The translations under genes and the position numbers were made by a program. DNA of 34,915 nucleotides from positions 1-34,915 of the forward strand of contig CBDVCJ010000002.1 of NCBI GenBank assembly GCA_965372445.1. Direction: 5' to 3'. The notes under the pieces are model-generated. The model had not been told where the DNA came from. It worked only from the letters and a program-made list of their open reading frames with translations, and made no database searches. Of the stretch, positions 1 to 34,915 are shown one piece after another (positions within the stretch are counted from its first letter, which is position 1; the number at the start of each line of letters is the position of its first letter). This stretch comes from an uncultured Thermoplasmata archaeon. Lineage in GTDB: Archaea > Thermoplasmatota > Penumbrarchaeia > JAEHCK01 > CBDVCJ01.

Positions 1-43
1 TTGCCTCGGCTTTGAAAATGCCCGAAGGGGATTTTCAATGCAA

Positions 44-66
44 GGTAATTTACATCGTAAATTACC
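44..66. other. perfect 9-bp hairpin GGTAATTTA-catcg-TAAATTACC
   Basis: Read directly. Related GGTAAWTT...AAWTTACC hairpins occur at 19309-19331 and, weaker, at 33895-33917. Function unknown. Confidence 0.6.
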
Positions 67-153
67 GCCAAAATCATTGTTATGGTTTTCGATTGTAAAA
101 CCCTTCGGCTTTTCCAAAGTAGGGGTCAGGATACTTATTGTCTGTTTATTATG

Positions 154-300
154 GATTCGCGATTGGAGATTCGAGATAATCCACGGAAAGGCGAGAGACG
201 ATAGGCGACAGGCGAGACAACCGTCCACATTTCGTCTTTCGCCTTTTGTCTTTCGCCTTTCTTAGGGCAATCTCGAATCTCGAAACAGGAATCTCTAATC
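154..300. repeat. intergenic nested imperfect palindrome built from tandem words (E1)
   Basis: Left arm is gattcgcgattggagattcgagataatcc + ggaaaggcgagagacgataggcgacaggcgagac. Right arm is the degenerate reverse complement: gtctttcgccttttgtctttcgcctttc + aatctcgaatctcgaaacaggaatctctaatc. Centre is near 225. Confidence 0.8.
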
Positions 301-353
301 TACTATGACACACCCTAAGTGTGGGAACGAACGAAGTTCGGGCACGCACCTGC

Positions 354-377
354 GGCAATTTATTAATATAAATTGCC
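354..377. other. perfect 10-bp hairpin GGCAATTTAT-taat-ATAAATTGCC
   Basis: Read directly. Followed by further small hairpins: tttcagaa-tccttcgg-tttctgaaa at 383-407 and attttc-gaa-gaaaat at 418-432. Confidence 0.6.
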
Positions 378-440
378 TCGCATTTCAGAATCCTTCGGTT
401 TCTGAAAAGCGAGGGTTATTTTCGAAGAAAATGACCCATG

Positions 441-475
441 TCCTCAATCCTTAATCCTTAATCCTCAATCCTTGA
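441..475. repeat. 7-nt tandem repeat TCCTYAA x5
   Basis: tcctcaa tccttaa tccttaa tcctcaa tccttga, read directly. Confidence 0.85.
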
Positions 476-516
476 CCCCCCTTGATAATACCGCCAATAT
501 TGGCCATTTATCAAAA

Positions 517-527
517 CATTTAAATCC
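517..527 (+). promoter_or_regulatory. candidate TATA-like box (catttaaatcc) upstream of the Sm-like gene
   Basis: AT-rich TTTAAAT element about 36-42 nt upstream of the ATG at 561. A tGAGG RBS-like motif sits 7 nt upstream of the ATG. Position-based guess only. Confidence 0.3.
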
Positions 528-560
528 ACCCATTCAGTTTACGGTAACTGAGGCTTTCAA

Positions 561-788
561 ATGACATTACCGTTAGATATTTTACAGAACTCACTAAATT
601 CCCAGATCTCAATACTTTTAAAAGATGGCCGCAAACTCGAAGGTAAACTTCTGGGATACGATGAATATATGAACATGGTTCTGGAAGACACCAATGAAAC
701 AACCGAGGAAAATTCGCGCAAGCTAGGCATGATTATCCTCAGAGGAAATAATATTATTAGAATTGCACCTAAATACAAATCCAAATGA
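561..788 (+). CDS. Sm-like (LSm/SmAP) archaeal RNA-binding protein
   Basis: 75-aa ORF. LLKDGRKLEGKLLGYDEYMNMVLED ... GMIILRGNNII matches the Sm1/Sm2 motif pattern of archaeal Sm proteins. Confidence 0.9.
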   Translation: MTLPLDILQNSLNSQISILLKDGRKLEGKLLGYDEYMNMVLEDTNETTEENSRKLGMIILRGNNIIRIAPKYKSK

Positions 789-829
789 AAAATTGCGTGA
801 ACATTCATTTAATAAAAGCGCAATTTTTT
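789..829 (+). terminator. hairpin plus T6 run immediately after the Sm-like gene stop
   Basis: aaaattgcg (789-797) pairs with cgcaatttt (819-827). T run at 824-829. Confidence 0.4.
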
Positions 830-991
830 GGGACTGAGGCTGGAGGCAAATATACTTTGTCAATGGTCTAAAGGCCTAAAGTCCAGACTTTAGGTTCTTG
901 GACATAAACTTTATATTTACACTTCATCCTTTTTAAGATCTAAGTGTTTATTGTATTATATAAAAACAATAATAAATGGCAGGGGGTTATT

Positions 992-3217
992 ATGACTAAA
1001 CGACTTCTTTTCGCACAACCAATAAAGCCCGACCCTTATATTGAGGCTTCTTCGTTATTGGAAGGTAATTATGAGCTGACAGTAAAATCAGGAGCGTCTA
1101 AAGCCTTTACAGATATCGGGCGGGCGGTCTGGATGATTGCTCGCGCGTTGGATAATGATGCGGCATTGGTAAGTATCAATGTCGAAGGTAATGTTTTTGA
1201 TTGGAATATTGTGATAAATACTGCAGATCTGAACATTGCAATGAAATGCGGACCATATCAAGATAACGTTGGAGATATAAAAGACTGTATTGTCCAATTA
1301 ATGTTCGAGGGCGATGATGATAAGATCGAGATTTTCACACAATTTCTCACTGAGAAATTAGACCACAATCCTTTTGAGATTAATGATTGGGATAATTTTT
1401 CCACCAAAACCGGCGTGTCTAAAGATGAGGTGCTGAATGCTTGGGAAAGTTTATTAGGTGAAAACTTTGCGGTGATTCGAGGTCGAGAAGTAGAACCTCA
1501 ACCCGTAGAAGTACTTCCGGAATATCAACCTGCACTGCAATTAGAGGGTGAACCTGGTGCTACTAGCCCCCACATGCCGATGGCAGAACCGATGGAAGAT
1601 CTAGGTGAACTACCCGCACCGGAACAACCTAGGAAGAAGGTAAGAAGGTTAAAAAAGGTCAAGTTAAAATTCAAAACACCGAAAGTAAGTACTAGAAAAT
1701 GTCCAAAATGTGGCGAGATTGTTGAGGTGAACATTACTGACGGGCCTATACAATTTCAATGCACTTCCTGTGGATTGAAAGGCAAGTTCAAGAGGAAGAA
1801 GAGGGAAATACCTGAATCTCCACCACCAGAAATTGCAGCTCAAGAGTTACCGATCGAAGAACCGTCAGAGATACCAGAAGTGGAGCTGCCAGCACCCGAA
1901 ATTCTAACTGACGAGCCGCCTGAACCGGATGTTATATCTGAAGCACGTCCCGAGATGCCTGAGGTGGAACCGATCGAACCGGAAGTACCGCCTGAGATCA
2001 TGCCTGGTGAAGAACCTGCGGAGCCCGAGATAACACCTGAACCCTCGCCCGAAATACCGCCTGAGACCGAACCTGAAGTACCACCCGAACCAGAGCCAGA
2101 AATTGCCGAGGAAGTGCCAACGCCAGAAGAGCCCGAACCGGAACCAGAAATTGCCGAGGAAGTGCCAACGTCAGAAGAACCTGAACCAGAGCCGGAAACA
2201 GCAGAGGAAGTACCAATGGCTGAAGAGCCCGAACCGGAGCCAGAAATAGCGGAAGAAGTGCCAATGGCTGAAGAACCCGAACCGGAGCCAGAAATAGCAG
2301 AGGAAGTGCCAACGCCAGAAGAACCCGAACCCGAGACCTCGGCACCAGAAGCTGCACCGGCAGTACCACTTGAAACAATGGCCGCAGAATTGATCCCAAC
2401 AGAAACCACGCCTGAAACCGAGCCGGAACTTGAAGCGCCAATATCAGAGCCAGAAGAGTCCGCGGCAACTTCAATGGCAGACTCCATATCTGCCACGCCA
2501 CTAACAATTCCCGAAGCTGAGGAACTAGAGATGGCACAACCCCCGGAGCCCGCGCCAATATACCCGGAAGAACCCGTTGAAGAAGAACATTTACCAACCG
2601 CTGAACCTGCGCCTGACCTGGAGCAAAGATCTGAGGATGAACTTTATGATAATGCCAGGGGCTATATGAACGAAGGCAAATTCATAGATGCGATCGCGAG
2701 ACTGGATGAAATACTGGCGATCAATCCAAATTATATTGATGCCTGGAGTGAGAAGGGCGTTGCGCTATGGGGTATAGGCAGACTTGGTGAAGCGATAGAC
2801 TGTTACAATAAGGCAATTGAATTGGATCAAAATAACAGTGAAACATTGATCAATAAAGGTGTTGCATTAAATGCATTAGGCAAAAAAGACGAGGCAATTG
2901 CAACTTATGACCAGGCAATAATGGTAAATGAAGATGTCGAGGAAGCCTGGCTAAATAAAGGCGTCACACTATTCACTCTGGATAGATTGGAAGAGGCAGA
3001 GAATTGTTTTGAGAGAGCCACCAAAATCAATCCTAGCAGTGAAGAAGCCTGGCTCAACCTCGCGGTAATTCTTGAAAAACTTGATAAATATAAAGACGCC
3101 CTGGAATCCTATGAAAAAGTGTTGACCATCAATCCAGATAATAATGATGCTTTGGGCGGGCAAAGGGTTTGTAAAAAGGAGCTGCGACAAGAGCTACTTC
3201 GGAATTGGAATGTCTGA
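992..3217 (+). CDS. multidomain protein: unknown N-domain, zinc ribbon, Pro/Glu-rich acidic repeat region, C-terminal TPR repeats
   Basis: The track ORF 944..3217 begins at GTG. The ATG at 992 (MTKRLL) follows a GGGGG RBS. CPKCGEIVEV...CTSCG zinc ribbon is flanked by K/R stretches. Long PE-rich segment. About 6 TPR-like units, e.g. AWSEKGVALWGIGRLGEAIDCYNKAIELDQNN. Confidence 0.75.
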   Translation: MTKRLLFAQPIKPDPYIEASSLLEGNYELTVKSGASKAFTDIGRAVWMIARALDNDAALVSINVEGNVFDWNIVINTADLNIAMKCGPYQDNVGDIKDCIVQLMFEGDDDKIEIFTQFLTEKLDHNPFEINDWDNFSTKTGVSKDEVLNAWESLLGENFAVIRGREVEPQPVEVLPEYQPALQLEGEPGATSPHMPMAEPMEDLGELPAPEQPRKKVRRLKKVKLKFKTPKVSTRKCPKCGEIVEVNITDGPIQFQCTSCGLKGKFKRKKREIPESPPPEIAAQELPIEEPSEIPEVELPAPEILTDEPPEPDVISEARPEMPEVEPIEPEVPPEIMPGEEPAEPEITPEPSPEIPPETEPEVPPEPEPEIAEEVPTPEEPEPEPEIAEEVPTSEEPEPEPETAEEVPMAEEPEPEPEIAEEVPMAEEPEPEPEIAEEVPTPEEPEPETSAPEAAPAVPLETMAAELIPTETTPETEPELEAPISEPEESAATSMADSISATPLTIPEAEELEMAQPPEPAPIYPEEPVEEEHLPTAEPAPDLEQRSEDELYDNARGYMNEGKFIDAIARLDEILAINPNYIDAWSEKGVALWGIGRLGEAIDCYNKAIELDQNNSETLINKGVALNALGKKDEAIATYDQAIMVNEDVEEAWLNKGVTLFTLDRLEEAENCFERATKINPSSEEAWLNLAVILEKLDKYKDALESYEKVLTINPDNNDALGGQRVCKKELRQELLRNWNV
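2087..2335 (+). repeat. in-frame 48-nt tandem repeat x5 (plus a partial sixth) encoding EPEPEIAEEVP(T/M)(P/S/A)EEP
   Basis: Units at 2087, 2135, 2183, 2231 and 2279, read directly from nucleotide and protein sequence. Confidence 0.9.
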
Positions 3218-3218
3218 G

Positions 3219-4685
3219 CTAGCATTCATATGCACGTTTGCCGATCGAATCTTTTTTATAGAGCTCGATCAGATCTTCCTGCATATCTTGAGGATAGCCA
3301 TTCGGAAAATCGAGACACCCACTGCAAATATCAATATCGTCTCTATCACCAATTATTGAAGTTCTCAATGCATTCATACTGCTATACGCAAGTGAATCCG
3401 CACCGATATCTTGTGCAATCTCGTCCCATGGTCTTAAACCGCCGTCGTCATCGATCGCGATGAATTCTTTTTTACTGCGCATATCGATCCCAAGATAGCA
3501 TGGTGAGATTAGGGGTGGGCACCCAATTCTGACATGTACTTTTTTGGCACCCGCAGCTCTGAGTTTAGTGATGATCTTCCTAATATTCGTGCCTCTGACC
3601 AAACTATCATCAGTTACAACTATATCCTTACCATCAACTGCCGCATCAATTGCCGACATATTTTGCTCGGCTAACTCGTCCCGCTGCTCTTGGGTCTGGA
3701 GTATGAACGACCGTACTTTCTTATATTTTCTTAAACCTTCTTCAAGCGGAATGCCGCTTGCATGAGAATAGCCGATCGCATATCTTCGACCCGATTCCGG
3801 TACCGGTACAACAATATCGGCTTCCGCCGGGCTCTCTTGATACAATCGCTTGCCGAGCTCGACTCGAACCGTATGAACCGGGATAGCCTCAATGAACGAG
3901 TCGGGGTCCGCGAAATAGATATATTCAAACATACAAAGATGTTTCCTTTTTTTGACGATCTGTTGCTGGATCGGTGCATCCTCACGGGGGTCGAGACTTA
4001 AGATCGTACCGCCATCTACATCTTGAAATTCGGTAATACCCAATCTTTTTAGCGTTGAGGATTCCGAGGCAAGGTACCATGTAGTATTACTTCTTCCGTA
4101 AACCAGAGGTCGAATTTTATATGGGTCTGTCATTGCGAATAAATACGGTTTGTCAACTCCCACGGTCATGTATAATGCAGAATAGGCGCCTTTGAGCTGC
4201 GTCATTACATTAGCGCCGGCTTCAATTAAAGTGTCATAATTAATTTTACTCACTGAAGGTAATTTATTGGCCAATAAAAGTAATAAGAATTGTACATCAC
4301 AATCAGTTCTTGGCGGTCTTTTTAATTTGGCTAACAATTCCTGAGCGTTATAAATATTGCCGTTATGACAGGCGGCAAGAAAGGGGTTCACTATATATTC
4401 AGGTTGGGCATTTTTCCTCAGGCTCGTCCAATCATCAGCACCGGCAGTTGAATATCTTGTGTGGCCGATCCCTACATATCCAGGATGCTCAACACCAAAT
4501 TCGTGCTCGTCCGTGTAGCCATGTAATAATCTATTTACTAACCCAGCTTCTTTTTTGGTGTAAATATTGCCATCATAAGTGATCATCCCGACCGCAGAAT
4601 GGCCGCGGTGCTGTAAACTTCGCAGGCCAAGAAATATGGATCTTGAAATTGTATCATTTCCATATATTCCTATTATACCGCACAT
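3219..4685 (-). CDS. purF: amidophosphoribosyltransferase (glutamine-PRPP amidotransferase)
   Basis: N-terminal MCGIIGIYG (Ntn catalytic Cys). LQHRGHSAVGM. PRT motif DIVVTDDSLVRGTN. Cys pattern consistent with the [4Fe-4S] type (HLCMFEY, CPPLISPC, CSGC). GGAG RBS upstream. Confidence 0.9.
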   Translation of the reverse strand: MCGIIGIYGNDTISRSIFLGLRSLQHRGHSAVGMITYDGNIYTKKEAGLVNRLLHGYTDEHEFGVEHPGYVGIGHTRYSTAGADDWTSLRKNAQPEYIVNPFLAACHNGNIYNAQELLAKLKRPPRTDCDVQFLLLLLANKLPSVSKINYDTLIEAGANVMTQLKGAYSALYMTVGVDKPYLFAMTDPYKIRPLVYGRSNTTWYLASESSTLKRLGITEFQDVDGGTILSLDPREDAPIQQQIVKKRKHLCMFEYIYFADPDSFIEAIPVHTVRVELGKRLYQESPAEADIVVPVPESGRRYAIGYSHASGIPLEEGLRKYKKVRSFILQTQEQRDELAEQNMSAIDAAVDGKDIVVTDDSLVRGTNIRKIITKLRAAGAKKVHVRIGCPPLISPCYLGIDMRSKKEFIAIDDDGGLRPWDEIAQDIGADSLAYSSMNALRTSIIGDRDDIDICSGCLDFPNGYPQDMQEDLIELYKKDSIGKRAYEC

Positions 4686-4749
4686 TAATTTATTACTCCA
4701 TTATTTTGTAAGTTGTGGAAAAATTGTCAGATGTAATCTAGTCTGCCTT

Positions 4750-6156
4750 TTACTCGGGTTTCAAATATTCGCCGGTCCAGCAATACAAACATAACTTCTC
4801 TTTTGGTAACCCTATAGCTTCCACCATATCATCCATATTTTGATACCTTAGGGTCGTCACATCCAGATCCTTGGCGATCCACTCGAGCATTTTTTGATAT
4901 TTTTCGGAGTTATAATCCGTATATTCAGATACATCTTCGATATCTTCACCTTCAAGGTCACGGATCGCACGCCGCGCTGCAAGCTCCTTGATCTCTCGGG
5001 TGGAGAGATTGAATTTACATGGGAACATCAGCGGCGGGCATGCGGGCCTGACATGGATCTCTTTCGCACCGCGTTCCCAGAGCTTTTTTATTGTATAGTT
5101 CTTAAGTTGTGTGCCTCTCACAATAGAATCCTCACAGATCACCATACGGTTACCTTCAATGATCTCTTTTATCGGCACAAGCTTCATCGTCGCGATCAGG
5201 TTGCGGATCGCTTGCTGGGGCGGAATATAACTTCGGCCATAGCCGGCAGTATATTTTACAAATGGACGTCTATAGGGTTTGCCGGATTCCATTGCATACC
5301 CAAGAGCATGAGCAACACCCGAATCGGGGATGCCGCTGACCATATCGATCTCTATATCTTTATCTCGATTTGCAAGAGCTCTTCCGCATTTTTCTCGCAC
5401 GACCTCCACATTTATATCTTCATAATTCGAAGCTGGAAAACCGGTATAAACCCATAAGAACGCACAAATCTGGGTTAGATCGCCCCCAGGCCGTTGGGTG
5501 TCTACCCCATCCTTATTTATTAATACGATCTCACCAGGCCCAATATGTTTAATGGTTTTAAACCCAATATTTGGAAATGCAGTAGTTTCTGAGGTCACCG
5601 CCCAGGCATCGTCGCTTTGACCTATTGCTAAAGGCCAATACCCAAAACGGTCACGCACTGCGTACACACCGTCTTTGTTTAATAATAACAGCGAACATGC
5701 ACCTTCGATCTCATCAAACATCTTTTCGATGCCGTCAATAATATCGTCGCCTTGGGTTATCAACTTTGCAACTAATTCGGTGGGATTGACCGTATCTGCG
5801 CTCATTTCGCTGAAGGTTATGCCTTGGTCCAGAAGTTTTTTGGATAGCTCTGCGACATTTTCGATCAAGCCATTTGTCACGAGACAGAACGGTCCGAATT
5901 TGGAGTTTAAATATATTGGCTGCTCTTCATTAGCACTTATTACACCTATTCCTTTATTACCCTTCATTTGGTCAACATATTCAAAAAATTTCGATTTAAA
6001 TTGGGTTTGGCTTATTACATGGATCTGGCGCTGAAAATCGTCGCCAAGTACTGCCATCCCGCCAAATTCGGTCCCTAGATGTGAATGGTAATCTGTTCCA
6101 TAAAACAAAGTTTTTGCACAGTCTCCTTTTGAGACTACCCCGAAGATCCCGCTCAT
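4750..6156 (-). CDS. PurF-like amidophosphoribosyltransferase paralogue with Ser at the catalytic Cys position
   Basis: MSGIFGVV aligns with MCGIIGIY of the neighbouring PurF. PRT motif MVICEDSIVRGTQ. Conserved Cys positions QICAFLW, ACPPLMFPC, LCLYCW. GGAGGG RBS. Confidence 0.8.
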   Translation of the reverse strand: MSGIFGVVSKGDCAKTLFYGTDYHSHLGTEFGGMAVLGDDFQRQIHVISQTQFKSKFFEYVDQMKGNKGIGVISANEEQPIYLNSKFGPFCLVTNGLIENVAELSKKLLDQGITFSEMSADTVNPTELVAKLITQGDDIIDGIEKMFDEIEGACSLLLLNKDGVYAVRDRFGYWPLAIGQSDDAWAVTSETTAFPNIGFKTIKHIGPGEIVLINKDGVDTQRPGGDLTQICAFLWVYTGFPASNYEDINVEVVREKCGRALANRDKDIEIDMVSGIPDSGVAHALGYAMESGKPYRRPFVKYTAGYGRSYIPPQQAIRNLIATMKLVPIKEIIEGNRMVICEDSIVRGTQLKNYTIKKLWERGAKEIHVRPACPPLMFPCKFNLSTREIKELAARRAIRDLEGEDIEDVSEYTDYNSEKYQKMLEWIAKDLDVTTLRYQNMDDMVEAIGLPKEKLCLYCWTGEYLKPE

Positions 6157-6185
6157 AAGATCCCTCCAATAATTAAAATGCGTTG

Positions 6186-6199
6186 GTAATATAATAGGG
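6186..6199 (-). promoter_or_regulatory. candidate TATA-like box for the purF-like / purF pair
   Basis: Minus-strand cctattatattacc lies about 30-43 nt upstream of the ATG at 6156. Position-based guess only. Confidence 0.25.
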
Positions 6200-6483
6200 T
6201 AGTATCCACTAGCCCTGAAATAGTTACGCGCGTGCCCCTGATTTGAATACTGTCTATTATCATGGTGCTATTCATAGACCTTTTCCTGCCCTTATATTGG
6301 CAAATTTGTACTTGCCAACCCAACGATTTTTTAAGTGCCAATTTGGAAAATTCTGGTGGTAGTGCTCGAACCGGGTTTTATTTGAATTTTCGAGCCTGAA
6401 ATGATCAATAATTCCACCTACCCCCCGACTCGGATTAATTTGAAACTTTATATATTTTTCTTTTAATGGATCGAGAGAATTTC

Positions 6484-7491
6484 TTAAAATTTTTCAACAA
6501 TAATTTCGCCGCATTTCGTACATTTACCCTTTTTGAGCTTTATCTTGCTCTTGTTGAAGAACCCTCCTCGTTCAATTACTAATTTATTGCAGTTGGGACA
6601 GTATGTATCGCCAAATTTTGGGTGATAGATATTGCCAAGATATACGAATTTCAAACCTGCCTTGGTAGCAATCTTATGCGCGGCCAATAGCGTCTTTTCG
6701 GGTGTCGGTGGTAGATCGGTCATTTTATAGTTGGGATGAAACCTCGATAGATGTAACGGTGTGTCAGGCCCCAATTTTGTCTTTATCCATTTACATAATT
6801 TACGAATGTCGTCGTGATCGTCATTAAGGGTTGGGATGACAAGATTGGTGATCTCTATATGTATTCCAAGTTCACGCGCAAGTTCACAGGTGGCCTTGAC
6901 GGGCCCGAGCTTGCCGCCGCAGATCTTTTTGTAGAAGTTCGGGTCGAATGATTTCACATCGATATTCATTGCATCCAGATAAGGCGCGATCTTTTTCAAA
7001 GGCTCCGGGTTGATGAAGCCGTTGGTCACATAGACTGTATAAAGGCCGTGTTTTTTTGCATAGACCGAGCCCTCGTAAGTGTATTCGAACCAGATCGTGG
7101 GCTCGTTGTAGGTCCAGGCAATACCGTCACAGCCGCGATCACGCGCGGGTTTGACGGCCGCAGAAGGCGCGACCGGCTTCACACCGCTCTCGTCAGGCTC
7201 CGATTGCGAGGTGTAATAGTTCTGACACTGCATACACTTAAAATTACAGCCCAAAGTGCCGAAGGAATAAACATCTGAGCCGGGGTGGAAATGATATAAC
7301 GGTTTTTTCTCGATCGGGTCGACCGCACCGGACGACGTTAACCCATAAATTAAACTGTATAACTTACCGCTATTGTTCATTCGCACACGGCAAATACCCC
7401 TTTTACCTGATGAGATCTTGCAATTATGCGGACATAAATTGCATTGGACTTTTTTGCCTTTTAAGGGTTCCCAAAACATTGCCTCGTGCAT
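6484..7491 (-). CDS. amrS: AmmeMemoRadiSam system radical SAM enzyme
   Basis: N-terminal KVQCNLCPHNCKISSGKRGICRVR. DPIEKKPLYHFHPGS. Radical SAM CNFKCMQC (CxxxCxxC). C-terminal CPNC...CTKCG zinc ribbon. AGGTG RBS. Confidence 0.85.
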   Translation of the reverse strand: MHEAMFWEPLKGKKVQCNLCPHNCKISSGKRGICRVRMNNSGKLYSLIYGLTSSGAVDPIEKKPLYHFHPGSDVYSFGTLGCNFKCMQCQNYYTSQSEPDESGVKPVAPSAAVKPARDRGCDGIAWTYNEPTIWFEYTYEGSVYAKKHGLYTVYVTNGFINPEPLKKIAPYLDAMNIDVKSFDPNFYKKICGGKLGPVKATCELARELGIHIEITNLVIPTLNDDHDDIRKLCKWIKTKLGPDTPLHLSRFHPNYKMTDLPPTPEKTLLAAHKIATKAGLKFVYLGNIYHPKFGDTYCPNCNKLVIERGGFFNKSKIKLKKGKCTKCGEIIVEKF

Positions 7492-7604
7492 TGGCGCACC
7501 TATTCCTTAATTGTATTATAACTACACAAAAGTTTCTATAATTTGGTAATTCTGGTTTGCGGAATGGTTGTGAAATAAAATTCTAAATCCCAGACGCTAT
7601 AAAA

Positions 7605-7777
7605 GGCACAAAGGCACAAAGTGACAGAGGCACAAAGTAAATTGTATGAAAATTAAAATGGGGGGTAGGTACTTTGTGCCTTCGGTCTCGATGTCCAAAG
7701 GACGAGAGACCTCGTGTAAAATAAGAATAATTTGATTGATAGCATATTTTACTCGTGTGCCTTTGGATCTTTGTGCC
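7605..7777. repeat. intergenic word palindrome (E2): GGCACAAA words and their complement
   Basis: ggcacaaa at 7605, 7613 and 7629. Complement ctttgtgcc at 7672 and tgtgcctttggatctttgtgcc at 7756-7777. Inner hairpin ggtctcg...cgagagacc near 7684-7710. Confidence 0.75.
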
Positions 7778-7800
7778 TATTTACGGTTTTATATTAAGGA

Positions 7801-7853
7801 AATTCGCATTTCGGATTTCACTCTTGAGGAGCTTTAATTTTGGGCACCGGGGG
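7801..7853. repeat. copy A (truncated) of the 3' end of the giant surface-protein gene
   Basis: aattcgcatttcggatttcactcttgaggagctttaattttgggcaccgg matches copies B and C. On the minus strand it reads ...PVPKIKAPQE-stop, as copy B does. Confidence 0.8.
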
Positions 7854-7879
7854 TTGCCCCTTCAGCTATCCATTTCAAC

Positions 7880-7895
7880 GTTAATTTTATAAAGT
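7880..7895 (+). promoter_or_regulatory. candidate TATA-like box (ttaattttataaag) for cassette 1
   Basis: About 35-45 nt upstream of the ATG at 7928. cAGGTGG RBS at 7915-7921. Confidence 0.3.
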
Positions 7896-7927
7896 TATAA
7901 AAGAATAAAATTATCAGGTGGAAAAAA

Positions 7928-8146
7928 ATGAAGATCGATGCCTTAAGGGAGCTTTATAAAAATAAATGGCTGGCAATCAAAGTTAGCAGATTCAGTAAAG
8001 ATAAAGTTCCTTTAGAAGGCAGTGTAATTGCAGAAGCTGATAATAGGGAGGAATTATGGAAAAAAGTTCCTCAAAGTAAGAGAAACGCAATTTATATCAT
8101 GTATTCTGGAAAGTATTTAGAGGAAGGATATGCTGCTGCATTTTAA
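7928..8146 (+). CDS. small protein, DUF5678-like (cassette 1, gene 1)
   Basis: 72-aa ORF with RBS. The pattern YKNKWLAIK...VIAEADNREELWKKV resembles DUF5678-type small archaeal proteins (assignment from memory). The C-terminal motif KRNAIYIMYSGK is shared with the cassette 2 small protein. Confidence 0.55.
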   Translation: MKIDALRELYKNKWLAIKVSRFSKDKVPLEGSVIAEADNREELWKKVPQSKRNAIYIMYSGKYLEEGYAAAF

Positions 8147-8242
8147 TGTGGAATTTTCATAAGAGTTCGACTAGATAAAGATGAACCCTTAATAGTTATA
8201 CCCGTTAGTCTAACTGGTAAAGTTGCTAAATATATCGTTAAT

Positions 8243-8545
8243 ATGGCATTGGATACTGGTGCAACTTTTGTTATGATCCCCTGGGATGTTGCTGAACGAT
8301 TGGGTTATGATCCGAAGGGATCTCAAAAGCAAGTATCAATAACAACCGCAAGTACAGTAGAAGAAGTTCCTGTTATTACTATTGAAGAATTCAATGTGCT
8401 GGGTCATTCCATGCGAAATGTTAAGGTAGTGGTACATGACCTTCCCCCCACAAGTCGAGTTGATGGCCTTTTTGGTTTGAATTTTTTAAATAATTTTAAT
8501 TTAAAACTAATGTTCAAGAATGGATATTTGGAATTATCTGATTAA
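8243..8545 (+). CDS. retropepsin-like (clan AA) aspartic protease, cassette 1; homology extends upstream to about 8150 with no canonical start
   Basis: The DTGA active-site motif sits at residues 4-7 of the ATG-initiated ORF. The open frame 8147-8242 encodes CGIFIRVRLDKDEPLIVIPVSLTGKVAKYIVN, which looks like the missing N-terminal strands. It is in frame with the upstream ORF across one TAA. Confidence 0.6.
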   Translation: MALDTGATFVMIPWDVAERLGYDPKGSQKQVSITTASTVEEVPVITIEEFNVLGHSMRNVKVVVHDLPPTSRVDGLFGLNFLNNFNLKLMFKNGYLELSD

Positions 8546-8557
8546 AATTCTAATTCT

Positions 8558-8668
8558 TATTTCACTCTTGAGGTGCTTTGATTTTGGGCACCGGCAGTTG
8601 CTGTGGCACTGTAGACTGCTCTACCACAGTGGACTCTTGAGGTGCAACTTGCGGCTGCAGTTCAACTT
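8558..8668. repeat. copy B of the 3' end of the giant surface-protein gene
   Basis: 8584-8654 is identical (71/71) to 9440-9510. On the minus strand it reads ...QPQVAPQESTVVEQSTVPQQLPVPKIKAPQE-stop. Confidence 0.9.
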
Positions 8669-8761
8669 ATTGCCTTTCAAATAGGAAATTCCAAGAACCA
8701 AATAAACTCCAAGTACCAAATTCGAAATTTATTGCGTCAATATAACACTTCATAATTGAAA

Positions 8762-8793
8762 AAAATATATACCAATAAAGATATTTATAAATA
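8762..8793 (+). promoter_or_regulatory. AT-rich candidate promoter region for cassette 2 (aaaatatatacc / tatttataaat)
   Basis: Two TATA-like elements lie 24-55 nt upstream of the ATG at 8817. aGAGGAG sits at 8797-8803. Confidence 0.25.
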
Positions 8794-8816
8794 TTAAGAG
8801 GAGTAATAGGATAATT

Positions 8817-9035
8817 ATGGTTACTAGAGTAGGTAAGATTACCAAGATCAGCTTTAAGATCAATCCAAATGAAGTAGATCAGATAAAAAAATTGATCAAG
8901 ACCGAATTCCCCAATGAATATAAGATGAGCTATCGGAAAAAAGAACTAACTGTAACCGGCGATTTTTCAAGCTATAAAAAGCGTAATAAAATATTATATA
9001 TTTTAAGTGGTGGCAAAGTTGGGGAGAATGTATAG
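8817..9035 (+). CDS. small hypothetical protein (cassette 2, gene 1), diverged homologue of the cassette 1 small protein
   Basis: 72-aa ORF. C-terminal KRNKILYILSGGK parallels KRNAIYIMYSGK in the 7928..8146 product. Same position relative to a protease gene. Confidence 0.5.
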   Translation: MVTRVGKITKISFKINPNEVDQIKKLIKTEFPNEYKMSYRKKELTVTGDFSSYKKRNKILYILSGGKVGENV

Positions 9036-9354
9036 AGGCGTGGAAGTCAAAGCAAATGGTAGGTCGGCTATTGCAGTTGCATTTGTTGATTCGGGTTGTG
9101 ATGAGACAATAATCAGTGAGCGGTTAGCTAATAAATTGAAACTTAAATTATTTGGTAAATTTGAATCGCTATCCGCATCTCAAACTAAAATTATTGGTAA
9201 ACTCTGCAAAGTAACAATAAAAGATGAAAGAATTCAGGATCTACTGACCGTTGGTGTCACCAATAAACCATTTGAGGACGCCGAAGAACATGGTGTCGAT
9301 ATTATTCTAGGTCATGATTTTTTACAACGGAATAAAGTGAAATTGGTATTTTAA
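9007..9354 (+). CDS. retropepsin-like (clan AA) aspartic protease, cassette 2
   Basis: FVDSGCDETII (D-S-G active-site motif) and GHDFL near the C-terminus. Start is ambiguous: GTG 9007, GTG 9010, TTG 9019 or ATG 9028. It overlaps the upstream ORF in the +1 frame. Confidence 0.65.
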   Translation: MVAKLGRMYRGVEVKANGRSAIAVAFVDSGCDETIISERLANKLKLKLFGKFESLSASQTKIIGKLCKVTIKDERIQDLLTVGVTNKPFEDAEEHGVDIILGHDFLQRNKVKLVF

Positions 9355-9410
9355 AAAGATTCTAGATCCCAAAAAGGCGGATTTGGAAAATTGGGATTTA
9401 TGATTTGTTT

Positions 9411-9528
9411 CGAATTTCGGATTTCACTCCGGAGGATTCTTGGGCACCGGCAGTTGCTGTGGCACTGTAGACTGCTCTACCACAGTGGACTCTTGAGGTG
9501 CAACTTGCGGATGCTGTTCAACTTGAGG
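9411..9528. repeat. copy C: the authentic 3' end (and downstream flank) of the giant surface-protein gene
   Basis: cgaatttcggatttcactccggagg...ttgggcaccggcagttgctgtggcactgtagactgctctaccacagtggactcttgaggtgcaacttgcgg. See copies A and B. Confidence 0.9.
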
Positions 9529-12500
9529 TACTGGTTCTTCTTCCACCTGCGGCATCGGTGCCGGTTGTGGCGCAGGCTTGACCTGGGGTACGATTTGTGG
9601 TGTAACCTCGGGGGTTGCGGGTTGCTCTGGGGGTGGCATTTCTGGAGCAGGGGGTTGTTCAGGCGGGACTTCTGGTGCCGTTGGTTGTTCTGGGATTGGA
9701 GCCTCTGGAGTTGGTACTTGTTCAGGCGGTACTTCTTCCGGAGGCGGAGGTTGAGCTTCTTCGACAATCTGCTCTTCTTCCTTCCCTTTTTTCTTTTTGA
9801 GGAAGATGAACAGCAGTATCAATACTACGGTTATGATTACGATAATTCCGATAAGCGCATAGAGCATTGTGTTATCTTTGTCGCCATCCTTTGGTTCATC
9901 GCCATCTTTCACGGTAATTGTCAAAGTGGATTCTTCCGATGCATCTTCACTTTCAACAATAAATCTAATCGTATATTCTCCAGGTTCCATATCTTCGGGA
10001 ATTGTAATTGTCACGGTAATCTGCCCGGAATCGCTTTCAGTTAAAGAAAATGAACTCTTGGAGAATTGAATATCAGCTGAGGTGAAATCATCCGATTCGA
10101 ATTTAATGTTGAAATCATCTTCGATGTTGCCATCATTTGTTATAGTAATCGTAACATTCTCAGAATCACTCGGTTTCAAATTTAAAGATGAAGGTGAAAT
10201 TGATATTGAGACATCATAATCCGGTTCAAAATCTTCAGAAACAACCTTAACATCGATGTTAACTTCATCTTTTGCAGTTATATCACTTAAAGAGGTCGCA
10301 GTCACGGTAATTGTATAATCCCCAATGGTAAAATCATCTGGAATATCAATACTAAGTATTACAATTGAATCACTATCTGGCTCCAAATTCCCATTAGTTA
10401 CTTCAATGGTAATATCTGATTGTGACATATCAGAACTTAGTTCAATTTTGAAGTTGTCTATTGAATTGCCTTCATTTTTAACGGTTAAATTAATAACTTT
10501 AGACTCGCCCTGTTTAATTGTGACCGAATCTCTTTCAGTTGTAAGATTAACCTTGTAGATCGGTTCGAATCCTAAATCAATAGTAAATCTAAACAAGCCT
10601 GATAAACAAACACCATTAGTTGGCTCGACTTCCCAATAATATGTTTTACCATCTACCAACTCATTTTCTAAAGTATATTCGGTGCTGGTTAATCCTGCTT
10701 TGATTGTGGTATGAGGATCTGGACTTTCATCAAGAGTCACTGAATAAGTAATGAACTCAGTTCCGGAATAATCAAGTTTCCATTTCAAGGTCGGTGTCAA
10801 TGTATCGACAGTGGTTTTATCTGGTGGAGTTAATAAAGTAACCTTTGGTGTAAATTCAGATATTGTACTATCGACAATAATTGAAATATCTGATTTCACT
10901 ACAATTCCACTATCTTTATCAGTTAAGACCAGTTCAATATCTTCGGTTCCTGCTATATTTTCTTTTGGTGTGATCTTGAGAGTATCATTTACTGTATCGA
11001 TTATTTCGATTGATTTGATATAAGTATAAACTTGTGGTTCAATGCTCCAGGTTAAATTTTCATCTGTATCCTCAATATCGCTTTCAAACGACGTTAAATC
11101 AAATAGAAGTGGCTGTATACCTACACTAATATTATCTAAATTTTCGGAAATTATAGGCAGATTATTTAGAACCTCAAGAGAATCGTTAATGTATTTCCAA
11201 CCACTTGATACAGATTCATTATCTTCGAATTTCACACGGAAATCATAGTTTCCGAGTATTGAATCGATATACGTTGTTAAACTAACTTCATATCTATTAT
11301 TAAGATAATTACTTGTCAAGTTAGTCCATTTACTCTCGCTTTGAGGTTTGTATTGAGAATAACAAGATAACATATCTTCCGGAGTTTCATAATCAGTTCC
11401 ATTGATGTATAATGATACAGATTCGGTTCGATAAATTGAAGTCTCTGATAAACCTGCATCAATTACTTTCGGACCTGAATTGTATACGAGCAAGGAATCA
11501 TTCAAATAAAGCCATGAACTATAATTCCCATCACTATCATTAACTCTTACACGAAAATCATAGTAACCGAATAATGCATCAAATGGAATATTGAAAGAAC
11601 AATCCCACCTTCCATTATTATACATTGGAGCACTAAGATCGGTTTTATCCCAAGATGTTTCGGATGAATCTCGATATTCTAATTCTATCGTGAGATTCTC
11701 TTCAATTTCTTCAATATCAGTAGAATTTATCCATATCGATATTGAATCCCCTAATAAGGCTGAGTTATTAGATAATGATGTATCTTCAATCGCTGGAATA
11801 TTATTTAATACCAATAGCGAGTCATTTAAATATAACCAGTTACTAAATAATCCACCTGTATCATTAAATTTTACTCTAAAATCATATAATCCTAAAGTTG
11901 CGTTTTTCGGTGGTGTAAAGCTTACTTCCCATCGGGAATTTTGGTATTGTAGGGCTGAAAAATAAGTACTGTTCCAAACTTGTTCATTTGGATCTCTATA
12001 TTCAAAAAATGGAGTTAAGTTGTGCTCTGAATCTTCAATATCTGTGGCATTTGTATGTAAATAAATTGGATTTATTCTTAGAGTTGTTGAATCCGAAATT
12101 TTAAGATCCACAACATGAGGTGGTATGTTTAACTTCATTCTATAAATAAAAACATCATAAAGTCCACCATTGAACGTAGTATCATTGGCACCAGGAGTAG
12201 TCGGGAAATCGAATGATTGTGTCCTGCCCGTGACAAAAGCATCACATTCAAGGCTAACTGCAATTCCCCAACCCATATCAATATCGTTTCCACCAACGAA
12301 TGTAGAATACATAAGTAATGAACCTGTAGAATCTAGGTTAGATACGAATGTCTCTGCTCCAATTAAGATGCTATCATAGGCACCAGGGGTAATAGGGAAA
12401 TCAGTTGAGCCTGTCCAACCTGTTATATATGAATTCCCATGAATATCAGTTGCTATATCTCTTCCTTCATCCGAGCCACTTCCACCTATAAATGTGGAAT

Positions 12501-14331
12501 ACAAAAGAGACGATCCTGTTTGGTTTAACTTTAATACAAAAGCATCACTATTGCCATTAAATATTGGATTGTAGGCCCCAGTCGTGTTTGGGAAGTCTGT
12601 TGAAGAGGTATCTCCAGTAATGTATGCATTATTATTAGAGTCAATAGCAATGCCACTACAATCATCTTCATCACTTCCACCAATGAATGTGGAATATAAG
12701 ATCAATGACCCTGCGGAATTTAATTTGAACACAAAACAATCACCCCATCCATTGTATATTGTATCATTTGCACCAGGTGTAGTCGGAAAATTGGGTGAAC
12801 TAGTCGATCCAGATACATATGTGTTGCCACTTGAATCGACAGCGATACCCATTCCATTGTCAGCATTACTTCCTCCAATGAATGTAGAATATATAATCAT
12901 TGAACCAGTCGGATTCATTTTGAGCACAAAAACATCATCCCAACCGTTGAATGTTGTATCATTTGCACCGACAGTTGTTGGAAAATTCAAAGAATTTGTC
13001 CATCCAGTTATATATGCATTACCCATGAGATCTACGTCAATCCCTCCTCCAGATTCAGTATTGCTCCCACCAATAAATGAAGAATACAGTAGTAATGAAC
13101 CCATTTGGTTCAACTTGAATAAAAATAAATCATAAAGGCCCCCATTATATATAGTCTTATTAGCTCCAATCGTAACTGGGAAATCGGTTGAAAATGTCTC
13201 TCCCATAACATACGCATTATTACTAGTATCTATCTCAATTCTTTTACCATAGTCATGATCCACGCTACCCACAAAGGTTGAGTAAATAAGAGAAGAGCCT
13301 GTGGAATTCAACTTCAAAACAAAGACATCACCTAGGCCATTATGTATCGTATCATTTGCACCAGAGGTAATCGGGAAATCGGTTGAGTAAGTCGAGCCAG
13401 TTATATATGCGTTTCCGCTTGAATCGATTGTTATATCTTTACCCTCTTCATTAGCGTTTCCACCTAGGTATGTAGAATAAATTAGTGGATCAATGATAAT
13501 GGGTCTGTCTTTATTATAATTGCCAACAATCTCAAATCCATATGTCATGGGGTTTAATATTTTAAATCTACCCTCAACTATGTTTTTACCTCCCTCTCCC
13601 TCTTGACAAATAAATAAATCAGAATCTAACATATTAAATAATGAAGTACAAACAACGAGAGCACCTTGAAAATTTATTAATATTTTTTCAGCACCATTAT
13701 AGTTCATTCGAATATTATCTGGATCTCCACCTGGATGCACAATAAAATCATATTTCAATCCTTTGTCCGATGAATAATATCTCAAATCAATATCATCATA
13801 AATATTCTCGTAAATTATCTCTTGATAGTTTGGAACATTAGTACACCATTTACTCGAATCGTTTCCATAAAAGTAATTACTTCTATGAGGTAACAAACCT
13901 ATGCCTTTTGGCTTAATATCATTACATCCCTCAAAATTCAATTTTAGTACAACACTTTTTCTTGGCCGGAGAATTTCAGGTTCAAACTCAGGGTGAAACC
14001 TATCATATGGATCCAGCTGTACTTCATTCTCATTAATTGGTTCCTTAATTTCAAACACAACTCCGTCATCAAGAAACCAAACACCTTTCCCTTGAATGTA
14101 ATATCTAACAGAATCATTCCCAACCTGCCCACGATTTTCCGTGAAGAATCCATCAAGTCTATTGATACTTTGTAAAATCTGTTGCTCTTGAGCTTTATCA
14201 ATAACTGAGCTATCAATTGAATAATCCATTTCTGAGGTTGAGTTATTATTTAGTGTTGGCTTTGAAGTTCCAAAATTTACAGCTGAAAGTAGTAAAAATA
14301 AACTAATGATAATTATTACAATTTTCCTCAT
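9424..14331 (-). CDS. giant membrane-anchored cell-surface protein (signal peptide, SBBP beta-propeller repeats, Ig-like/CARDB-like domains, C-terminal TM helix, Pro-rich tail)
   Basis: 1635 aa. N-terminal MRKIVIIIISLFLLLSAVNFG. About 8 units of YSTF(I/V)GGS..D.G.GIAVDSSGNAYITG.T.S.DFP.T.GA (SBBP type). Four ~105-aa repeats with the signature YDFRVKF.D. TM helix MLYALIGIIVIITVVLILLFIFL followed by KKKKGKEEE and a ~105-aa P/E/Q-rich tail. GGGGG RBS. Confidence 0.9.
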   Translation of the reverse strand: MRKIVIIIISLFLLLSAVNFGTSKPTLNNNSTSEMDYSIDSSVIDKAQEQQILQSINRLDGFFTENRGQVGNDSVRYYIQGKGVWFLDDGVVFEIKEPINENEVQLDPYDRFHPEFEPEILRPRKSVVLKLNFEGCNDIKPKGIGLLPHRSNYFYGNDSSKWCTNVPNYQEIIYENIYDDIDLRYYSSDKGLKYDFIVHPGGDPDNIRMNYNGAEKILINFQGALVVCTSLFNMLDSDLFICQEGEGGKNIVEGRFKILNPMTYGFEIVGNYNKDRPIIIDPLIYSTYLGGNANEEGKDITIDSSGNAYITGSTYSTDFPITSGANDTIHNGLGDVFVLKLNSTGSSLIYSTFVGSVDHDYGKRIEIDTSNNAYVMGETFSTDFPVTIGANKTIYNGGLYDLFLFKLNQMGSLLLYSSFIGGSNTESGGGIDVDLMGNAYITGWTNSLNFPTTVGANDTTFNGWDDVFVLKMNPTGSMIIYSTFIGGSNADNGMGIAVDSSGNTYVSGSTSSPNFPTTPGANDTIYNGWGDCFVFKLNSAGSLILYSTFIGGSDEDDCSGIAIDSNNNAYITGDTSSTDFPNTTGAYNPIFNGNSDAFVLKLNQTGSSLLYSTFIGGSGSDEGRDIATDIHGNSYITGWTGSTDFPITPGAYDSILIGAETFVSNLDSTGSLLMYSTFVGGNDIDMGWGIAVSLECDAFVTGRTQSFDFPTTPGANDTTFNGGLYDVFIYRMKLNIPPHVVDLKISDSTTLRINPIYLHTNATDIEDSEHNLTPFFEYRDPNEQVWNSTYFSALQYQNSRWEVSFTPPKNATLGLYDFRVKFNDTGGLFSNWLYLNDSLLVLNNIPAIEDTSLSNNSALLGDSISIWINSTDIEEIEENLTIELEYRDSSETSWDKTDLSAPMYNNGRWDCSFNIPFDALFGYYDFRVRVNDSDGNYSSWLYLNDSLLVYNSGPKVIDAGLSETSIYRTESVSLYINGTDYETPEDMLSCYSQYKPQSESKWTNLTSNYLNNRYEVSLTTYIDSILGNYDFRVKFEDNESVSSGWKYINDSLEVLNNLPIISENLDNISVGIQPLLFDLTSFESDIEDTDENLTWSIEPQVYTYIKSIEIIDTVNDTLKITPKENIAGTEDIELVLTDKDSGIVVKSDISIIVDSTISEFTPKVTLLTPPDKTTVDTLTPTLKWKLDYSGTEFITYSVTLDESPDPHTTIKAGLTSTEYTLENELVDGKTYYWEVEPTNGVCLSGLFRFTIDLGFEPIYKVNLTTERDSVTIKQGESKVINLTVKNEGNSIDNFKIELSSDMSQSDITIEVTNGNLEPDSDSIVILSIDIPDDFTIGDYTITVTATSLSDITAKDEVNIDVKVVSEDFEPDYDVSISISPSSLNLKPSDSENVTITITNDGNIEDDFNIKFESDDFTSADIQFSKSSFSLTESDSGQITVTITIPEDMEPGEYTIRFIVESEDASEESTLTITVKDGDEPKDGDKDNTMLYALIGIIVIITVVLILLFIFLKKKKGKEEEQIVEEAQPPPPEEVPPEQVPTPEAPIPEQPTAPEVPPEQPPAPEMPPPEQPATPEVTPQIVPQVKPAPQPAPMPQVEEEPVPQVEQHPQVAPQESTVVEQSTVPQQLPVPKNPPE
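12096..13485 (-). repeat. coding region of about 8 tandem SBBP-type beta-propeller repeats (~58 aa each)
   Basis: Repeat periodicity read from the translation. Boundaries are approximate, computed from residues ~283-745. Confidence 0.65.
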
Positions 14332-14478
14332 TATTCAGCCCCCTTGAATATCATCCTGGCATTCAGTAAAAGAATTAATGATTATTTAATTTTGCTATCA
14401 AATTCAAAAAAAGCGAGCGATCTTCAACTGCAACGCGTTTTTTAGCTTTTTAATGATTTCATAGTTGTGAGCTATTTT

Positions 14479-14732
14479 GAGGTGATAGGAAATAGGTGGT
14501 AGGACATAGGCTTCTCTTCGGGAGCCGGTAGCACCGGGAGTACAGGAGCGTGAACCTATGTCTAATGTTGAAATGCAAATTGGAGTTTGGAAATTTGAAA
14601 TTTGCAATTTTTATTTTGCAATTTGAAATCCTGTTCGTTACTCCCGACACTCCCGTTACTCCCGATACTCCCGAACATTGACATTCCCCAGTAATGTCCC
14701 TATCACCTACCTCCTATCACCTAAATATCACC
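14479..14732. repeat. intergenic nested word palindrome (E3)
   Basis: Outer arms: gaggtgataggaaataggtggtaggacat versus atgtccctatcacctacctcctatcacc. Middle: cgggagccggtagcaccgggagtacaggagcg versus cgttactcccgacactcccgttactcccgatactcccg. Centre: aaatttgaaatttgcaattt-ttattttgcaatttgaaat. Confidence 0.8.
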
Positions 14733-14854
14733 AATATTTCCACATTCCAAAAGACTTATATCGAAAATAGTGCTATTAGGGTGAAAATTCGATACAAAAA
14801 AATTAGATATTGAAATAATTGCATATTTTTATTTCATTATGCAGGGGTATTATC

Positions 14855-15127
14855 ATGGCTAAGCCAAGCAAAAAGACCGAGGAACAGATCAATCAGATCA
14901 TAGCGATTTTAGATGAACTAGCCGAAGATACCTCGGTGCCCAGAAATATCAGGCGCGGCGCAGTAGAATCAAAAGACCTTTTACTAAATAATGACCAAGC
15001 CTTGGATCTACGCACCGCCTCGGCAACTATGATCCTTGATGACTTGGCAAACGATCCCAACATACCATTACATGGAAGAACGCTTATCTGGAATATCATC
15101 AATATGTTGGCGCAGTTAGAGGCATAA
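14855..15127 (+). CDS. UPF0147 family protein
   Basis: Starts MAKPSKKTEEQINQ. The motifs DTSVPRNIRRGA and NDPNIPLHGRTLIWN are characteristic of archaeal UPF0147. GGGG RBS precedes the ATG at 14855; the track start at 14819 is rejected. Confidence 0.8.
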   Translation: MAKPSKKTEEQINQIIAILDELAEDTSVPRNIRRGAVESKDLLLNNDQALDLRTASATMILDDLANDPNIPLHGRTLIWNIINMLAQLEA

Positions 15128-15141
15128 TGACACTAATTTAA

Positions 15142-15150
15142 TTTTTTTTT
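15142..15150 (+). terminator. oligo-T (T9) archaeal-type terminator after the UPF0147 gene
   Basis: T9 run 15 nt downstream of the stop at 15125-15127. Confidence 0.45.
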
Positions 15151-15169
15151 ATTTATTAGAGCTTGCTAT

Positions 15170-15404
15170 CGGAAAGGCAATAGGAATTTCTATAGTTGTG
15201 TTATTGACAATAACTATTGCGTCCTATGTCCTTAGTCATATAATGCCATTTAGTCCTTAACTATTTACTACTAAACCGTCCGAAGTCCTTTTCGGGAACC
15301 GAATTCAGAACCTTGGACGCAGGACTCACGACTTAGGACTCAGGACCATCGTTACCCGAAATTAGTTACCATATGTCGCCTCTCGCCTTTCGCCCTTCCG
15401 AAAG
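15170..15404. repeat. intergenic nested word palindrome (E4)
   Basis: cggaaaggcaatagg... versus cgcctctcgcctttcgcccttccgaaag. gcgtcctatgtccttagtc...tagtcctta versus ggacgcaggactcacgacttaggactcaggac. Confidence 0.7.
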
Positions 15405-15553
15405 AAAACTCTAATCCTTATTAGTCAATAAAAAATGGCAACATACCACAACATTAAAATGGAGTAATTATTATTCACCCATTCCAGAATTAATTCGAGA
15501 TTCAAATTAAAATTTTTGGGCTAAATGCAGGGGACCATGGAGACTGATTATTA

Positions 15554-16756
15554 ATGCTTAGCGATCAAGAGCCACAAGGGATAACATTGAACAAGTTTCG
15601 ATGTGTTAAATGTTTAACATGCTATCGCATCTGTCCTTTTGACGCTATACTTTTAAAAACTGATAAGGTCACGATCGATATTGATAAATGTCAGCTCTGT
15701 GGCATGTGTGCAAGTGCCTGCCCGGCTTATGCGATCGACACAATTTACTATGATACAGATACATTAATAGATCATATAAAAACCCAAAAGGAAAAACTTG
15801 GAACAGATACTTTGGTGTTAATGTGCCGGGGCAGCACGCCACCTTCCTGCGAGATTTTAGAGTTGCTAAAAGAGCACGAAGTCACGAGTTTCATTCCACT
15901 GCGTATACCATGCGTGGGGCGTGTGACAGTTGAGTTTTATCTACAGACGTCACTATTAGGCATTGAGAAATTCATTGTGATTCAATGTGACGACGCATCC
16001 TGCAGGATGAAAAACGGCAGCGATACCAGCATAAAGACCCAATACCGTTTCAAAGAGATCTTACAAGAGTTAGGTGGGGAAGACGACAGGATAATCTTGA
16101 TCCAAAACCCGTTAAAGGCCGAATATTTTACAGATAAATGTGTTGGCTGTGACAAATGTGTTTTCATCTGTCCTTACGAAGCAATAGTCGCCCAACCGCT
16201 TGCCACCCCCACGATCGACCCCGAAACTTGTAGAGGTTGTGGCGCTTGTGCGTTGGTCTGTCCGCATTTAGCGATAGAGCTGCGCGGGTTCGAATTCGAA
16301 ACTTCGGTCCAGGCACTTAAAGATATTAAGGCTGATATTGACTTGAAAACCCAAATTGATAAGCCGAAGCTGTTAGTTTTTTGCTGTCAATGGTCTGAAT
16401 ATTCTGCTCTTGATCAGATCAGTGAAGGCCAGGTCAAAGAAAATGTATCCTTAGTTGAGGTGCCTTGTGCAAATGGGTTGGATCCGGTGCAGGTTATCGA
16501 TGCACTCCAGCTTGGGTTTGACGGGGTGATGGCGTTTGTGTGCTCAAATGAAGATTGCAAATTAAAAGAGGGGCGGCAATCTGCCGAAGCTAACTTTTTT
16601 GCGCTAGCTGTGACTTTGAAAAAATTGGGACTTTCCGACAGGTTCGAGCTCTGCGAGACCTCACCAAGAGATCTTGACAATTTCAATTCAAAACTTGAAG
16701 CATTCATTACTAAACTCTCCGCACGATCGAAAACAAGTCCGGGTGGTGAACAATGA
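15554..16756 (+). CDS. polyferredoxin fused to two MvhD/FlpD-like domains (Fd-FlpD-Fd-FlpD)
   Basis: Two 2x[4Fe-4S] ferredoxin motif pairs: CVKCLTCYRICP/CQLCGMCASACP and CVGCDKCVFICP/CRGCGACALVCP. The C-terminal LLVFCCQWSEYSALD...VEVPCANGLDP...GFDGVMAFVCSNEDCKL matches the MvhD/FlpD pattern. An earlier degenerate copy is LVLMCRGS...IPCVGRV...IVIQCDDASCRM. Confidence 0.8.
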   Translation: MLSDQEPQGITLNKFRCVKCLTCYRICPFDAILLKTDKVTIDIDKCQLCGMCASACPAYAIDTIYYDTDTLIDHIKTQKEKLGTDTLVLMCRGSTPPSCEILELLKEHEVTSFIPLRIPCVGRVTVEFYLQTSLLGIEKFIVIQCDDASCRMKNGSDTSIKTQYRFKEILQELGGEDDRIILIQNPLKAEYFTDKCVGCDKCVFICPYEAIVAQPLATPTIDPETCRGCGACALVCPHLAIELRGFEFETSVQALKDIKADIDLKTQIDKPKLLVFCCQWSEYSALDQISEGQVKENVSLVEVPCANGLDPVQVIDALQLGFDGVMAFVCSNEDCKLKEGRQSAEANFFALAVTLKKLGLSDRFELCETSPRDLDNFNSKLEAFITKLSARSKTSPGGEQ

Positions 16757-17580
16757 CGTATAATATTGTAACGAAGCAGGAATTAGCACCGAAAATCAAG
16801 CTTATCGATATCGAGGCGCCGAGCGTTGCGAGAAAGGCGAAGCCAGGCCAGTTTGTAATTCTGCGGCTGGACCAGCGCGGCGAACGGTTCCCGCTCACAA
16901 TCGCAAACACCGACACCGCCAACGGAACTATCAGGGTGGTTTTTAACGAGGTAGGCAAAAGCTCGATACAGTTAGGTAAATTTGAAGTGGGAGATGCGAT
17001 CGAAAACCTAGTCGGGCCACTTGGAAAAGCCTCTGAAATAGAGAAATTCGGAAAAGTGTTATGCTTTGGCGGCGGGATCTTGACACCTGCACTTTGGTTT
17101 GTTGCAAAAGCGTTAAAAGACGCTGGAAATGATATTATAGGGGTGGTAGGCGCGAGAACTAAGGAGCTTTTAATTTTTAAAGACGAGATGCAAGCGCTCA
17201 GCACTGAATTCTATGTCGCCACCGACGACGGTTCCGAAGGTCACCAGGGACTTGAGTTCCTGCAAGAGATCTTGGAGCGCGCCAAGCTCGATCGGGCTAT
17301 CGTTATGAGTATTGCTGAAGCCACAATGAAAGCGGTTTGCGAATTGACAAAACCTTTTGAGATCAAGACCATCGTATCATTGGCACCTATCATGGTGGAC
17401 GGCACCGGCATGTGCGGGTGTTGTAGGGTTAATGTAAGCGGCGGCACCGAATTCGCATGTGTGGACGGCCCTGAATTCGATGGTCACGAAGTTGACTGGG
17501 ACTTGCTGATCTCGCGTAAACGCACGTATCTGCCAGAGGAAAGAATAGCTTCACTTATGTATGAAAGATCAATTGATTAG
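16753..17580 (+). CDS. NfnA/SudB-like subunit (FAD/NAD-binding, [2Fe-2S]) of ferredoxin:NADP oxidoreductase / sulfide dehydrogenase family
   Basis: PGQFVILR, RFPLTIA, GGGILTPAL and the C-terminal DGTGMCGCCRV motif. ATGA start/stop overlap with the upstream gene. Confidence 0.85.
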   Translation: MTYNIVTKQELAPKIKLIDIEAPSVARKAKPGQFVILRLDQRGERFPLTIANTDTANGTIRVVFNEVGKSSIQLGKFEVGDAIENLVGPLGKASEIEKFGKVLCFGGGILTPALWFVAKALKDAGNDIIGVVGARTKELLIFKDEMQALSTEFYVATDDGSEGHQGLEFLQEILERAKLDRAIVMSIAEATMKAVCELTKPFEIKTIVSLAPIMVDGTGMCGCCRVNVSGGTEFACVDGPEFDGHEVDWDLLISRKRTYLPEERIASLMYERSID

Positions 17581-17596
17581 AAATAAGGAGATAAAT

Positions 17597-18994
17597 ATGG
17601 CCAAGAAACTGAACTTGAACCGGGTTTCCATGCCCAAACAGACACCTGAGGACCGTGCAAAGAATTTTGATGAGGTTGCTTTGGGTTATACGGATAAGCA
17701 TGCCCAAGACGAATCGGAGCGTTGTATCCAATGTAAAAAGCCCAAATGTATAACTGGCTGCCCGGTTGAGGTTGATATCCCCGAGTTTATTCTCGCCTTA
17801 CGCGAGGGCGATCTGCCCGAGGCTGTGCGCTCGTTAAAAGACAAAAATGCGCTGCCAGGCATATGTGGAAGGGTCTGCCCGCAAGAGTCGCAATGTGAGG
17901 AAAAATGTATTTTAGCGAAAAAAGGCGCACCGGTAGCAATAGGGCGTTTGGAGCGCTATGTGGCGGATTGGGAATGCAGCCAAAATTTGGAAACTCAGAA
18001 ACCCGAGGTGGAGCCCACCGGCAAAAAGGTCGCGATCGTAGGGGCGGGCCCGGCAGGACTGACCGCAGCCGCAGATTTGGCGAGATTAGGTCATGAGGTC
18101 ACAATGTTCGAAGCTTTGCATGTGGCGGGTGGGGTGCTTATGTACGGTATACCCGAGTTCAGGCTGCCCAAGGCGATCGTGCAGGGCGAGGTCGAATTCG
18201 TTAGATCGTTAGGCGTGGACCTCAAGCTCGACGCAGTTATCGGTAAGATCGCATCTGTGGACGAATTGTTTAGTGAAGGCTACGATGCAATGTTCATTGG
18301 TACTGGTGCAGGGCTGCCGATGTTCATGAAGTTAGAAGGTGAGAACTTCAAAGGCATTTATTCGGCCAACGAGTTTCTAACTAGGATCAACTTGATGAAA
18401 GCCTATCTGTTCCCGGAATATGATACACCACTGCAGGTTGGTAATACGGTTTGCGTTATCGGCGGCGGAAATGTCGCTATGGACTCTGCAAGATGCTCTT
18501 TGAGGTTCGGAGCCGAAAAAGTGTACATTGTATATCGGCGCTCGCGCGAGGAGATGCCGGCCAGGCTCGAAGAGGTAGAGAACGCCGAAGAAGAAGGTGT
18601 GATTTTTAAGCTGCTGACCAACCCGACCCGTTTTTTCGGGAATGAACAAGGTTGGGTCACCCAAATGGAATGCATCGAGATGGAACTGGGCGAGCCTGAC
18701 GAGTCGGGTCGTAGAAGACCGATACCCAAAGAAGGCAGCGAATTTATACTGGATGTCGATACTGTGATAATCGCGATCGGCAATCGCCCGAACCCGTTAA
18801 TTCCAGCCACGACCGCAGATATCGAGACCACAAAATGGGGCACTGTCGTTGCCGACGAGGAGACCGGCAAGACCACCAAGGATGGTGTATATGCAGGCGG
18901 CGATATCGTTACGGGTGCCGCAACTGTTATTTCCGCGATGGGTGCTGGGAAAAGAGCGGCCAAGGCGATCCATGAGTTTTTATCGAAAAAGTGA
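17597..18994 (+). CDS. NfnB/SudA/GltD-like subunit (NADPH-dependent glutamate synthase small-chain family)
   Basis: The ATG at 17597 follows an AGGAG RBS. CIQCKKPKCITGCP and CGRVCPQESQCEEKC Fe-S motifs. VAIVGAGPAGL and VIGGGNVAMD dinucleotide folds. AGGDIVTG. Confidence 0.85.
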   Translation: MAKKLNLNRVSMPKQTPEDRAKNFDEVALGYTDKHAQDESERCIQCKKPKCITGCPVEVDIPEFILALREGDLPEAVRSLKDKNALPGICGRVCPQESQCEEKCILAKKGAPVAIGRLERYVADWECSQNLETQKPEVEPTGKKVAIVGAGPAGLTAAADLARLGHEVTMFEALHVAGGVLMYGIPEFRLPKAIVQGEVEFVRSLGVDLKLDAVIGKIASVDELFSEGYDAMFIGTGAGLPMFMKLEGENFKGIYSANEFLTRINLMKAYLFPEYDTPLQVGNTVCVIGGGNVAMDSARCSLRFGAEKVYIVYRRSREEMPARLEEVENAEEEGVIFKLLTNPTRFFGNEQGWVTQMECIEMELGEPDESGRRRPIPKEGSEFILDVDTVIIAIGNRPNPLIPATTADIETTKWGTVVADEETGKTTKDGVYAGGDIVTGAATVISAMGAGKRAAKAIHEFLSKK

Positions 18995-19023
18995 TGATAT
19001 TAAGCGCTATTTTTGCAGAATAA

Positions 19024-19031
19024 TTTTTTTT
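19024..19031 (+). terminator. oligo-T (T8) run downstream of the nfnB-like stop
   Basis: T8 run 30 nt after the stop at 18992-18994. A T5 run lies at 19010-19014. Confidence 0.4.
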
Positions 19032-19080
19032 ACCACCAGAAACTCGAAGTTATGATTGATCGAACTGCGAATGGTATCAA

Positions 19081-19250
19081 AGTTCGTGTTAGATTATTTT
19101 CAATAAAAAACCAACTACTGAGTCACAGAGTGCACAGAGCTATAACACAGAGATGGTGTGAAAAACTAATATTTTTTTTCTATGCAAATCTCTGTGCTCT
19201 CTGAGTCTCTATGGTTGGTTTAATTCAAATTATTTAAAAAAACACGAACT
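19081..19250. repeat. intergenic word palindrome (E5), CACAGAG words
   Basis: Outer ends agttcgtgtt (19081) and aacacgaact (19241). aaccaac...gagtcacagagtgcacagag versus ctctgtgctctctgagtctc...gttggtt. Confidence 0.8.
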
Positions 19251-19308
19251 ACCAGACGGGTTTCTTAACCGTAACCGTCAAAAAGCCCATGAGGGTTTTT
19301 GAGGGTGA

Positions 19309-19331
19309 GGTAAATTGCGAAGCAAATTACC
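19309..19331. other. near-perfect hairpin GGTAAATTGC-gaa-GCAAATTACC
   Basis: 9 of 10 stem pairs, with one A-A mismatch. Flanked by ccgtaacc on both sides. Preceded by the hairpin tcaaaaagccc-atga-gggtttttga. Confidence 0.55.
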
Positions 19332-19414
19332 GTAACCAAGATAGCAATTTTAAATTAAAACTTCGAACCTCTTGAGACAGTTAAGAGAAAAAATATTATC
19401 AGAGGTAATTGTTA

Positions 19415-19882
19415 TTATTTGGGATATGTGAGTTTACGACCCCTCTCCGCTTTATCATAAACCCCTTCGTACCAGGCTTGTTCGCCGACCAACGGCGGCT
19501 GGTCCCAATCCTTAAAGGCTTCGTTGATCGCGTCCGGCGGACAATTGATCGCGCAATACCCGCAATTTTCTATTCCCGGACATTTATCACGAGTAGAGTC
19601 AGTAAGCGCCGGCATCGCCATCCCTTCGAATTTTATGGCTTCAAACGGACAAACCTCTTTACATACCCCGCATCTGGAACACGCTGCCAAGAACGGTCCG
19701 ACATCAATATGATCAATGCGCTTCTGATAAAGCTCTTCGCCATCTTGAGTTGGTGAGCCTGAGCCGGGTATAGTTTCTGCTTTGATATTCTGCATTGTGG
19801 CATTCTGCATGCCGATCGAGATCAGACCTGCACCAGCGGTCACGCCTAGGACCTTTATGAACGAGCGTCGGGTTAGTGCCAA
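19415..19882 (-). CDS. Tat-signal 2x[4Fe-4S] ferredoxin-like protein
   Basis: TTG start preceded by an AGGTGA RBS. Twin-arginine motif TRRSFIK plus a hydrophobic region. CSRCGVCKEVCP and CPGIENCGYCAINCP cluster motifs. Confidence 0.75.
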   Translation of the reverse strand: MALTRRSFIKVLGVTAGAGLISIGMQNATMQNIKAETIPGSGSPTQDGEELYQKRIDHIDVGPFLAACSRCGVCKEVCPFEAIKFEGMAMPALTDSTRDKCPGIENCGYCAINCPPDAINEAFKDWDQPPLVGEQAWYEGVYDKAERGRKLTYPK

Positions 19883-19905
19883 TTATTTCACCTATTTCTT
19901 GTTAA

Positions 19906-20088
19906 GTCATGAGTCTTGGAGTATCGGAGCCTCGGAGTCTTCAGAGTCCTGAGTCCCCTTTTAGGTGGTAGGTGATAGGTAGTAGGGACGGTTGTCCTGG
20001 GTCCTGACTCCCGACTCCTAACTCCTGGGTCCGGAGTCCCGAAACTTTACTCCTTGGACTCCCTGGACTCTATTGACTCTTGACTGAG
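19906..20088. repeat. intergenic word palindrome (E6), GAGTC/GGAGT words
   Basis: gtcatgagtcttggagtatcggagcctcggagtcttcagagtcctgagtcccc versus gggtcctgactcccgactcctaactcctgggtccggagtccc...ggactccctggactc...gactcttgac. The centre contains aggtggtaggtgataggtagtaggg. Confidence 0.7.
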
Positions 20089-20589
20089 TCAGGGTTCATT
20101 TATCCATTGAATTGCATTATAGCCGCAAATTCTGAAGCATCTGCCGCAATGTATACATTTATCTTCATCTACAACAGGTATACTTTTTTCGCCAGAAGCC
20201 TCATATTTGGAAATTGCATCTACCGGGCAAATATCTTTACATGGCATTGTGCAAAATTTACTTTTAAGTGATTCGGAATAGACTATGCCCTTCGTGTCAT
20301 CGATCATATTTTCCGACACATGATAGGCACAGGCAGAGGTATTGATCTTGGGGAGACCGCCATCATTGAACGAGCCGCCGGTAGGGTTAGTGGATTTTTC
20401 GTATTCATCGGTGGTTGCCCAAATTATTTTACGGCCTGATGAAATTTCTACTGAAGAATATTCTTTAGTTATATCGGTGTCTGGCATATAAGAGAACGCA
20501 CCTAACCCCATGCCAATTATTGCACCAACACCTAGTATCCCTAGATGTTTGAGGAATTTACGCCGTTTCTCGTCCGTTTTGGGTGCCAT
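20089..20589 (-). CDS. Tat-signal (or signal-anchored) Fe-S cluster protein
   Basis: KRRKFLKHLGILGVGAIIGMGLGAF. CTMPCKDICP and CIHCGRCFRIC motifs. TAATG 1-nt overlap with the upstream gene. Confidence 0.7.
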   Translation of the reverse strand: MAPKTDEKRRKFLKHLGILGVGAIIGMGLGAFSYMPDTDITKEYSSVEISSGRKIIWATTDEYEKSTNPTGGSFNDGGLPKINTSACAYHVSENMIDDTKGIVYSESLKSKFCTMPCKDICPVDAISKYEASGEKSIPVVDEDKCIHCGRCFRICGYNAIQWINEP

Positions 20590-21185
20590 TATCTATACAC
20601 TCCATCTCCCTTAAGATCTCTAATATATTTTGTAACCCTGAGGTCAACAGGGCACATCGGTTCACAATTATTACACAATGGATCATAAAACGCCGCATCT
20701 TTAGCGCGCATCTCGTAAATTGTCTCGAGGTGCTCTGTACGATAATTTTTATCGAGCGCTTCTTCAACGGTTATCGGATCCCTTCTGTCCTTAACCCTAA
20801 CCTTGATATATTTATCGCGCTTGCGCAAGTTTTCCAAGGTTATCTGATGGTCTTGTTCACGGTCTATTATACCGTCTCCATCAGGGTCGCAAATGATACG
20901 ATTATATTTTTTCACATCGATCTGTGCTAACATCCTTTTATTGGGATTGCCGGTGCGTGCCGCAACTGCATAACCTGCAGGGTCGTAACCCCACGGGCAT
21001 TTAGCTGCACAGGCCCGACATTCATAACAAGTAATTGCATCGGGGTGACCTGAAGACGTCGCCATTACCGGTAAACTACCTAAAAACGCGCCTAACGTCA
21101 AAAATGCACCGACATTGAGTAATTTCCAGCCACCTTCCATGAATTCGCGTCGGTTAAGCTCAGGATGTTTATCGTCTTTTGCCAT
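20589..21185 (-). CDS. Tat-signal Fe-S protein with split CxxCxxCxxxCP ... CxxCxxxCP motifs
   Basis: The ATG at 21185 (MAKDDKHPELNRREFMEG) follows a GGGAGG RBS; the track start at 21254 is rejected. Hydrophobic region ending VMA-TS. CYECRACAAKCP and CNNCEPMCP. DPDGDGIID Ca-binding-like motif. Confidence 0.65.
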   Translation of the reverse strand: MAKDDKHPELNRREFMEGGWKLLNVGAFLTLGAFLGSLPVMATSSGHPDAITCYECRACAAKCPWGYDPAGYAVAARTGNPNKRMLAQIDVKKYNRIICDPDGDGIIDREQDHQITLENLRKRDKYIKVRVKDRRDPITVEEALDKNYRTEHLETIYEMRAKDAAFYDPLCNNCEPMCPVDLRVTKYIRDLKGDGVYR

Positions 21186-21280
21186 ACTTGCCTCCCTTTC
21201 TGAGGTTATTTTGGTAGTGGGGTAATTATAGTTATTAACTTTAAATCTTTTCATTTTTTGTGACGATTTAATTCATTAAA

Positions 21281-21814
21281 AGGATGGAGGATGGTGGCTG
21301 AAGGATGAGGGCTAATGAATTGTGAGCTTGCGGCAATTTTGTCATTATGTAGGATAGATACCCATCGCTACAATGCGTAGGATTGCTATCTATTTGCCAA
21401 ATTGCGTAGGTTTGTCAAAGTTCTAGCCATTGGGCGTGGGACTTGAATGCCTTTTGGTTGATTCGTTGGATTGTCCAATGGTTAATTTAATGCGTGCACA
21501 CTTTTTCTCGGTTGATTCGTGTGGTTATTATTTATTTGAGCAATCCAACACCTTCAGTAATCAAATGGCGCTCCCACGCATCAATCATTGGACGTTAAAT
21601 CCTACGCACAATGGTAAACTTAAGACAATCCTACGCCATCAGGCTATTATATGGCAATCCCACGCATTATGGCATGCCTAAAACAATCCTACACACGTTA
21701 GCAATGCAATAACAGTCCCACGAACTCTCACAACTTAAGCGACCTTTAGCATATTTTGCCAAAGCATCATCACATCTCATAACTTTATTGGCCTCCACCC
21801 TCGATCCTTCAACC
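21281..21814. repeat. ~530-nt mirrored array (E7): 7 boxes TGCGTRGGATT, AT-rich centre, 7 boxes AATCCYACGCA, ~29-nt spacing
   Basis: Left box starts: 21346, 21374, 21403, 21433, 21462, 21491, 21516. Right box starts: 21542, 21570, 21598, 21627, 21656, 21685, 21714. All pairs mirror about ~21535. Outer arms are aggatggaggatggtggctgaaggatgaggg and cctccaccctcgatccttcaacc. Confidence 0.85.
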
Positions 21815-22618
21815 TTTGGTCTTGCTTTTGGTCTTGCCCTTATTCTTGCCCTTATTCTTGCCCTTATTCTTGCCTTTATTCTCGCCTTTGAGCTCTTCCA
21901 ATATCTCATCCACAAATTTCTTAAAATCCTCAAATGAAAGTTCTTTATAGCCATCTTTTTGGGTTATTGTTGCTATTTCCAGCGACATAAAATCGATCTC
22001 ACCTTCGGTGGCTTTGTAAATACCACCCAACCCAAAAGATATAGCTTCCTTGAGACTCATGCCCTCTACATACAGCCCCTCGAGAAAAGGTAAGGCCAGG
22101 TCCCTGCCCGCCCCGATTGCGCCACCTTTATATTTCTTCAATGCACCGCTCGGGTCCGTCTCGTAGAGATGCTTGCCGCGGGAATCCAGCCCGCCGATTA
22201 TCAACGACGTCCCAAAAGGCCGTACTCCGCCGTATTGCGTATAAATCTGTTTCAAATCACTGATCTCCCTCGCCATATCTTTGACACTGATCCTCTCACC
22301 ATACCGAAGACGATATCTCTGGGCTACATTTCTTGCATAACTCACTAAAACTCTTGCATCGGCGACCAGCCCCGAGGAAGCACAGCCAATATTTTTGTCA
22401 ATTTTGAATATCTTATCAACAAAATCAGTCTCTATCAGTTTACTTGAGATCTTACGCTCGACAATCAATAAAATACCTTCATCATATATCAACCCAACAC
22501 AGATCATCCCCTTTTTTACTGCCTCACGTGCATATTCCACCTGGTACATCCTGCCGTCGGGCGAATATATGTGTATTGCCACATCGTAACGTTCTTCACC
22601 ATGGTCATCGTCAAGCAT
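21809..22618 (-). CDS. psmA: proteasome subunit alpha with a Lys/Gly/Asn-rich C-terminal repeat tail
   Basis: YDVAIHIYSPDGRMYQVEYAREAVKKG and the overall alpha-subunit pattern. The tail is ELKGENKGKNKGKNKGKNKGKTKSKTKG. Confidence 0.9.
   Translation of the reverse strand: MLDDDHGEERYDVAIHIYSPDGRMYQVEYAREAVKKGMICVGLIYDEGILLIVERKISSKLIETDFVDKIFKIDKNIGCASSGLVADARVLVSYARNVAQRYRLRYGERISVKDMAREISDLKQIYTQYGGVRPFGTSLIIGGLDSRGKHLYETDPSGALKKYKGGAIGAGRDLALPFLEGLYVEGMSLKEAISFGLGGIYKATEGEIDFMSLEIATITQKDGYKELSFEDFKKFVDEILEELKGENKGKNKGKNKGKNKGKTKSKTKG
21812..21892 (-). repeat. 12-nt tandem repeat (cttgcccttatt-type) encoding the (KGKN)n tail of PsmA
   Basis: cttgcccttattcttgcccttattcttgcccttattcttgcctttattctcgcc, read directly. 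Abuts the right arm of element E7. Confidence 0.85.
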
Positions 22619-22672
22619 ATTAGAAAAGGGTAAGAACTAAAGGGGTACTTAAAGATGACTTTGTATTTTGAA

Positions 22673-23018
22673 GATAGGTTATAGGATTTAGGATATAGGA
22701 TATGAATATAGGGACATTGCTGACATAATTGTCAAAGGTCAAAGGTCCAAATCGGGATACGGGAATCGGGATACGGGATTCGATTTATCAATGTATAACG
22801 TAAGAAACCCCGTTCTTTAGGACGGGGAGTTGAAGTCGAGAAAATGGCAGGTCAGATTTTGCATTAAAAGGCGATTGGCTCTGTCCTTTAGGATAGATGT
22901 ATAGATCGTATCATAAAAATGTAATCGAATCCCGAGAAAGGCTTTCGACCTTGGACACTACGACAAATGATATGCCTATTACCTATCTCCTACCACCTAA
23001 ATCCTAACTCCTGACCCC
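22673..23018. repeat. intergenic nested word palindrome (E8)
   Basis: gataggttataggatttaggatataggatatgaatataggg versus cctattacctatctcctaccacctaaatcctaactcctgacccc. gtcaaaggtcaaaggtcc versus cgaccttggac. aatcgggatacgggaatcgggatacgggattcga versus tcgaatcccgag. Central hairpin ccccgt-tctttagg-acgggg. Confidence 0.8.
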
Positions 23019-23049
23019 TAAAATAGATCAATTATTCCCAGTTTGGGAT

Positions 23050-26000
23050 TTATTTCTTTAAATTGTGGTATTCCCCAAGCGACAAAACATCCAGCTTACC
23101 GGTCCTCGCGCTTTTTATCGCTTCTATTACCGCCTTCGCGGATGAGATCGTAGTTATGAACGGTATCTCAAGATCCACCGCCAATCTCCGCATCATATAG
23201 CCGTCACGCCGCGCACCGGTCTCCTGGGTCGGGGTGTTCAGTATCAACCTGATCTCGCCTTTACGCATGAGCTCGATCGCATCCGGGGAGCGATGCTCGC
23301 TAATACGCCAAATGGTCTTCACAGGTATCTCCTGCCCGCGTAGATAACTTGCAGTGCCTTTGGTCGCGACTATGTTTATACCTAGATCCGTTAATTGCTC
23401 GGCAAACCATCTTATCTTGGGCTTGTCTTTATCACCGACCGTTAAATAAGCCACACCATCTTCACCATTAACCAAAAATTTTACATTATCAGATAATCGC
23501 GCCTTGTAATATGCCATCCCAAAATTCGTATCTATTCCCATCCCCTCGCCGGTAGATTTCATTTCCGGGGTTAATATTGTATCCAATCCCGGCAATTTTT
23601 GAAACGGGAATATCGGCGCTTTTATCGAGACATGCTCGATCGTCCGCTCTTGGGAATAACCGAGATTCTTCAACGTATCGCCCAACATCACCTTGGTCGC
23701 CAATTTCGCTAACGGCACCCCTATGGATTTCGAAACGAACGGGATTGTGCGACTGGCACGCGGGTTCGCTTCCAGTACATAAACAACATTATCCTTTACT
23801 GCGAATTGGATGTTCAATAACCCTTTGATCTTCAACGCCAACGCAATTGTCTTGGTGGCCTGTTTGACCTTCTGGAGTACTTGGGGGGATAGGGTCTGGG
23901 GCGGCAACACGCAATAAGAATCGCCGGAATGTATACCTGCCTCTTCTATATGTTCCATTATCCCGCCAATATAAACATCTTTACCGTCCACAACTGCATC
24001 GACATCAAGTTCGATCGCTTCAGATAGAAATCTATCAACGAGTACCGGGTGGTTCTTTGAAGCCTTAACTGCATGACTCATATAATATTCCAGATCTTTC
24101 TCGTTATAGACTATTTCCATTGCCCTACCACCAAGCACATAGCTCGGCCGCACCAATACCGGGTACCCGATCTTCAAAGCGATCTCGCGTACCTGCTCGA
24201 AATTATAGCCCGTACCCGCTTCGGGCTGCGGTATCTTTAGCTTCGACATCAGTGCGCTGAATAGCCCGCGATCCTCTGCAATATTTATATTTTCTGGTGA
24301 GGTACCCATGATCTTGGTTTTCAAACCGCTTGAGTGCAGTACCTTTTCCAATTGGCCGACCAGATTGATGGAGGTCTGACCGCCAAACTGTACAATTATA
24401 CCATCCGGCTGCTCATGCTCGACGAGATTGAACACATCTTCAAATGATAATGGTTCGAAATATAGCGCATCTGAAATATCGAAATCCGTAGAGACCGTTT
24501 CAGGATTGTTGTTAATTATCAAAGCTTCAATATTTTCATTCTTTAACGCCATCACCGCATGCACACAGGAATAATCGAATTCTATGCCCTGGCCGATCCT
24601 GATCGGTCCTGAGCCGATGATCAATACCTTCTTTTTGTTACGTTTTTTAGGAGACGGCGCTGGTTTGGGGTGGATATTTTCAAGCGGAGTTTCATAGGTA
24701 GAATAATAATATGGGGTTGCAGCTTCAAATTCACCGCCACAAGTATCAACCATTTTGTAAACCGGAGTGATCTTGAATTTTATACGAAGTTTTCTGATCT
24801 TAAGTTCGGTGCTATTCGCGAGCTCGGCAATATGCACATCTGAAAATCCAAATTGCTTGAGCTTTCTAAACAGCTCGGGTGTCATTTCACGTCTGAGGTT
24901 TTTTAAATTTGTAACTTTTTCTTCAAGTTTCAAAATATTATCGATCTTCGATACAAAGAACGTGTCATATGTGCTCAGCTCCGATACCTTGGCGACCGGA
25001 TAACCGCGCCTTAAAGCCTCTGCCACCACAAACAGCCGTTTCTCGGTCGGTATCTGAAGCTCTTTGATCAACTCGTAATCCTGGAGATCGTCTATCCTTT
25101 CGAACCCGAACACATCGATATCGAGCGAACGTATCGCCTTTAACAACGCCTCCTCGATATTTCGACCGATCGCCATGACCTCGCCGGTAGATTTCATCTG
25201 GGTGCTGAGCTCGCGGTTTACAGATAAGAATTTATCAAAAGGCCACCGCGGGATCTTAATAACTACATAATCGAGTGTCGGCTCGAACGACGCGTAGGTT
25301 TTGCCGGTAACGTTATTTGGAATCTCGTCAAGTGTCATCCCGAGCGCGATCTTCGCCGCCACCCTCGCAATCGGATAGCCCGTGGCTTTGGAGGCAAGCG
25401 CCGACGAGCGCGATACGCGGGGGTTGACCTCGATCACACGATATTCGCCGGTAGCGTGGTTGAAAGCGAATTGGATATTACACCCGCCTTCGATCTTCAA
25501 CGCCCGTATGATCTTCAAGGCCGCAGCGCGTAAAAGCTGGTGGTCGGCATCGCTCAGGGTCTGGGCGGGCGCGATCACGATCGATTCGCCGGTATGGACG
25601 CCCATCCCGTCAAAATTCTCCATGTTACAAACAGTAATACAGTTATCGTGCGCATCGCGCATGACCTCGTATTCGTACTCTTTCCAGCCGAGCACACTCT
25701 CTTCGACCAGCACTTGTTTGATACGGGAATAGACCAACCCGCGCCCGACAATATCTTCGAGCTCGGGCTCGTCATGAGCGATCCCACCACCCGTCCCCCC
25801 AAGAGTATATGCGGGGCGAATAAGGACCGGGTAGCCGCCGATCTGCGATATGCTTTGCTTGGCCTCGTCGATCGAATTACAGGCGATGCTGCGTGGTATT
25901 GGCTCGTTGATCTTCATCATCAACTTCCGGAACAGGTCGCGGTCTTCGGACGTGGCGATCGCGTTGAGTTGTGTGCCTAATAGCTCAACCTTATATTTCT

Positions 26001-26325
26001 TCAAAGTTCCGGTCTCGGCAAGTTCGGAACATATGTTCAACGCTGTTTGGCCGCCCATCCCCGAGAGTATCCCGTCAGGTCGTTCTTTCGCGATTATTTT
26101 GGATACTATTTCCGGTAATAACGGTTCTATATAGACCGCATCGGCAGTATCGACATCGGTTTGGATGGTGGCGGGGTTGGAATTCACAAGAACGGTCCCA
26201 TAGCCCTCCTCTCTAAGCGACCTGCACGCCTGCGAGCCCGAGAAATCGAATTCCGCGGCCTGGCCAATAACTATCGGCCCGGACCCGATTATCATGATCT
26301 TGCGGAGGTCGGAGCGTTTAGGCAT
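23050..26325 (-). CDS. carB: carbamoyl-phosphate synthase large subunit
   Basis: Starts MPKRSDLRKIMIIGSGPIVIGQAAEFDFSG. Second half IGSGPIRIGQGIEFDYS. Two ATP-grasp halves and an MGS-like C-terminus. The ATG at 26325 follows a GGAGGTG RBS; the track GTG at 26337 lies inside that RBS. Confidence 0.95.
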   Translation of the reverse strand: MPKRSDLRKIMIIGSGPIVIGQAAEFDFSGSQACRSLREEGYGTVLVNSNPATIQTDVDTADAVYIEPLLPEIVSKIIAKERPDGILSGMGGQTALNICSELAETGTLKKYKVELLGTQLNAIATSEDRDLFRKLMMKINEPIPRSIACNSIDEAKQSISQIGGYPVLIRPAYTLGGTGGGIAHDEPELEDIVGRGLVYSRIKQVLVEESVLGWKEYEYEVMRDAHDNCITVCNMENFDGMGVHTGESIVIAPAQTLSDADHQLLRAAALKIIRALKIEGGCNIQFAFNHATGEYRVIEVNPRVSRSSALASKATGYPIARVAAKIALGMTLDEIPNNVTGKTYASFEPTLDYVVIKIPRWPFDKFLSVNRELSTQMKSTGEVMAIGRNIEEALLKAIRSLDIDVFGFERIDDLQDYELIKELQIPTEKRLFVVAEALRRGYPVAKVSELSTYDTFFVSKIDNILKLEEKVTNLKNLRREMTPELFRKLKQFGFSDVHIAELANSTELKIRKLRIKFKITPVYKMVDTCGGEFEAATPYYYSTYETPLENIHPKPAPSPKKRNKKKVLIIGSGPIRIGQGIEFDYSCVHAVMALKNENIEALIINNNPETVSTDFDISDALYFEPLSFEDVFNLVEHEQPDGIIVQFGGQTSINLVGQLEKVLHSSGLKTKIMGTSPENINIAEDRGLFSALMSKLKIPQPEAGTGYNFEQVREIALKIGYPVLVRPSYVLGGRAMEIVYNEKDLEYYMSHAVKASKNHPVLVDRFLSEAIELDVDAVVDGKDVYIGGIMEHIEEAGIHSGDSYCVLPPQTLSPQVLQKVKQATKTIALALKIKGLLNIQFAVKDNVVYVLEANPRASRTIPFVSKSIGVPLAKLATKVMLGDTLKNLGYSQERTIEHVSIKAPIFPFQKLPGLDTILTPEMKSTGEGMGIDTNFGMAYYKARLSDNVKFLVNGEDGVAYLTVGDKDKPKIRWFAEQLTDLGINIVATKGTASYLRGQEIPVKTIWRISEHRSPDAIELMRKGEIRLILNTPTQETGARRDGYMMRRLAVDLEIPFITTISSAKAVIEAIKSARTGKLDVLSLGEYHNLKK

Positions 26326-27496
26326 TTTTGCGGCCACCTCCTTTCTTGGACCGTTTTATCATTTCTATGAATTTATCGAATAACGACTGCGAATCCCAGG
26401 GGCCCGGCGAAGCTTCGGGGTGATACTGCACCGAAAATATCGGCAGTCTGCTGTGCTGCATACCCTCGACCGTTGAGTCGTTTACATTGATATGGGTATA
26501 TTCGATCTCAGTCCCGGGGTCTTTGGTGTGGCTGCCATTATCCTGTGCAACTGCATAGCCGTGGTTCTGGGCGGTTATATAGACCTTCTTGGTCAGCTCG
26601 TCACGGACCGGCTGGTTCGCACCGCGGTGCCCGAACTTGAGCTTGAAGGTTTTGGCGCCGAATGCAAGCGATAAGAGTTGGTGGCCAAGACAGATGCCCA
26701 TTATTGGATATTCACTTATTAACTCTTGAAGCGTTTTCACAGTGGTCGATAATATTTCCGGGTGGCTGGGATCGCCCGGCCCGTTCGAGATGAACACGCC
26801 GTCGGGTTTGAGCGCGTGGATCTTGTCGGCGGTTACATTATAAGGCAATTGGATAACATTAGCGCGTTTTAAAAGCGATCTTATGATATTATTCTTCACA
26901 CCACAGTCTATCAGTGCTATGTTCAATTTGCCGGTGCCTTTCAACTTTTTCTGTTTTTTACAACTAACCTGCGCCACTAGATTATGCTCGCAGGGATGCA
27001 CCATATTCTGGGCTTCGGCCACGAGCTTGTTTACATCATGACCATTACCGTCATCATAATATGTTTTGAGTATGGCTTTGAGCGTCCCAAATTCACGGGT
27101 TTTTATCGTCAGTGCACGGGTATCGATATTGGCGATACCGGGTATATCATATTCCGCCAGGAATTGCGAGAGGGTTTTGGTACTGGCGCGATGGCTCGGG
27201 GTTTCACAAAATTCGCGAACTGCATAACCTTCAACCTGGATACCATCAGATTCGAAACTATCTTTATTAATGCCATAATTACCAATCAGAGGATAGGTCA
27301 TCATCAGGATCTGGCCTTTGTAAGAAGGATCAGTAAGGGACTCTTGATAGCCCGTCATCCCGGTATTAAAAACAAATTCGCCCGCTACAGTTTTAGCAGT
27401 CGCGCCGAAACCGTCCCCCCAGACGATAGTTCCATCTTCAAGTACTAAAATGGCTTTGAGTTCGCTTGAAGTCCGGATTTGTTCCAAGGTTTTCAT
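26318..27496 (-). CDS. carA: carbamoyl-phosphate synthase small (glutaminase) subunit
   Basis: Class I GATase motifs GICLGHQLL and VQYHPE. 8-nt overlap (ATGCCTAA) with carB. Confidence 0.95.
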   Translation of the reverse strand: MKTLEQIRTSSELKAILVLEDGTIVWGDGFGATAKTVAGEFVFNTGMTGYQESLTDPSYKGQILMMTYPLIGNYGINKDSFESDGIQVEGYAVREFCETPSHRASTKTLSQFLAEYDIPGIANIDTRALTIKTREFGTLKAILKTYYDDGNGHDVNKLVAEAQNMVHPCEHNLVAQVSCKKQKKLKGTGKLNIALIDCGVKNNIIRSLLKRANVIQLPYNVTADKIHALKPDGVFISNGPGDPSHPEILSTTVKTLQELISEYPIMGICLGHQLLSLAFGAKTFKLKFGHRGANQPVRDELTKKVYITAQNHGYAVAQDNGSHTKDPGTEIEYTHINVNDSTVEGMQHSRLPIFSVQYHPEASPGPWDSQSLFDKFIEMIKRSKKGGGRKNA

Positions 27497-27542
27497 TGGC
27501 TAGACCTTAGAAAAGGTGAATAGCAATTTCAGGATAAATATT

Positions 27543-27852
27543 TTTTGATTTGGGGATGGCTCCGTATGGGGAATTGGGAATGGGGAATGGGGCCCCACCC
27601 CCCATATCAAACCGCAGAGGACGCTGAGGACGCTGAAGGCGCTGAATTTTATTATAATATAAGGATTCGAGATTCCAGTTTCGAGATTCGAGGTGACCTA
27701 TGTAAAGGTAAAACGCAAAAGACGAAAAGGACCGCGTGGGGACTCAAATTTAGAATCCAGAATCTGGAATCCAATAGAGAATTCAGCGGCCTCAGCGTAC
27801 TCAGCGGTTAAAAGTGGAGGGGGTTTCGGTTCCCGAATCCCGATACTCCCGG
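27543..27852. repeat. structured intergenic element E9 with termini shared with E10
   Basis: Left end tttttgatttggggatggctccgtatggggaattgggaatggggaatgggg + ccccacccccc. Inner arms gaggacgctgaggacgctgaaggcgctgaatt versus aattcagcggcctcagcgtactcagcgg. Right end gtggagggggtttcggttcccgaatcccgatactcccgg. Confidence 0.8.
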
Positions 27853-27949
27853 TTGAAGACGATTAATTGACAAAATATCAGAAGGTTTATGTAATAGTAA
27901 TATAATTTTATTAATGTCGAAATTATAGAACAACCTGGGGAAATAGAAG

Positions 27950-30574
27950 ATGCTGAGGGAACGATCGAGAGCCTCAATAACGATCTTTATTGCGTCGTGG
28001 ATAATATTGAGTGGGATAATAATTATACCGTTGAGTTTACTGGATGTTGAGGGGCAGGAAGTGTTGGGAACTGCTAATTTCACCGAAGATTTCTATATGA
28101 CTACATATATGGATGCGAATGAGTCTGATGTTGTTGGGTGGGGGATTGGCAGTATTGAGTTGGCTATGAAACCAAAGGTTACAGAACTTTCGTTAGTTGG
28201 GTCTTGCGATATCCAAGCCGATGCGCGTGGTATATTTGTCAAGGGAAATTATGCTTATGTTTGTGCTGGGATTGATGGTTTTTTTATTATAAATATTACA
28301 GATCCAATAAATCCAATTCTTACTGGAAATTGTGATTCAATCAATATTGCTTTTAATGTAAAGATAAAGGATGATTTTGCCTATGTCACAGATTATGGAT
28401 ATGGATTACGGGTAATAAATATCACGACCCCTAAAAACCCAACACTAACAGGATCAGCTAAAACACCAGGTTATGCTAAAGGAATTTATATAGTCGATGA
28501 TTATTTATATATTTCTTATGAAATTGATCCAGTTACGGGGGATTCCGGGGAAGATGGATTAGGAATAATCGATATTTCAGACCCAAAGAATCCGACAATT
28601 ATCGCAACTTTCAATACATCTACATCAGCTAATGATGTTTATGTATCGGGTAATTATGCATATGTTGCCGAAGGTGATGAACTATCTGGAAATTTTGAAA
28701 TTGTAAATATATCAGATTCAATAAACCCGACTCTTGCGGGAAGTTATGATATTTCTGAAAACGCATGGGATATGCAGGTTGTTGAAAATTTCGCCTATAT
28801 TATTGGGAGTTGGCCAGGATTTCTAATACTAAATGTAACAGATCCAACAAATCCAACTCTTCAAGGAAGTTATAATGATATTTCCACGGCAAGGATATTT
28901 ATTGATGGTAATTATGCCTATGTTACAGGTGATTATACCATTGGCTTGAGTCATATTAAAGGTTTATTTGTGATTAACATTACAGATCCAATAAATCCAA
29001 CTCTTATTGGAAGTTGTGATACAACACAAAACTATATTCATGATATATATGTTGTTGACGATTATGCATATATTACTGATGATAGTGGATTAAAGATAAT
29101 CGAGATTTGGCATAGTAACGAAAATCGCTATCAATCAAAATGTCCGGCTTTTTCATTAGAAATTGATACCACGGATAAATACATTTACCATGCAAATTTG
29201 ACTTGTGAGGATAATATCCCACCGGGTACATCAATTAAGTACTATTTATGCGCAGGTGGTTCTAGTTTTGAGCAGGTGATACCTGGTACAGACTACATTT
29301 TTTATTCCCCCGGAAATAATTTGCAATGGTTGGCGATTTTATCAACAACAAACGGTTCGGTGACACCGAGCATTTCAAAAATATCAATTTCATATGAATA
29401 TGACTCTTCCGCCCCTGATTCGAGTGCAATGCCAATCTTACCGTACTGGCAAAATATATCGAAATTTAGAGTTGGATGGAACGCAATAGATAATTATAAT
29501 ATTGTAGACATCACACTATTTTATCGCTATAGTGCTGATAATGTAACTTGGAGTGATTGGATCGAATATAAACGGAATGATACGCTTTGGGGAGCTTCTT
29601 ACAGTGGTGAATTTACGTTTGCCGCGCCTAAGGGTGATGGTATTTACGAGTTCTATACTGCTGCAAATGATATTAGTGGCAACCTCGAATCGATGCCGCT
29701 GGTAGCGGACGCTATCGCTGGTGTTGATACTGGCTGGCCAGGCGTAAATCCACCTGAAGCTTATGGAAAATATAATAATACTGGCACAATAAATTGGTCG
29801 TGGGTGACGGCGCCGGATACTGGCAGTGGTATTGTTGGGTATTTTGTATGTGTAGGTACAACCCTGGGTGGTTCTGATATTGTAAACGATAGTTTTACAA
29901 CTAATAATTGGTATCAAATATCAAGCCTACAAAATAATAATACTTATTACTGCAAGATCAAAGCTAAGAATGGTGCTAGGACTATTGGCAATTATAGAAA
30001 TGGTGACTTTGTAACAGTAGACACAAAGCCACCTTACTCATTATCGATATTGATAAATGATGGTGCACGTGAAACCCAATCATTAATAGTAAATTTAACA
30101 CTTAATGCAACCGACAATATTTCCGGTATAAATCAGATGGCATTAAGTAACGATGGAATTAATTGGAGCGCTTGGGAAACTTTCAGCTTAACAAAATCGT
30201 ATACGCTACCTTTGGGTAACGGCCCTAAAACCGTTTATTTCAAAGTCAAAGATTACGCAGGTAATATCGCACCGCCAGTTTCAGATACAATTATTTTAAA
30301 TGTTACATACCCCGCTAATGATATCGATGGTGATGGTATTTTAAATCACGAGGATCCTGATATGGATGGCGACGGAATTCCAAACTATGAAGATCCGGAC
30401 ATTGACGGTGATGGCATACCGAATGAAGATGATGAAGATTCTAACTACCCATCTGAATTGGAGCATGAGGAACCCTCTTGGTTACCAATCATTATTGTTT
30501 TGATTCTTTATGTGATAATAATATTATATGTAATTGCAAATTATATCAAAAGGCGCTATCGTACCAAAAAATGA
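27950..30574 (+). CDS. membrane-anchored cell-surface protein with LVIVD beta-propeller repeats, Ig/FN3-like domains and TSP3-like Ca-binding repeats
   Basis: N-terminal hydrophobic signal. About 8 units of the type GNYAYV..G..GF.IINITDP.NP.L.G (LVIVD). DIDGDGILNHEDPDMDGDGIPNYEDPDIDGDGIPNEDDED. C-terminal TM helix WLPIIIVLILYVIIILYVIANYI followed by KRRYRTKK. Confidence 0.85.
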   Translation: MLRERSRASITIFIASWIILSGIIIIPLSLLDVEGQEVLGTANFTEDFYMTTYMDANESDVVGWGIGSIELAMKPKVTELSLVGSCDIQADARGIFVKGNYAYVCAGIDGFFIINITDPINPILTGNCDSINIAFNVKIKDDFAYVTDYGYGLRVINITTPKNPTLTGSAKTPGYAKGIYIVDDYLYISYEIDPVTGDSGEDGLGIIDISDPKNPTIIATFNTSTSANDVYVSGNYAYVAEGDELSGNFEIVNISDSINPTLAGSYDISENAWDMQVVENFAYIIGSWPGFLILNVTDPTNPTLQGSYNDISTARIFIDGNYAYVTGDYTIGLSHIKGLFVINITDPINPTLIGSCDTTQNYIHDIYVVDDYAYITDDSGLKIIEIWHSNENRYQSKCPAFSLEIDTTDKYIYHANLTCEDNIPPGTSIKYYLCAGGSSFEQVIPGTDYIFYSPGNNLQWLAILSTTNGSVTPSISKISISYEYDSSAPDSSAMPILPYWQNISKFRVGWNAIDNYNIVDITLFYRYSADNVTWSDWIEYKRNDTLWGASYSGEFTFAAPKGDGIYEFYTAANDISGNLESMPLVADAIAGVDTGWPGVNPPEAYGKYNNTGTINWSWVTAPDTGSGIVGYFVCVGTTLGGSDIVNDSFTTNNWYQISSLQNNNTYYCKIKAKNGARTIGNYRNGDFVTVDTKPPYSLSILINDGARETQSLIVNLTLNATDNISGINQMALSNDGINWSAWETFSLTKSYTLPLGNGPKTVYFKVKDYAGNIAPPVSDTIILNVTYPANDIDGDGILNHEDPDMDGDGIPNYEDPDIDGDGIPNEDDEDSNYPSELEHEEPSWLPIIIVLILYVIIILYVIANYIKRRYRTKK

Positions 30575-30613
30575 TCTGGTACCATATTTTAATCAATGGG
30601 AATGCTGAATTTA

Positions 30614-30846
30614 TTTTTGATTTGGGGATTGTTCCATATGGGGAATGGGGAATCGGGAATCGTCCACCCCCCGCCCTTATGTTAACACGAAGAACACGAA
30701 AAACACGAAATTTAGTAGTGGAAAAAAATTCTTTCGTGTTTTCGTGCTTTCGCGTTAGAAATTGGGGTGGGGGGTTCGAATCCCGACTCCCGAGTAAGTA
30801 CCTACCACCTATCACCTACCACCTAACTCCTACCACCTATTACCAC
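30614..30846. repeat. structured intergenic element E10 (same family and orientation as E9), plus a CCTACCACC word tail
   Basis: Left end tttttgatttggggattgttccatatggggaatggggaatcgggaatcg + ccaccccccgccc. Inner arms cacgaagaacacgaaaaacacgaaa versus tttcgtgttttcgtgctttcgcg. Right end ttggggtggggggttcgaatcccgactcccgag (to 30794). Then cctaccacctatcacctaccacctaactcctaccacctattaccac. Confidence 0.8.
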
Positions 30847-30865
30847 ATAAATTCACCAACCCCTC

Positions 30866-30877
30866 CCCTATAAATCT
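30866..30877 (+). promoter_or_regulatory. candidate TATA-like box (cctataaatc) upstream of nurA
   Basis: About 70 nt upstream of the ATG at 30943. aGGGGAG RBS 8 nt upstream of the ATG. Confidence 0.25.
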
Positions 30878-30942
30878 TTAAGTAAACACAATACAATAAC
30901 GGGAGGCAAAATCGTCACAATAATTTCAGGGGAGAAAGAATA

Positions 30943-32037
30943 ATGCTCGATTCCGAAGTAGATATTGGTTTGGCGAAAACAGTAGATTTCATCAATTCGA
31001 TCTTAAACGAAAATTCAGAGGTCATCGTAGATGAAAGTGACTCCGAAGACATGACCAAGATCGTTATGCGCAATTCCATTCGCGAAGATTCGTTCCAAAC
31101 TTACGACCCGTCTCAACTTGAAGAGCTTGAGGATGGCTACAAGCTCGCAGCTGTGGACGGCGGCTCGCACAAGATCCTCGATGCGGGCTCGTTCATTCTT
31201 GGTACTTACCGAGCTGGTTATCTGATCTTCCAGAACGGTAAGATGCTCGAAGACAAGATCGGCAATATCAACACCCAATTCATTTCATTTTCAAATTTAC
31301 GCGACCTTTATTCAAAAACCTTCGCCAAACTTATTGGTGAAGCCCCGGTCGAGTATCCGCGCCAGCTGCATGTGGTGCTGGAACGGCTGCGAACGTTCGC
31401 GGAATGGGAGATGGTACAGGAGCTTGTCGCGAAATTGGACCAGGATGATATTATATTGATCGACGGCTCTTTGAAAGCTTCAATTAACAGGCTGGATGTG
31501 CTGTTCCAAAATGTGTTGGAGAAAGCTGTTGATAAAGGTATACATTTCATCGGAATAAGTAAACGGAGCACACTTAGGTTGAACCATATGCCGTTGATCC
31601 CGAGGGTAAAAAAAATGGGCGAGCAGCAGTTCCCGAAAAAATATTGGTCTTGCCAGATATCTGATGAGGATATTACGGACGTGGAATCAGATCAAATGGA
31701 TAACGATAAAGGCAGCACCCGCCAGCAATTTGGTAAAAGATACATTGTTAAATTCCATCCGCTGACGCGTTTCGTGTTCAGGACCGATATTAATCGTTTG
31801 GATAGATCCGACCCCCACCAGCTTTTCATTAAGATCAGTAAATATTGCAGCGACCCGGCCTACCTGGGCTACCCCTACCCGTTAGCCGACGTCCATAACC
31901 AGGTTGTAATTACACGTGCGTTAAGGGAAGATATGGTTTATCGTATGCAAGGCATTGCACTGGAGAAAGGTATCGGGTTGGGTGAATGGGAGGACCTCTT
32001 TATCGACTTTCATCGGATATTAGACATGAACGTATGA
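30943..32037 (+). CDS. nurA: NurA 5'-3' nuclease
   Basis: 364 aa. The KLAAVDGGSH and DIILIDGSL motifs are typical of NurA. Located immediately upstream of herA. Confidence 0.75.
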   Translation: MLDSEVDIGLAKTVDFINSILNENSEVIVDESDSEDMTKIVMRNSIREDSFQTYDPSQLEELEDGYKLAAVDGGSHKILDAGSFILGTYRAGYLIFQNGKMLEDKIGNINTQFISFSNLRDLYSKTFAKLIGEAPVEYPRQLHVVLERLRTFAEWEMVQELVAKLDQDDIILIDGSLKASINRLDVLFQNVLEKAVDKGIHFIGISKRSTLRLNHMPLIPRVKKMGEQQFPKKYWSCQISDEDITDVESDQMDNDKGSTRQQFGKRYIVKFHPLTRFVFRTDINRLDRSDPHQLFIKISKYCSDPAYLGYPYPLADVHNQVVITRALREDMVYRMQGIALEKGIGLGEWEDLFIDFHRILDMNV

Positions 32038-32109
32038 AGATTGTTCAAATTATTGAGAAGGTTGCGTTTGCAACTTAGTAGCAATTCAAACTCAAACTTA
32101 GGTGATTTA

Positions 32110-33696
32110 ATGGCTGATAATTCAGACTCAACGCCTCAGGGCCGCATAATCGGTAAGAATGTAACAGAGATCCGCTACCGCTCATCCTATAACGAAGAGA
32201 TTTTCTTGGGTGAGATACTTTTGGCGGAAAACGACGAGAATGACCTGAAATTCTTGCTGAGGGTATTCGATATTGAATACGGTGCTGAAGCCAGCAGCCG
32301 CGATTGGCCCGAGCGTACCGCCGGGAACATGATGGTGATGGACTGTCGGGACGACCGGAGCTTCGAACTGCACGATAAAGACCGCAGGCTGTTCAAGATC
32401 GGGGTGTGTGCGCCTTTGGGGTATGCCACCAGTGCAGGCACCGAATTCCGCAAGCCCAAGACCATCCCGCCGCATTTCTCGAGGATCCGCAAGGCCGGCA
32501 AAGAAGATTATGCTATTCTCGAACAGTTCATGGGCGATATTTTCGTCGGCGACCTCCGCAGCGGCGAGACGAAGCTCGATTTTCCGGTTGGCATCTCCGG
32601 CGAGCATTTTCCGTCACATATCGGTATTTTTGCGACTACCGGCATGGGTAAAAGCAACCTTATGAAACGGCTGGCGGTGGCAGCTATGGAATCCGGCAAG
32701 TACGGGCTGCTGATACTGGACCCCCACGGCGAATATTTCGACGGTGGTAAGGAAAAGCTGCGGGGCTTGAAACATCACCCGTTAGCGTCCGAGATGCTCG
32801 TGGTTTACAGCGCGCGGGAGTTGAGCGCCGGGGGCTACAACAAGATCAAGATCAGTGCACGCGAGATCGAGATCGACGACCTTATGCAACTTTATGATTT
32901 CTCGGATGCGCAGCGCGACGCGTTCAATAGTGCCACCAGGGTGTTCTCCGGGAATTGGCTGCTGGAGCTGCTCGAGCGCGATATTGAAGATCTTATGATG
33001 GAGCTGGAAGGTACCTTCGAAGGCACGCTCGGCGTGATCCGCAGACGCTTGATGAACCTTTTCAGAAGCAATATCCTGACCAAAGATAAAACCGTCTCCA
33101 TCATCAGCGCAATATATGAAAGCCTCAAGAACGGTAAGGTCGTGCTCGTGGATACCTCGAACATGGGCGAATCCGAAGAGCTATTGGTTTCGGTGGTGCT
33201 GGCACGGGCGGTGTTCGAGCGCAATAAATTACTTTTTGCCCAACCCGAAGAATTCCAAAAGTTACCTGAGATGCTGGTCACTATGGAAGAAGCCCAGCGG
33301 GTATTGGGTAGAGTTGCGCCGGGCGGCAGGAGCAATATTTTCGCCAAGATCGCTCGGGAGGGCCGTAAGTTCAAGACCGGCCTGTGTGCGATCTCGCAGC
33401 AGCCGAAACTTATCGATGACGAGATCATCTCGCAGTTCAACACTTTGTTTATTCTTGGGCTGGCAGATAAGCGCGACCGCGATATCCTGAGGGATTCTGC
33501 CAAGCAAGATGTCTCTCAGTTAAGCAACGAGATCCAGATGCTGATGCCGGGCGAGGCTTTGATCACATCGCCGTTCACACCGTTTGCGCTGCCGACCAAG
33601 ATCGATCTTTATGAAGATTATTTAGCGTCGATCCAGGATAAATTTAAAAATAAAGGGGAGGGCTCGAAACCTAAAGTTGACGAAGGATTTTTCTGA
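32110..33696 (+). CDS. herA: HerA-type (FtsK/HerA superfamily) DNA helicase/translocase ATPase
   Basis: The ATG at 32110 (MADNSDS) follows an AGGTGA RBS; the track TTG at 32041 is rejected. N-terminal barrel-like GRIIGKN...LLRVFDIEYG. Walker A GIFATTGMGKSN. Walker B-like MLVTMEEAQR. AISQQP motif. Confidence 0.85.
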   Translation: MADNSDSTPQGRIIGKNVTEIRYRSSYNEEIFLGEILLAENDENDLKFLLRVFDIEYGAEASSRDWPERTAGNMMVMDCRDDRSFELHDKDRRLFKIGVCAPLGYATSAGTEFRKPKTIPPHFSRIRKAGKEDYAILEQFMGDIFVGDLRSGETKLDFPVGISGEHFPSHIGIFATTGMGKSNLMKRLAVAAMESGKYGLLILDPHGEYFDGGKEKLRGLKHHPLASEMLVVYSARELSAGGYNKIKISAREIEIDDLMQLYDFSDAQRDAFNSATRVFSGNWLLELLERDIEDLMMELEGTFEGTLGVIRRRLMNLFRSNILTKDKTVSIISAIYESLKNGKVVLVDTSNMGESEELLVSVVLARAVFERNKLLFAQPEEFQKLPEMLVTMEEAQRVLGRVAPGGRSNIFAKIAREGRKFKTGLCAISQQPKLIDDEIISQFNTLFILGLADKRDRDILRDSAKQDVSQLSNEIQMLMPGEALITSPFTPFALPTKIDLYEDYLASIQDKFKNKGEGSKPKVDEGFF

Positions 33697-34288
33697 AATA
33701 TTGCAGGGCGATGAAGTACGAAGATTCTTTGGTAAATAGAATGAGAGAACTGGGAATGAAGTAGAGAGAATCATGAAGATACCCATTTATAATTTTATTT
33801 AGGTGGGCTGGTTTTTTATTTATTGATGAGGTCGATAATGATTATTCCCCTTTAACCCCTCGGTTCTGGTTGGTTTTGCCAAGCAGAGCCCGAAGGTAAT
33901 GAACGAAGTGAATTACCTGTGTTTTCATTACGACTGACTTTGGCTTTGGGAATAATTTGTTTTAGGACGCCAAAACAATGGAATTAGGTTTGAAACCTTC
34001 GGCTTTTTTCAGGTTAAAATTAAAGGGAATTATTAATTATCATTAATGAGGAATCGAATTAATTTTATACATTGGGAGGAGGAATCCTCCCCATCCCTCC
34101 TCTTGATATTTCGCATGATTTTGACCTGCGGTCAAAATAAATGTATCGAACATCAAATCCCGTATCCCGAGTCCGGAATAGAGACAAAATGTCTTATATT
34201 GGGAGCTGTATTTGGGGTTGGGGTAGGAGGGAGATATGGAATAATTGGAGGAAAAGATAATACTCAATTTTTATATAGAGGGATTAAT

Positions 34289-34735
34289 ATGGTAAAGAGA
34301 AAATATTGGTTTATAATCCATAATGAGGGGACAATTCAATTTGCTCCAGAAAGAATTTATCATAGTAAACTGCCATCTGAAATAGAACAAATTTCAAGAG
34401 GGGATTATATAGTCTATTATGTAAAAAGGATAAAAAAGATTAGAGGTATTTATAAAGTCGTTTCTAATGTTAAAAATCATCCATTGGAGGCGGATTTAAC
34501 TGAAAAAGATACACCTATAAAATATTATGAAATTAACCCTCTTATTGAGCCATCAGGAATGTTAGATGTTTCCATTATTGAACCAAGAAAAGTATTTGAG
34601 GAAGAAATTAAGAGATTAGAGAAAAAACATAAAAGAAGATTTGGATTTGGGTCAATAATACGAGAACGTGTAGCTTTACAACTTCAAGAAAAAGTGTTTC
34701 GCGATATTTGTAGAAGCATCGTAGATGTAATATAA
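34289..34735 (+). CDS. hypothetical protein, possible EVE/PUA-like (ASCH-like) fold
   Basis: 148 aa from the ATG at 34289. The KYWFIIHN...ISRGDYIVYYVKRIKKIRGIYKVVS pattern resembles EVE-domain proteins (weak assignment from memory). The track N-terminal extension 34046-34288 runs through word-repeat DNA and is rejected. Confidence 0.45.
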   Translation: MVKRKYWFIIHNEGTIQFAPERIYHSKLPSEIEQISRGDYIVYYVKRIKKIRGIYKVVSNVKNHPLEADLTEKDTPIKYYEINPLIEPSGMLDVSIIEPRKVFEEEIKRLEKKHKRRFGFGSIIRERVALQLQEKVFRDICRSIVDVI

Positions 34736-34770
34736 CCAAAATAAAAATAAAATCAGGAAGGTATCATTAA

Positions 34771-34915
34771 ATGAACAAACTAAATAAATTATTTGAAAAG
34801 TTTGGAAAAGAATTAATTTATGTATTATTTGCATTTACAAGAAGTGGATTTGGGATAGGTGACGCAGATTTTGATATAATAGCAAATGCAATTAAAAACA
34901 ATATGGATATAGATA
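34771..34915 (+). CDS. 5' part of an unknown ORF running off the window end
   Basis: ATG at 34771 preceded by an AGGAAGG RBS. The frame stays open to the end of the window (MNKLNKLFEKFGKELIYVLFAFTRSGFGIGDADFD...). AT-rich. Confidence 0.35.
   Translation, partial: MNKLNKLFEKFGKELIYVLFAFTRSGFGIGDADFDIIANAIKNNMDID

Follow-up and report, generated by a model that had tools for sequence, protein, structure and literature searches.

The STRR sequences of heterocystous cyanobacteria (Mazel et al. 1990) are reportedly tandem heptanucleotide arrays located in spacers, and the small dispersed repeats of Nostoc (Elhai et al. 2008) are said to be small modules, apparently inserted in or beside hairpins and arrays. 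Both reportedly comprise many families, and differences between orthologous loci are said to have been taken as mobility, with no known transposase. The heptamer repeats GGGAATC of Xanthomonas and GGGGA(C/T)T of Nostoc are intergenic and heterogeneous, of the form (GGGANTN)n; 70-75 pairs per genome are oriented as convergent inverted repeats that start with the G-rich arm, and their length and sequence are highly variable among close species (Rehm et al. 2015, PMC4692102). Geobacter metallireducens has multicopy intergenic sites, each composed of 3-5 tandem heptanucleotides or 8-9-mers (PMC2700814, figures S3-S5). The TAACTGA direct repeats of Beggiatoaceae, cyanobacteria, and Bacteroidetes are intergenic heptamers, patchy across distant lineages and with no known means of transfer (PMC4679880), while the archaeal Borg elements of Methanoperedens carry fast-evolving tandem repeats that originated independently at different loci (PMC9879509).

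Results and Discussion

The window analyzed here is the whole stretch of 34,915 nt (forward strand of contig CBDVCJ010000002.1, GCA_965372445.1) from an uncultured Thermoplasmata archaeon. Ten of its spacers (E1-E10) are occupied by nested imperfect palindromes of short tandem words. In addition to period-8 and period-9 arrays, TRF detects 21 period-7 arrays, all of them in the intergenic 6.6 kb (19% of the window), as compared to 0.20 ± 0.51 (maximum 3) in dinucleotide shuffles of the same spacers and to zero in the 27.9 kb of coding DNA. Most arrays repeat with a period of 7 nt, others with one of 8, 9, or about 29 nt. At least a dozen unrelated word families are present within 35 kb, and most of them have no G3 tracts, so that G-quadruplex formation cannot be a common property and was rejected as such. 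Inverted arms, 72-89% complementary, are detected in E1, E2, E3, E5, E7, E8, and E9; the unit counts of paired arms agree to within about one (TRF), and the minimum-energy structures show fold-backs spanning entire elements. Nine of the ten elements fold far better than dinucleotide shuffles (z from -3.2 to -10.9), the exception being E6. Of 30 layers, 25 have their purine-rich arm on the 5′ side. Elements of this class are also present in the relatives L020, L056-L059, and L081-L091.

The spacers also share a vocabulary. The 8-mers containing GC that occur in at least three spacers number 36, against 7.8 ± 3.2 in shuffles, and the corresponding 9-mers 18, against 1.1 ± 1.2, which amounts to sharing 5 times (8-mers) to 16 times (9-mers) above shuffles. 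For unfiltered 7-mers the sharing between spacers is not above shuffles, because A/T-rich words dominate. The word GGTGRTAGG has 11 of its 13 sites in the window in intergenic DNA. CTTCGG or CCGAAG, which in RNA corresponds to the cUUCGg loop, is enriched in spacers (9 against 2.2 ± 1.5 expected).

The first-pass annotation had described nested tandem-word palindromes in the spacers, and the arrays, inverted arms, and folds bear this out, with the word positions correct to within a few bases. Its shared vocabulary holds for the longer GC-containing words and not for unfiltered 7-mers. The claim of ten elements of one architecture stands as regards the arrays but not as regards the fold of E6, and tandem words of 6-12 nt do not make up the interior of E7. 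The spacer at 6157-6483 is without a significant element.

Structure of the Individual Elements

E1 (148-302; TRF, fold; z = -10.9) is a two-layer palindrome with arms of 68 nt that are 75% complementary, the outer layer being (GATTCGA)n at 154-177 against (AATCTCG)n at 269-301, and the inner one (AGGCGAC)n at 189-215 against (TTTCGCC)n at 230-261. A possible, weak shell outside it (117-490), read from the sequence, would pair GGGGTCAGGAT at 122-132, a word common to this shell, L020, and E8, with ATCCTTGACCCC at about 464-476; inside lie an unpaired (TCCTTAA)x4.7 array at 441-473 (TRF) and several small hairpins. E2 (7598-7792; z = -7.1), a member of the AGGCAC module family, pairs (AAAGGCAC)x4.5 at 7602-7637 with units of GTGCCTTT at 7756-7781 and has small hairpins inside. 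The outer layer of E3 (14474-14735; TRF, inverted arms, z = -6.9) is (AGGTGAT/AGGTGGT) at 14480-14510 against (CCTATCA) at 14699-14723, followed inward by CGGGAGT-type 9-mers at 14518-14548 against (TACTCCCGA)x4 at 14639-14674 and by an A/T-rich core, AAATTGGAGTTTGGAAATTTGAAATTTGCAA at 14580-14629, found again in L056 and L081. The boundary of E3 coincides exactly with the conserved BRE/TATA block of UPF0147, whose stop codon is followed by a T9 run and, downstream, by E4 (15165-15410; TRF, fold; z = -3.2). Here the outer layer is GGAAAGGCAATAGG against (TCGCCTC)n at 15376-15394 and the inner layer GTCCT-type words against (GGACTCA)x4.6 at 15315-15346.

Between convergent genes, E5 (19100-19225; z = -7.2) has CACAGAG/GAGTCACA words at 19108-19139 against CTCTGTG words at 19190-19221, forming 32-nt arms with 81% complementarity and a T8 run at the apex. 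E6 (19900-20095; TRF) has (GGAGTCN)n as its left and (GACTCCN)n as its right array, with an unpaired (TAGGTGG)x3.6 array between them at 19962-19986; its fold is not significant against dinucleotide shuffles (z = -1.0), although the arrays are clear, and the orthologous spacer of L020 (79 nt) is without it. In E7 (21275-21815; inverted arms, z = -6.6), the outer (AGGATGG)n at 21281-21314 is opposed by CCTCCACCCTCGATCCTTC at 21785-21808, which overlaps the psmA stop codon; one arm pairs with ancestral sequence at that codon. The interior of E7 repeats the 12-mer TGCGTAGGATTG every 28-30 nt, five times on the + strand (21346-21473) and seven times on the - strand (21541-21724), and the spacer holds different content in L020, L056, and L057.

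The outer layer of E8 (22668-23025; TRF; z = -4.1) is (ATAGGAT)n at 22674-22712 against CCTA-type words at 22982-23021, its arm TTAGGGGTCAGGAGTTAGG being orthologous with L020; further inward come (GTCAAAG)n, then (CGGGATA/CGGGAAT)x4 at 22750-22782 against TCGAATCCCGA at 22920-22935, and a central hairpin CCCCGTCC..GGACGGGG. E9 (27540-27855; inverted arms, TRF; z = -6.3, or -5.7 with DNA parameters) is flanked by the divergent carA and a gene of 874 aa. Its four layers are, on the left, (ATGGGGA)x3.9 at 27566-27592, a C-run at 27593-27603, (CGCTGAGGA)x3.7 at 27613-27645, and (GATTCGA)x4.1 at 27664-27692, with mirror blocks at 27752-27773, 27783-27807, 27815-27825, and 27828-27852. E10 (30610-30850; TRF; z = -4.8) begins with a T5 run; a C-run at 30663-30676 and (AACACGAAA)x3 at 30684-30710 on the left arm are mirrored by (TTTCGTGT)x3 at 30732-30756, a G-run at 30764-30775, and TCGAATCCCGACTCCCGA, and an unpaired (ACCTACC)x5.7 array comes next at 30800-30844. 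The weaker word-rich DNA annotated at 33700-34290 was confirmed as a weak member, E11 (33697-34288; z = -3.2), a spacer rich in hairpins and poor in words (ATCCCGTATCCCGAGTCC near 34155); the gene downstream probably starts at 34289 rather than 34046.

Orthologous Spacers and Recurring Modules

The carB-psmA spacer measures 85 nt in the P0003 contig, 234 in L020, 411 in L058, and 431 here, and the rSAM-UPF0147 spacer of L088, at 224 nt, is free of elements, while that of L081 has a length of 351 nt and an element of ~170 nt. Spacer length thus follows element content and the elements cause the long spacers, as the first-pass annotation had proposed; its observation that convergent, divergent, and co-directional spacers are occupied alike is also supported. 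The flanks are conserved while the element content differs: what can be aligned is the stop codon with ~5 nt and the promoter blocks AAAAGATTTAAAG, AATCAGATTTAAGTA, and TTCCAAAAGRYTTATAT, one leader being identical at 64 of 64 positions, and the elements fit exactly in between. They are dispensable, being present or absent among close relatives. In the source archaeon and its relatives, such dispersed, fast-changing elements, in which runs of words of 7-9 nt are mirrored, fill most long intergenic gaps.

The same comparison of orthologous spacers reveals compensatory changes. Between L056 and L058, all units of one array have switched from GGGAAT to GGGAGC, and the complementary arm with them; 5 of 34 pairs are changed on both sides and 91% of cells are paired, as compared to 29-57% with the partner slid. 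This shows a concerted two-sided change of units and arms.

Non-orthologous sites are shown to share whole modules. The psmA-fer4a spacer of L057 has a match to the C-run/(AACACGAAR)n module of E10 in the same unit-variant order, with identities of 94% (31 nt) and 96% (52 nt), while psmA itself is 68.5% identical in DNA between the two genomes. This inner E10 module is that of the L057/L089 psmA-fer4a spacer, and L056, whose psmA is 89.6% identical to that of L057, lacks it at the apex of the same outer arms. The AGGCAC family includes, besides E2, two paralogous elements in adjacent spacers of L088; the A/T-rich core and the GACTTGCGRAGCAAGT hairpin are located in different spacers of different genomes; and the first 62 nt of E10 are shared with E9 at 82% identity. 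The earlier statement that the elements are not simple copies of one MITE holds, but dispersed copies in the true sense exist for several modules. Within the ~100 kb of the clade covered by the window and the fetched loci, no transposase, RAYT, or further mobilizing gene was seen, and no target-site duplication is evident at the module borders.

Confinement to the window or an assembly or chimeric artifact had been named as grounds for refutation. The contigs of the relatives L056, L057, and L059 do often end within arrays, indicating that the repeats break assemblies. However, the same arrays were recovered in six separate ENA or Logan assemblies, L057 and L059, from two samples, are identical across 1520 nt, and L058 differs by SNPs only. 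With arrays identical or differing by SNPs across independent samples and assemblers (JGI, ENA, Logan), and with the flanking genes intact and syntenic, an artifact is exceedingly improbable, and the elements are neither window-confined nor artifactual. Period-7 arrays average ~0.9 per 10 kb in 53 unrelated archaeal loci, as compared to 6.0 here. Since strain-level changes are limited to SNPs and the arrays are stable, contingency loci were rejected.

Proposed Mechanism and Alternatives

With a probability of roughly 55%, the elements are best explained as DNA-level, noncoding modular palindromic repeats, spreading from spacer to spacer and changing in situ through slippage and copying between arms. 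Each combines short tandem arrays into one inverted pair or into several nested ones and occupies the dispensable stretch of spacer from the stop codon or oligo-T run to the BRE/TATA block of the next gene. In one process, a presumed moving agent would spread modules between spacers and into the centers of existing palindromes, either by hairpin-aimed non-autonomous transposition or by ectopic copying primed by shared words; such spread would give rise to the nesting, the shared vocabulary, and the differing orthologous spacers. In the other, slipped-strand replication would turn the arrays over in place, one unit variant replacing others, while the complementarity of the arms would be kept by intrastrand template switching (quasipalindrome correction), the enzymology of which is conjectural, or by selection for pairing. 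Effects on the host, such as gene insulation or recombination sites bracketing inserted genes, would be secondary. Among the explanations suggested in the first-pass annotation, two agree with the comparative data, namely rapidly evolving MITE-like elements and slippage with template switching, and both are probably at work jointly; structured RNAs or bidirectional terminators are not favored.

The comparable Xanthomonas repeats are mostly transcribed (PMC4692102), and the elements here could function in RNA, as long, structured 3′ or 5′ UTRs, as bidirectional terminators, or as insulators against read-through from either side. This would agree with the strongly negative fold z-scores, the compensatory two-sided changes between relatives, and the CTTCGG/CCGAAG enrichment, which hints at some hairpins acting as RNA; owing to the purine-first polarity, a transcript from either side would reach the G-rich arm first, and E7 begins at the psmA stop codon, E5 has its T8 run at the apex, and E10 its initial T5 run. 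However, the promoters on either side of E3, E9, and the L081 element are divergent, so that no mRNA would be expected there, and E4 and its counterparts are located downstream of an oligo-T run, the usual archaeal terminator. The two strands of the elements are about equal in folding, independent of gene direction (the better-folding strand agrees with it in just one of five co-directional spacers), no Rfam family was matched by the elements, and their presence or absence among close relatives marks them as dispensable. The DNA-level reading is thus favored, and an RNA function appears unlikely.

It is likewise doubtful that the arrays are iteron-like phased protein-binding sites for nucleoid organization, domain boundaries, or regulation. 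The constant periods (7, 8, 9, and about 29 nt), the 12 copies of the 12-mer of E7 in two inverted sets with 28-30-nt spacing, and the consistent polarity would suit such sites, and the similar paired heptanucleotide sites of G. metallireducens are annotated as global regulator sites (PMC2700814). The conservation of words and whole modules at 94-96%, against 68.5% for a housekeeping gene, could also have sequence-specific function as its cause. On the other hand, the 35 kb hold a dozen or more unrelated word families, the word of every unit can change between close relatives, which would abolish a specific site, and orthologous spacers have no element or another one. The purine-first polarity (25/30 layers) is, in turn, left unaccounted for by a purely selfish model.

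Less likely still is an origin purely in place, in which slippage makes the arrays, a one-step fold-back or template-switch inverted duplication mirrors the row, and nothing moves between loci. Arm complementarity has no gradient with depth (inner 0.68, middle 0.72, outer 0.74), so that the age signal expected from repeated central insertion is absent, and this would be matched equally well if a row of arrays had been duplicated once in inverted form. The matching unit numbers of the two arms, their change in concert, and the pairing of one E7 arm with the ancestral psmA stop-codon sequence also conform to it. It leaves unexplained, however, the near-identical modules with the same unit-variant order at non-orthologous sites of diverged genomes and the 16-fold excess of shared 9-mers, which the DNA-level spread of modules would cover.

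Comparison with Known Systems

The first-pass annotation's view that this is not a described repeat class was too strong, as intergenic heptamer arrays, often in convergent inverted pairs, are described in bacteria (PMC4692102, PMC2700814, PMC4679880). We found no description in the literature of such arrays in archaea, nor of the multi-layer modular form. As in Xanthomonas, GGGAAT(C) words are used in E8, E9, E10, and L056, and the G-rich-first order of the Xanthomonas and Nostoc pairs equals the polarity here; those bacterial repeats, however, have one word family and mostly single layers, whereas this archaeon has at least a dozen families, 2-4 layers, and conserved non-array modules. Compared to STRR and to the dispersed repeats of Nostoc, the words and the domain of life differ, and regular mirror-image nesting is the main feature here. 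The Geobacter sites are also mostly pairs on opposite strands at variable distance, but comprise four classes only, are annotated as regulator-binding, and have no nesting described in their bacterial host (PMC2700814). The TAACTGA repeats share the intergenic heptamer arrays but use a single word, direct only (1 indirect set in 170), just upstream of start codons (PMC4679880). Borg repeats are likewise archaeal and fast-evolving, but perfect, direct, often within genes, with unit lengths divisible by three and no inverted pairs (PMC9879509), whereas the arrays here are degenerate, excluded from genes, and mirrored.

The REP, BIME, and REPIN sequences of proteobacteria and MITEs resemble the present elements as hairpin-forming intergenic repeats with dispersed copies and within-genome evolution; modules are combined as mosaics as in BIMEs, and the GACTTGCGRAGCAAGT hairpin family, of roughly 30 nt, resembles REP. 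In contrast to them, the arms here are tandem arrays rather than unique inverted repeats, the copies are far less uniform, and neither a RAYT/IS partner nor a target-site duplication was found in the window and fetched loci. The elements thus correspond, in archaea and in more elaborate form, to the unexplained heptamer repeats found in cyanobacteria and Xanthomonas.

Arrays, Folds, and Shared Words

The ten intergenic palindromic elements (E1–E10) and the weaker spacer E11 (33697–34288) lie in a piece of archaeal chromosome with a G+C content of 42% and an intergenic share of about 19%. The elements total about 2.6 kb, which is about 40% of the intergenic DNA. The window encodes an Sm protein, a TPR protein, two PurF paralogues, a radical-SAM enzyme (rSAM), a 1635-aa protein, UPF0147, HdrA/MvhD-like, SudB-like, and GltA-like proteins, three ferredoxin-like proteins, the proteasome alpha subunit (psmA), CarB, CarA, an 874-aa LVIVD-repeat protein, NurA, and HerA. 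A 48-nt coding repeat in the TPR protein gene (2083–2335; 5.3 copies, 84% match) bears no relation to the spacer elements; its product appears to be an acidic repeat rich in proline.

The tandem words that the first-pass annotation had described in these spacers are recovered by TRF, at the coordinates given there, as 21 period-7 arrays, plus period-8 and period-9 arrays, with unit matches of 72–95%. All 21 period-7 arrays are intergenic, compared with 0.20 ± 0.51 in dinucleotide shuffles of the spacers, and none lies inside a gene (0 in 27.9 kb of coding DNA). The mirroring of the words is also borne out, seven elements having inverted arms of 20–68 nt with 72–89% complementarity, and the unit numbers of the two arms agree within about one. 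Detection of mirrored arrays by rotation of the TRF consensus yielded 2 pairs only, as this criterion is too strict.

The minimum-energy folds pair nearly the whole length of each element. Relative to shuffles, the folding energies are low for E1 (z = −10.9), E2 (−7.1), E3 (−6.9), E4 (−3.2), E5 (−7.2), E7 (−6.6), E8 (−4.1), E9 (−6.3; −5.7 with DNA parameters), and E10 (−4.8), and for the weak member E11 (−3.2). E6 (−1.0) carries arrays and has no significant fold. The spacer 6157–6483, holding GGTGGTAG..CCACCTACC, likewise has no significant fold and is not counted as an element. E7 departs from the proposed short-word interior, being built instead of a 12-mer repeated each 28–30 nt in two inverted sets.

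The claim of a common vocabulary holds as well. A word-position search found the listed words where they had been placed, and GC-containing 8-mers and 9-mers present in at least three spacers number 36 and 18, compared with 7.8 ± 3.2 and 1.1 ± 1.2 in shuffles. Unfiltered 7-mers are shared between spacers no better than in shuffles, because A/T-rich words dominate; the sharing is thus real once these words are set aside. Coding segments, used as a further control for word sharing, are not comparable in base composition.

Occurrence in Related Genomes

Among named relatives, Thermoplasmata MAG proteins are the closest to psmA (about 51% identity), and psmA scans of genome and metagenome contig collections returned only distant archaea (at most 57% identity) and no close relative. 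Searches for psmA and UPF0147 homologues followed by contig look-ups gave loci of at least three related species. The psmA DNA identity to the window is 81% for L020 and 68% for L055, L056, and L057–L059, which are 81–90% identical among themselves; L081–L087 and L088–L091 are further related loci. The same class of element is found in all of them except the short L055. The window has 6.0 period-7 arrays per 10 kb, compared with a mean of about 0.9 in 53 unrelated archaeal loci, and L080, the nearest NCBI relative, which is more distant and has a G+C content of 70%, has no such arrays.

The arrays are stable at the strain level. Over 1520 nt there is no difference between L057 and L059, which come from different samples; L058 shows only SNP differences from them, and one array set is common to six ENA and Logan assemblies. 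The pattern is therefore a property of the clade: it is not confined to the window, and its recurrence in relatives, samples, and independent assemblies leaves a negligible chance that it is an assembly or chimeric artefact.

Placement within the Spacers

Comparison of orthologous spacers, as called for by the first reading of the sequence, reveals free variation flanked on either side by conserved blocks with sharp boundaries. The elements are confined to dispensable DNA and turn over between relatives. On the 3′ side of psmA, the stop codon and five more bases are conserved, and the upstream block AATCAGATTTAAGTA (in the window, AAGTCATCTTTAAGTA) is conserved too. So is the 5′ leader of the ferredoxin-like gene fer4a with AAAAGATTTAAAG, which is identical at 64/64 nt between the window (21188–21251, − strand) and L020 (1814–1877), in contrast to the 81% DNA identity of the neighbouring psmA. 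L056 and L057 retain most of the leader, which contains a TATA-like TTTAAAG and GGGAGG; judged by this homology, fer4a starts near 21185 and not at the ORF start 21254. E4 and its counterparts are located downstream of an oligo-T run just past the UPF0147 stop codon.

The elements account for the long spacers, as had been proposed, and the length of a spacer follows its element content: across four genomes, the carB–psmA spacer measures 85, 234, 411, and 431 nt. In the divergent rSAM/UPF0147 spacer, about 60 nt and about 105 nt next to the two promoters are conserved, including the BRE/TATA-like CCAAAAGRYTTATAT. The stretch separating these blocks is about 45 nt long in L088; L081 has an element of about 170 nt there, and the window has 7.2 kb consisting of E2, several genes, and E3. 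In the relatives L081–L091, rSAM and UPF0147 are adjacent divergent genes with 224–351 nt between them. The window block (7600–14735), bracketed by E2 and E3, carries two retropepsin-like protease genes and the gene of the 1635-aa repeat protein. The 3′ end of the latter is repeated upstream as an 85-nt copy with 98% identity (8584–8668 and 9440–9524) and as further 48-nt copies with 63–88% identity (7810–7857, 8554–8601, 9416–9463), which may be paralogous gene-end remnants or small ORFs sharing a C-terminal anchor.

As the elements bracket strain-specific gene insertions at two places, they may mark recombination sites. The 874-aa gene (27950–30574) is bracketed by E9, which it shares with the divergent carA, and E10, which separates it from nurA. 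In a syntenic 29-kb contig (P0003) this gene is absent, and nurA and carA are adjacent with a 494-nt spacer. The first 62 nt of E9 and E10 are 82% identical and form direct repeats 3072 nt apart around the gene, where they may act as recombination sites. The two elements have two outer layers (pairs of mirrored arms) in common and differ in their interiors.

A practical effect of the elements is that they break short-read assemblies and create spurious ORFs and over-long gene starts. Spurious ORFs of 83–131 aa cross E7, E9, and E10. The first 243 nt of ORF 34046–34735 are hairpin-rich, word-bearing, and spacer-like, and the in-frame ATG at 34289, preceded by GAGGG, is the probable start of the gene. 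A replication origin was also considered for E7 and rejected, because the relatives lack this element in their orthologous spacers. Integron attC sites seem unlikely, since the elements flank the core housekeeping genes carAB, psmA, and purF.

RNA or DNA

Several observations favour a feature acting at the DNA level. Rfam 15 at the gathering threshold gave no matches on either strand of the window, in which no tRNA or tmRNA was found. The two strands fold about equally, the better-folding strand coincides with the direction of transcription in only one of five co-directional spacers, and three elements sit between divergent promoters. Some hairpins may nevertheless act as RNA, because mismatches on the + strand show an excess of G:T (62) over A:C (39) and CTTCGG/CCGAAG is enriched in the spacers (9 vs 2.2 ± 1.5 in shuffles). 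We regard RNA-level terminators or insulators as an unlikely explanation of the elements. A scan for bacterial promoters and terminators was uninformative for an archaeon.

The CTTCGG/CCGAAG sites are at 22, 103, 393, 7680, 9281, 14516, 15280, 33890, and 33997. As RNA, the motif reads as a cUUCGg tetraloop, and several copies appear to lie at hairpin tips; the copy at 33997, after herA, is followed by TTTTTT.

Change in Place

The L056 and L058 carB–psmA spacers align unit for unit, with GGGAATN in every unit of the array in one and GGGAGCN in the other, while the far arm reads ATTCCC vs GCTCCC. In the 34-pair outer helix, 5 pairs are changed on both sides, and 91% of the cells are paired, compared with 29–57% when the partner is slid by 1–3 columns. 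The change is concerted within the array and between both arms.

The arms also have a polarity. The 5′ arm is purine-rich in 25 and G-rich in 22 of 30 layers, not all of which are independent, and a layer pairing a C-run with a G-run is a consistent exception. As a palindrome is the same on both strands, the identity of the first arm belongs to the element itself, regardless of strand. The convergent array pairs reported for Xanthomonas have the same purine-first polarity (PMC4692102).

Recurrence of Modules at Non-Orthologous Sites

Modules recur at non-orthologous sites. In the inner module of E10, a C-run and (AACACGAAR)n precede the loop, which is followed by (YTTCGTGT)n and a G-run. This module is also found between psmA and fer4a in L057 and L089. 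The E10 and L057 modules are 94% identical over 31 nt and 96% over 52 nt, with the same order of unit variants (GTGT, GTGC, GYGTT), for a psmA DNA identity of only 68.5% between the two genomes. The outer arms of L056 and L057 (psmA 89.6% identical at the nucleotide level), (AAGATTC)n against (GAATCTT)n, are the same, and their apex holds a small hairpin in L056 and the 200-nt module in L057. L081 and L083 have a common left arm and interiors of different length.

In L088, neighbouring spacers contain a pair of paralogous (AGGCACTA)n palindromes with non-array core sequence in common, and E2 is a third site using this word. The A/T-rich core AAATTGGAGWTTGSAAATTT and a hairpin of about 30 nt, GGAGGYGACTTGCGRAGCAAGTYRCC, the latter in five loci, are found in different spacers of different genomes, and many words of at least 11 nt are common to the relatives' spacers and non-orthologous window elements. 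A hairpin of about 30 nt, GGAGGYGACTTGCGRAGCAAGTYRCCGCA, likewise recurs in differing spacers of several genomes, at L020 1734, L056 288, L057 2658, L081 1800, L083 511, and L089 5818, with a variant in the window at 19309–19331. Both L057 and the window variant have GCGAAGC at the hairpin tip, a sequence known as an unusually stable DNA mini-hairpin.

Scans of viral contigs with the E9/E10 head and the E10 right arm gave no matches. With AACACGAAGANCACGAAA they gave mostly coding EEHEEHE matches, and palindromes in L076 and L079 only. These are Mu-like prophage contigs with 59% G+C, in which arrays of (TCAGATG/TCAGAGG)n and (CCACGAAAG)n and a palindrome occur (L076 1020–1135 and 4930–4990; L079 2530–2590). 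The palindrome, ACCACGAAA AACACGAAG AACACGAAA, a loop, and the complement, lies between a Mu-type portal protein gene and a gene without a Pfam match; its word is that of the E10 module, in an unrelated genome.

Mechanism

We favour, with a probability of roughly 55%, the interpretation that the elements are modular, non-coding, DNA-level repeats shaped by spread and by turnover in place. Modules would spread between spacers and into the centres of palindromes, and slippage would turn the arrays over in place, with template switching or selection for pairing keeping the arms complementary. The copying agent and the enzymology are what we infer here. A transposase was found neither in the window nor in the roughly 100 kb of related loci. 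The borders of the E9, E10, and L057 modules and the L056/L057 presence–absence junction show no visible target-site duplication; these borders lie within repetitive words, where a short duplication could be hidden. Arm complementarity, used as a test of growth toward the centre, shows no gradient with depth, so that some elements may have arisen by inverted duplication of a row of arrays in a single step.

Arrays serving to bind proteins are as doubtful an explanation as RNA-level function. HutP-like UAG-N4 sites were considered for the TAGG-phased words and set aside, as they cannot account for the other word families. A more far-reaching and rather improbable reading is a transposase-free copying that writes modules into hairpin apices and keeps the arms complementary, perhaps through strand-switching repair or synthesis guided by RNA or by a hairpin, with STRR arrays, Xanthomonas GGGAATC pairs, and the archaeal elements sharing a cross-domain origin. 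The failure to see a transposase or target duplication is compatible with it, as are the purine-first polarity of the Xanthomonas pairs, the GGGAATC words in common, and the palindrome of the Mu-like prophage contigs. Purely local genesis is very unlikely, given the module recurrence at non-orthologous sites. Public metagenomes already contain several related strains and species, and the orthologous spacers show side by side the gain or loss of centre modules, the replacement of words in whole arrays and their mirror arms, and near-identical modules at unrelated sites. This makes the mechanism accessible to population-genomic and metatranscriptomic tests on the same samples.

Comparison with Known Systems

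Intergenic heptamer arrays of cyanobacteria have been known since about 1990, and were later described in Xanthomonas, Geobacter, and Beggiatoaceae. STRR arrays are defined by the STRR1–3 words and by their restriction to heterocystous cyanobacteria; the small dispersed repeats of Nostoc are a further case for comparison. The window and its relatives resemble STRR arrays in their many, exclusively non-coding 7-nt tandem arrays, but the genes (those of proteasome alpha, the Sm protein, and NurA/HerA) are of archaeal type and, by inspection, no TRF unit matches the STRR1–3 words. The elements are MITE-like in that every one has inverted arms, a C-run/G-run pair bounds the E9, E10, and L057 modules, and similar copies occur at unrelated sites (E10/L057, E9/E10, the L088 pair and E2, and the core and hairpin families). 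The GGAGGYGACTTGCGRAGCAAGTYRCC hairpin, in different spacers of five loci, may be REP-like; REP/REPIN sequences are highly uniform, high-copy, RAYT-linked palindromes of 20–40 nt. CRISPR arrays have direct repeats of 24–48 nt in one orientation with unique spacers of similar length, whereas the only longer-period array here, E7, has a 12-nt conserved word at 28–30-nt spacing in two inverted sets. Borg repeats are perfect, direct, and frequent in genes, unlike the imperfect window arrays, which form inverted pairs and, for period 7, lie outside genes. In the archaeal literature, we found only these and the G-run/C-run hairpin motifs of Methanomicrobiaceae (PMC8044849), neither of which matches.

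The closest described counterparts come from bacteria. The heterogeneous (GGGANTN)n arrays of Xanthomonas are 89–93% intergenic, form 70–75 convergent inverted pairs per genome, vary widely between species, and have no function found, and Nostoc has GGGGA(C/T)T arrays (PMC4692102). This G-quadruplex type, with at least four G-tracts, fits E8 (22750–22782), E9, E10, L056, and L058, but not most of the other word families, such as GATTCGA, AGGCGAC, AAAGGCAC, AACACGAAA, and AGGTGAT, which are without G3 tracts. Geobacter metallireducens has paired opposite-strand sites of 3–5 tandem 7–9-mers (PMC2700814), and TAACTGA arrays are patchily distributed in Beggiatoaceae, cyanobacteria, and Bacteroidetes (PMC4679880). 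The archaeal clade presents an extreme, multi-layered form of the heptamer arrays of cyanobacteria, Xanthomonas, Geobacter, and Beggiatoaceae. What sets it apart from these bacterial cases is its host domain, how many word families it has, the regularity of the nesting, and its conserved non-array modules.

Follow-up and report, generated by a model that had tools for sequence, protein, structure and literature searches.

Two cassettes of a small protein and a retropepsin-like protease between copies of a surface-protein gene end in an uncultured Thermoplasmata archaeon

The surface-protein gene and three copies of its 3' end

The window (the whole stretch of 34,915 nt that was analysed) carries a gene for a 1635-aa surface protein (9424..14331, minus strand) with a DUF7948 domain, SBBP repeats, Ig-like domains, a TM helix and a Pro/Glu-rich cytoplasmic tail. 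The 3' end of this gene is present in three directly repeated copies, A, B and C, which bound two cassettes of small genes. A radical-SAM gene region lies beyond the cassettes, on the side away from the surface-protein gene. Repeat C (9409..9524, minus strand) is the working 3' end of the gene together with about 16 nt past its stop codon, and its translated end is QQLPVPKNPPE-stop; C is the true end of the 1635-aa open reading frame, as had been claimed. Repeat B (8554..8668, minus strand) is a displaced pseudo-3' end that separates the two cassettes; its reading frame also reaches a stop, and its translation ends in QQLPVPKIKAPQE (between stops, VELQPQVAPQESTVVEQSTVPQQLPVPKIKAPQE). Repeat A (7801..7861, minus strand) is the oldest displaced pseudo-3' end and translates, again between two stops, as LKGQPPVPKIKAPQE. 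The spacings between successive copies are 744 and 862 nt.

A repeat search of the window aligns B 8584-8668 with C 9440-9524 over 85 nt at 98% identity, and A 7810-7857 with B 8554-8601 over 48 nt at 88%. The 71-nt core in which B and C match exactly (71/71) has two exact occurrences against none in 100 shuffles, and the 15-mer ATTTCACTCTTGAGG, for which 0.04 occurrences are expected, is present in A and B and, with two mismatches, in C. The earlier note's description of three direct repeats around two cassettes, with B identical to C over 71 nt, is thus borne out by both the repeat search and the shuffle control. Within the 85-nt repeat B and C differ at two positions (8655 and 8658; A/T and T/G on the sense strand), and B has a junction of its own at 8668/8669 and a stop-proximal segment unlike that of C. 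The length duplicated is not constant, at 15, 48 or 85-96 nt.

The cassettes and the family of their module

Both cassettes are encoded on the plus strand, in the same gene order, and each holds just two small genes and no integrase. Cassette 1 has an upstream arm (7862..7927) that is conserved with one related locus (L007, below) and includes a TATA-like box, TTTATAAA, at 7886-7893; small protein 1 (7928..8146; 72 aa, C-terminus EEGYAAAF) and retropepsin-like protease 1 (8159..8545; 128 codons, active site DTGA) follow. Protease 1 has ATA (8159-8161) in place of the ATG start codon of its homologues, and no in-frame ATG follows until 8243, so this gene is probably decaying; a frameshift was considered and rejected, the change being from ATG to ATA at the start codon. 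Cassette 2 has a locus-specific spacer and promoter region (8669..8816) containing two tandem copies of an 18-nt repeat (8686-8721) and a TATA-like box at 8784-8791, followed by small protein 2 (8817..9035; 72 aa) and retropepsin-like protease 2 (9028..9354; 108 aa, active site DSGC), whose start overlaps the stop codon of the small-protein gene (ATGTATAG). Two further candidate features are not significant: a stretch of the 8669-8816 spacer resembling the gene end in inverted orientation (score 24 against a null maximum of 28), and a motif TTGCCyyTTCA common to the distal junctions of both cassettes.

Both active-site motifs read in the earlier note are present, and the proteases match the Pfam domains Asp_protease_2 (E 4e-17) and gag-asp_proteas (E 6e-9). 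The D-T/S-G motif, the Pfam matches and the fold, the last modelled for family 1 only, all place them among clan AA retropepsin-like proteases; the structure model of family-1 member P0001 (pLDDT 87) has ApRick, DDI1 and HIV-1 PR as its top fold matches. The best solved relative, both by sequence (E 4e-6) and by fold (TM 0.72), is ApRick/APRc of Rickettsia conorii (PDB 5C9B, 5C9D and 5C9F), which is likewise a single-domain clan AA protease; APRc, however, forms the soluble part of a membrane-bound protein and has no partner gene, and identity is about 20%. The name "DUF5678-like" given earlier to the small proteins is weak for small protein 1, whose DUF5678 (PF18929) match of E 0.014 and 15.6 bits lies below the Pfam gathering cut-off of 23.2, and does not apply to small protein 2, which has no DUF5678 match and matches no known family. 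Eight of the 22 members of the small protein 1 family match DUF5678 weakly (best E 3e-4), and a PDB profile search with the small-protein family gave spurious matches to designed proteins only.

The module, a small protein ending in GYAAAF and a stand-alone retropepsin-like protease, is widespread and has so far been listed only as a candidate defence system. Its two genes are paired at about 60 of 80 loci from many bacterial and archaeal phyla, so that the neighbour count proposed in the earlier note comes out in favour of the pairing, and the module moves freely between bacteria and archaea. No relatives of it were found in IMG/VR, which leaves viral carriage unsupported. Its neighbours are often toxin-antitoxin cassettes (MNT-HepT, PIN and RHH/RelE-type), and it resembles type II toxin-antitoxin systems in its compact operon of two genes, the stop of one overlapping the start of the next, in its patchy distribution across phyla and in sitting among such cassettes; unlike them, its small protein has no recognisable DNA-binding antitoxin fold. 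Judged from context, each cassette is most likely a toxin-antitoxin-like or defence-like pair, with the protease under the control of the small protein. Such a pair had been suggested earlier as a possibility; it is supported by context and by matches of both proteases to the PADLOC models for component B of PDC-M08 (PDC-M08B; E 7e-9 and 4e-4); PDC-M08 is a PADLOC phage-defence candidate put forward by "guilt-by-embedding" (bioRxiv 10.1101/2024.01.29.577857). PDC-M08 is also a two-gene module, but neither of the small proteins here matches any PADLOC model at E <= 0.01. A literature search found nothing on the function of DUF5678, on PDC-M08 or on retropepsin-like toxin-antitoxin systems. To our knowledge no retropepsin-like protease is an established toxin.

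Mosaic repeats and related loci

Similarity among the three gene-end copies is mosaic and changes over at an 11-nt core, TTGGGCACCGG (also given as CCGGTGCCCAA), from the 3' end of the tail-coding sequence. This core, at 7840-7850 in A, 8584-8594 in B and 9440-9450 in C, is the sole segment common to all three. On its gene side B and C are identical for 60 nt plus the core itself and A is unrelated; from the core to the stop codon A resembles B (20/22), while the alignment of B with C has 13 matches, 2 mismatches and 8 gap positions; and past the stop codon A resembles C (12/13). This heterogeneity among the segments is significant (Fisher p = 2e-6). All three switch points, and the limit of the similarity between the window and L007, fall at or adjoin the core. 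Two marks of a site-specific integrative element are present in the array: all of A, B and C have the identical core, and the target ORF is made whole again, with open frames that reach a stop in B and C.

At L007 a relative of cassette 1 is convergent on a different surface-protein gene, with a displaced pseudo-end (GQAPVPKVKTQTLDVKQNE, then a stop) on the far side of the cassette and a junction repeat of 15 nt. The junction between A and cassette 1 is the same there as in the window, and the proximal arms beside the core differ. Because the block of TM segment, tail and cassette is 83-89% identical between the two loci, this junction may be inherited rather than independent, which weakens the argument from recurrence. 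On an 8855-nt JGI contig (sample 3300042731) a homologue ending APVPKVKAPED-stop lies 17 nt from a convergent protease and small gene. Two further arrays have sequences unrelated to the window repeats: three copies of another gene's 3' end bound an MNT-HepT cassette and a small protein-protease cassette at L008, where the remnants could be deleted gene copies rather than target duplications, and 99-nt direct repeats surround an MNT-HepT cassette at L010. The architecture of a cassette plus a displaced gene end is thus repeated at one related locus and suggested at two others. Tight flanking by direct repeats was found for 6 of 56 modules, against 2.8% of random segments from the same loci (about fourfold). 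The 11-nt core itself is absent from all 102 other loci, and more distant copies of the cassettes do not have conserved ends. Neither small protein was found on another contig by exact look-up, and a scan of GTDB genomes with a 40-nt core gave no match.

The anchor gene has its own relatives. The closest orthologues of the giant gene in protein scans are about 63% identical and have different tails and short flanks, and a related contig carries a tandem pair of giant paralogues, both accompanied by a protease cassette. Between genes whose ectodomains are unrelated, the TM and tail block is 83% identical in nucleotide sequence and includes one stretch of 37/38.

Origin of the array

The cassettes are independent, horizontally mobile acquisitions: identity between their proteases is just 21%, and both cassettes have closer relatives at other loci, with similarity that ends at the cassette borders. 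Cassette 1 is 84-86% identical in nucleotide sequence to L001 and L007, with the similarity confined to 7840-8549, and for cassette 2 the identity is 88% with L090 and 73% with L091-L093, over 8810-9354 alone. The small proteins have a single 16-residue stretch in common, and profile comparison detects no relationship between small protein 2 and the small protein 1 family (hhalign probability 0.8%). Cassette 1 is the older of the two, because A and B are 88% identical where B and C are 98% identical, and because its protease has lost its ATG to ATA. A plain tandem duplication of a unit of gene end plus cassette, with the cassettes diverging afterwards and the repeats kept alike by concerted evolution, would account for the regular spacings and for the identical gene order of the units, but it is scarcely credible given proteases of 21% identity, small proteins unrelated by profile comparison and relatives of 86-88% nucleotide identity for each cassette elsewhere; the earlier statement that the cassette contents are not recent duplicates agrees with these values.

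Serial insertion by recombination at the gene end is supported, each event giving a new working end and displacing the old one. The form of this that we favour, tentatively, is the serial capture of the two cassettes through homologous recombination. Two separate mobile two-gene cassettes, each with its own TATA-like promoter, would have entered in succession by recombination within the final ~50-140 nt of the surface-protein gene, either by Campbell-type integration of a circle or by one-ended homologous recombination with DNA bearing the same tail end, from a related strain or a paralogous locus. The incoming DNA would carry its own version of the gene end, which becomes the working end, and the previous end would be pushed outward as a dead copy. 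The gene would first have adjoined cassette 1, leaving A, and the arrival of cassette 2 would have turned the old end into B and supplied a new one, C. Most likely the host's general homologous recombination acted on a tail that is near-identical among several surface-protein genes; such homology is available because the TM and tail block is 83% identical between genes with unrelated ectodomains, and a cassette-specific integrase is less likely. Both the circular or one-ended intermediate and the recombination enzyme are parts of the scheme that we infer. Campbell-type recombination likewise uses one homologous anchor to give an insertion, a duplicated anchor, hybrid repeat copies and a duplication of variable length. 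Acting through the conserved tail sequence, homologous recombination of this or the one-ended kind accounts for the mosaic no less well than a dedicated system would. Against homologous recombination stands the position of the switch points at a single 11-nt core, as expected of a fixed crossover site, and by itself it leaves the origin of the very first duplication unexplained.

Those same switch points speak for the idea that the core is an att site, used by satellite elements whose attP carries a replacement gene end and whose recombinase, tyrosine or serine, is encoded elsewhere. The core is the only segment common to A, B and C, every mosaic boundary and the end of the window-L007 similarity lie there, and every event leaves the gene with an intact reading frame. 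Integration hot spots, such as tRNA-gene and tycheposon-type islands, typically have att copies in tandem that are progressively decayed. Integrators that supply a replacement gene 3' end include archaeal and bacterial tRNA-gene integrators, tycheposon-type tandem islands and casposons at the aEF-2 gene end; these share with the window array the direct repeats of the target 3' end around the insert, the restored frame, and the reuse of one site to give tandem inserts with decaying outer repeats. Here, however, the inserts are only 0.6-0.85 kb and lack integrase, Cas1, terminal inverted repeats and conserved ends, and the target is a low-complexity cytoplasmic tail with repeats of 15 to ~96 nt. 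No sizeable ORF of the 35-kb window has a recombinase domain, which confirms the earlier statement that neither integrase nor transposase is present, and the window contains no tRNA and no known RNA that we could find. We regard a dedicated att site as less likely than homologous recombination, and the earlier proposal of repeated insertion at an att-like site stands in part: serial insertion with a restored gene end holds, but the dedicated site and integrase are opposed by the variable repeat lengths, by arms that differ beside the core in the window and L007 copies of the same cassette, and by the occurrence of the core in 0/102 other loci, the L008 and L010 arrays using unrelated sequences. 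The alternative of an integron-like array (a CALIN), in which an IntI encoded elsewhere would recombine the boundary repeats as single-stranded, folded attC sites, was also raised in the earlier note. Integrons and CALINs occur in Archaea and frequently carry toxin-antitoxin cassettes (PMC9668308), and they share with the array small, co-oriented tandem cassettes (0.6-0.85 kb here), toxin-antitoxin-like or defence-like cargo and independence of a recombinase in cis; some bacterial relatives of the module do lie between palindromic repeats (L009, L071). The window speaks against it and makes it highly improbable: single-strand folding of A, B and C on both strands gives z -1.0 to -1.6, with 14-34 of 200 shuffles folding equally well, GTTRRRY and RYYYAAC cores are absent from the junctions at 7857-7862, 8546-8560, 8664-8672 and 9355-9415 when the sequence is read directly, there is no IntI or attI in the 35 kb, the boundaries are copies of the coding end of a neighbouring gene, and each cassette has its own promoter.

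Two further explanations were weighed. The window comes from a metagenome-derived contig of an uncultured archaeon, and an assembler could have threaded haplotypes carrying cassette 1 or cassette 2 through the shared 71-nt exact repeat, which is shorter than many assembler k-mers can resolve; the cassette proteins of the window are found on no other contig. Such a chimera is improbable, in that B is no copy of C (it has its own junction, the mismatches at 8655 and 8658 and a different stop-proximal segment), and each haplotype would in any case still have a cassette flanked by gene-end copies, only the tandem co-occurrence being lost. A and B might instead be remnants of tandem paralogous surface-protein genes, or of larger elements, whose bodies were deleted while addictive modules and gene ends were kept. 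Toxin-antitoxin-like modules resist loss, the related contig noted above has two giant tandem paralogues with a protease cassette each, and at L008 a 58-nt remnant with a small protein and protease matches a unit of gene X, small protein and protease that is intact in L002, L011 and L100. We give this little probability, however: it would take two deletion events of about 4.9 kb, both with an endpoint 48-115 nt from a stop codon, and recent gene conversion as well to make B and C identical at 71/71 next to unrelated cassettes, and the A/cassette 1 junction is identical in the window and at L007.

Taken as homology-anchored capture, the stacking of cassettes with fossil gene ends is a moderately unusual form of gene capture, and we know of no earlier description of Campbell-type recombination as a recurrent means of stacking toxin-antitoxin-like cassettes at archaeal gene ends. 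A broader reading, distinctly unlikely in our judgement, is that Thermoplasmata, and perhaps other archaea, have an equivalent of the integron with a different mechanism, a platform that would capture promoter-bearing toxin-antitoxin or defence cassettes where coding sequences have conserved 3' ends, for instance in surface-protein tails or where the Zn-ribbon/PD-(D/E)XK gene X terminates, duplicating the gene end at each capture and driven by a hypothetical recombinase or by host recombination alone. If the capture of cassettes at the gene end holds, it offers archaea a simple way to gather small modules of the defence or toxin-antitoxin type and to pass them on, with no need of integrons, transposases or integrases carried by the element; a short conserved gene end would be the landing pad and a fossil copy the record of each capture.

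We also considered B and C as the VR/TR pair of a diversity-generating retroelement (DGR) and rejected this, there being no RT in the window and the A/T and T/G mismatches not following an adenine-specific pattern. A true DGR adjoins the module at another of the loci, L032.

Gene-end repeats and the two cassettes between them

Serial cassette capture has left a genuine and clearly legible record at the 3'-end of a giant surface-protein gene in this uncultured Thermoplasmata archaeon. The gene (9424..14331, minus strand) encodes 1635 aa with DUF7948, six SBBP repeats, Ig-like domains and one TM helix, the last followed by KKKKGKEEE and a Pro/Glu/Gln-rich cytoplasmic tail. It lies in a stretch of archaeal chromosome that also encodes proteasome alpha, NurA/HerA, UPF0147, carbamoyl-phosphate synthase and an MvhD/ferredoxin cluster, and its nearest relatives, like those of cassette 1, come from Thermoplasmata MAGs. 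The direct repeats A, B and C described in the earlier note are real: B (8584-8668) and C (9440-9524) are 98% identical over 85 nt and exact for 71 nt, and the shorter A (7810-7857) is 88% identical to B (8554-8601) over 48 nt. C is the working gene end, giving the C-terminus ...QQLPVPKNPPE-stop on the gene strand; translated likewise, B reads VELQPQVAPQESTVVEQSTVPQQLPVPKIKAPQE and A reads LKGQPPVPKIKAPQE, each between two stop codons.

An 11-nt core (sense CCGGTGCCCAA) anchors a mosaic alignment of the three copies. From the core toward the gene, B equals C for 60 nt and A is unrelated; from core to stop A and B agree at 20 of 22 positions, and B aligned with C gives 13 matches against 2 mismatches and 8 gap positions; past the stop, A and C agree at 12 of 13 nt. 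This heterogeneity of similarity across segments (p = 2e-6) is what hybrid junctions would be expected to show if recombination had gone through the gene end twice in succession, and is not what uniform decay of duplicated DNA would give.

Repeat B holds the 13-mer ACTCTTGAGGTGC twice (8564-8576 and 8631-8643; sense GCACCTCAAGAGT, encoding APQE), so the A/B-type C-terminus KAPQE-stop echoes the internal VAPQES of the giant protein's internally repetitive tail. Short tandem repeats of 7-9 nt units occupy most intergenic regions of the window (230-261, 441-473, 7602-7637, 7756-7789, 14590-14674, 15315-15346, 22674-22782, 27566-27692 and 30684-30844). The region beside A has 4.5 units of AAAGGCAC, inverted copies of which lie at a distance of 120-140 nt, and a perfect stem of 12 bp (7628-7639/7670-7681); Rfam gave no match. 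A 48-nt unit is repeated 5.3 times (2083-2335) in a GC-rich, strongly AT-skewed part of the gene for a 757-aa TPR protein.

The two cassettes (1 between A and B, 2 between B and C) are co-oriented and convergent on the giant gene, and each pairs a 72-aa gene with an abutting or overlapping gene for a clan AA protease. TATA-like boxes are found at 7886-7893 in cassette 1, ending 34 nt 5' of the ATG at 7928, and at 8784-8791 in cassette 2, ending 25 nt 5' of the ATG at 8817. As the earlier note had held, they are not recent duplicates: the proteases are 21% identical, the small proteins have one 16-residue stretch in common and no relationship detectable by profile comparison, and plain duplication is excluded by each cassette's external relatives. 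Cassette 1 has relatives of 84-86% nucleotide identity at loci L001 and L007, with similarity only from 7840 to the protease stop; protease relatives 70-77% identical are known from Thermoplasmata and even from a Calditrichia bacterium. Cassette 2 has relatives at L090 (88%) and L091-L093 (73%), with similarity limited to 8810-9354 and unrelated flanks. Judged by sequence, the cassettes are independent and mobile, and cassette 1 is the older insert, because A and B are more diverged than B and C and its protease has ATA for a start codon (8159-8161). All homologs (e.g. L007 and the family-1 protease P0001) have ATG there. No ATG, GTG or TTG lies between this codon and Met28 (8243), which is thus the next in-frame start, and full-length protease 1 is probably no longer made.

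Related arrays at other loci

At L007 a copy of cassette 1 is convergent on a different surface-protein gene, with an unrelated ectodomain, a TM block 83% identical in nucleotides to that of the window gene and a 37/38-nt matching tail stretch. A displaced pseudo-end, GQAPVPKVKTQTLDVKQNE-stop, lies on the cassette's far side and meets the cassette where A does; it has a 15-nt repeat, GGACAAGCNCCGGTN, in common with the working end. The junction may have been inherited by both loci instead of arising independently. The TM helix, KKKKGKEEE and Pro-rich tail form a portable block (window 9750-9900, L007 690-800). On a JGI contig a 63% identical homolog of the giant gene ends in the A/B variant (...APVPKVKAPED-stop), 17 nt from a convergent 128-aa protease gene and 72-aa gene; the contig also has a second giant paralog, with another protease pair after it.

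L008 (Thermoplasmata MAG CBDUXN010000036.1) has the same architecture as the window, but its anchor gene, X, is different and co-directional. Three copies of the X 3'-end (466-728, 1714-1771 and 2819-3081; 263, 58 and 263 nt) bound an MNT-HepT cassette and a small protein-protease cassette, and the remnants may in part be deleted X copies. X encodes a 322-aa protein with an N-terminal zinc ribbon and a weak Cas4-like PD-(D/E)XK C-terminal domain, and directly precedes the small protein-protease pair in five Thermoplasmata loci, with several copies per locus (L002 4733-5700, L003 4732-5703, L008 259-729, L011 67-1056 and 3732-4700, L100 3-731); the X-small protein-protease unit is intact in five other Thermoplasmata loci. 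X might serve for mobility or be a partner gene; the window has no copy of it. In a Methanomassiliicoccales MAG (L010), 99-nt direct repeats of 82% identity (2805-2903 and 3635-3733) bound an MNT-HepT cassette adjoining the module. Overall, direct repeats tightly flank the module (within 500 nt) in 6 of 56 loci, against 2.8% for random segments of the same loci. The architecture is a variation on known hot-spot or att-type architectures and not a separate kind of system.

Several further features of these and other loci may be noted. The first L010 repeat begins at the stop codon of a 609-aa surface-protein gene, and both copies have a reading frame ending ...ECWKRFEAR(D/N)S(G/D)AGAKDT-stop. 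At L042 three repeat copies of ~160-210 nt, ~85-90% identical (1436-1642, 4524-4730 and 5504-5659), bound the module and an adjacent two-gene cassette (67 aa and 92 aa) that looks RHH/RelE-type. A 35-nt hairpin-containing element, TTCACAAAGGGCTCCGCCCTTTTAATCCC, which could be a terminator or recombination-related, follows each cassette in two Thermoplasmata genomes (L008 1652, 2501, 2564, 2621 and 3955; L002 about 6425-6455). Near-perfect palindromic repeats at spacings of 0.3-2 kb enclose the module in loci from bacteria (Deltaproteobacteria, Omnitrophota; L009 2088-2143/4219-4274 and L071 3034-5750), an arrangement reminiscent of attC- or REP-bounded cassette arrays.

Possible routes of capture

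The architecture requires the chromosomal gene end to have recombined with incoming DNA that carried a copy of that end. General homologous recombination through the gene end could achieve this with no special gene, either through a circle, excised between flanking repeats and integrated in the Campbell manner, or through one-ended recombination with DNA of a strain or paralog bearing the same tail, and its substrate is ample because different surface-protein genes share near-identical TM-tail blocks. How the first duplication arose is not explained by this route alone. The earlier note had proposed repeated site-specific insertion, and the mosaic junctions uphold its serial capture at the gene end. 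That all switch points fall at one 11-nt core would be explained by a fixed att site and a recombinase supplied in trans; however, no recombinase is encoded within the 35 kb (that note had observed the lack of an integrase or transposase), the duplicated lengths vary (15, 48 and 85-96 nt), the arms beside the core differ between the window and L007 copies of cassette 1, the sequences used by other arrays are unrelated, and a check of 102 other loci found the core in none. In view of these points and of the homology substrate, we tentatively prefer homology-anchored recombination, at not quite an even chance, and regard the att-integrase route as rather unlikely.

An integron-like mechanism, the alternative previously offered, failed structural tests. 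The assembly may be a chimera in which two haplotypes were merged at the 71-nt repeat. Each haplotype would still have a cassette flanked by gene-end copies, since the junction and the stop-proximal segment of B are its own. Exact look-ups of both small proteins, a scan of GTDB genomes for a 40-nt core and protein scans for giant-gene orthologs found no empty site and no close sister strain.

The small protein-protease module

The captured cargo is a widespread, so far uncharacterised protease module. Among 80 loci fetched from GTDB genomes with the protease profile, which range over many bacterial and archaeal phyla, 65 have an ORF ending no more than 60 nt from the protease start, and about 60 of these upstream ORFs terminate in the motif GYA[AV]AF. 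Similarity to DUF5678, suggested in the earlier note, is weak for small protein 1 and absent for small protein 2. When the family-1 protease was modelled (pLDDT 87), its matches included ApRick, a retropepsin-like protease of Rickettsia, as well as the DDI1 RVP domain and HIV-1 protease. Both window proteases match PADLOC PDC-M08B; PDC-M08 is among 145 putative candidates from 'guilt-by-embedding' (bioRxiv 10.1101/2024.01.29.577857; PMC12988326). In archaeal loci the neighbours of the module include MNT-HepT, PIN and RHH/RelE-type cassettes. From these matches and toxin-antitoxin-type neighbours it is reasonable to infer, with the earlier note, a possible toxin-antitoxin-like or defence-like role. 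At L032 (146-6535; Thermoplasmata MAG CAZFVW010000006.1) the module sits within a diversity-generating retroelement, between its Asn-rich template repeat and the second of two FGE-type target genes with variable C-termini; an Avd-like gene and a reverse transcriptase gene complete the element.

Follow-up and report, generated by a model that had tools for sequence, protein, structure and literature searches.

Pneumococcal BOX elements are modular (A-Bn-C), with an internal tandem unit of tens of nucleotides. The parC site of R1 contains two sets of five 11-bp repeats, and the transposons Tn7 and Mu have multi-site ends. Bacterial MITEs and REP/BIME repeats are intergenic and non-coding, with inverted terminal arms and a long, stable stem-loop, and typical MITEs range from under 200 to about 400 bp (PMC3184786). 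The STRR repeats of cyanobacteria and the TAACTGA repeats of Beggiatoaceae are abundant 7-nt tandem repeats, found in intergenic DNA only and idiosyncratic to their lineages (PMC4692102, PMC4679880). Archaeal replication origins combine repeated, inverted ORB elements with an AT-rich unwinding region and an adjacent initiator gene, orc1/cdc6 or whiP (PMC4010727).

The element described here lies in a 34,915-nt stretch of DNA from an uncultured Thermoplasmata archaeon (this whole stretch is called the window below) and is built of short boxes in two mirrored arrays. It has the general build of MITEs and REP/BIME repeats, and the class of palindromes around it shares with them a presence that varies between close relatives and related modules that are dispersed at unrelated loci. 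It differs from MITEs in its larger size (530 nt), in arms that are phased 29-nt arrays rather than simple terminal inverted repeats, in its archaeal host and in having no visible target-site duplication, no second copy and no known transposase. The resemblance to BOX extends to a modular composition with an internal tandem unit, hairpins, an intergenic position and probable transcription with neighbouring genes (partly documented in PMC3184786), whereas BOX has a direct internal boxB array between unlike ends and the present array is mirrored, with a conserved 11-nt core and free spacers. Its outer stem and the neighbouring heptamer elements recall STRR and TAACTGA, which are mainly direct arrays, in contrast to the mirrored nested blocks of this clade and to the 29-nt period of the focal element. 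In layout, with sets of inverted asymmetric repeats around an AT-richer centre, it is reminiscent of the ORB and mini-ORB arrays of archaeal oriC (PMC4010727), but it has more boxes, more regularly placed, and lacks an initiator gene, a real unwinding element and syntenic conservation. With iteron and centromere arrays it has in common multiple short asymmetric boxes (here putative sites) at regular spacing, of which the boxes alone are conserved, and the ends of Tn7 and Mu likewise carry their sites in inverted orientation; unlike all of these, it has no rep, par or transposase gene nearby. To our knowledge, no prokaryotic transposon end carries seven sites in each arm at so strict a pitch of 29 bp.

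Anatomy of the mirrored box element

The minus strand carries, in order, carA, carB, psmA (22618–21809), a 555-nt spacer and three small Fe-S proteins. Assignment of psmA by PF00227 and the RR-x-F Tat-type N-termini with which all three Fe-S proteins start confirm the placement of the array, in the first-pass annotation of this DNA, between a Tat Fe-S operon and psmA. The best matches of PsmA and of the Fe-S proteins are labelled Thermoplasmata, the nearest psmA relative being 84% identical; look-ups for identical copies of these proteins gave no match. Both genes flanking the element are on the same strand, and the element fills 21280–21809, a wholly intergenic stretch that lies between the psmA stop codon and the conserved Fe-S promoter block and leaves that block intact. 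Its parts and immediate neighbours are as follows.

21188–21267, minus strand: promoter and 5′ leader of the Fe-S operon, a conserved block just outside the element that sets its left limit
21280–21311: outer stem on the left, made of (AGGATGG)n tandem repeats of the heptamer type, called by TRF at 21281–21307 with period 7 and 3.9 copies
21312–21345: left connector, in patchy pairing with 21725–21794 in an arm-versus-arm alignment
21346–21472, plus strand: left array of five TGCGTRGGATT boxes, at 21346, 21374, 21403, 21433 and 21462
21491–21541: apex, with degenerate boxes at 21491 (6/11) and 21516 (8/11) and an AT-rich run at about 21525–21538
21542–21724, plus strand: right array of seven AATCCYACGCA boxes, at 21542, 21570, 21598, 21627, 21656, 21685 and 21714
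21725–21789: right connector, longer than the left one through arm-specific insertions (gapped arm alignment)
21790–21814: right outer stem GGCCTCCACCCTCGATCCTTCAACC, overlapping the psmA stop codon at 21809–21811
21815–21886, minus strand: tandem repeat with a 12-nt unit that codes for the C-terminal, K/G/N-rich tail of PsmA (TRF and ORF translation), adjoining the hairpin but outside it

The boxes follow the consensus cAATCCYACGCA, number about seven per arm in opposite orientations and are nested within the heptamer-repeat stem at 21280–21809. The 11-nt boxes, TGCGTRGGATT on the left and AATCCYACGCA on the right, were found at every coordinate first proposed for them, with a spacing of 28–30 nt that shortens to 25 and 26 nt at the apex. 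The description as seven plus seven holds for their positions but less so for their quality, which is uneven: three boxes match exactly, three have one mismatch and four have two, while the weakest have three (21346, 21516 and 21542) or five (21491), leaving about 10–12 good matches among the 14. A further degenerate box-like string, CTTGCGGCAAT, occurs near 21327 in the left connector. The full unit has the consensus AATCCYACGCAttatgGCAAnnannnnaC, in which the spacer carries just a faint second motif (gapped alignment). TRF calls a period of 29 on both arms, with 4.4 copies in the right array.

The suggestion that outer arms extend the symmetry is borne out, as the heptamer arms pair, 21280 with 21809, and the left outer stem pairs with 21790–21809 in minimum free energy (MFE) folds. 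At the right end, which had been thought to run into the psmA stop codon and the repeat-encoded tail, the overlap with the stop codon is real, whereas the 12-nt repeat of the tail adjoins the element and is not part of it. An AT-rich centre is likewise present but merely about 16 nt long, and GC falls to 0.33 in a 60-nt window there, compared with 0.42–0.47 in the arms. No direct repeat indicative of a target-site duplication flanks the outer stem boundaries (TTCATTAA | ... | CAACCTTT), and the true ends are uncertain. Because the arms are merely about 55–60% complementary and not perfect copies, an assembly artefact was rejected.

The element has the terminal inverted repeats, the long RNA stem-loop and the lack of coding capacity by which MITEs are recognized (PMC3184786), its sole ORF (21430–21681) being without a Pfam match. 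The window contains no tRNA, and Rfam gave no match at gathering thresholds, with sub-threshold C/D-box noise only (E > 2). A scan for sigma-70 promoters and intrinsic terminators is uninformative in an archaeon. A CRISPR array was also considered and rejected: CRISPR consists of 24–48-nt direct repeats with unique spacers, usually accompanied by cas genes, whereas the present arrays are mirrored and have an 11-nt core at a period of 29 nt, and the scanned ORFs contain no cas domains.

Box clustering and constraint

Across the window, 19 matches to the box with at most two mismatches equal the total expected by chance (17 ± 4). Ten of these 19 fall within the 350 nt from 21374 to 21724, where about 0.2 would be expected, and they are fully separated by strand. 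Autocorrelation peaks at a lag of 29 nt (z = 3.3 in the left arm and 5.1 in the right), with a further signal at 58 nt (z = 5.6). There is no autocorrelation at 7, 14 or 21 nt, which rules out a higher-order repeat in which the 29-nt unit would be built of heptamers. At other promoters of the window, boxes show no excess above chance. Box-like strings within the psmA coding sequence (AGCGTAGGATTT in the related locus L001, TGTGTTGGGTTG in the window) are taken as chance.

Constraint on the boxes was measured in a box-anchored alignment of the 14 units, in which the 11 box columns were compared with the remaining columns. Mean pairwise identity in the box columns is 0.68, exceeding that of the other columns by 0.33. 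A uniform-rate neutral model with the same overall identity yields an excess of 0.09 ± 0.03, with a maximum of 0.24 in 5,000 runs, so that the observed excess lies at about z = 7. Every box is thus held to one consensus beyond what uniform-rate neutral evolution would produce, and the proposal that conservation is higher in the boxes than across the full palindrome is upheld. The regularly spaced, asymmetric boxes conserved above their spacers are a trait of iteron and centromere arrays.

Box identity is alike for mirror partners (7.7/11) and non-partners (7.5/11). Spacer similarity, in turn, is specific to mirror partners, and spacers within one arm resemble each other at background level only. 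Two signals are therefore superimposed in the element, one of arm ancestry or pairing, carried by the spacers, and one of a single consensus, carried by the boxes. In a single copy, the conservation of the boxes could equally mean host selection for putative binding.

Fold and dyad axis

As RNA of the sense (minus) strand, the 546-nt region folds at −189.6 kcal/mol (z = −8.3 against shuffled sequences); plus-strand RNA gives −179.3 kcal/mol (z = −6.8), and DNA parameters give z = −5.5. Folding, proposed earlier as a check on the palindrome, thus places the element far beyond shuffled controls under all three treatments. The sense strand is more stable by about 10 kcal/mol and contains 21 G:U pairs, as against 13 on the plus strand. 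In the folding ensemble, the first four boxes of the left array form the four best box pairs across the arms, with probabilities of 0.7–1.0, compared with 0.44–0.53 for spacer nucleotides.

The register in which the arms pair was examined through gapped complementarity of the spacers. A register centred near 21521 scores a mean of 10.3/18 against a background of 8.1 (permutation P = 2 × 10−4), while that centred at 21535 scores 8.6/18 (P = 0.15) and is indistinguishable from background. The former joins boxes 21346/21685, 21374/21656, 21403/21627, 21433/21598, 21462/21570 and 21491/21542, and the first four of these pairs are those present in the unconstrained MFE structures of both strands. 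With the 21535 register imposed, the fold is less stable by 15 kcal/mol for the plus strand and by 3.5 kcal/mol for the minus strand. With the axis at 21521, the apex is occupied by the degenerate box 21516, and the AT-rich run lies within the loop. The earlier statement that all box pairs are equidistant from about 21535 is arithmetically true, but equidistance follows in any register because both arms share one period, and the spacers and the MFE structures favour 21521. The best-supported position of the dyad axis is therefore near 21521, one repeat unit to the left of 21535; it is ambiguous by one unit, since ungapped counting slightly prefers 21534.5.

The same slot in relatives and searches for a second array

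Twelve related loci were obtained through protein homologues. In one of them, L001, coding DNA is 79–91% identical to that of the window, and nucleotide homology (blastn) ends at 21267 on one side of the element and at 21846, inside the psmA tail, on the other. The promoter block abutting the first of these limits is 98.7% identical between the two over 76 nt, and the block is also seen in L188–L197. Between the two limits, L001 has 128 unrelated nucleotides with a small hairpin instead of the element. L188 holds an 85-nt palindrome of the form (AAGATTC/AGGATTG)n...(AATCCCC/AATCTTG)n at this position. In L194–L197, identical across four samples, the slot is occupied by a palindrome of about 250 nt, of a C-run-(AACACGAAR)n...(TTTCGTG)n-G-run family to which an element at a different locus of the window (H, below) also belongs. 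The contigs of L189 and L190–L193 start inside yet other repeat modules, just upstream of the conserved promoter.

The spacer between psmA and the Fe-S genes thus differs from relative to relative, with palindromes of 85–250 nt; it always holds some repeat palindrome, though never the same one. This presence, absence and replacement between close relatives is characteristic of the class. The box array is absent from all of the related loci despite their synteny and is confined to the lineage of the window.

A search for AATCCYACGCA arrays, which the first-pass annotation had recommended at the scale of the genome, was run on collections of genomes, metagenomes and viruses and yielded no second array. 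With a pattern of two adjacent boxes, one genome from each of 185,579 species gave 48 single hits in random bacteria and no box array; JGI metagenomes gave 100 loci and, with a slightly relaxed pattern, IMG/VR viral contigs gave 37, none of them a second array. These matches represent chance, CRISPR repeats containing CAATCCCACGC, coding repeats of 27 or 30 nt and unrelated iteron-like arrays (L099 and L011). A blastn search of the element against plasmids and phages matched nothing, no other copy of the array exists in the window, and a profile of 12 units run against 81 kb of sequence from the clade matched the focal element alone. A 29-nt direct array in L190/L191 (unit TATGTAGGAYCC..., core TATGTAGGA) looks alike by eye, but its kinship is unproven, because the 12-unit profile misses it at E = 10. 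Other arrays of the clade have periods of 18, 25 and 34 nt.

Intergenic palindromes of the window

Nearly every intergenic spacer of the window, as of this Thermoplasmata clade more generally, contains a long imperfect hairpin of mirrored tandem-repeat blocks with units of 7–9 nt. Besides the focal element, the following were delimited.

148–300, 7598–7793, 14473–14727, 22675–23013, 27564–27846 and 30648–30829: hairpin elements of mirrored repeat blocks
19960–20070: tandem-only block

Seven of the eight intergenic elements examined in the window, the focal one included, fold at z = −4 to −9, with coding controls near 0; the focal element (−7.7 to −8.3) falls within the range of other class members (−4.2 to −9.3). 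The palindromes sit in co-directional and divergent spacers alike. Their modules recur at non-homologous loci and in different genomes: a 47-nt stretch, 89% identical, is common to elements G and H, whose right ends also match, and shorter common runs link D with F and with H, F with H, and A with G. In 10 of 11 elements, those of relatives included, the 5′ arm is G-rich and the 3′ arm C-rich.

The focal element conforms to this arm polarity, and its arms are likewise mirrored nested blocks, composed of the outer (AGGATGG)n stem and the inner arrays, with an inner period of 29 rather than 7–9 nt. Its heptamer outer stem is of the type found in the class, with none of the class sequence, and its interior matches neither the other intergenic elements of the window nor the 12 related loci (blastn-short and profile), so that it shares no repeat module with other spacers. 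Among the roles first put forward for the array, that of an extreme member of the intergenic palindrome class is best supported by its context, namely the folding of the class, the hypervariable slot and the sharing of modules. A literature search found no description of this palindrome class for Thermoplasmata, which is no proof of novelty. Qualitatively, a 29-nt unit with an 11-nt core is unlike the 7–9-nt modules of the neighbouring elements.

Proposed origin and possible function

We regard the array as a lineage-specific, hairpin-forming repeat element in a hypervariable slot, a long-period member of the intergenic tandem-repeat palindromes of its clade, and give this reading an even chance of being correct. 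The palindrome family of the clade is probably mobile; for the focal element itself, no second box array was found that would show mobility. The element may have arisen by tandem amplification of the 29-nt unit, followed either by inverted copying of the array or by insertion of the entire element into an older heptamer hairpin, at its centre; we infer this course because it matches the nested, mirrored module order of the neighbouring elements. The 11-nt core would then be what a factor that spreads or binds such elements recognizes, while the spacers could vary freely, and a copy may look degenerate if boxes alone ever mattered. As for transcription, from the psmA stop codon to the end of the element the sense strand has no run of five or more T, and the element itself ends in TTTT about 20 nt ahead of the conserved Fe-S promoter block; in L001, the psmA stop codon is followed directly by T7. 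Given the lack of oligo-T between stop codon and element, RNA reading through from psmA would fold into a hairpin of about 530 nt ending in UUUU just upstream of the Fe-S promoter, which may serve as an insulator or as a barrier at the 3′ end.

Within the element, the strongest signal is the conservation of its boxes, and the main alternative, rather unlikely in our estimate, is therefore a host-functional array of 12–14 phased, asymmetric, iteron-like putative sites for a sequence-specific DNA-binding protein. The head-to-head nucleoprotein complex that would form on them could separate psmA from the Fe-S operon as a transcriptional roadblock or insulator, provide an upstream array for regulation, or work in the manner of a centromere. 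Adherence to a single box consensus regardless of mirror partner, the 28–30-nt spacing kept between near-random spacers, the single flip in orientation of an asymmetric box, as polar sites for a monomer would show, and a left arm that stops some 60 nt upstream of the promoter block, itself very strongly conserved, all point to such host function. The proposal is weakened because relatives keep the same genes and promoter without the array and have unrelated palindromes there instead; moreover, no other genome or metagenome contig scanned shows the array, the box is no more frequent than chance at other promoters of the window, and neither a candidate regulator nor a rep or par gene is found in the neighbourhood (the search for rep and par, the linkage expected of iteron and centromere arrays, covered the main ORFs of the window with Pfam). 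It is improbable, a little more so than host function, that the element is a neutral by-product of slipped-strand amplification and quasi-palindrome template switching in situ, with boxes that nothing recognizes; GC-rich cores would seed fold-back pairing in any register, and repeated copy-correction would mimic conservation. Mirrored tandem modules such as those of the class are the expected product of slippage and template switching, the slot is hypervariable, and several registers of the sense strand fold within a few kcal/mol of one another. Against this, conversion would have to be confined to tracts of 11 nt, which is not its usual pattern, concerted evolution as a rule homogenizes whole units whereas spacers within an arm are at background similarity, and the excess of box conservation is large. 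Slightly less probable again is a selected structured RNA, in which the psmA 3′ UTR or an independent transcript would form the long hairpin, and an RNA-binding protein or nuclease, for instance, would recognize or process it at the repeated 11-bp box duplexes, yielding phased small RNAs or controlling mRNA decay. The more stable sense fold with its additional G:U pairs, the high pairing probability of the four best box pairs and the absence of oligo-T from the stop codon to the element are consistent with it, but Rfam has no match and pairing by itself needs no single box consensus in all units. Over eight palindromes, the asymmetry of G:U versus A:C gives no consistent sense-strand bias, and for this reason an RNA-level function is not treated as demonstrated; compensatory changes are undetectable, because no homologue exists.

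That the array is a replication origin, whether chromosomal or captured from an extrachromosomal element, with inverted ORB-like boxes around an AT-rich unwinding centre, appears highly improbable. Its layout does resemble that of archaeal origins, with inverted arrays of asymmetric repeats and a slightly AT-rich centre, and an ORB/DUE-like arrangement had been among the first suggestions. Nevertheless, no orc1/cdc6 or whiP-like gene occurs in the 35-kb window (Pfam, 25 main ORFs), in which the neighbours of the array are psmA and Fe-S genes, and the AT-rich run of about 16 nt provides no extended unwinding element. The GC-skew analysis proposed for mapping an origin showed no switch at the scale of the window: the flanking genes are co-directional inside a block of uniformly negative skew, and a local flip merely reflects the inverted G-rich boxes. 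In addition, the array is missing in every relative though synteny holds, and its flanks are housekeeping genes rather than an integrated element.

A further reading, in which the boxes are genuine binding sites under purifying selection, as parts of a new type of archaeal chromosomal nucleoprotein array, with about 12–14 polar sites at 29-bp pitch arranged head to head, is a minority possibility. Such an array would have arisen from, or inside, a repeat palindrome; it could block or insulate, play a centromere-like part, or be recognized by an as yet undescribed mobile-element machinery that would also account for the modular palindromes of the clade. If a protein does recognize the boxes, this uncultured Thermoplasmata lineage would offer an exceptionally tidy natural array in which to find a new archaeal specificity of DNA or RNA binding; if the element is merely selfish or neutral repeat DNA, the finding is an ordinary one. 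The palindrome class, with nested mirrored hairpins in almost every spacer that differ between genomes with about 90% identical genes, could provide a new system for how archaeal palindromic repeats arise, move and affect transcription. Its repeats also break short-read assemblies, with the result that metagenome-assembled genomes fragment at intergenic spacers.

Intergenic palindromes of the window

Long imperfect hairpins occupy almost all intergenic spacers of the window (fold z −4 to −9) and share a common build, in which mirrored, nested blocks are made up of tandem repeats of 7–9 nt. Apart from the mirrored box-repeat hairpin between psmA and the Fe-S operon, the focal element with its 29-nt repeat, they include:

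148–300 (to about 480), intergenic repeat hairpin
7598–7793, intergenic repeat hairpin
14473–14727, intergenic repeat hairpin
19960–20070, intergenic repeat element
22675–23013, intergenic repeat hairpin
27564–27846, intergenic repeat hairpin
30648–30829, intergenic repeat hairpin

Repeat modules turn up again at loci that are not related and in the genomes of relatives; examples are (ATGGGGA)n, (GATTCGA)n, (AGGTGRT)n, (TCGGGAG)n and (AACACGAAA)n. In 10 of 11 palindromes (window elements A–H; 679–834 of the related locus L001; 6–346 and 1167–1241 of the related locus L188) the 5′ arm is G-rich and the 3′ arm C-rich, with the same polarity whichever strand is considered. The exception is the C-run/G-run family, represented by window element H and by the related loci L194–L197.

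A 1.9-kb AT-rich stretch without a long gene (7492–9423; GC about 0.34–0.36) also contains a (AAAGGCAC)n palindrome, together with two retropepsin-like aspartyl-protease open reading frames:

8243–8545, retropepsin-like aspartyl protease
9007–9354, retropepsin-like aspartyl protease

The spacer upstream of the Fe-S operon and its conserved block

Six independent short-read contigs of relatives each start within the repeat-bearing spacer that precedes the Fe-S operon. These palindromes apparently interrupt metagenome assemblies. The contig-start repeat segments are:

L189, 1–96
L190, 1–110
L191, 1–150
L192
L193
L198, 1–300

The first Fe-S gene is preceded by a conserved block:

21188–21267, minus strand, conserved upstream block of the Fe-S operon, matching L001 1798–1877

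Over these ~76–80 nt the window and L001 are 98.7% identical, whereas their coding DNA reaches only 79–91%, and every relative has a recognisable version of the block. Such sequence conservation points to a promoter or 5′ leader under very strong constraint.

Other arrays with a spacing of about 28–29 nt

Directly after the stop codon of the third Fe-S gene and a T8 run, L190 (1809–1975) and L191 (1861–2027) carry a direct array of 5–6 units with a period of 29 nt (unit TATGTAGGAYCCAAAYGTTAACTTGTTAG); one inverted unit lies at 2106–2134 of L190. The array core is similar to the 11-nt focal box, but the array gave no match to a profile built from the focal units. Six direct iteron-like repeats (WTTYCCACGCYARAAWTAT), spaced by about 28 nt, occupy intergenic positions 825–975 of L099, an 82-kb low-GC contig, also flagged viral and unrelated to the window, and were noticed solely through a match to the box search pattern. 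The tandem array of a Chloroflexota MAG (L011, 7437–7575), in which every 28-nt unit is a small hairpin (GTAGGATTGAAATCCCACGCTGATAGAC), is unrelated to the focal element.

Repeats within coding sequence

In psmA, the codons for the KGKN-type C-terminal tail form a 12-nt tandem repeat (21815–21886), and protein length differs between the window (269 aa), L001 (259 aa) and the L188/L195 group (251 aa), indicating that repeat expansion extends into coding sequence. Within the gene for a 757-aa TPR protein, an in-frame 48-nt tandem repeat of 5.3 copies (2083–2335) encodes a P/E-rich segment.
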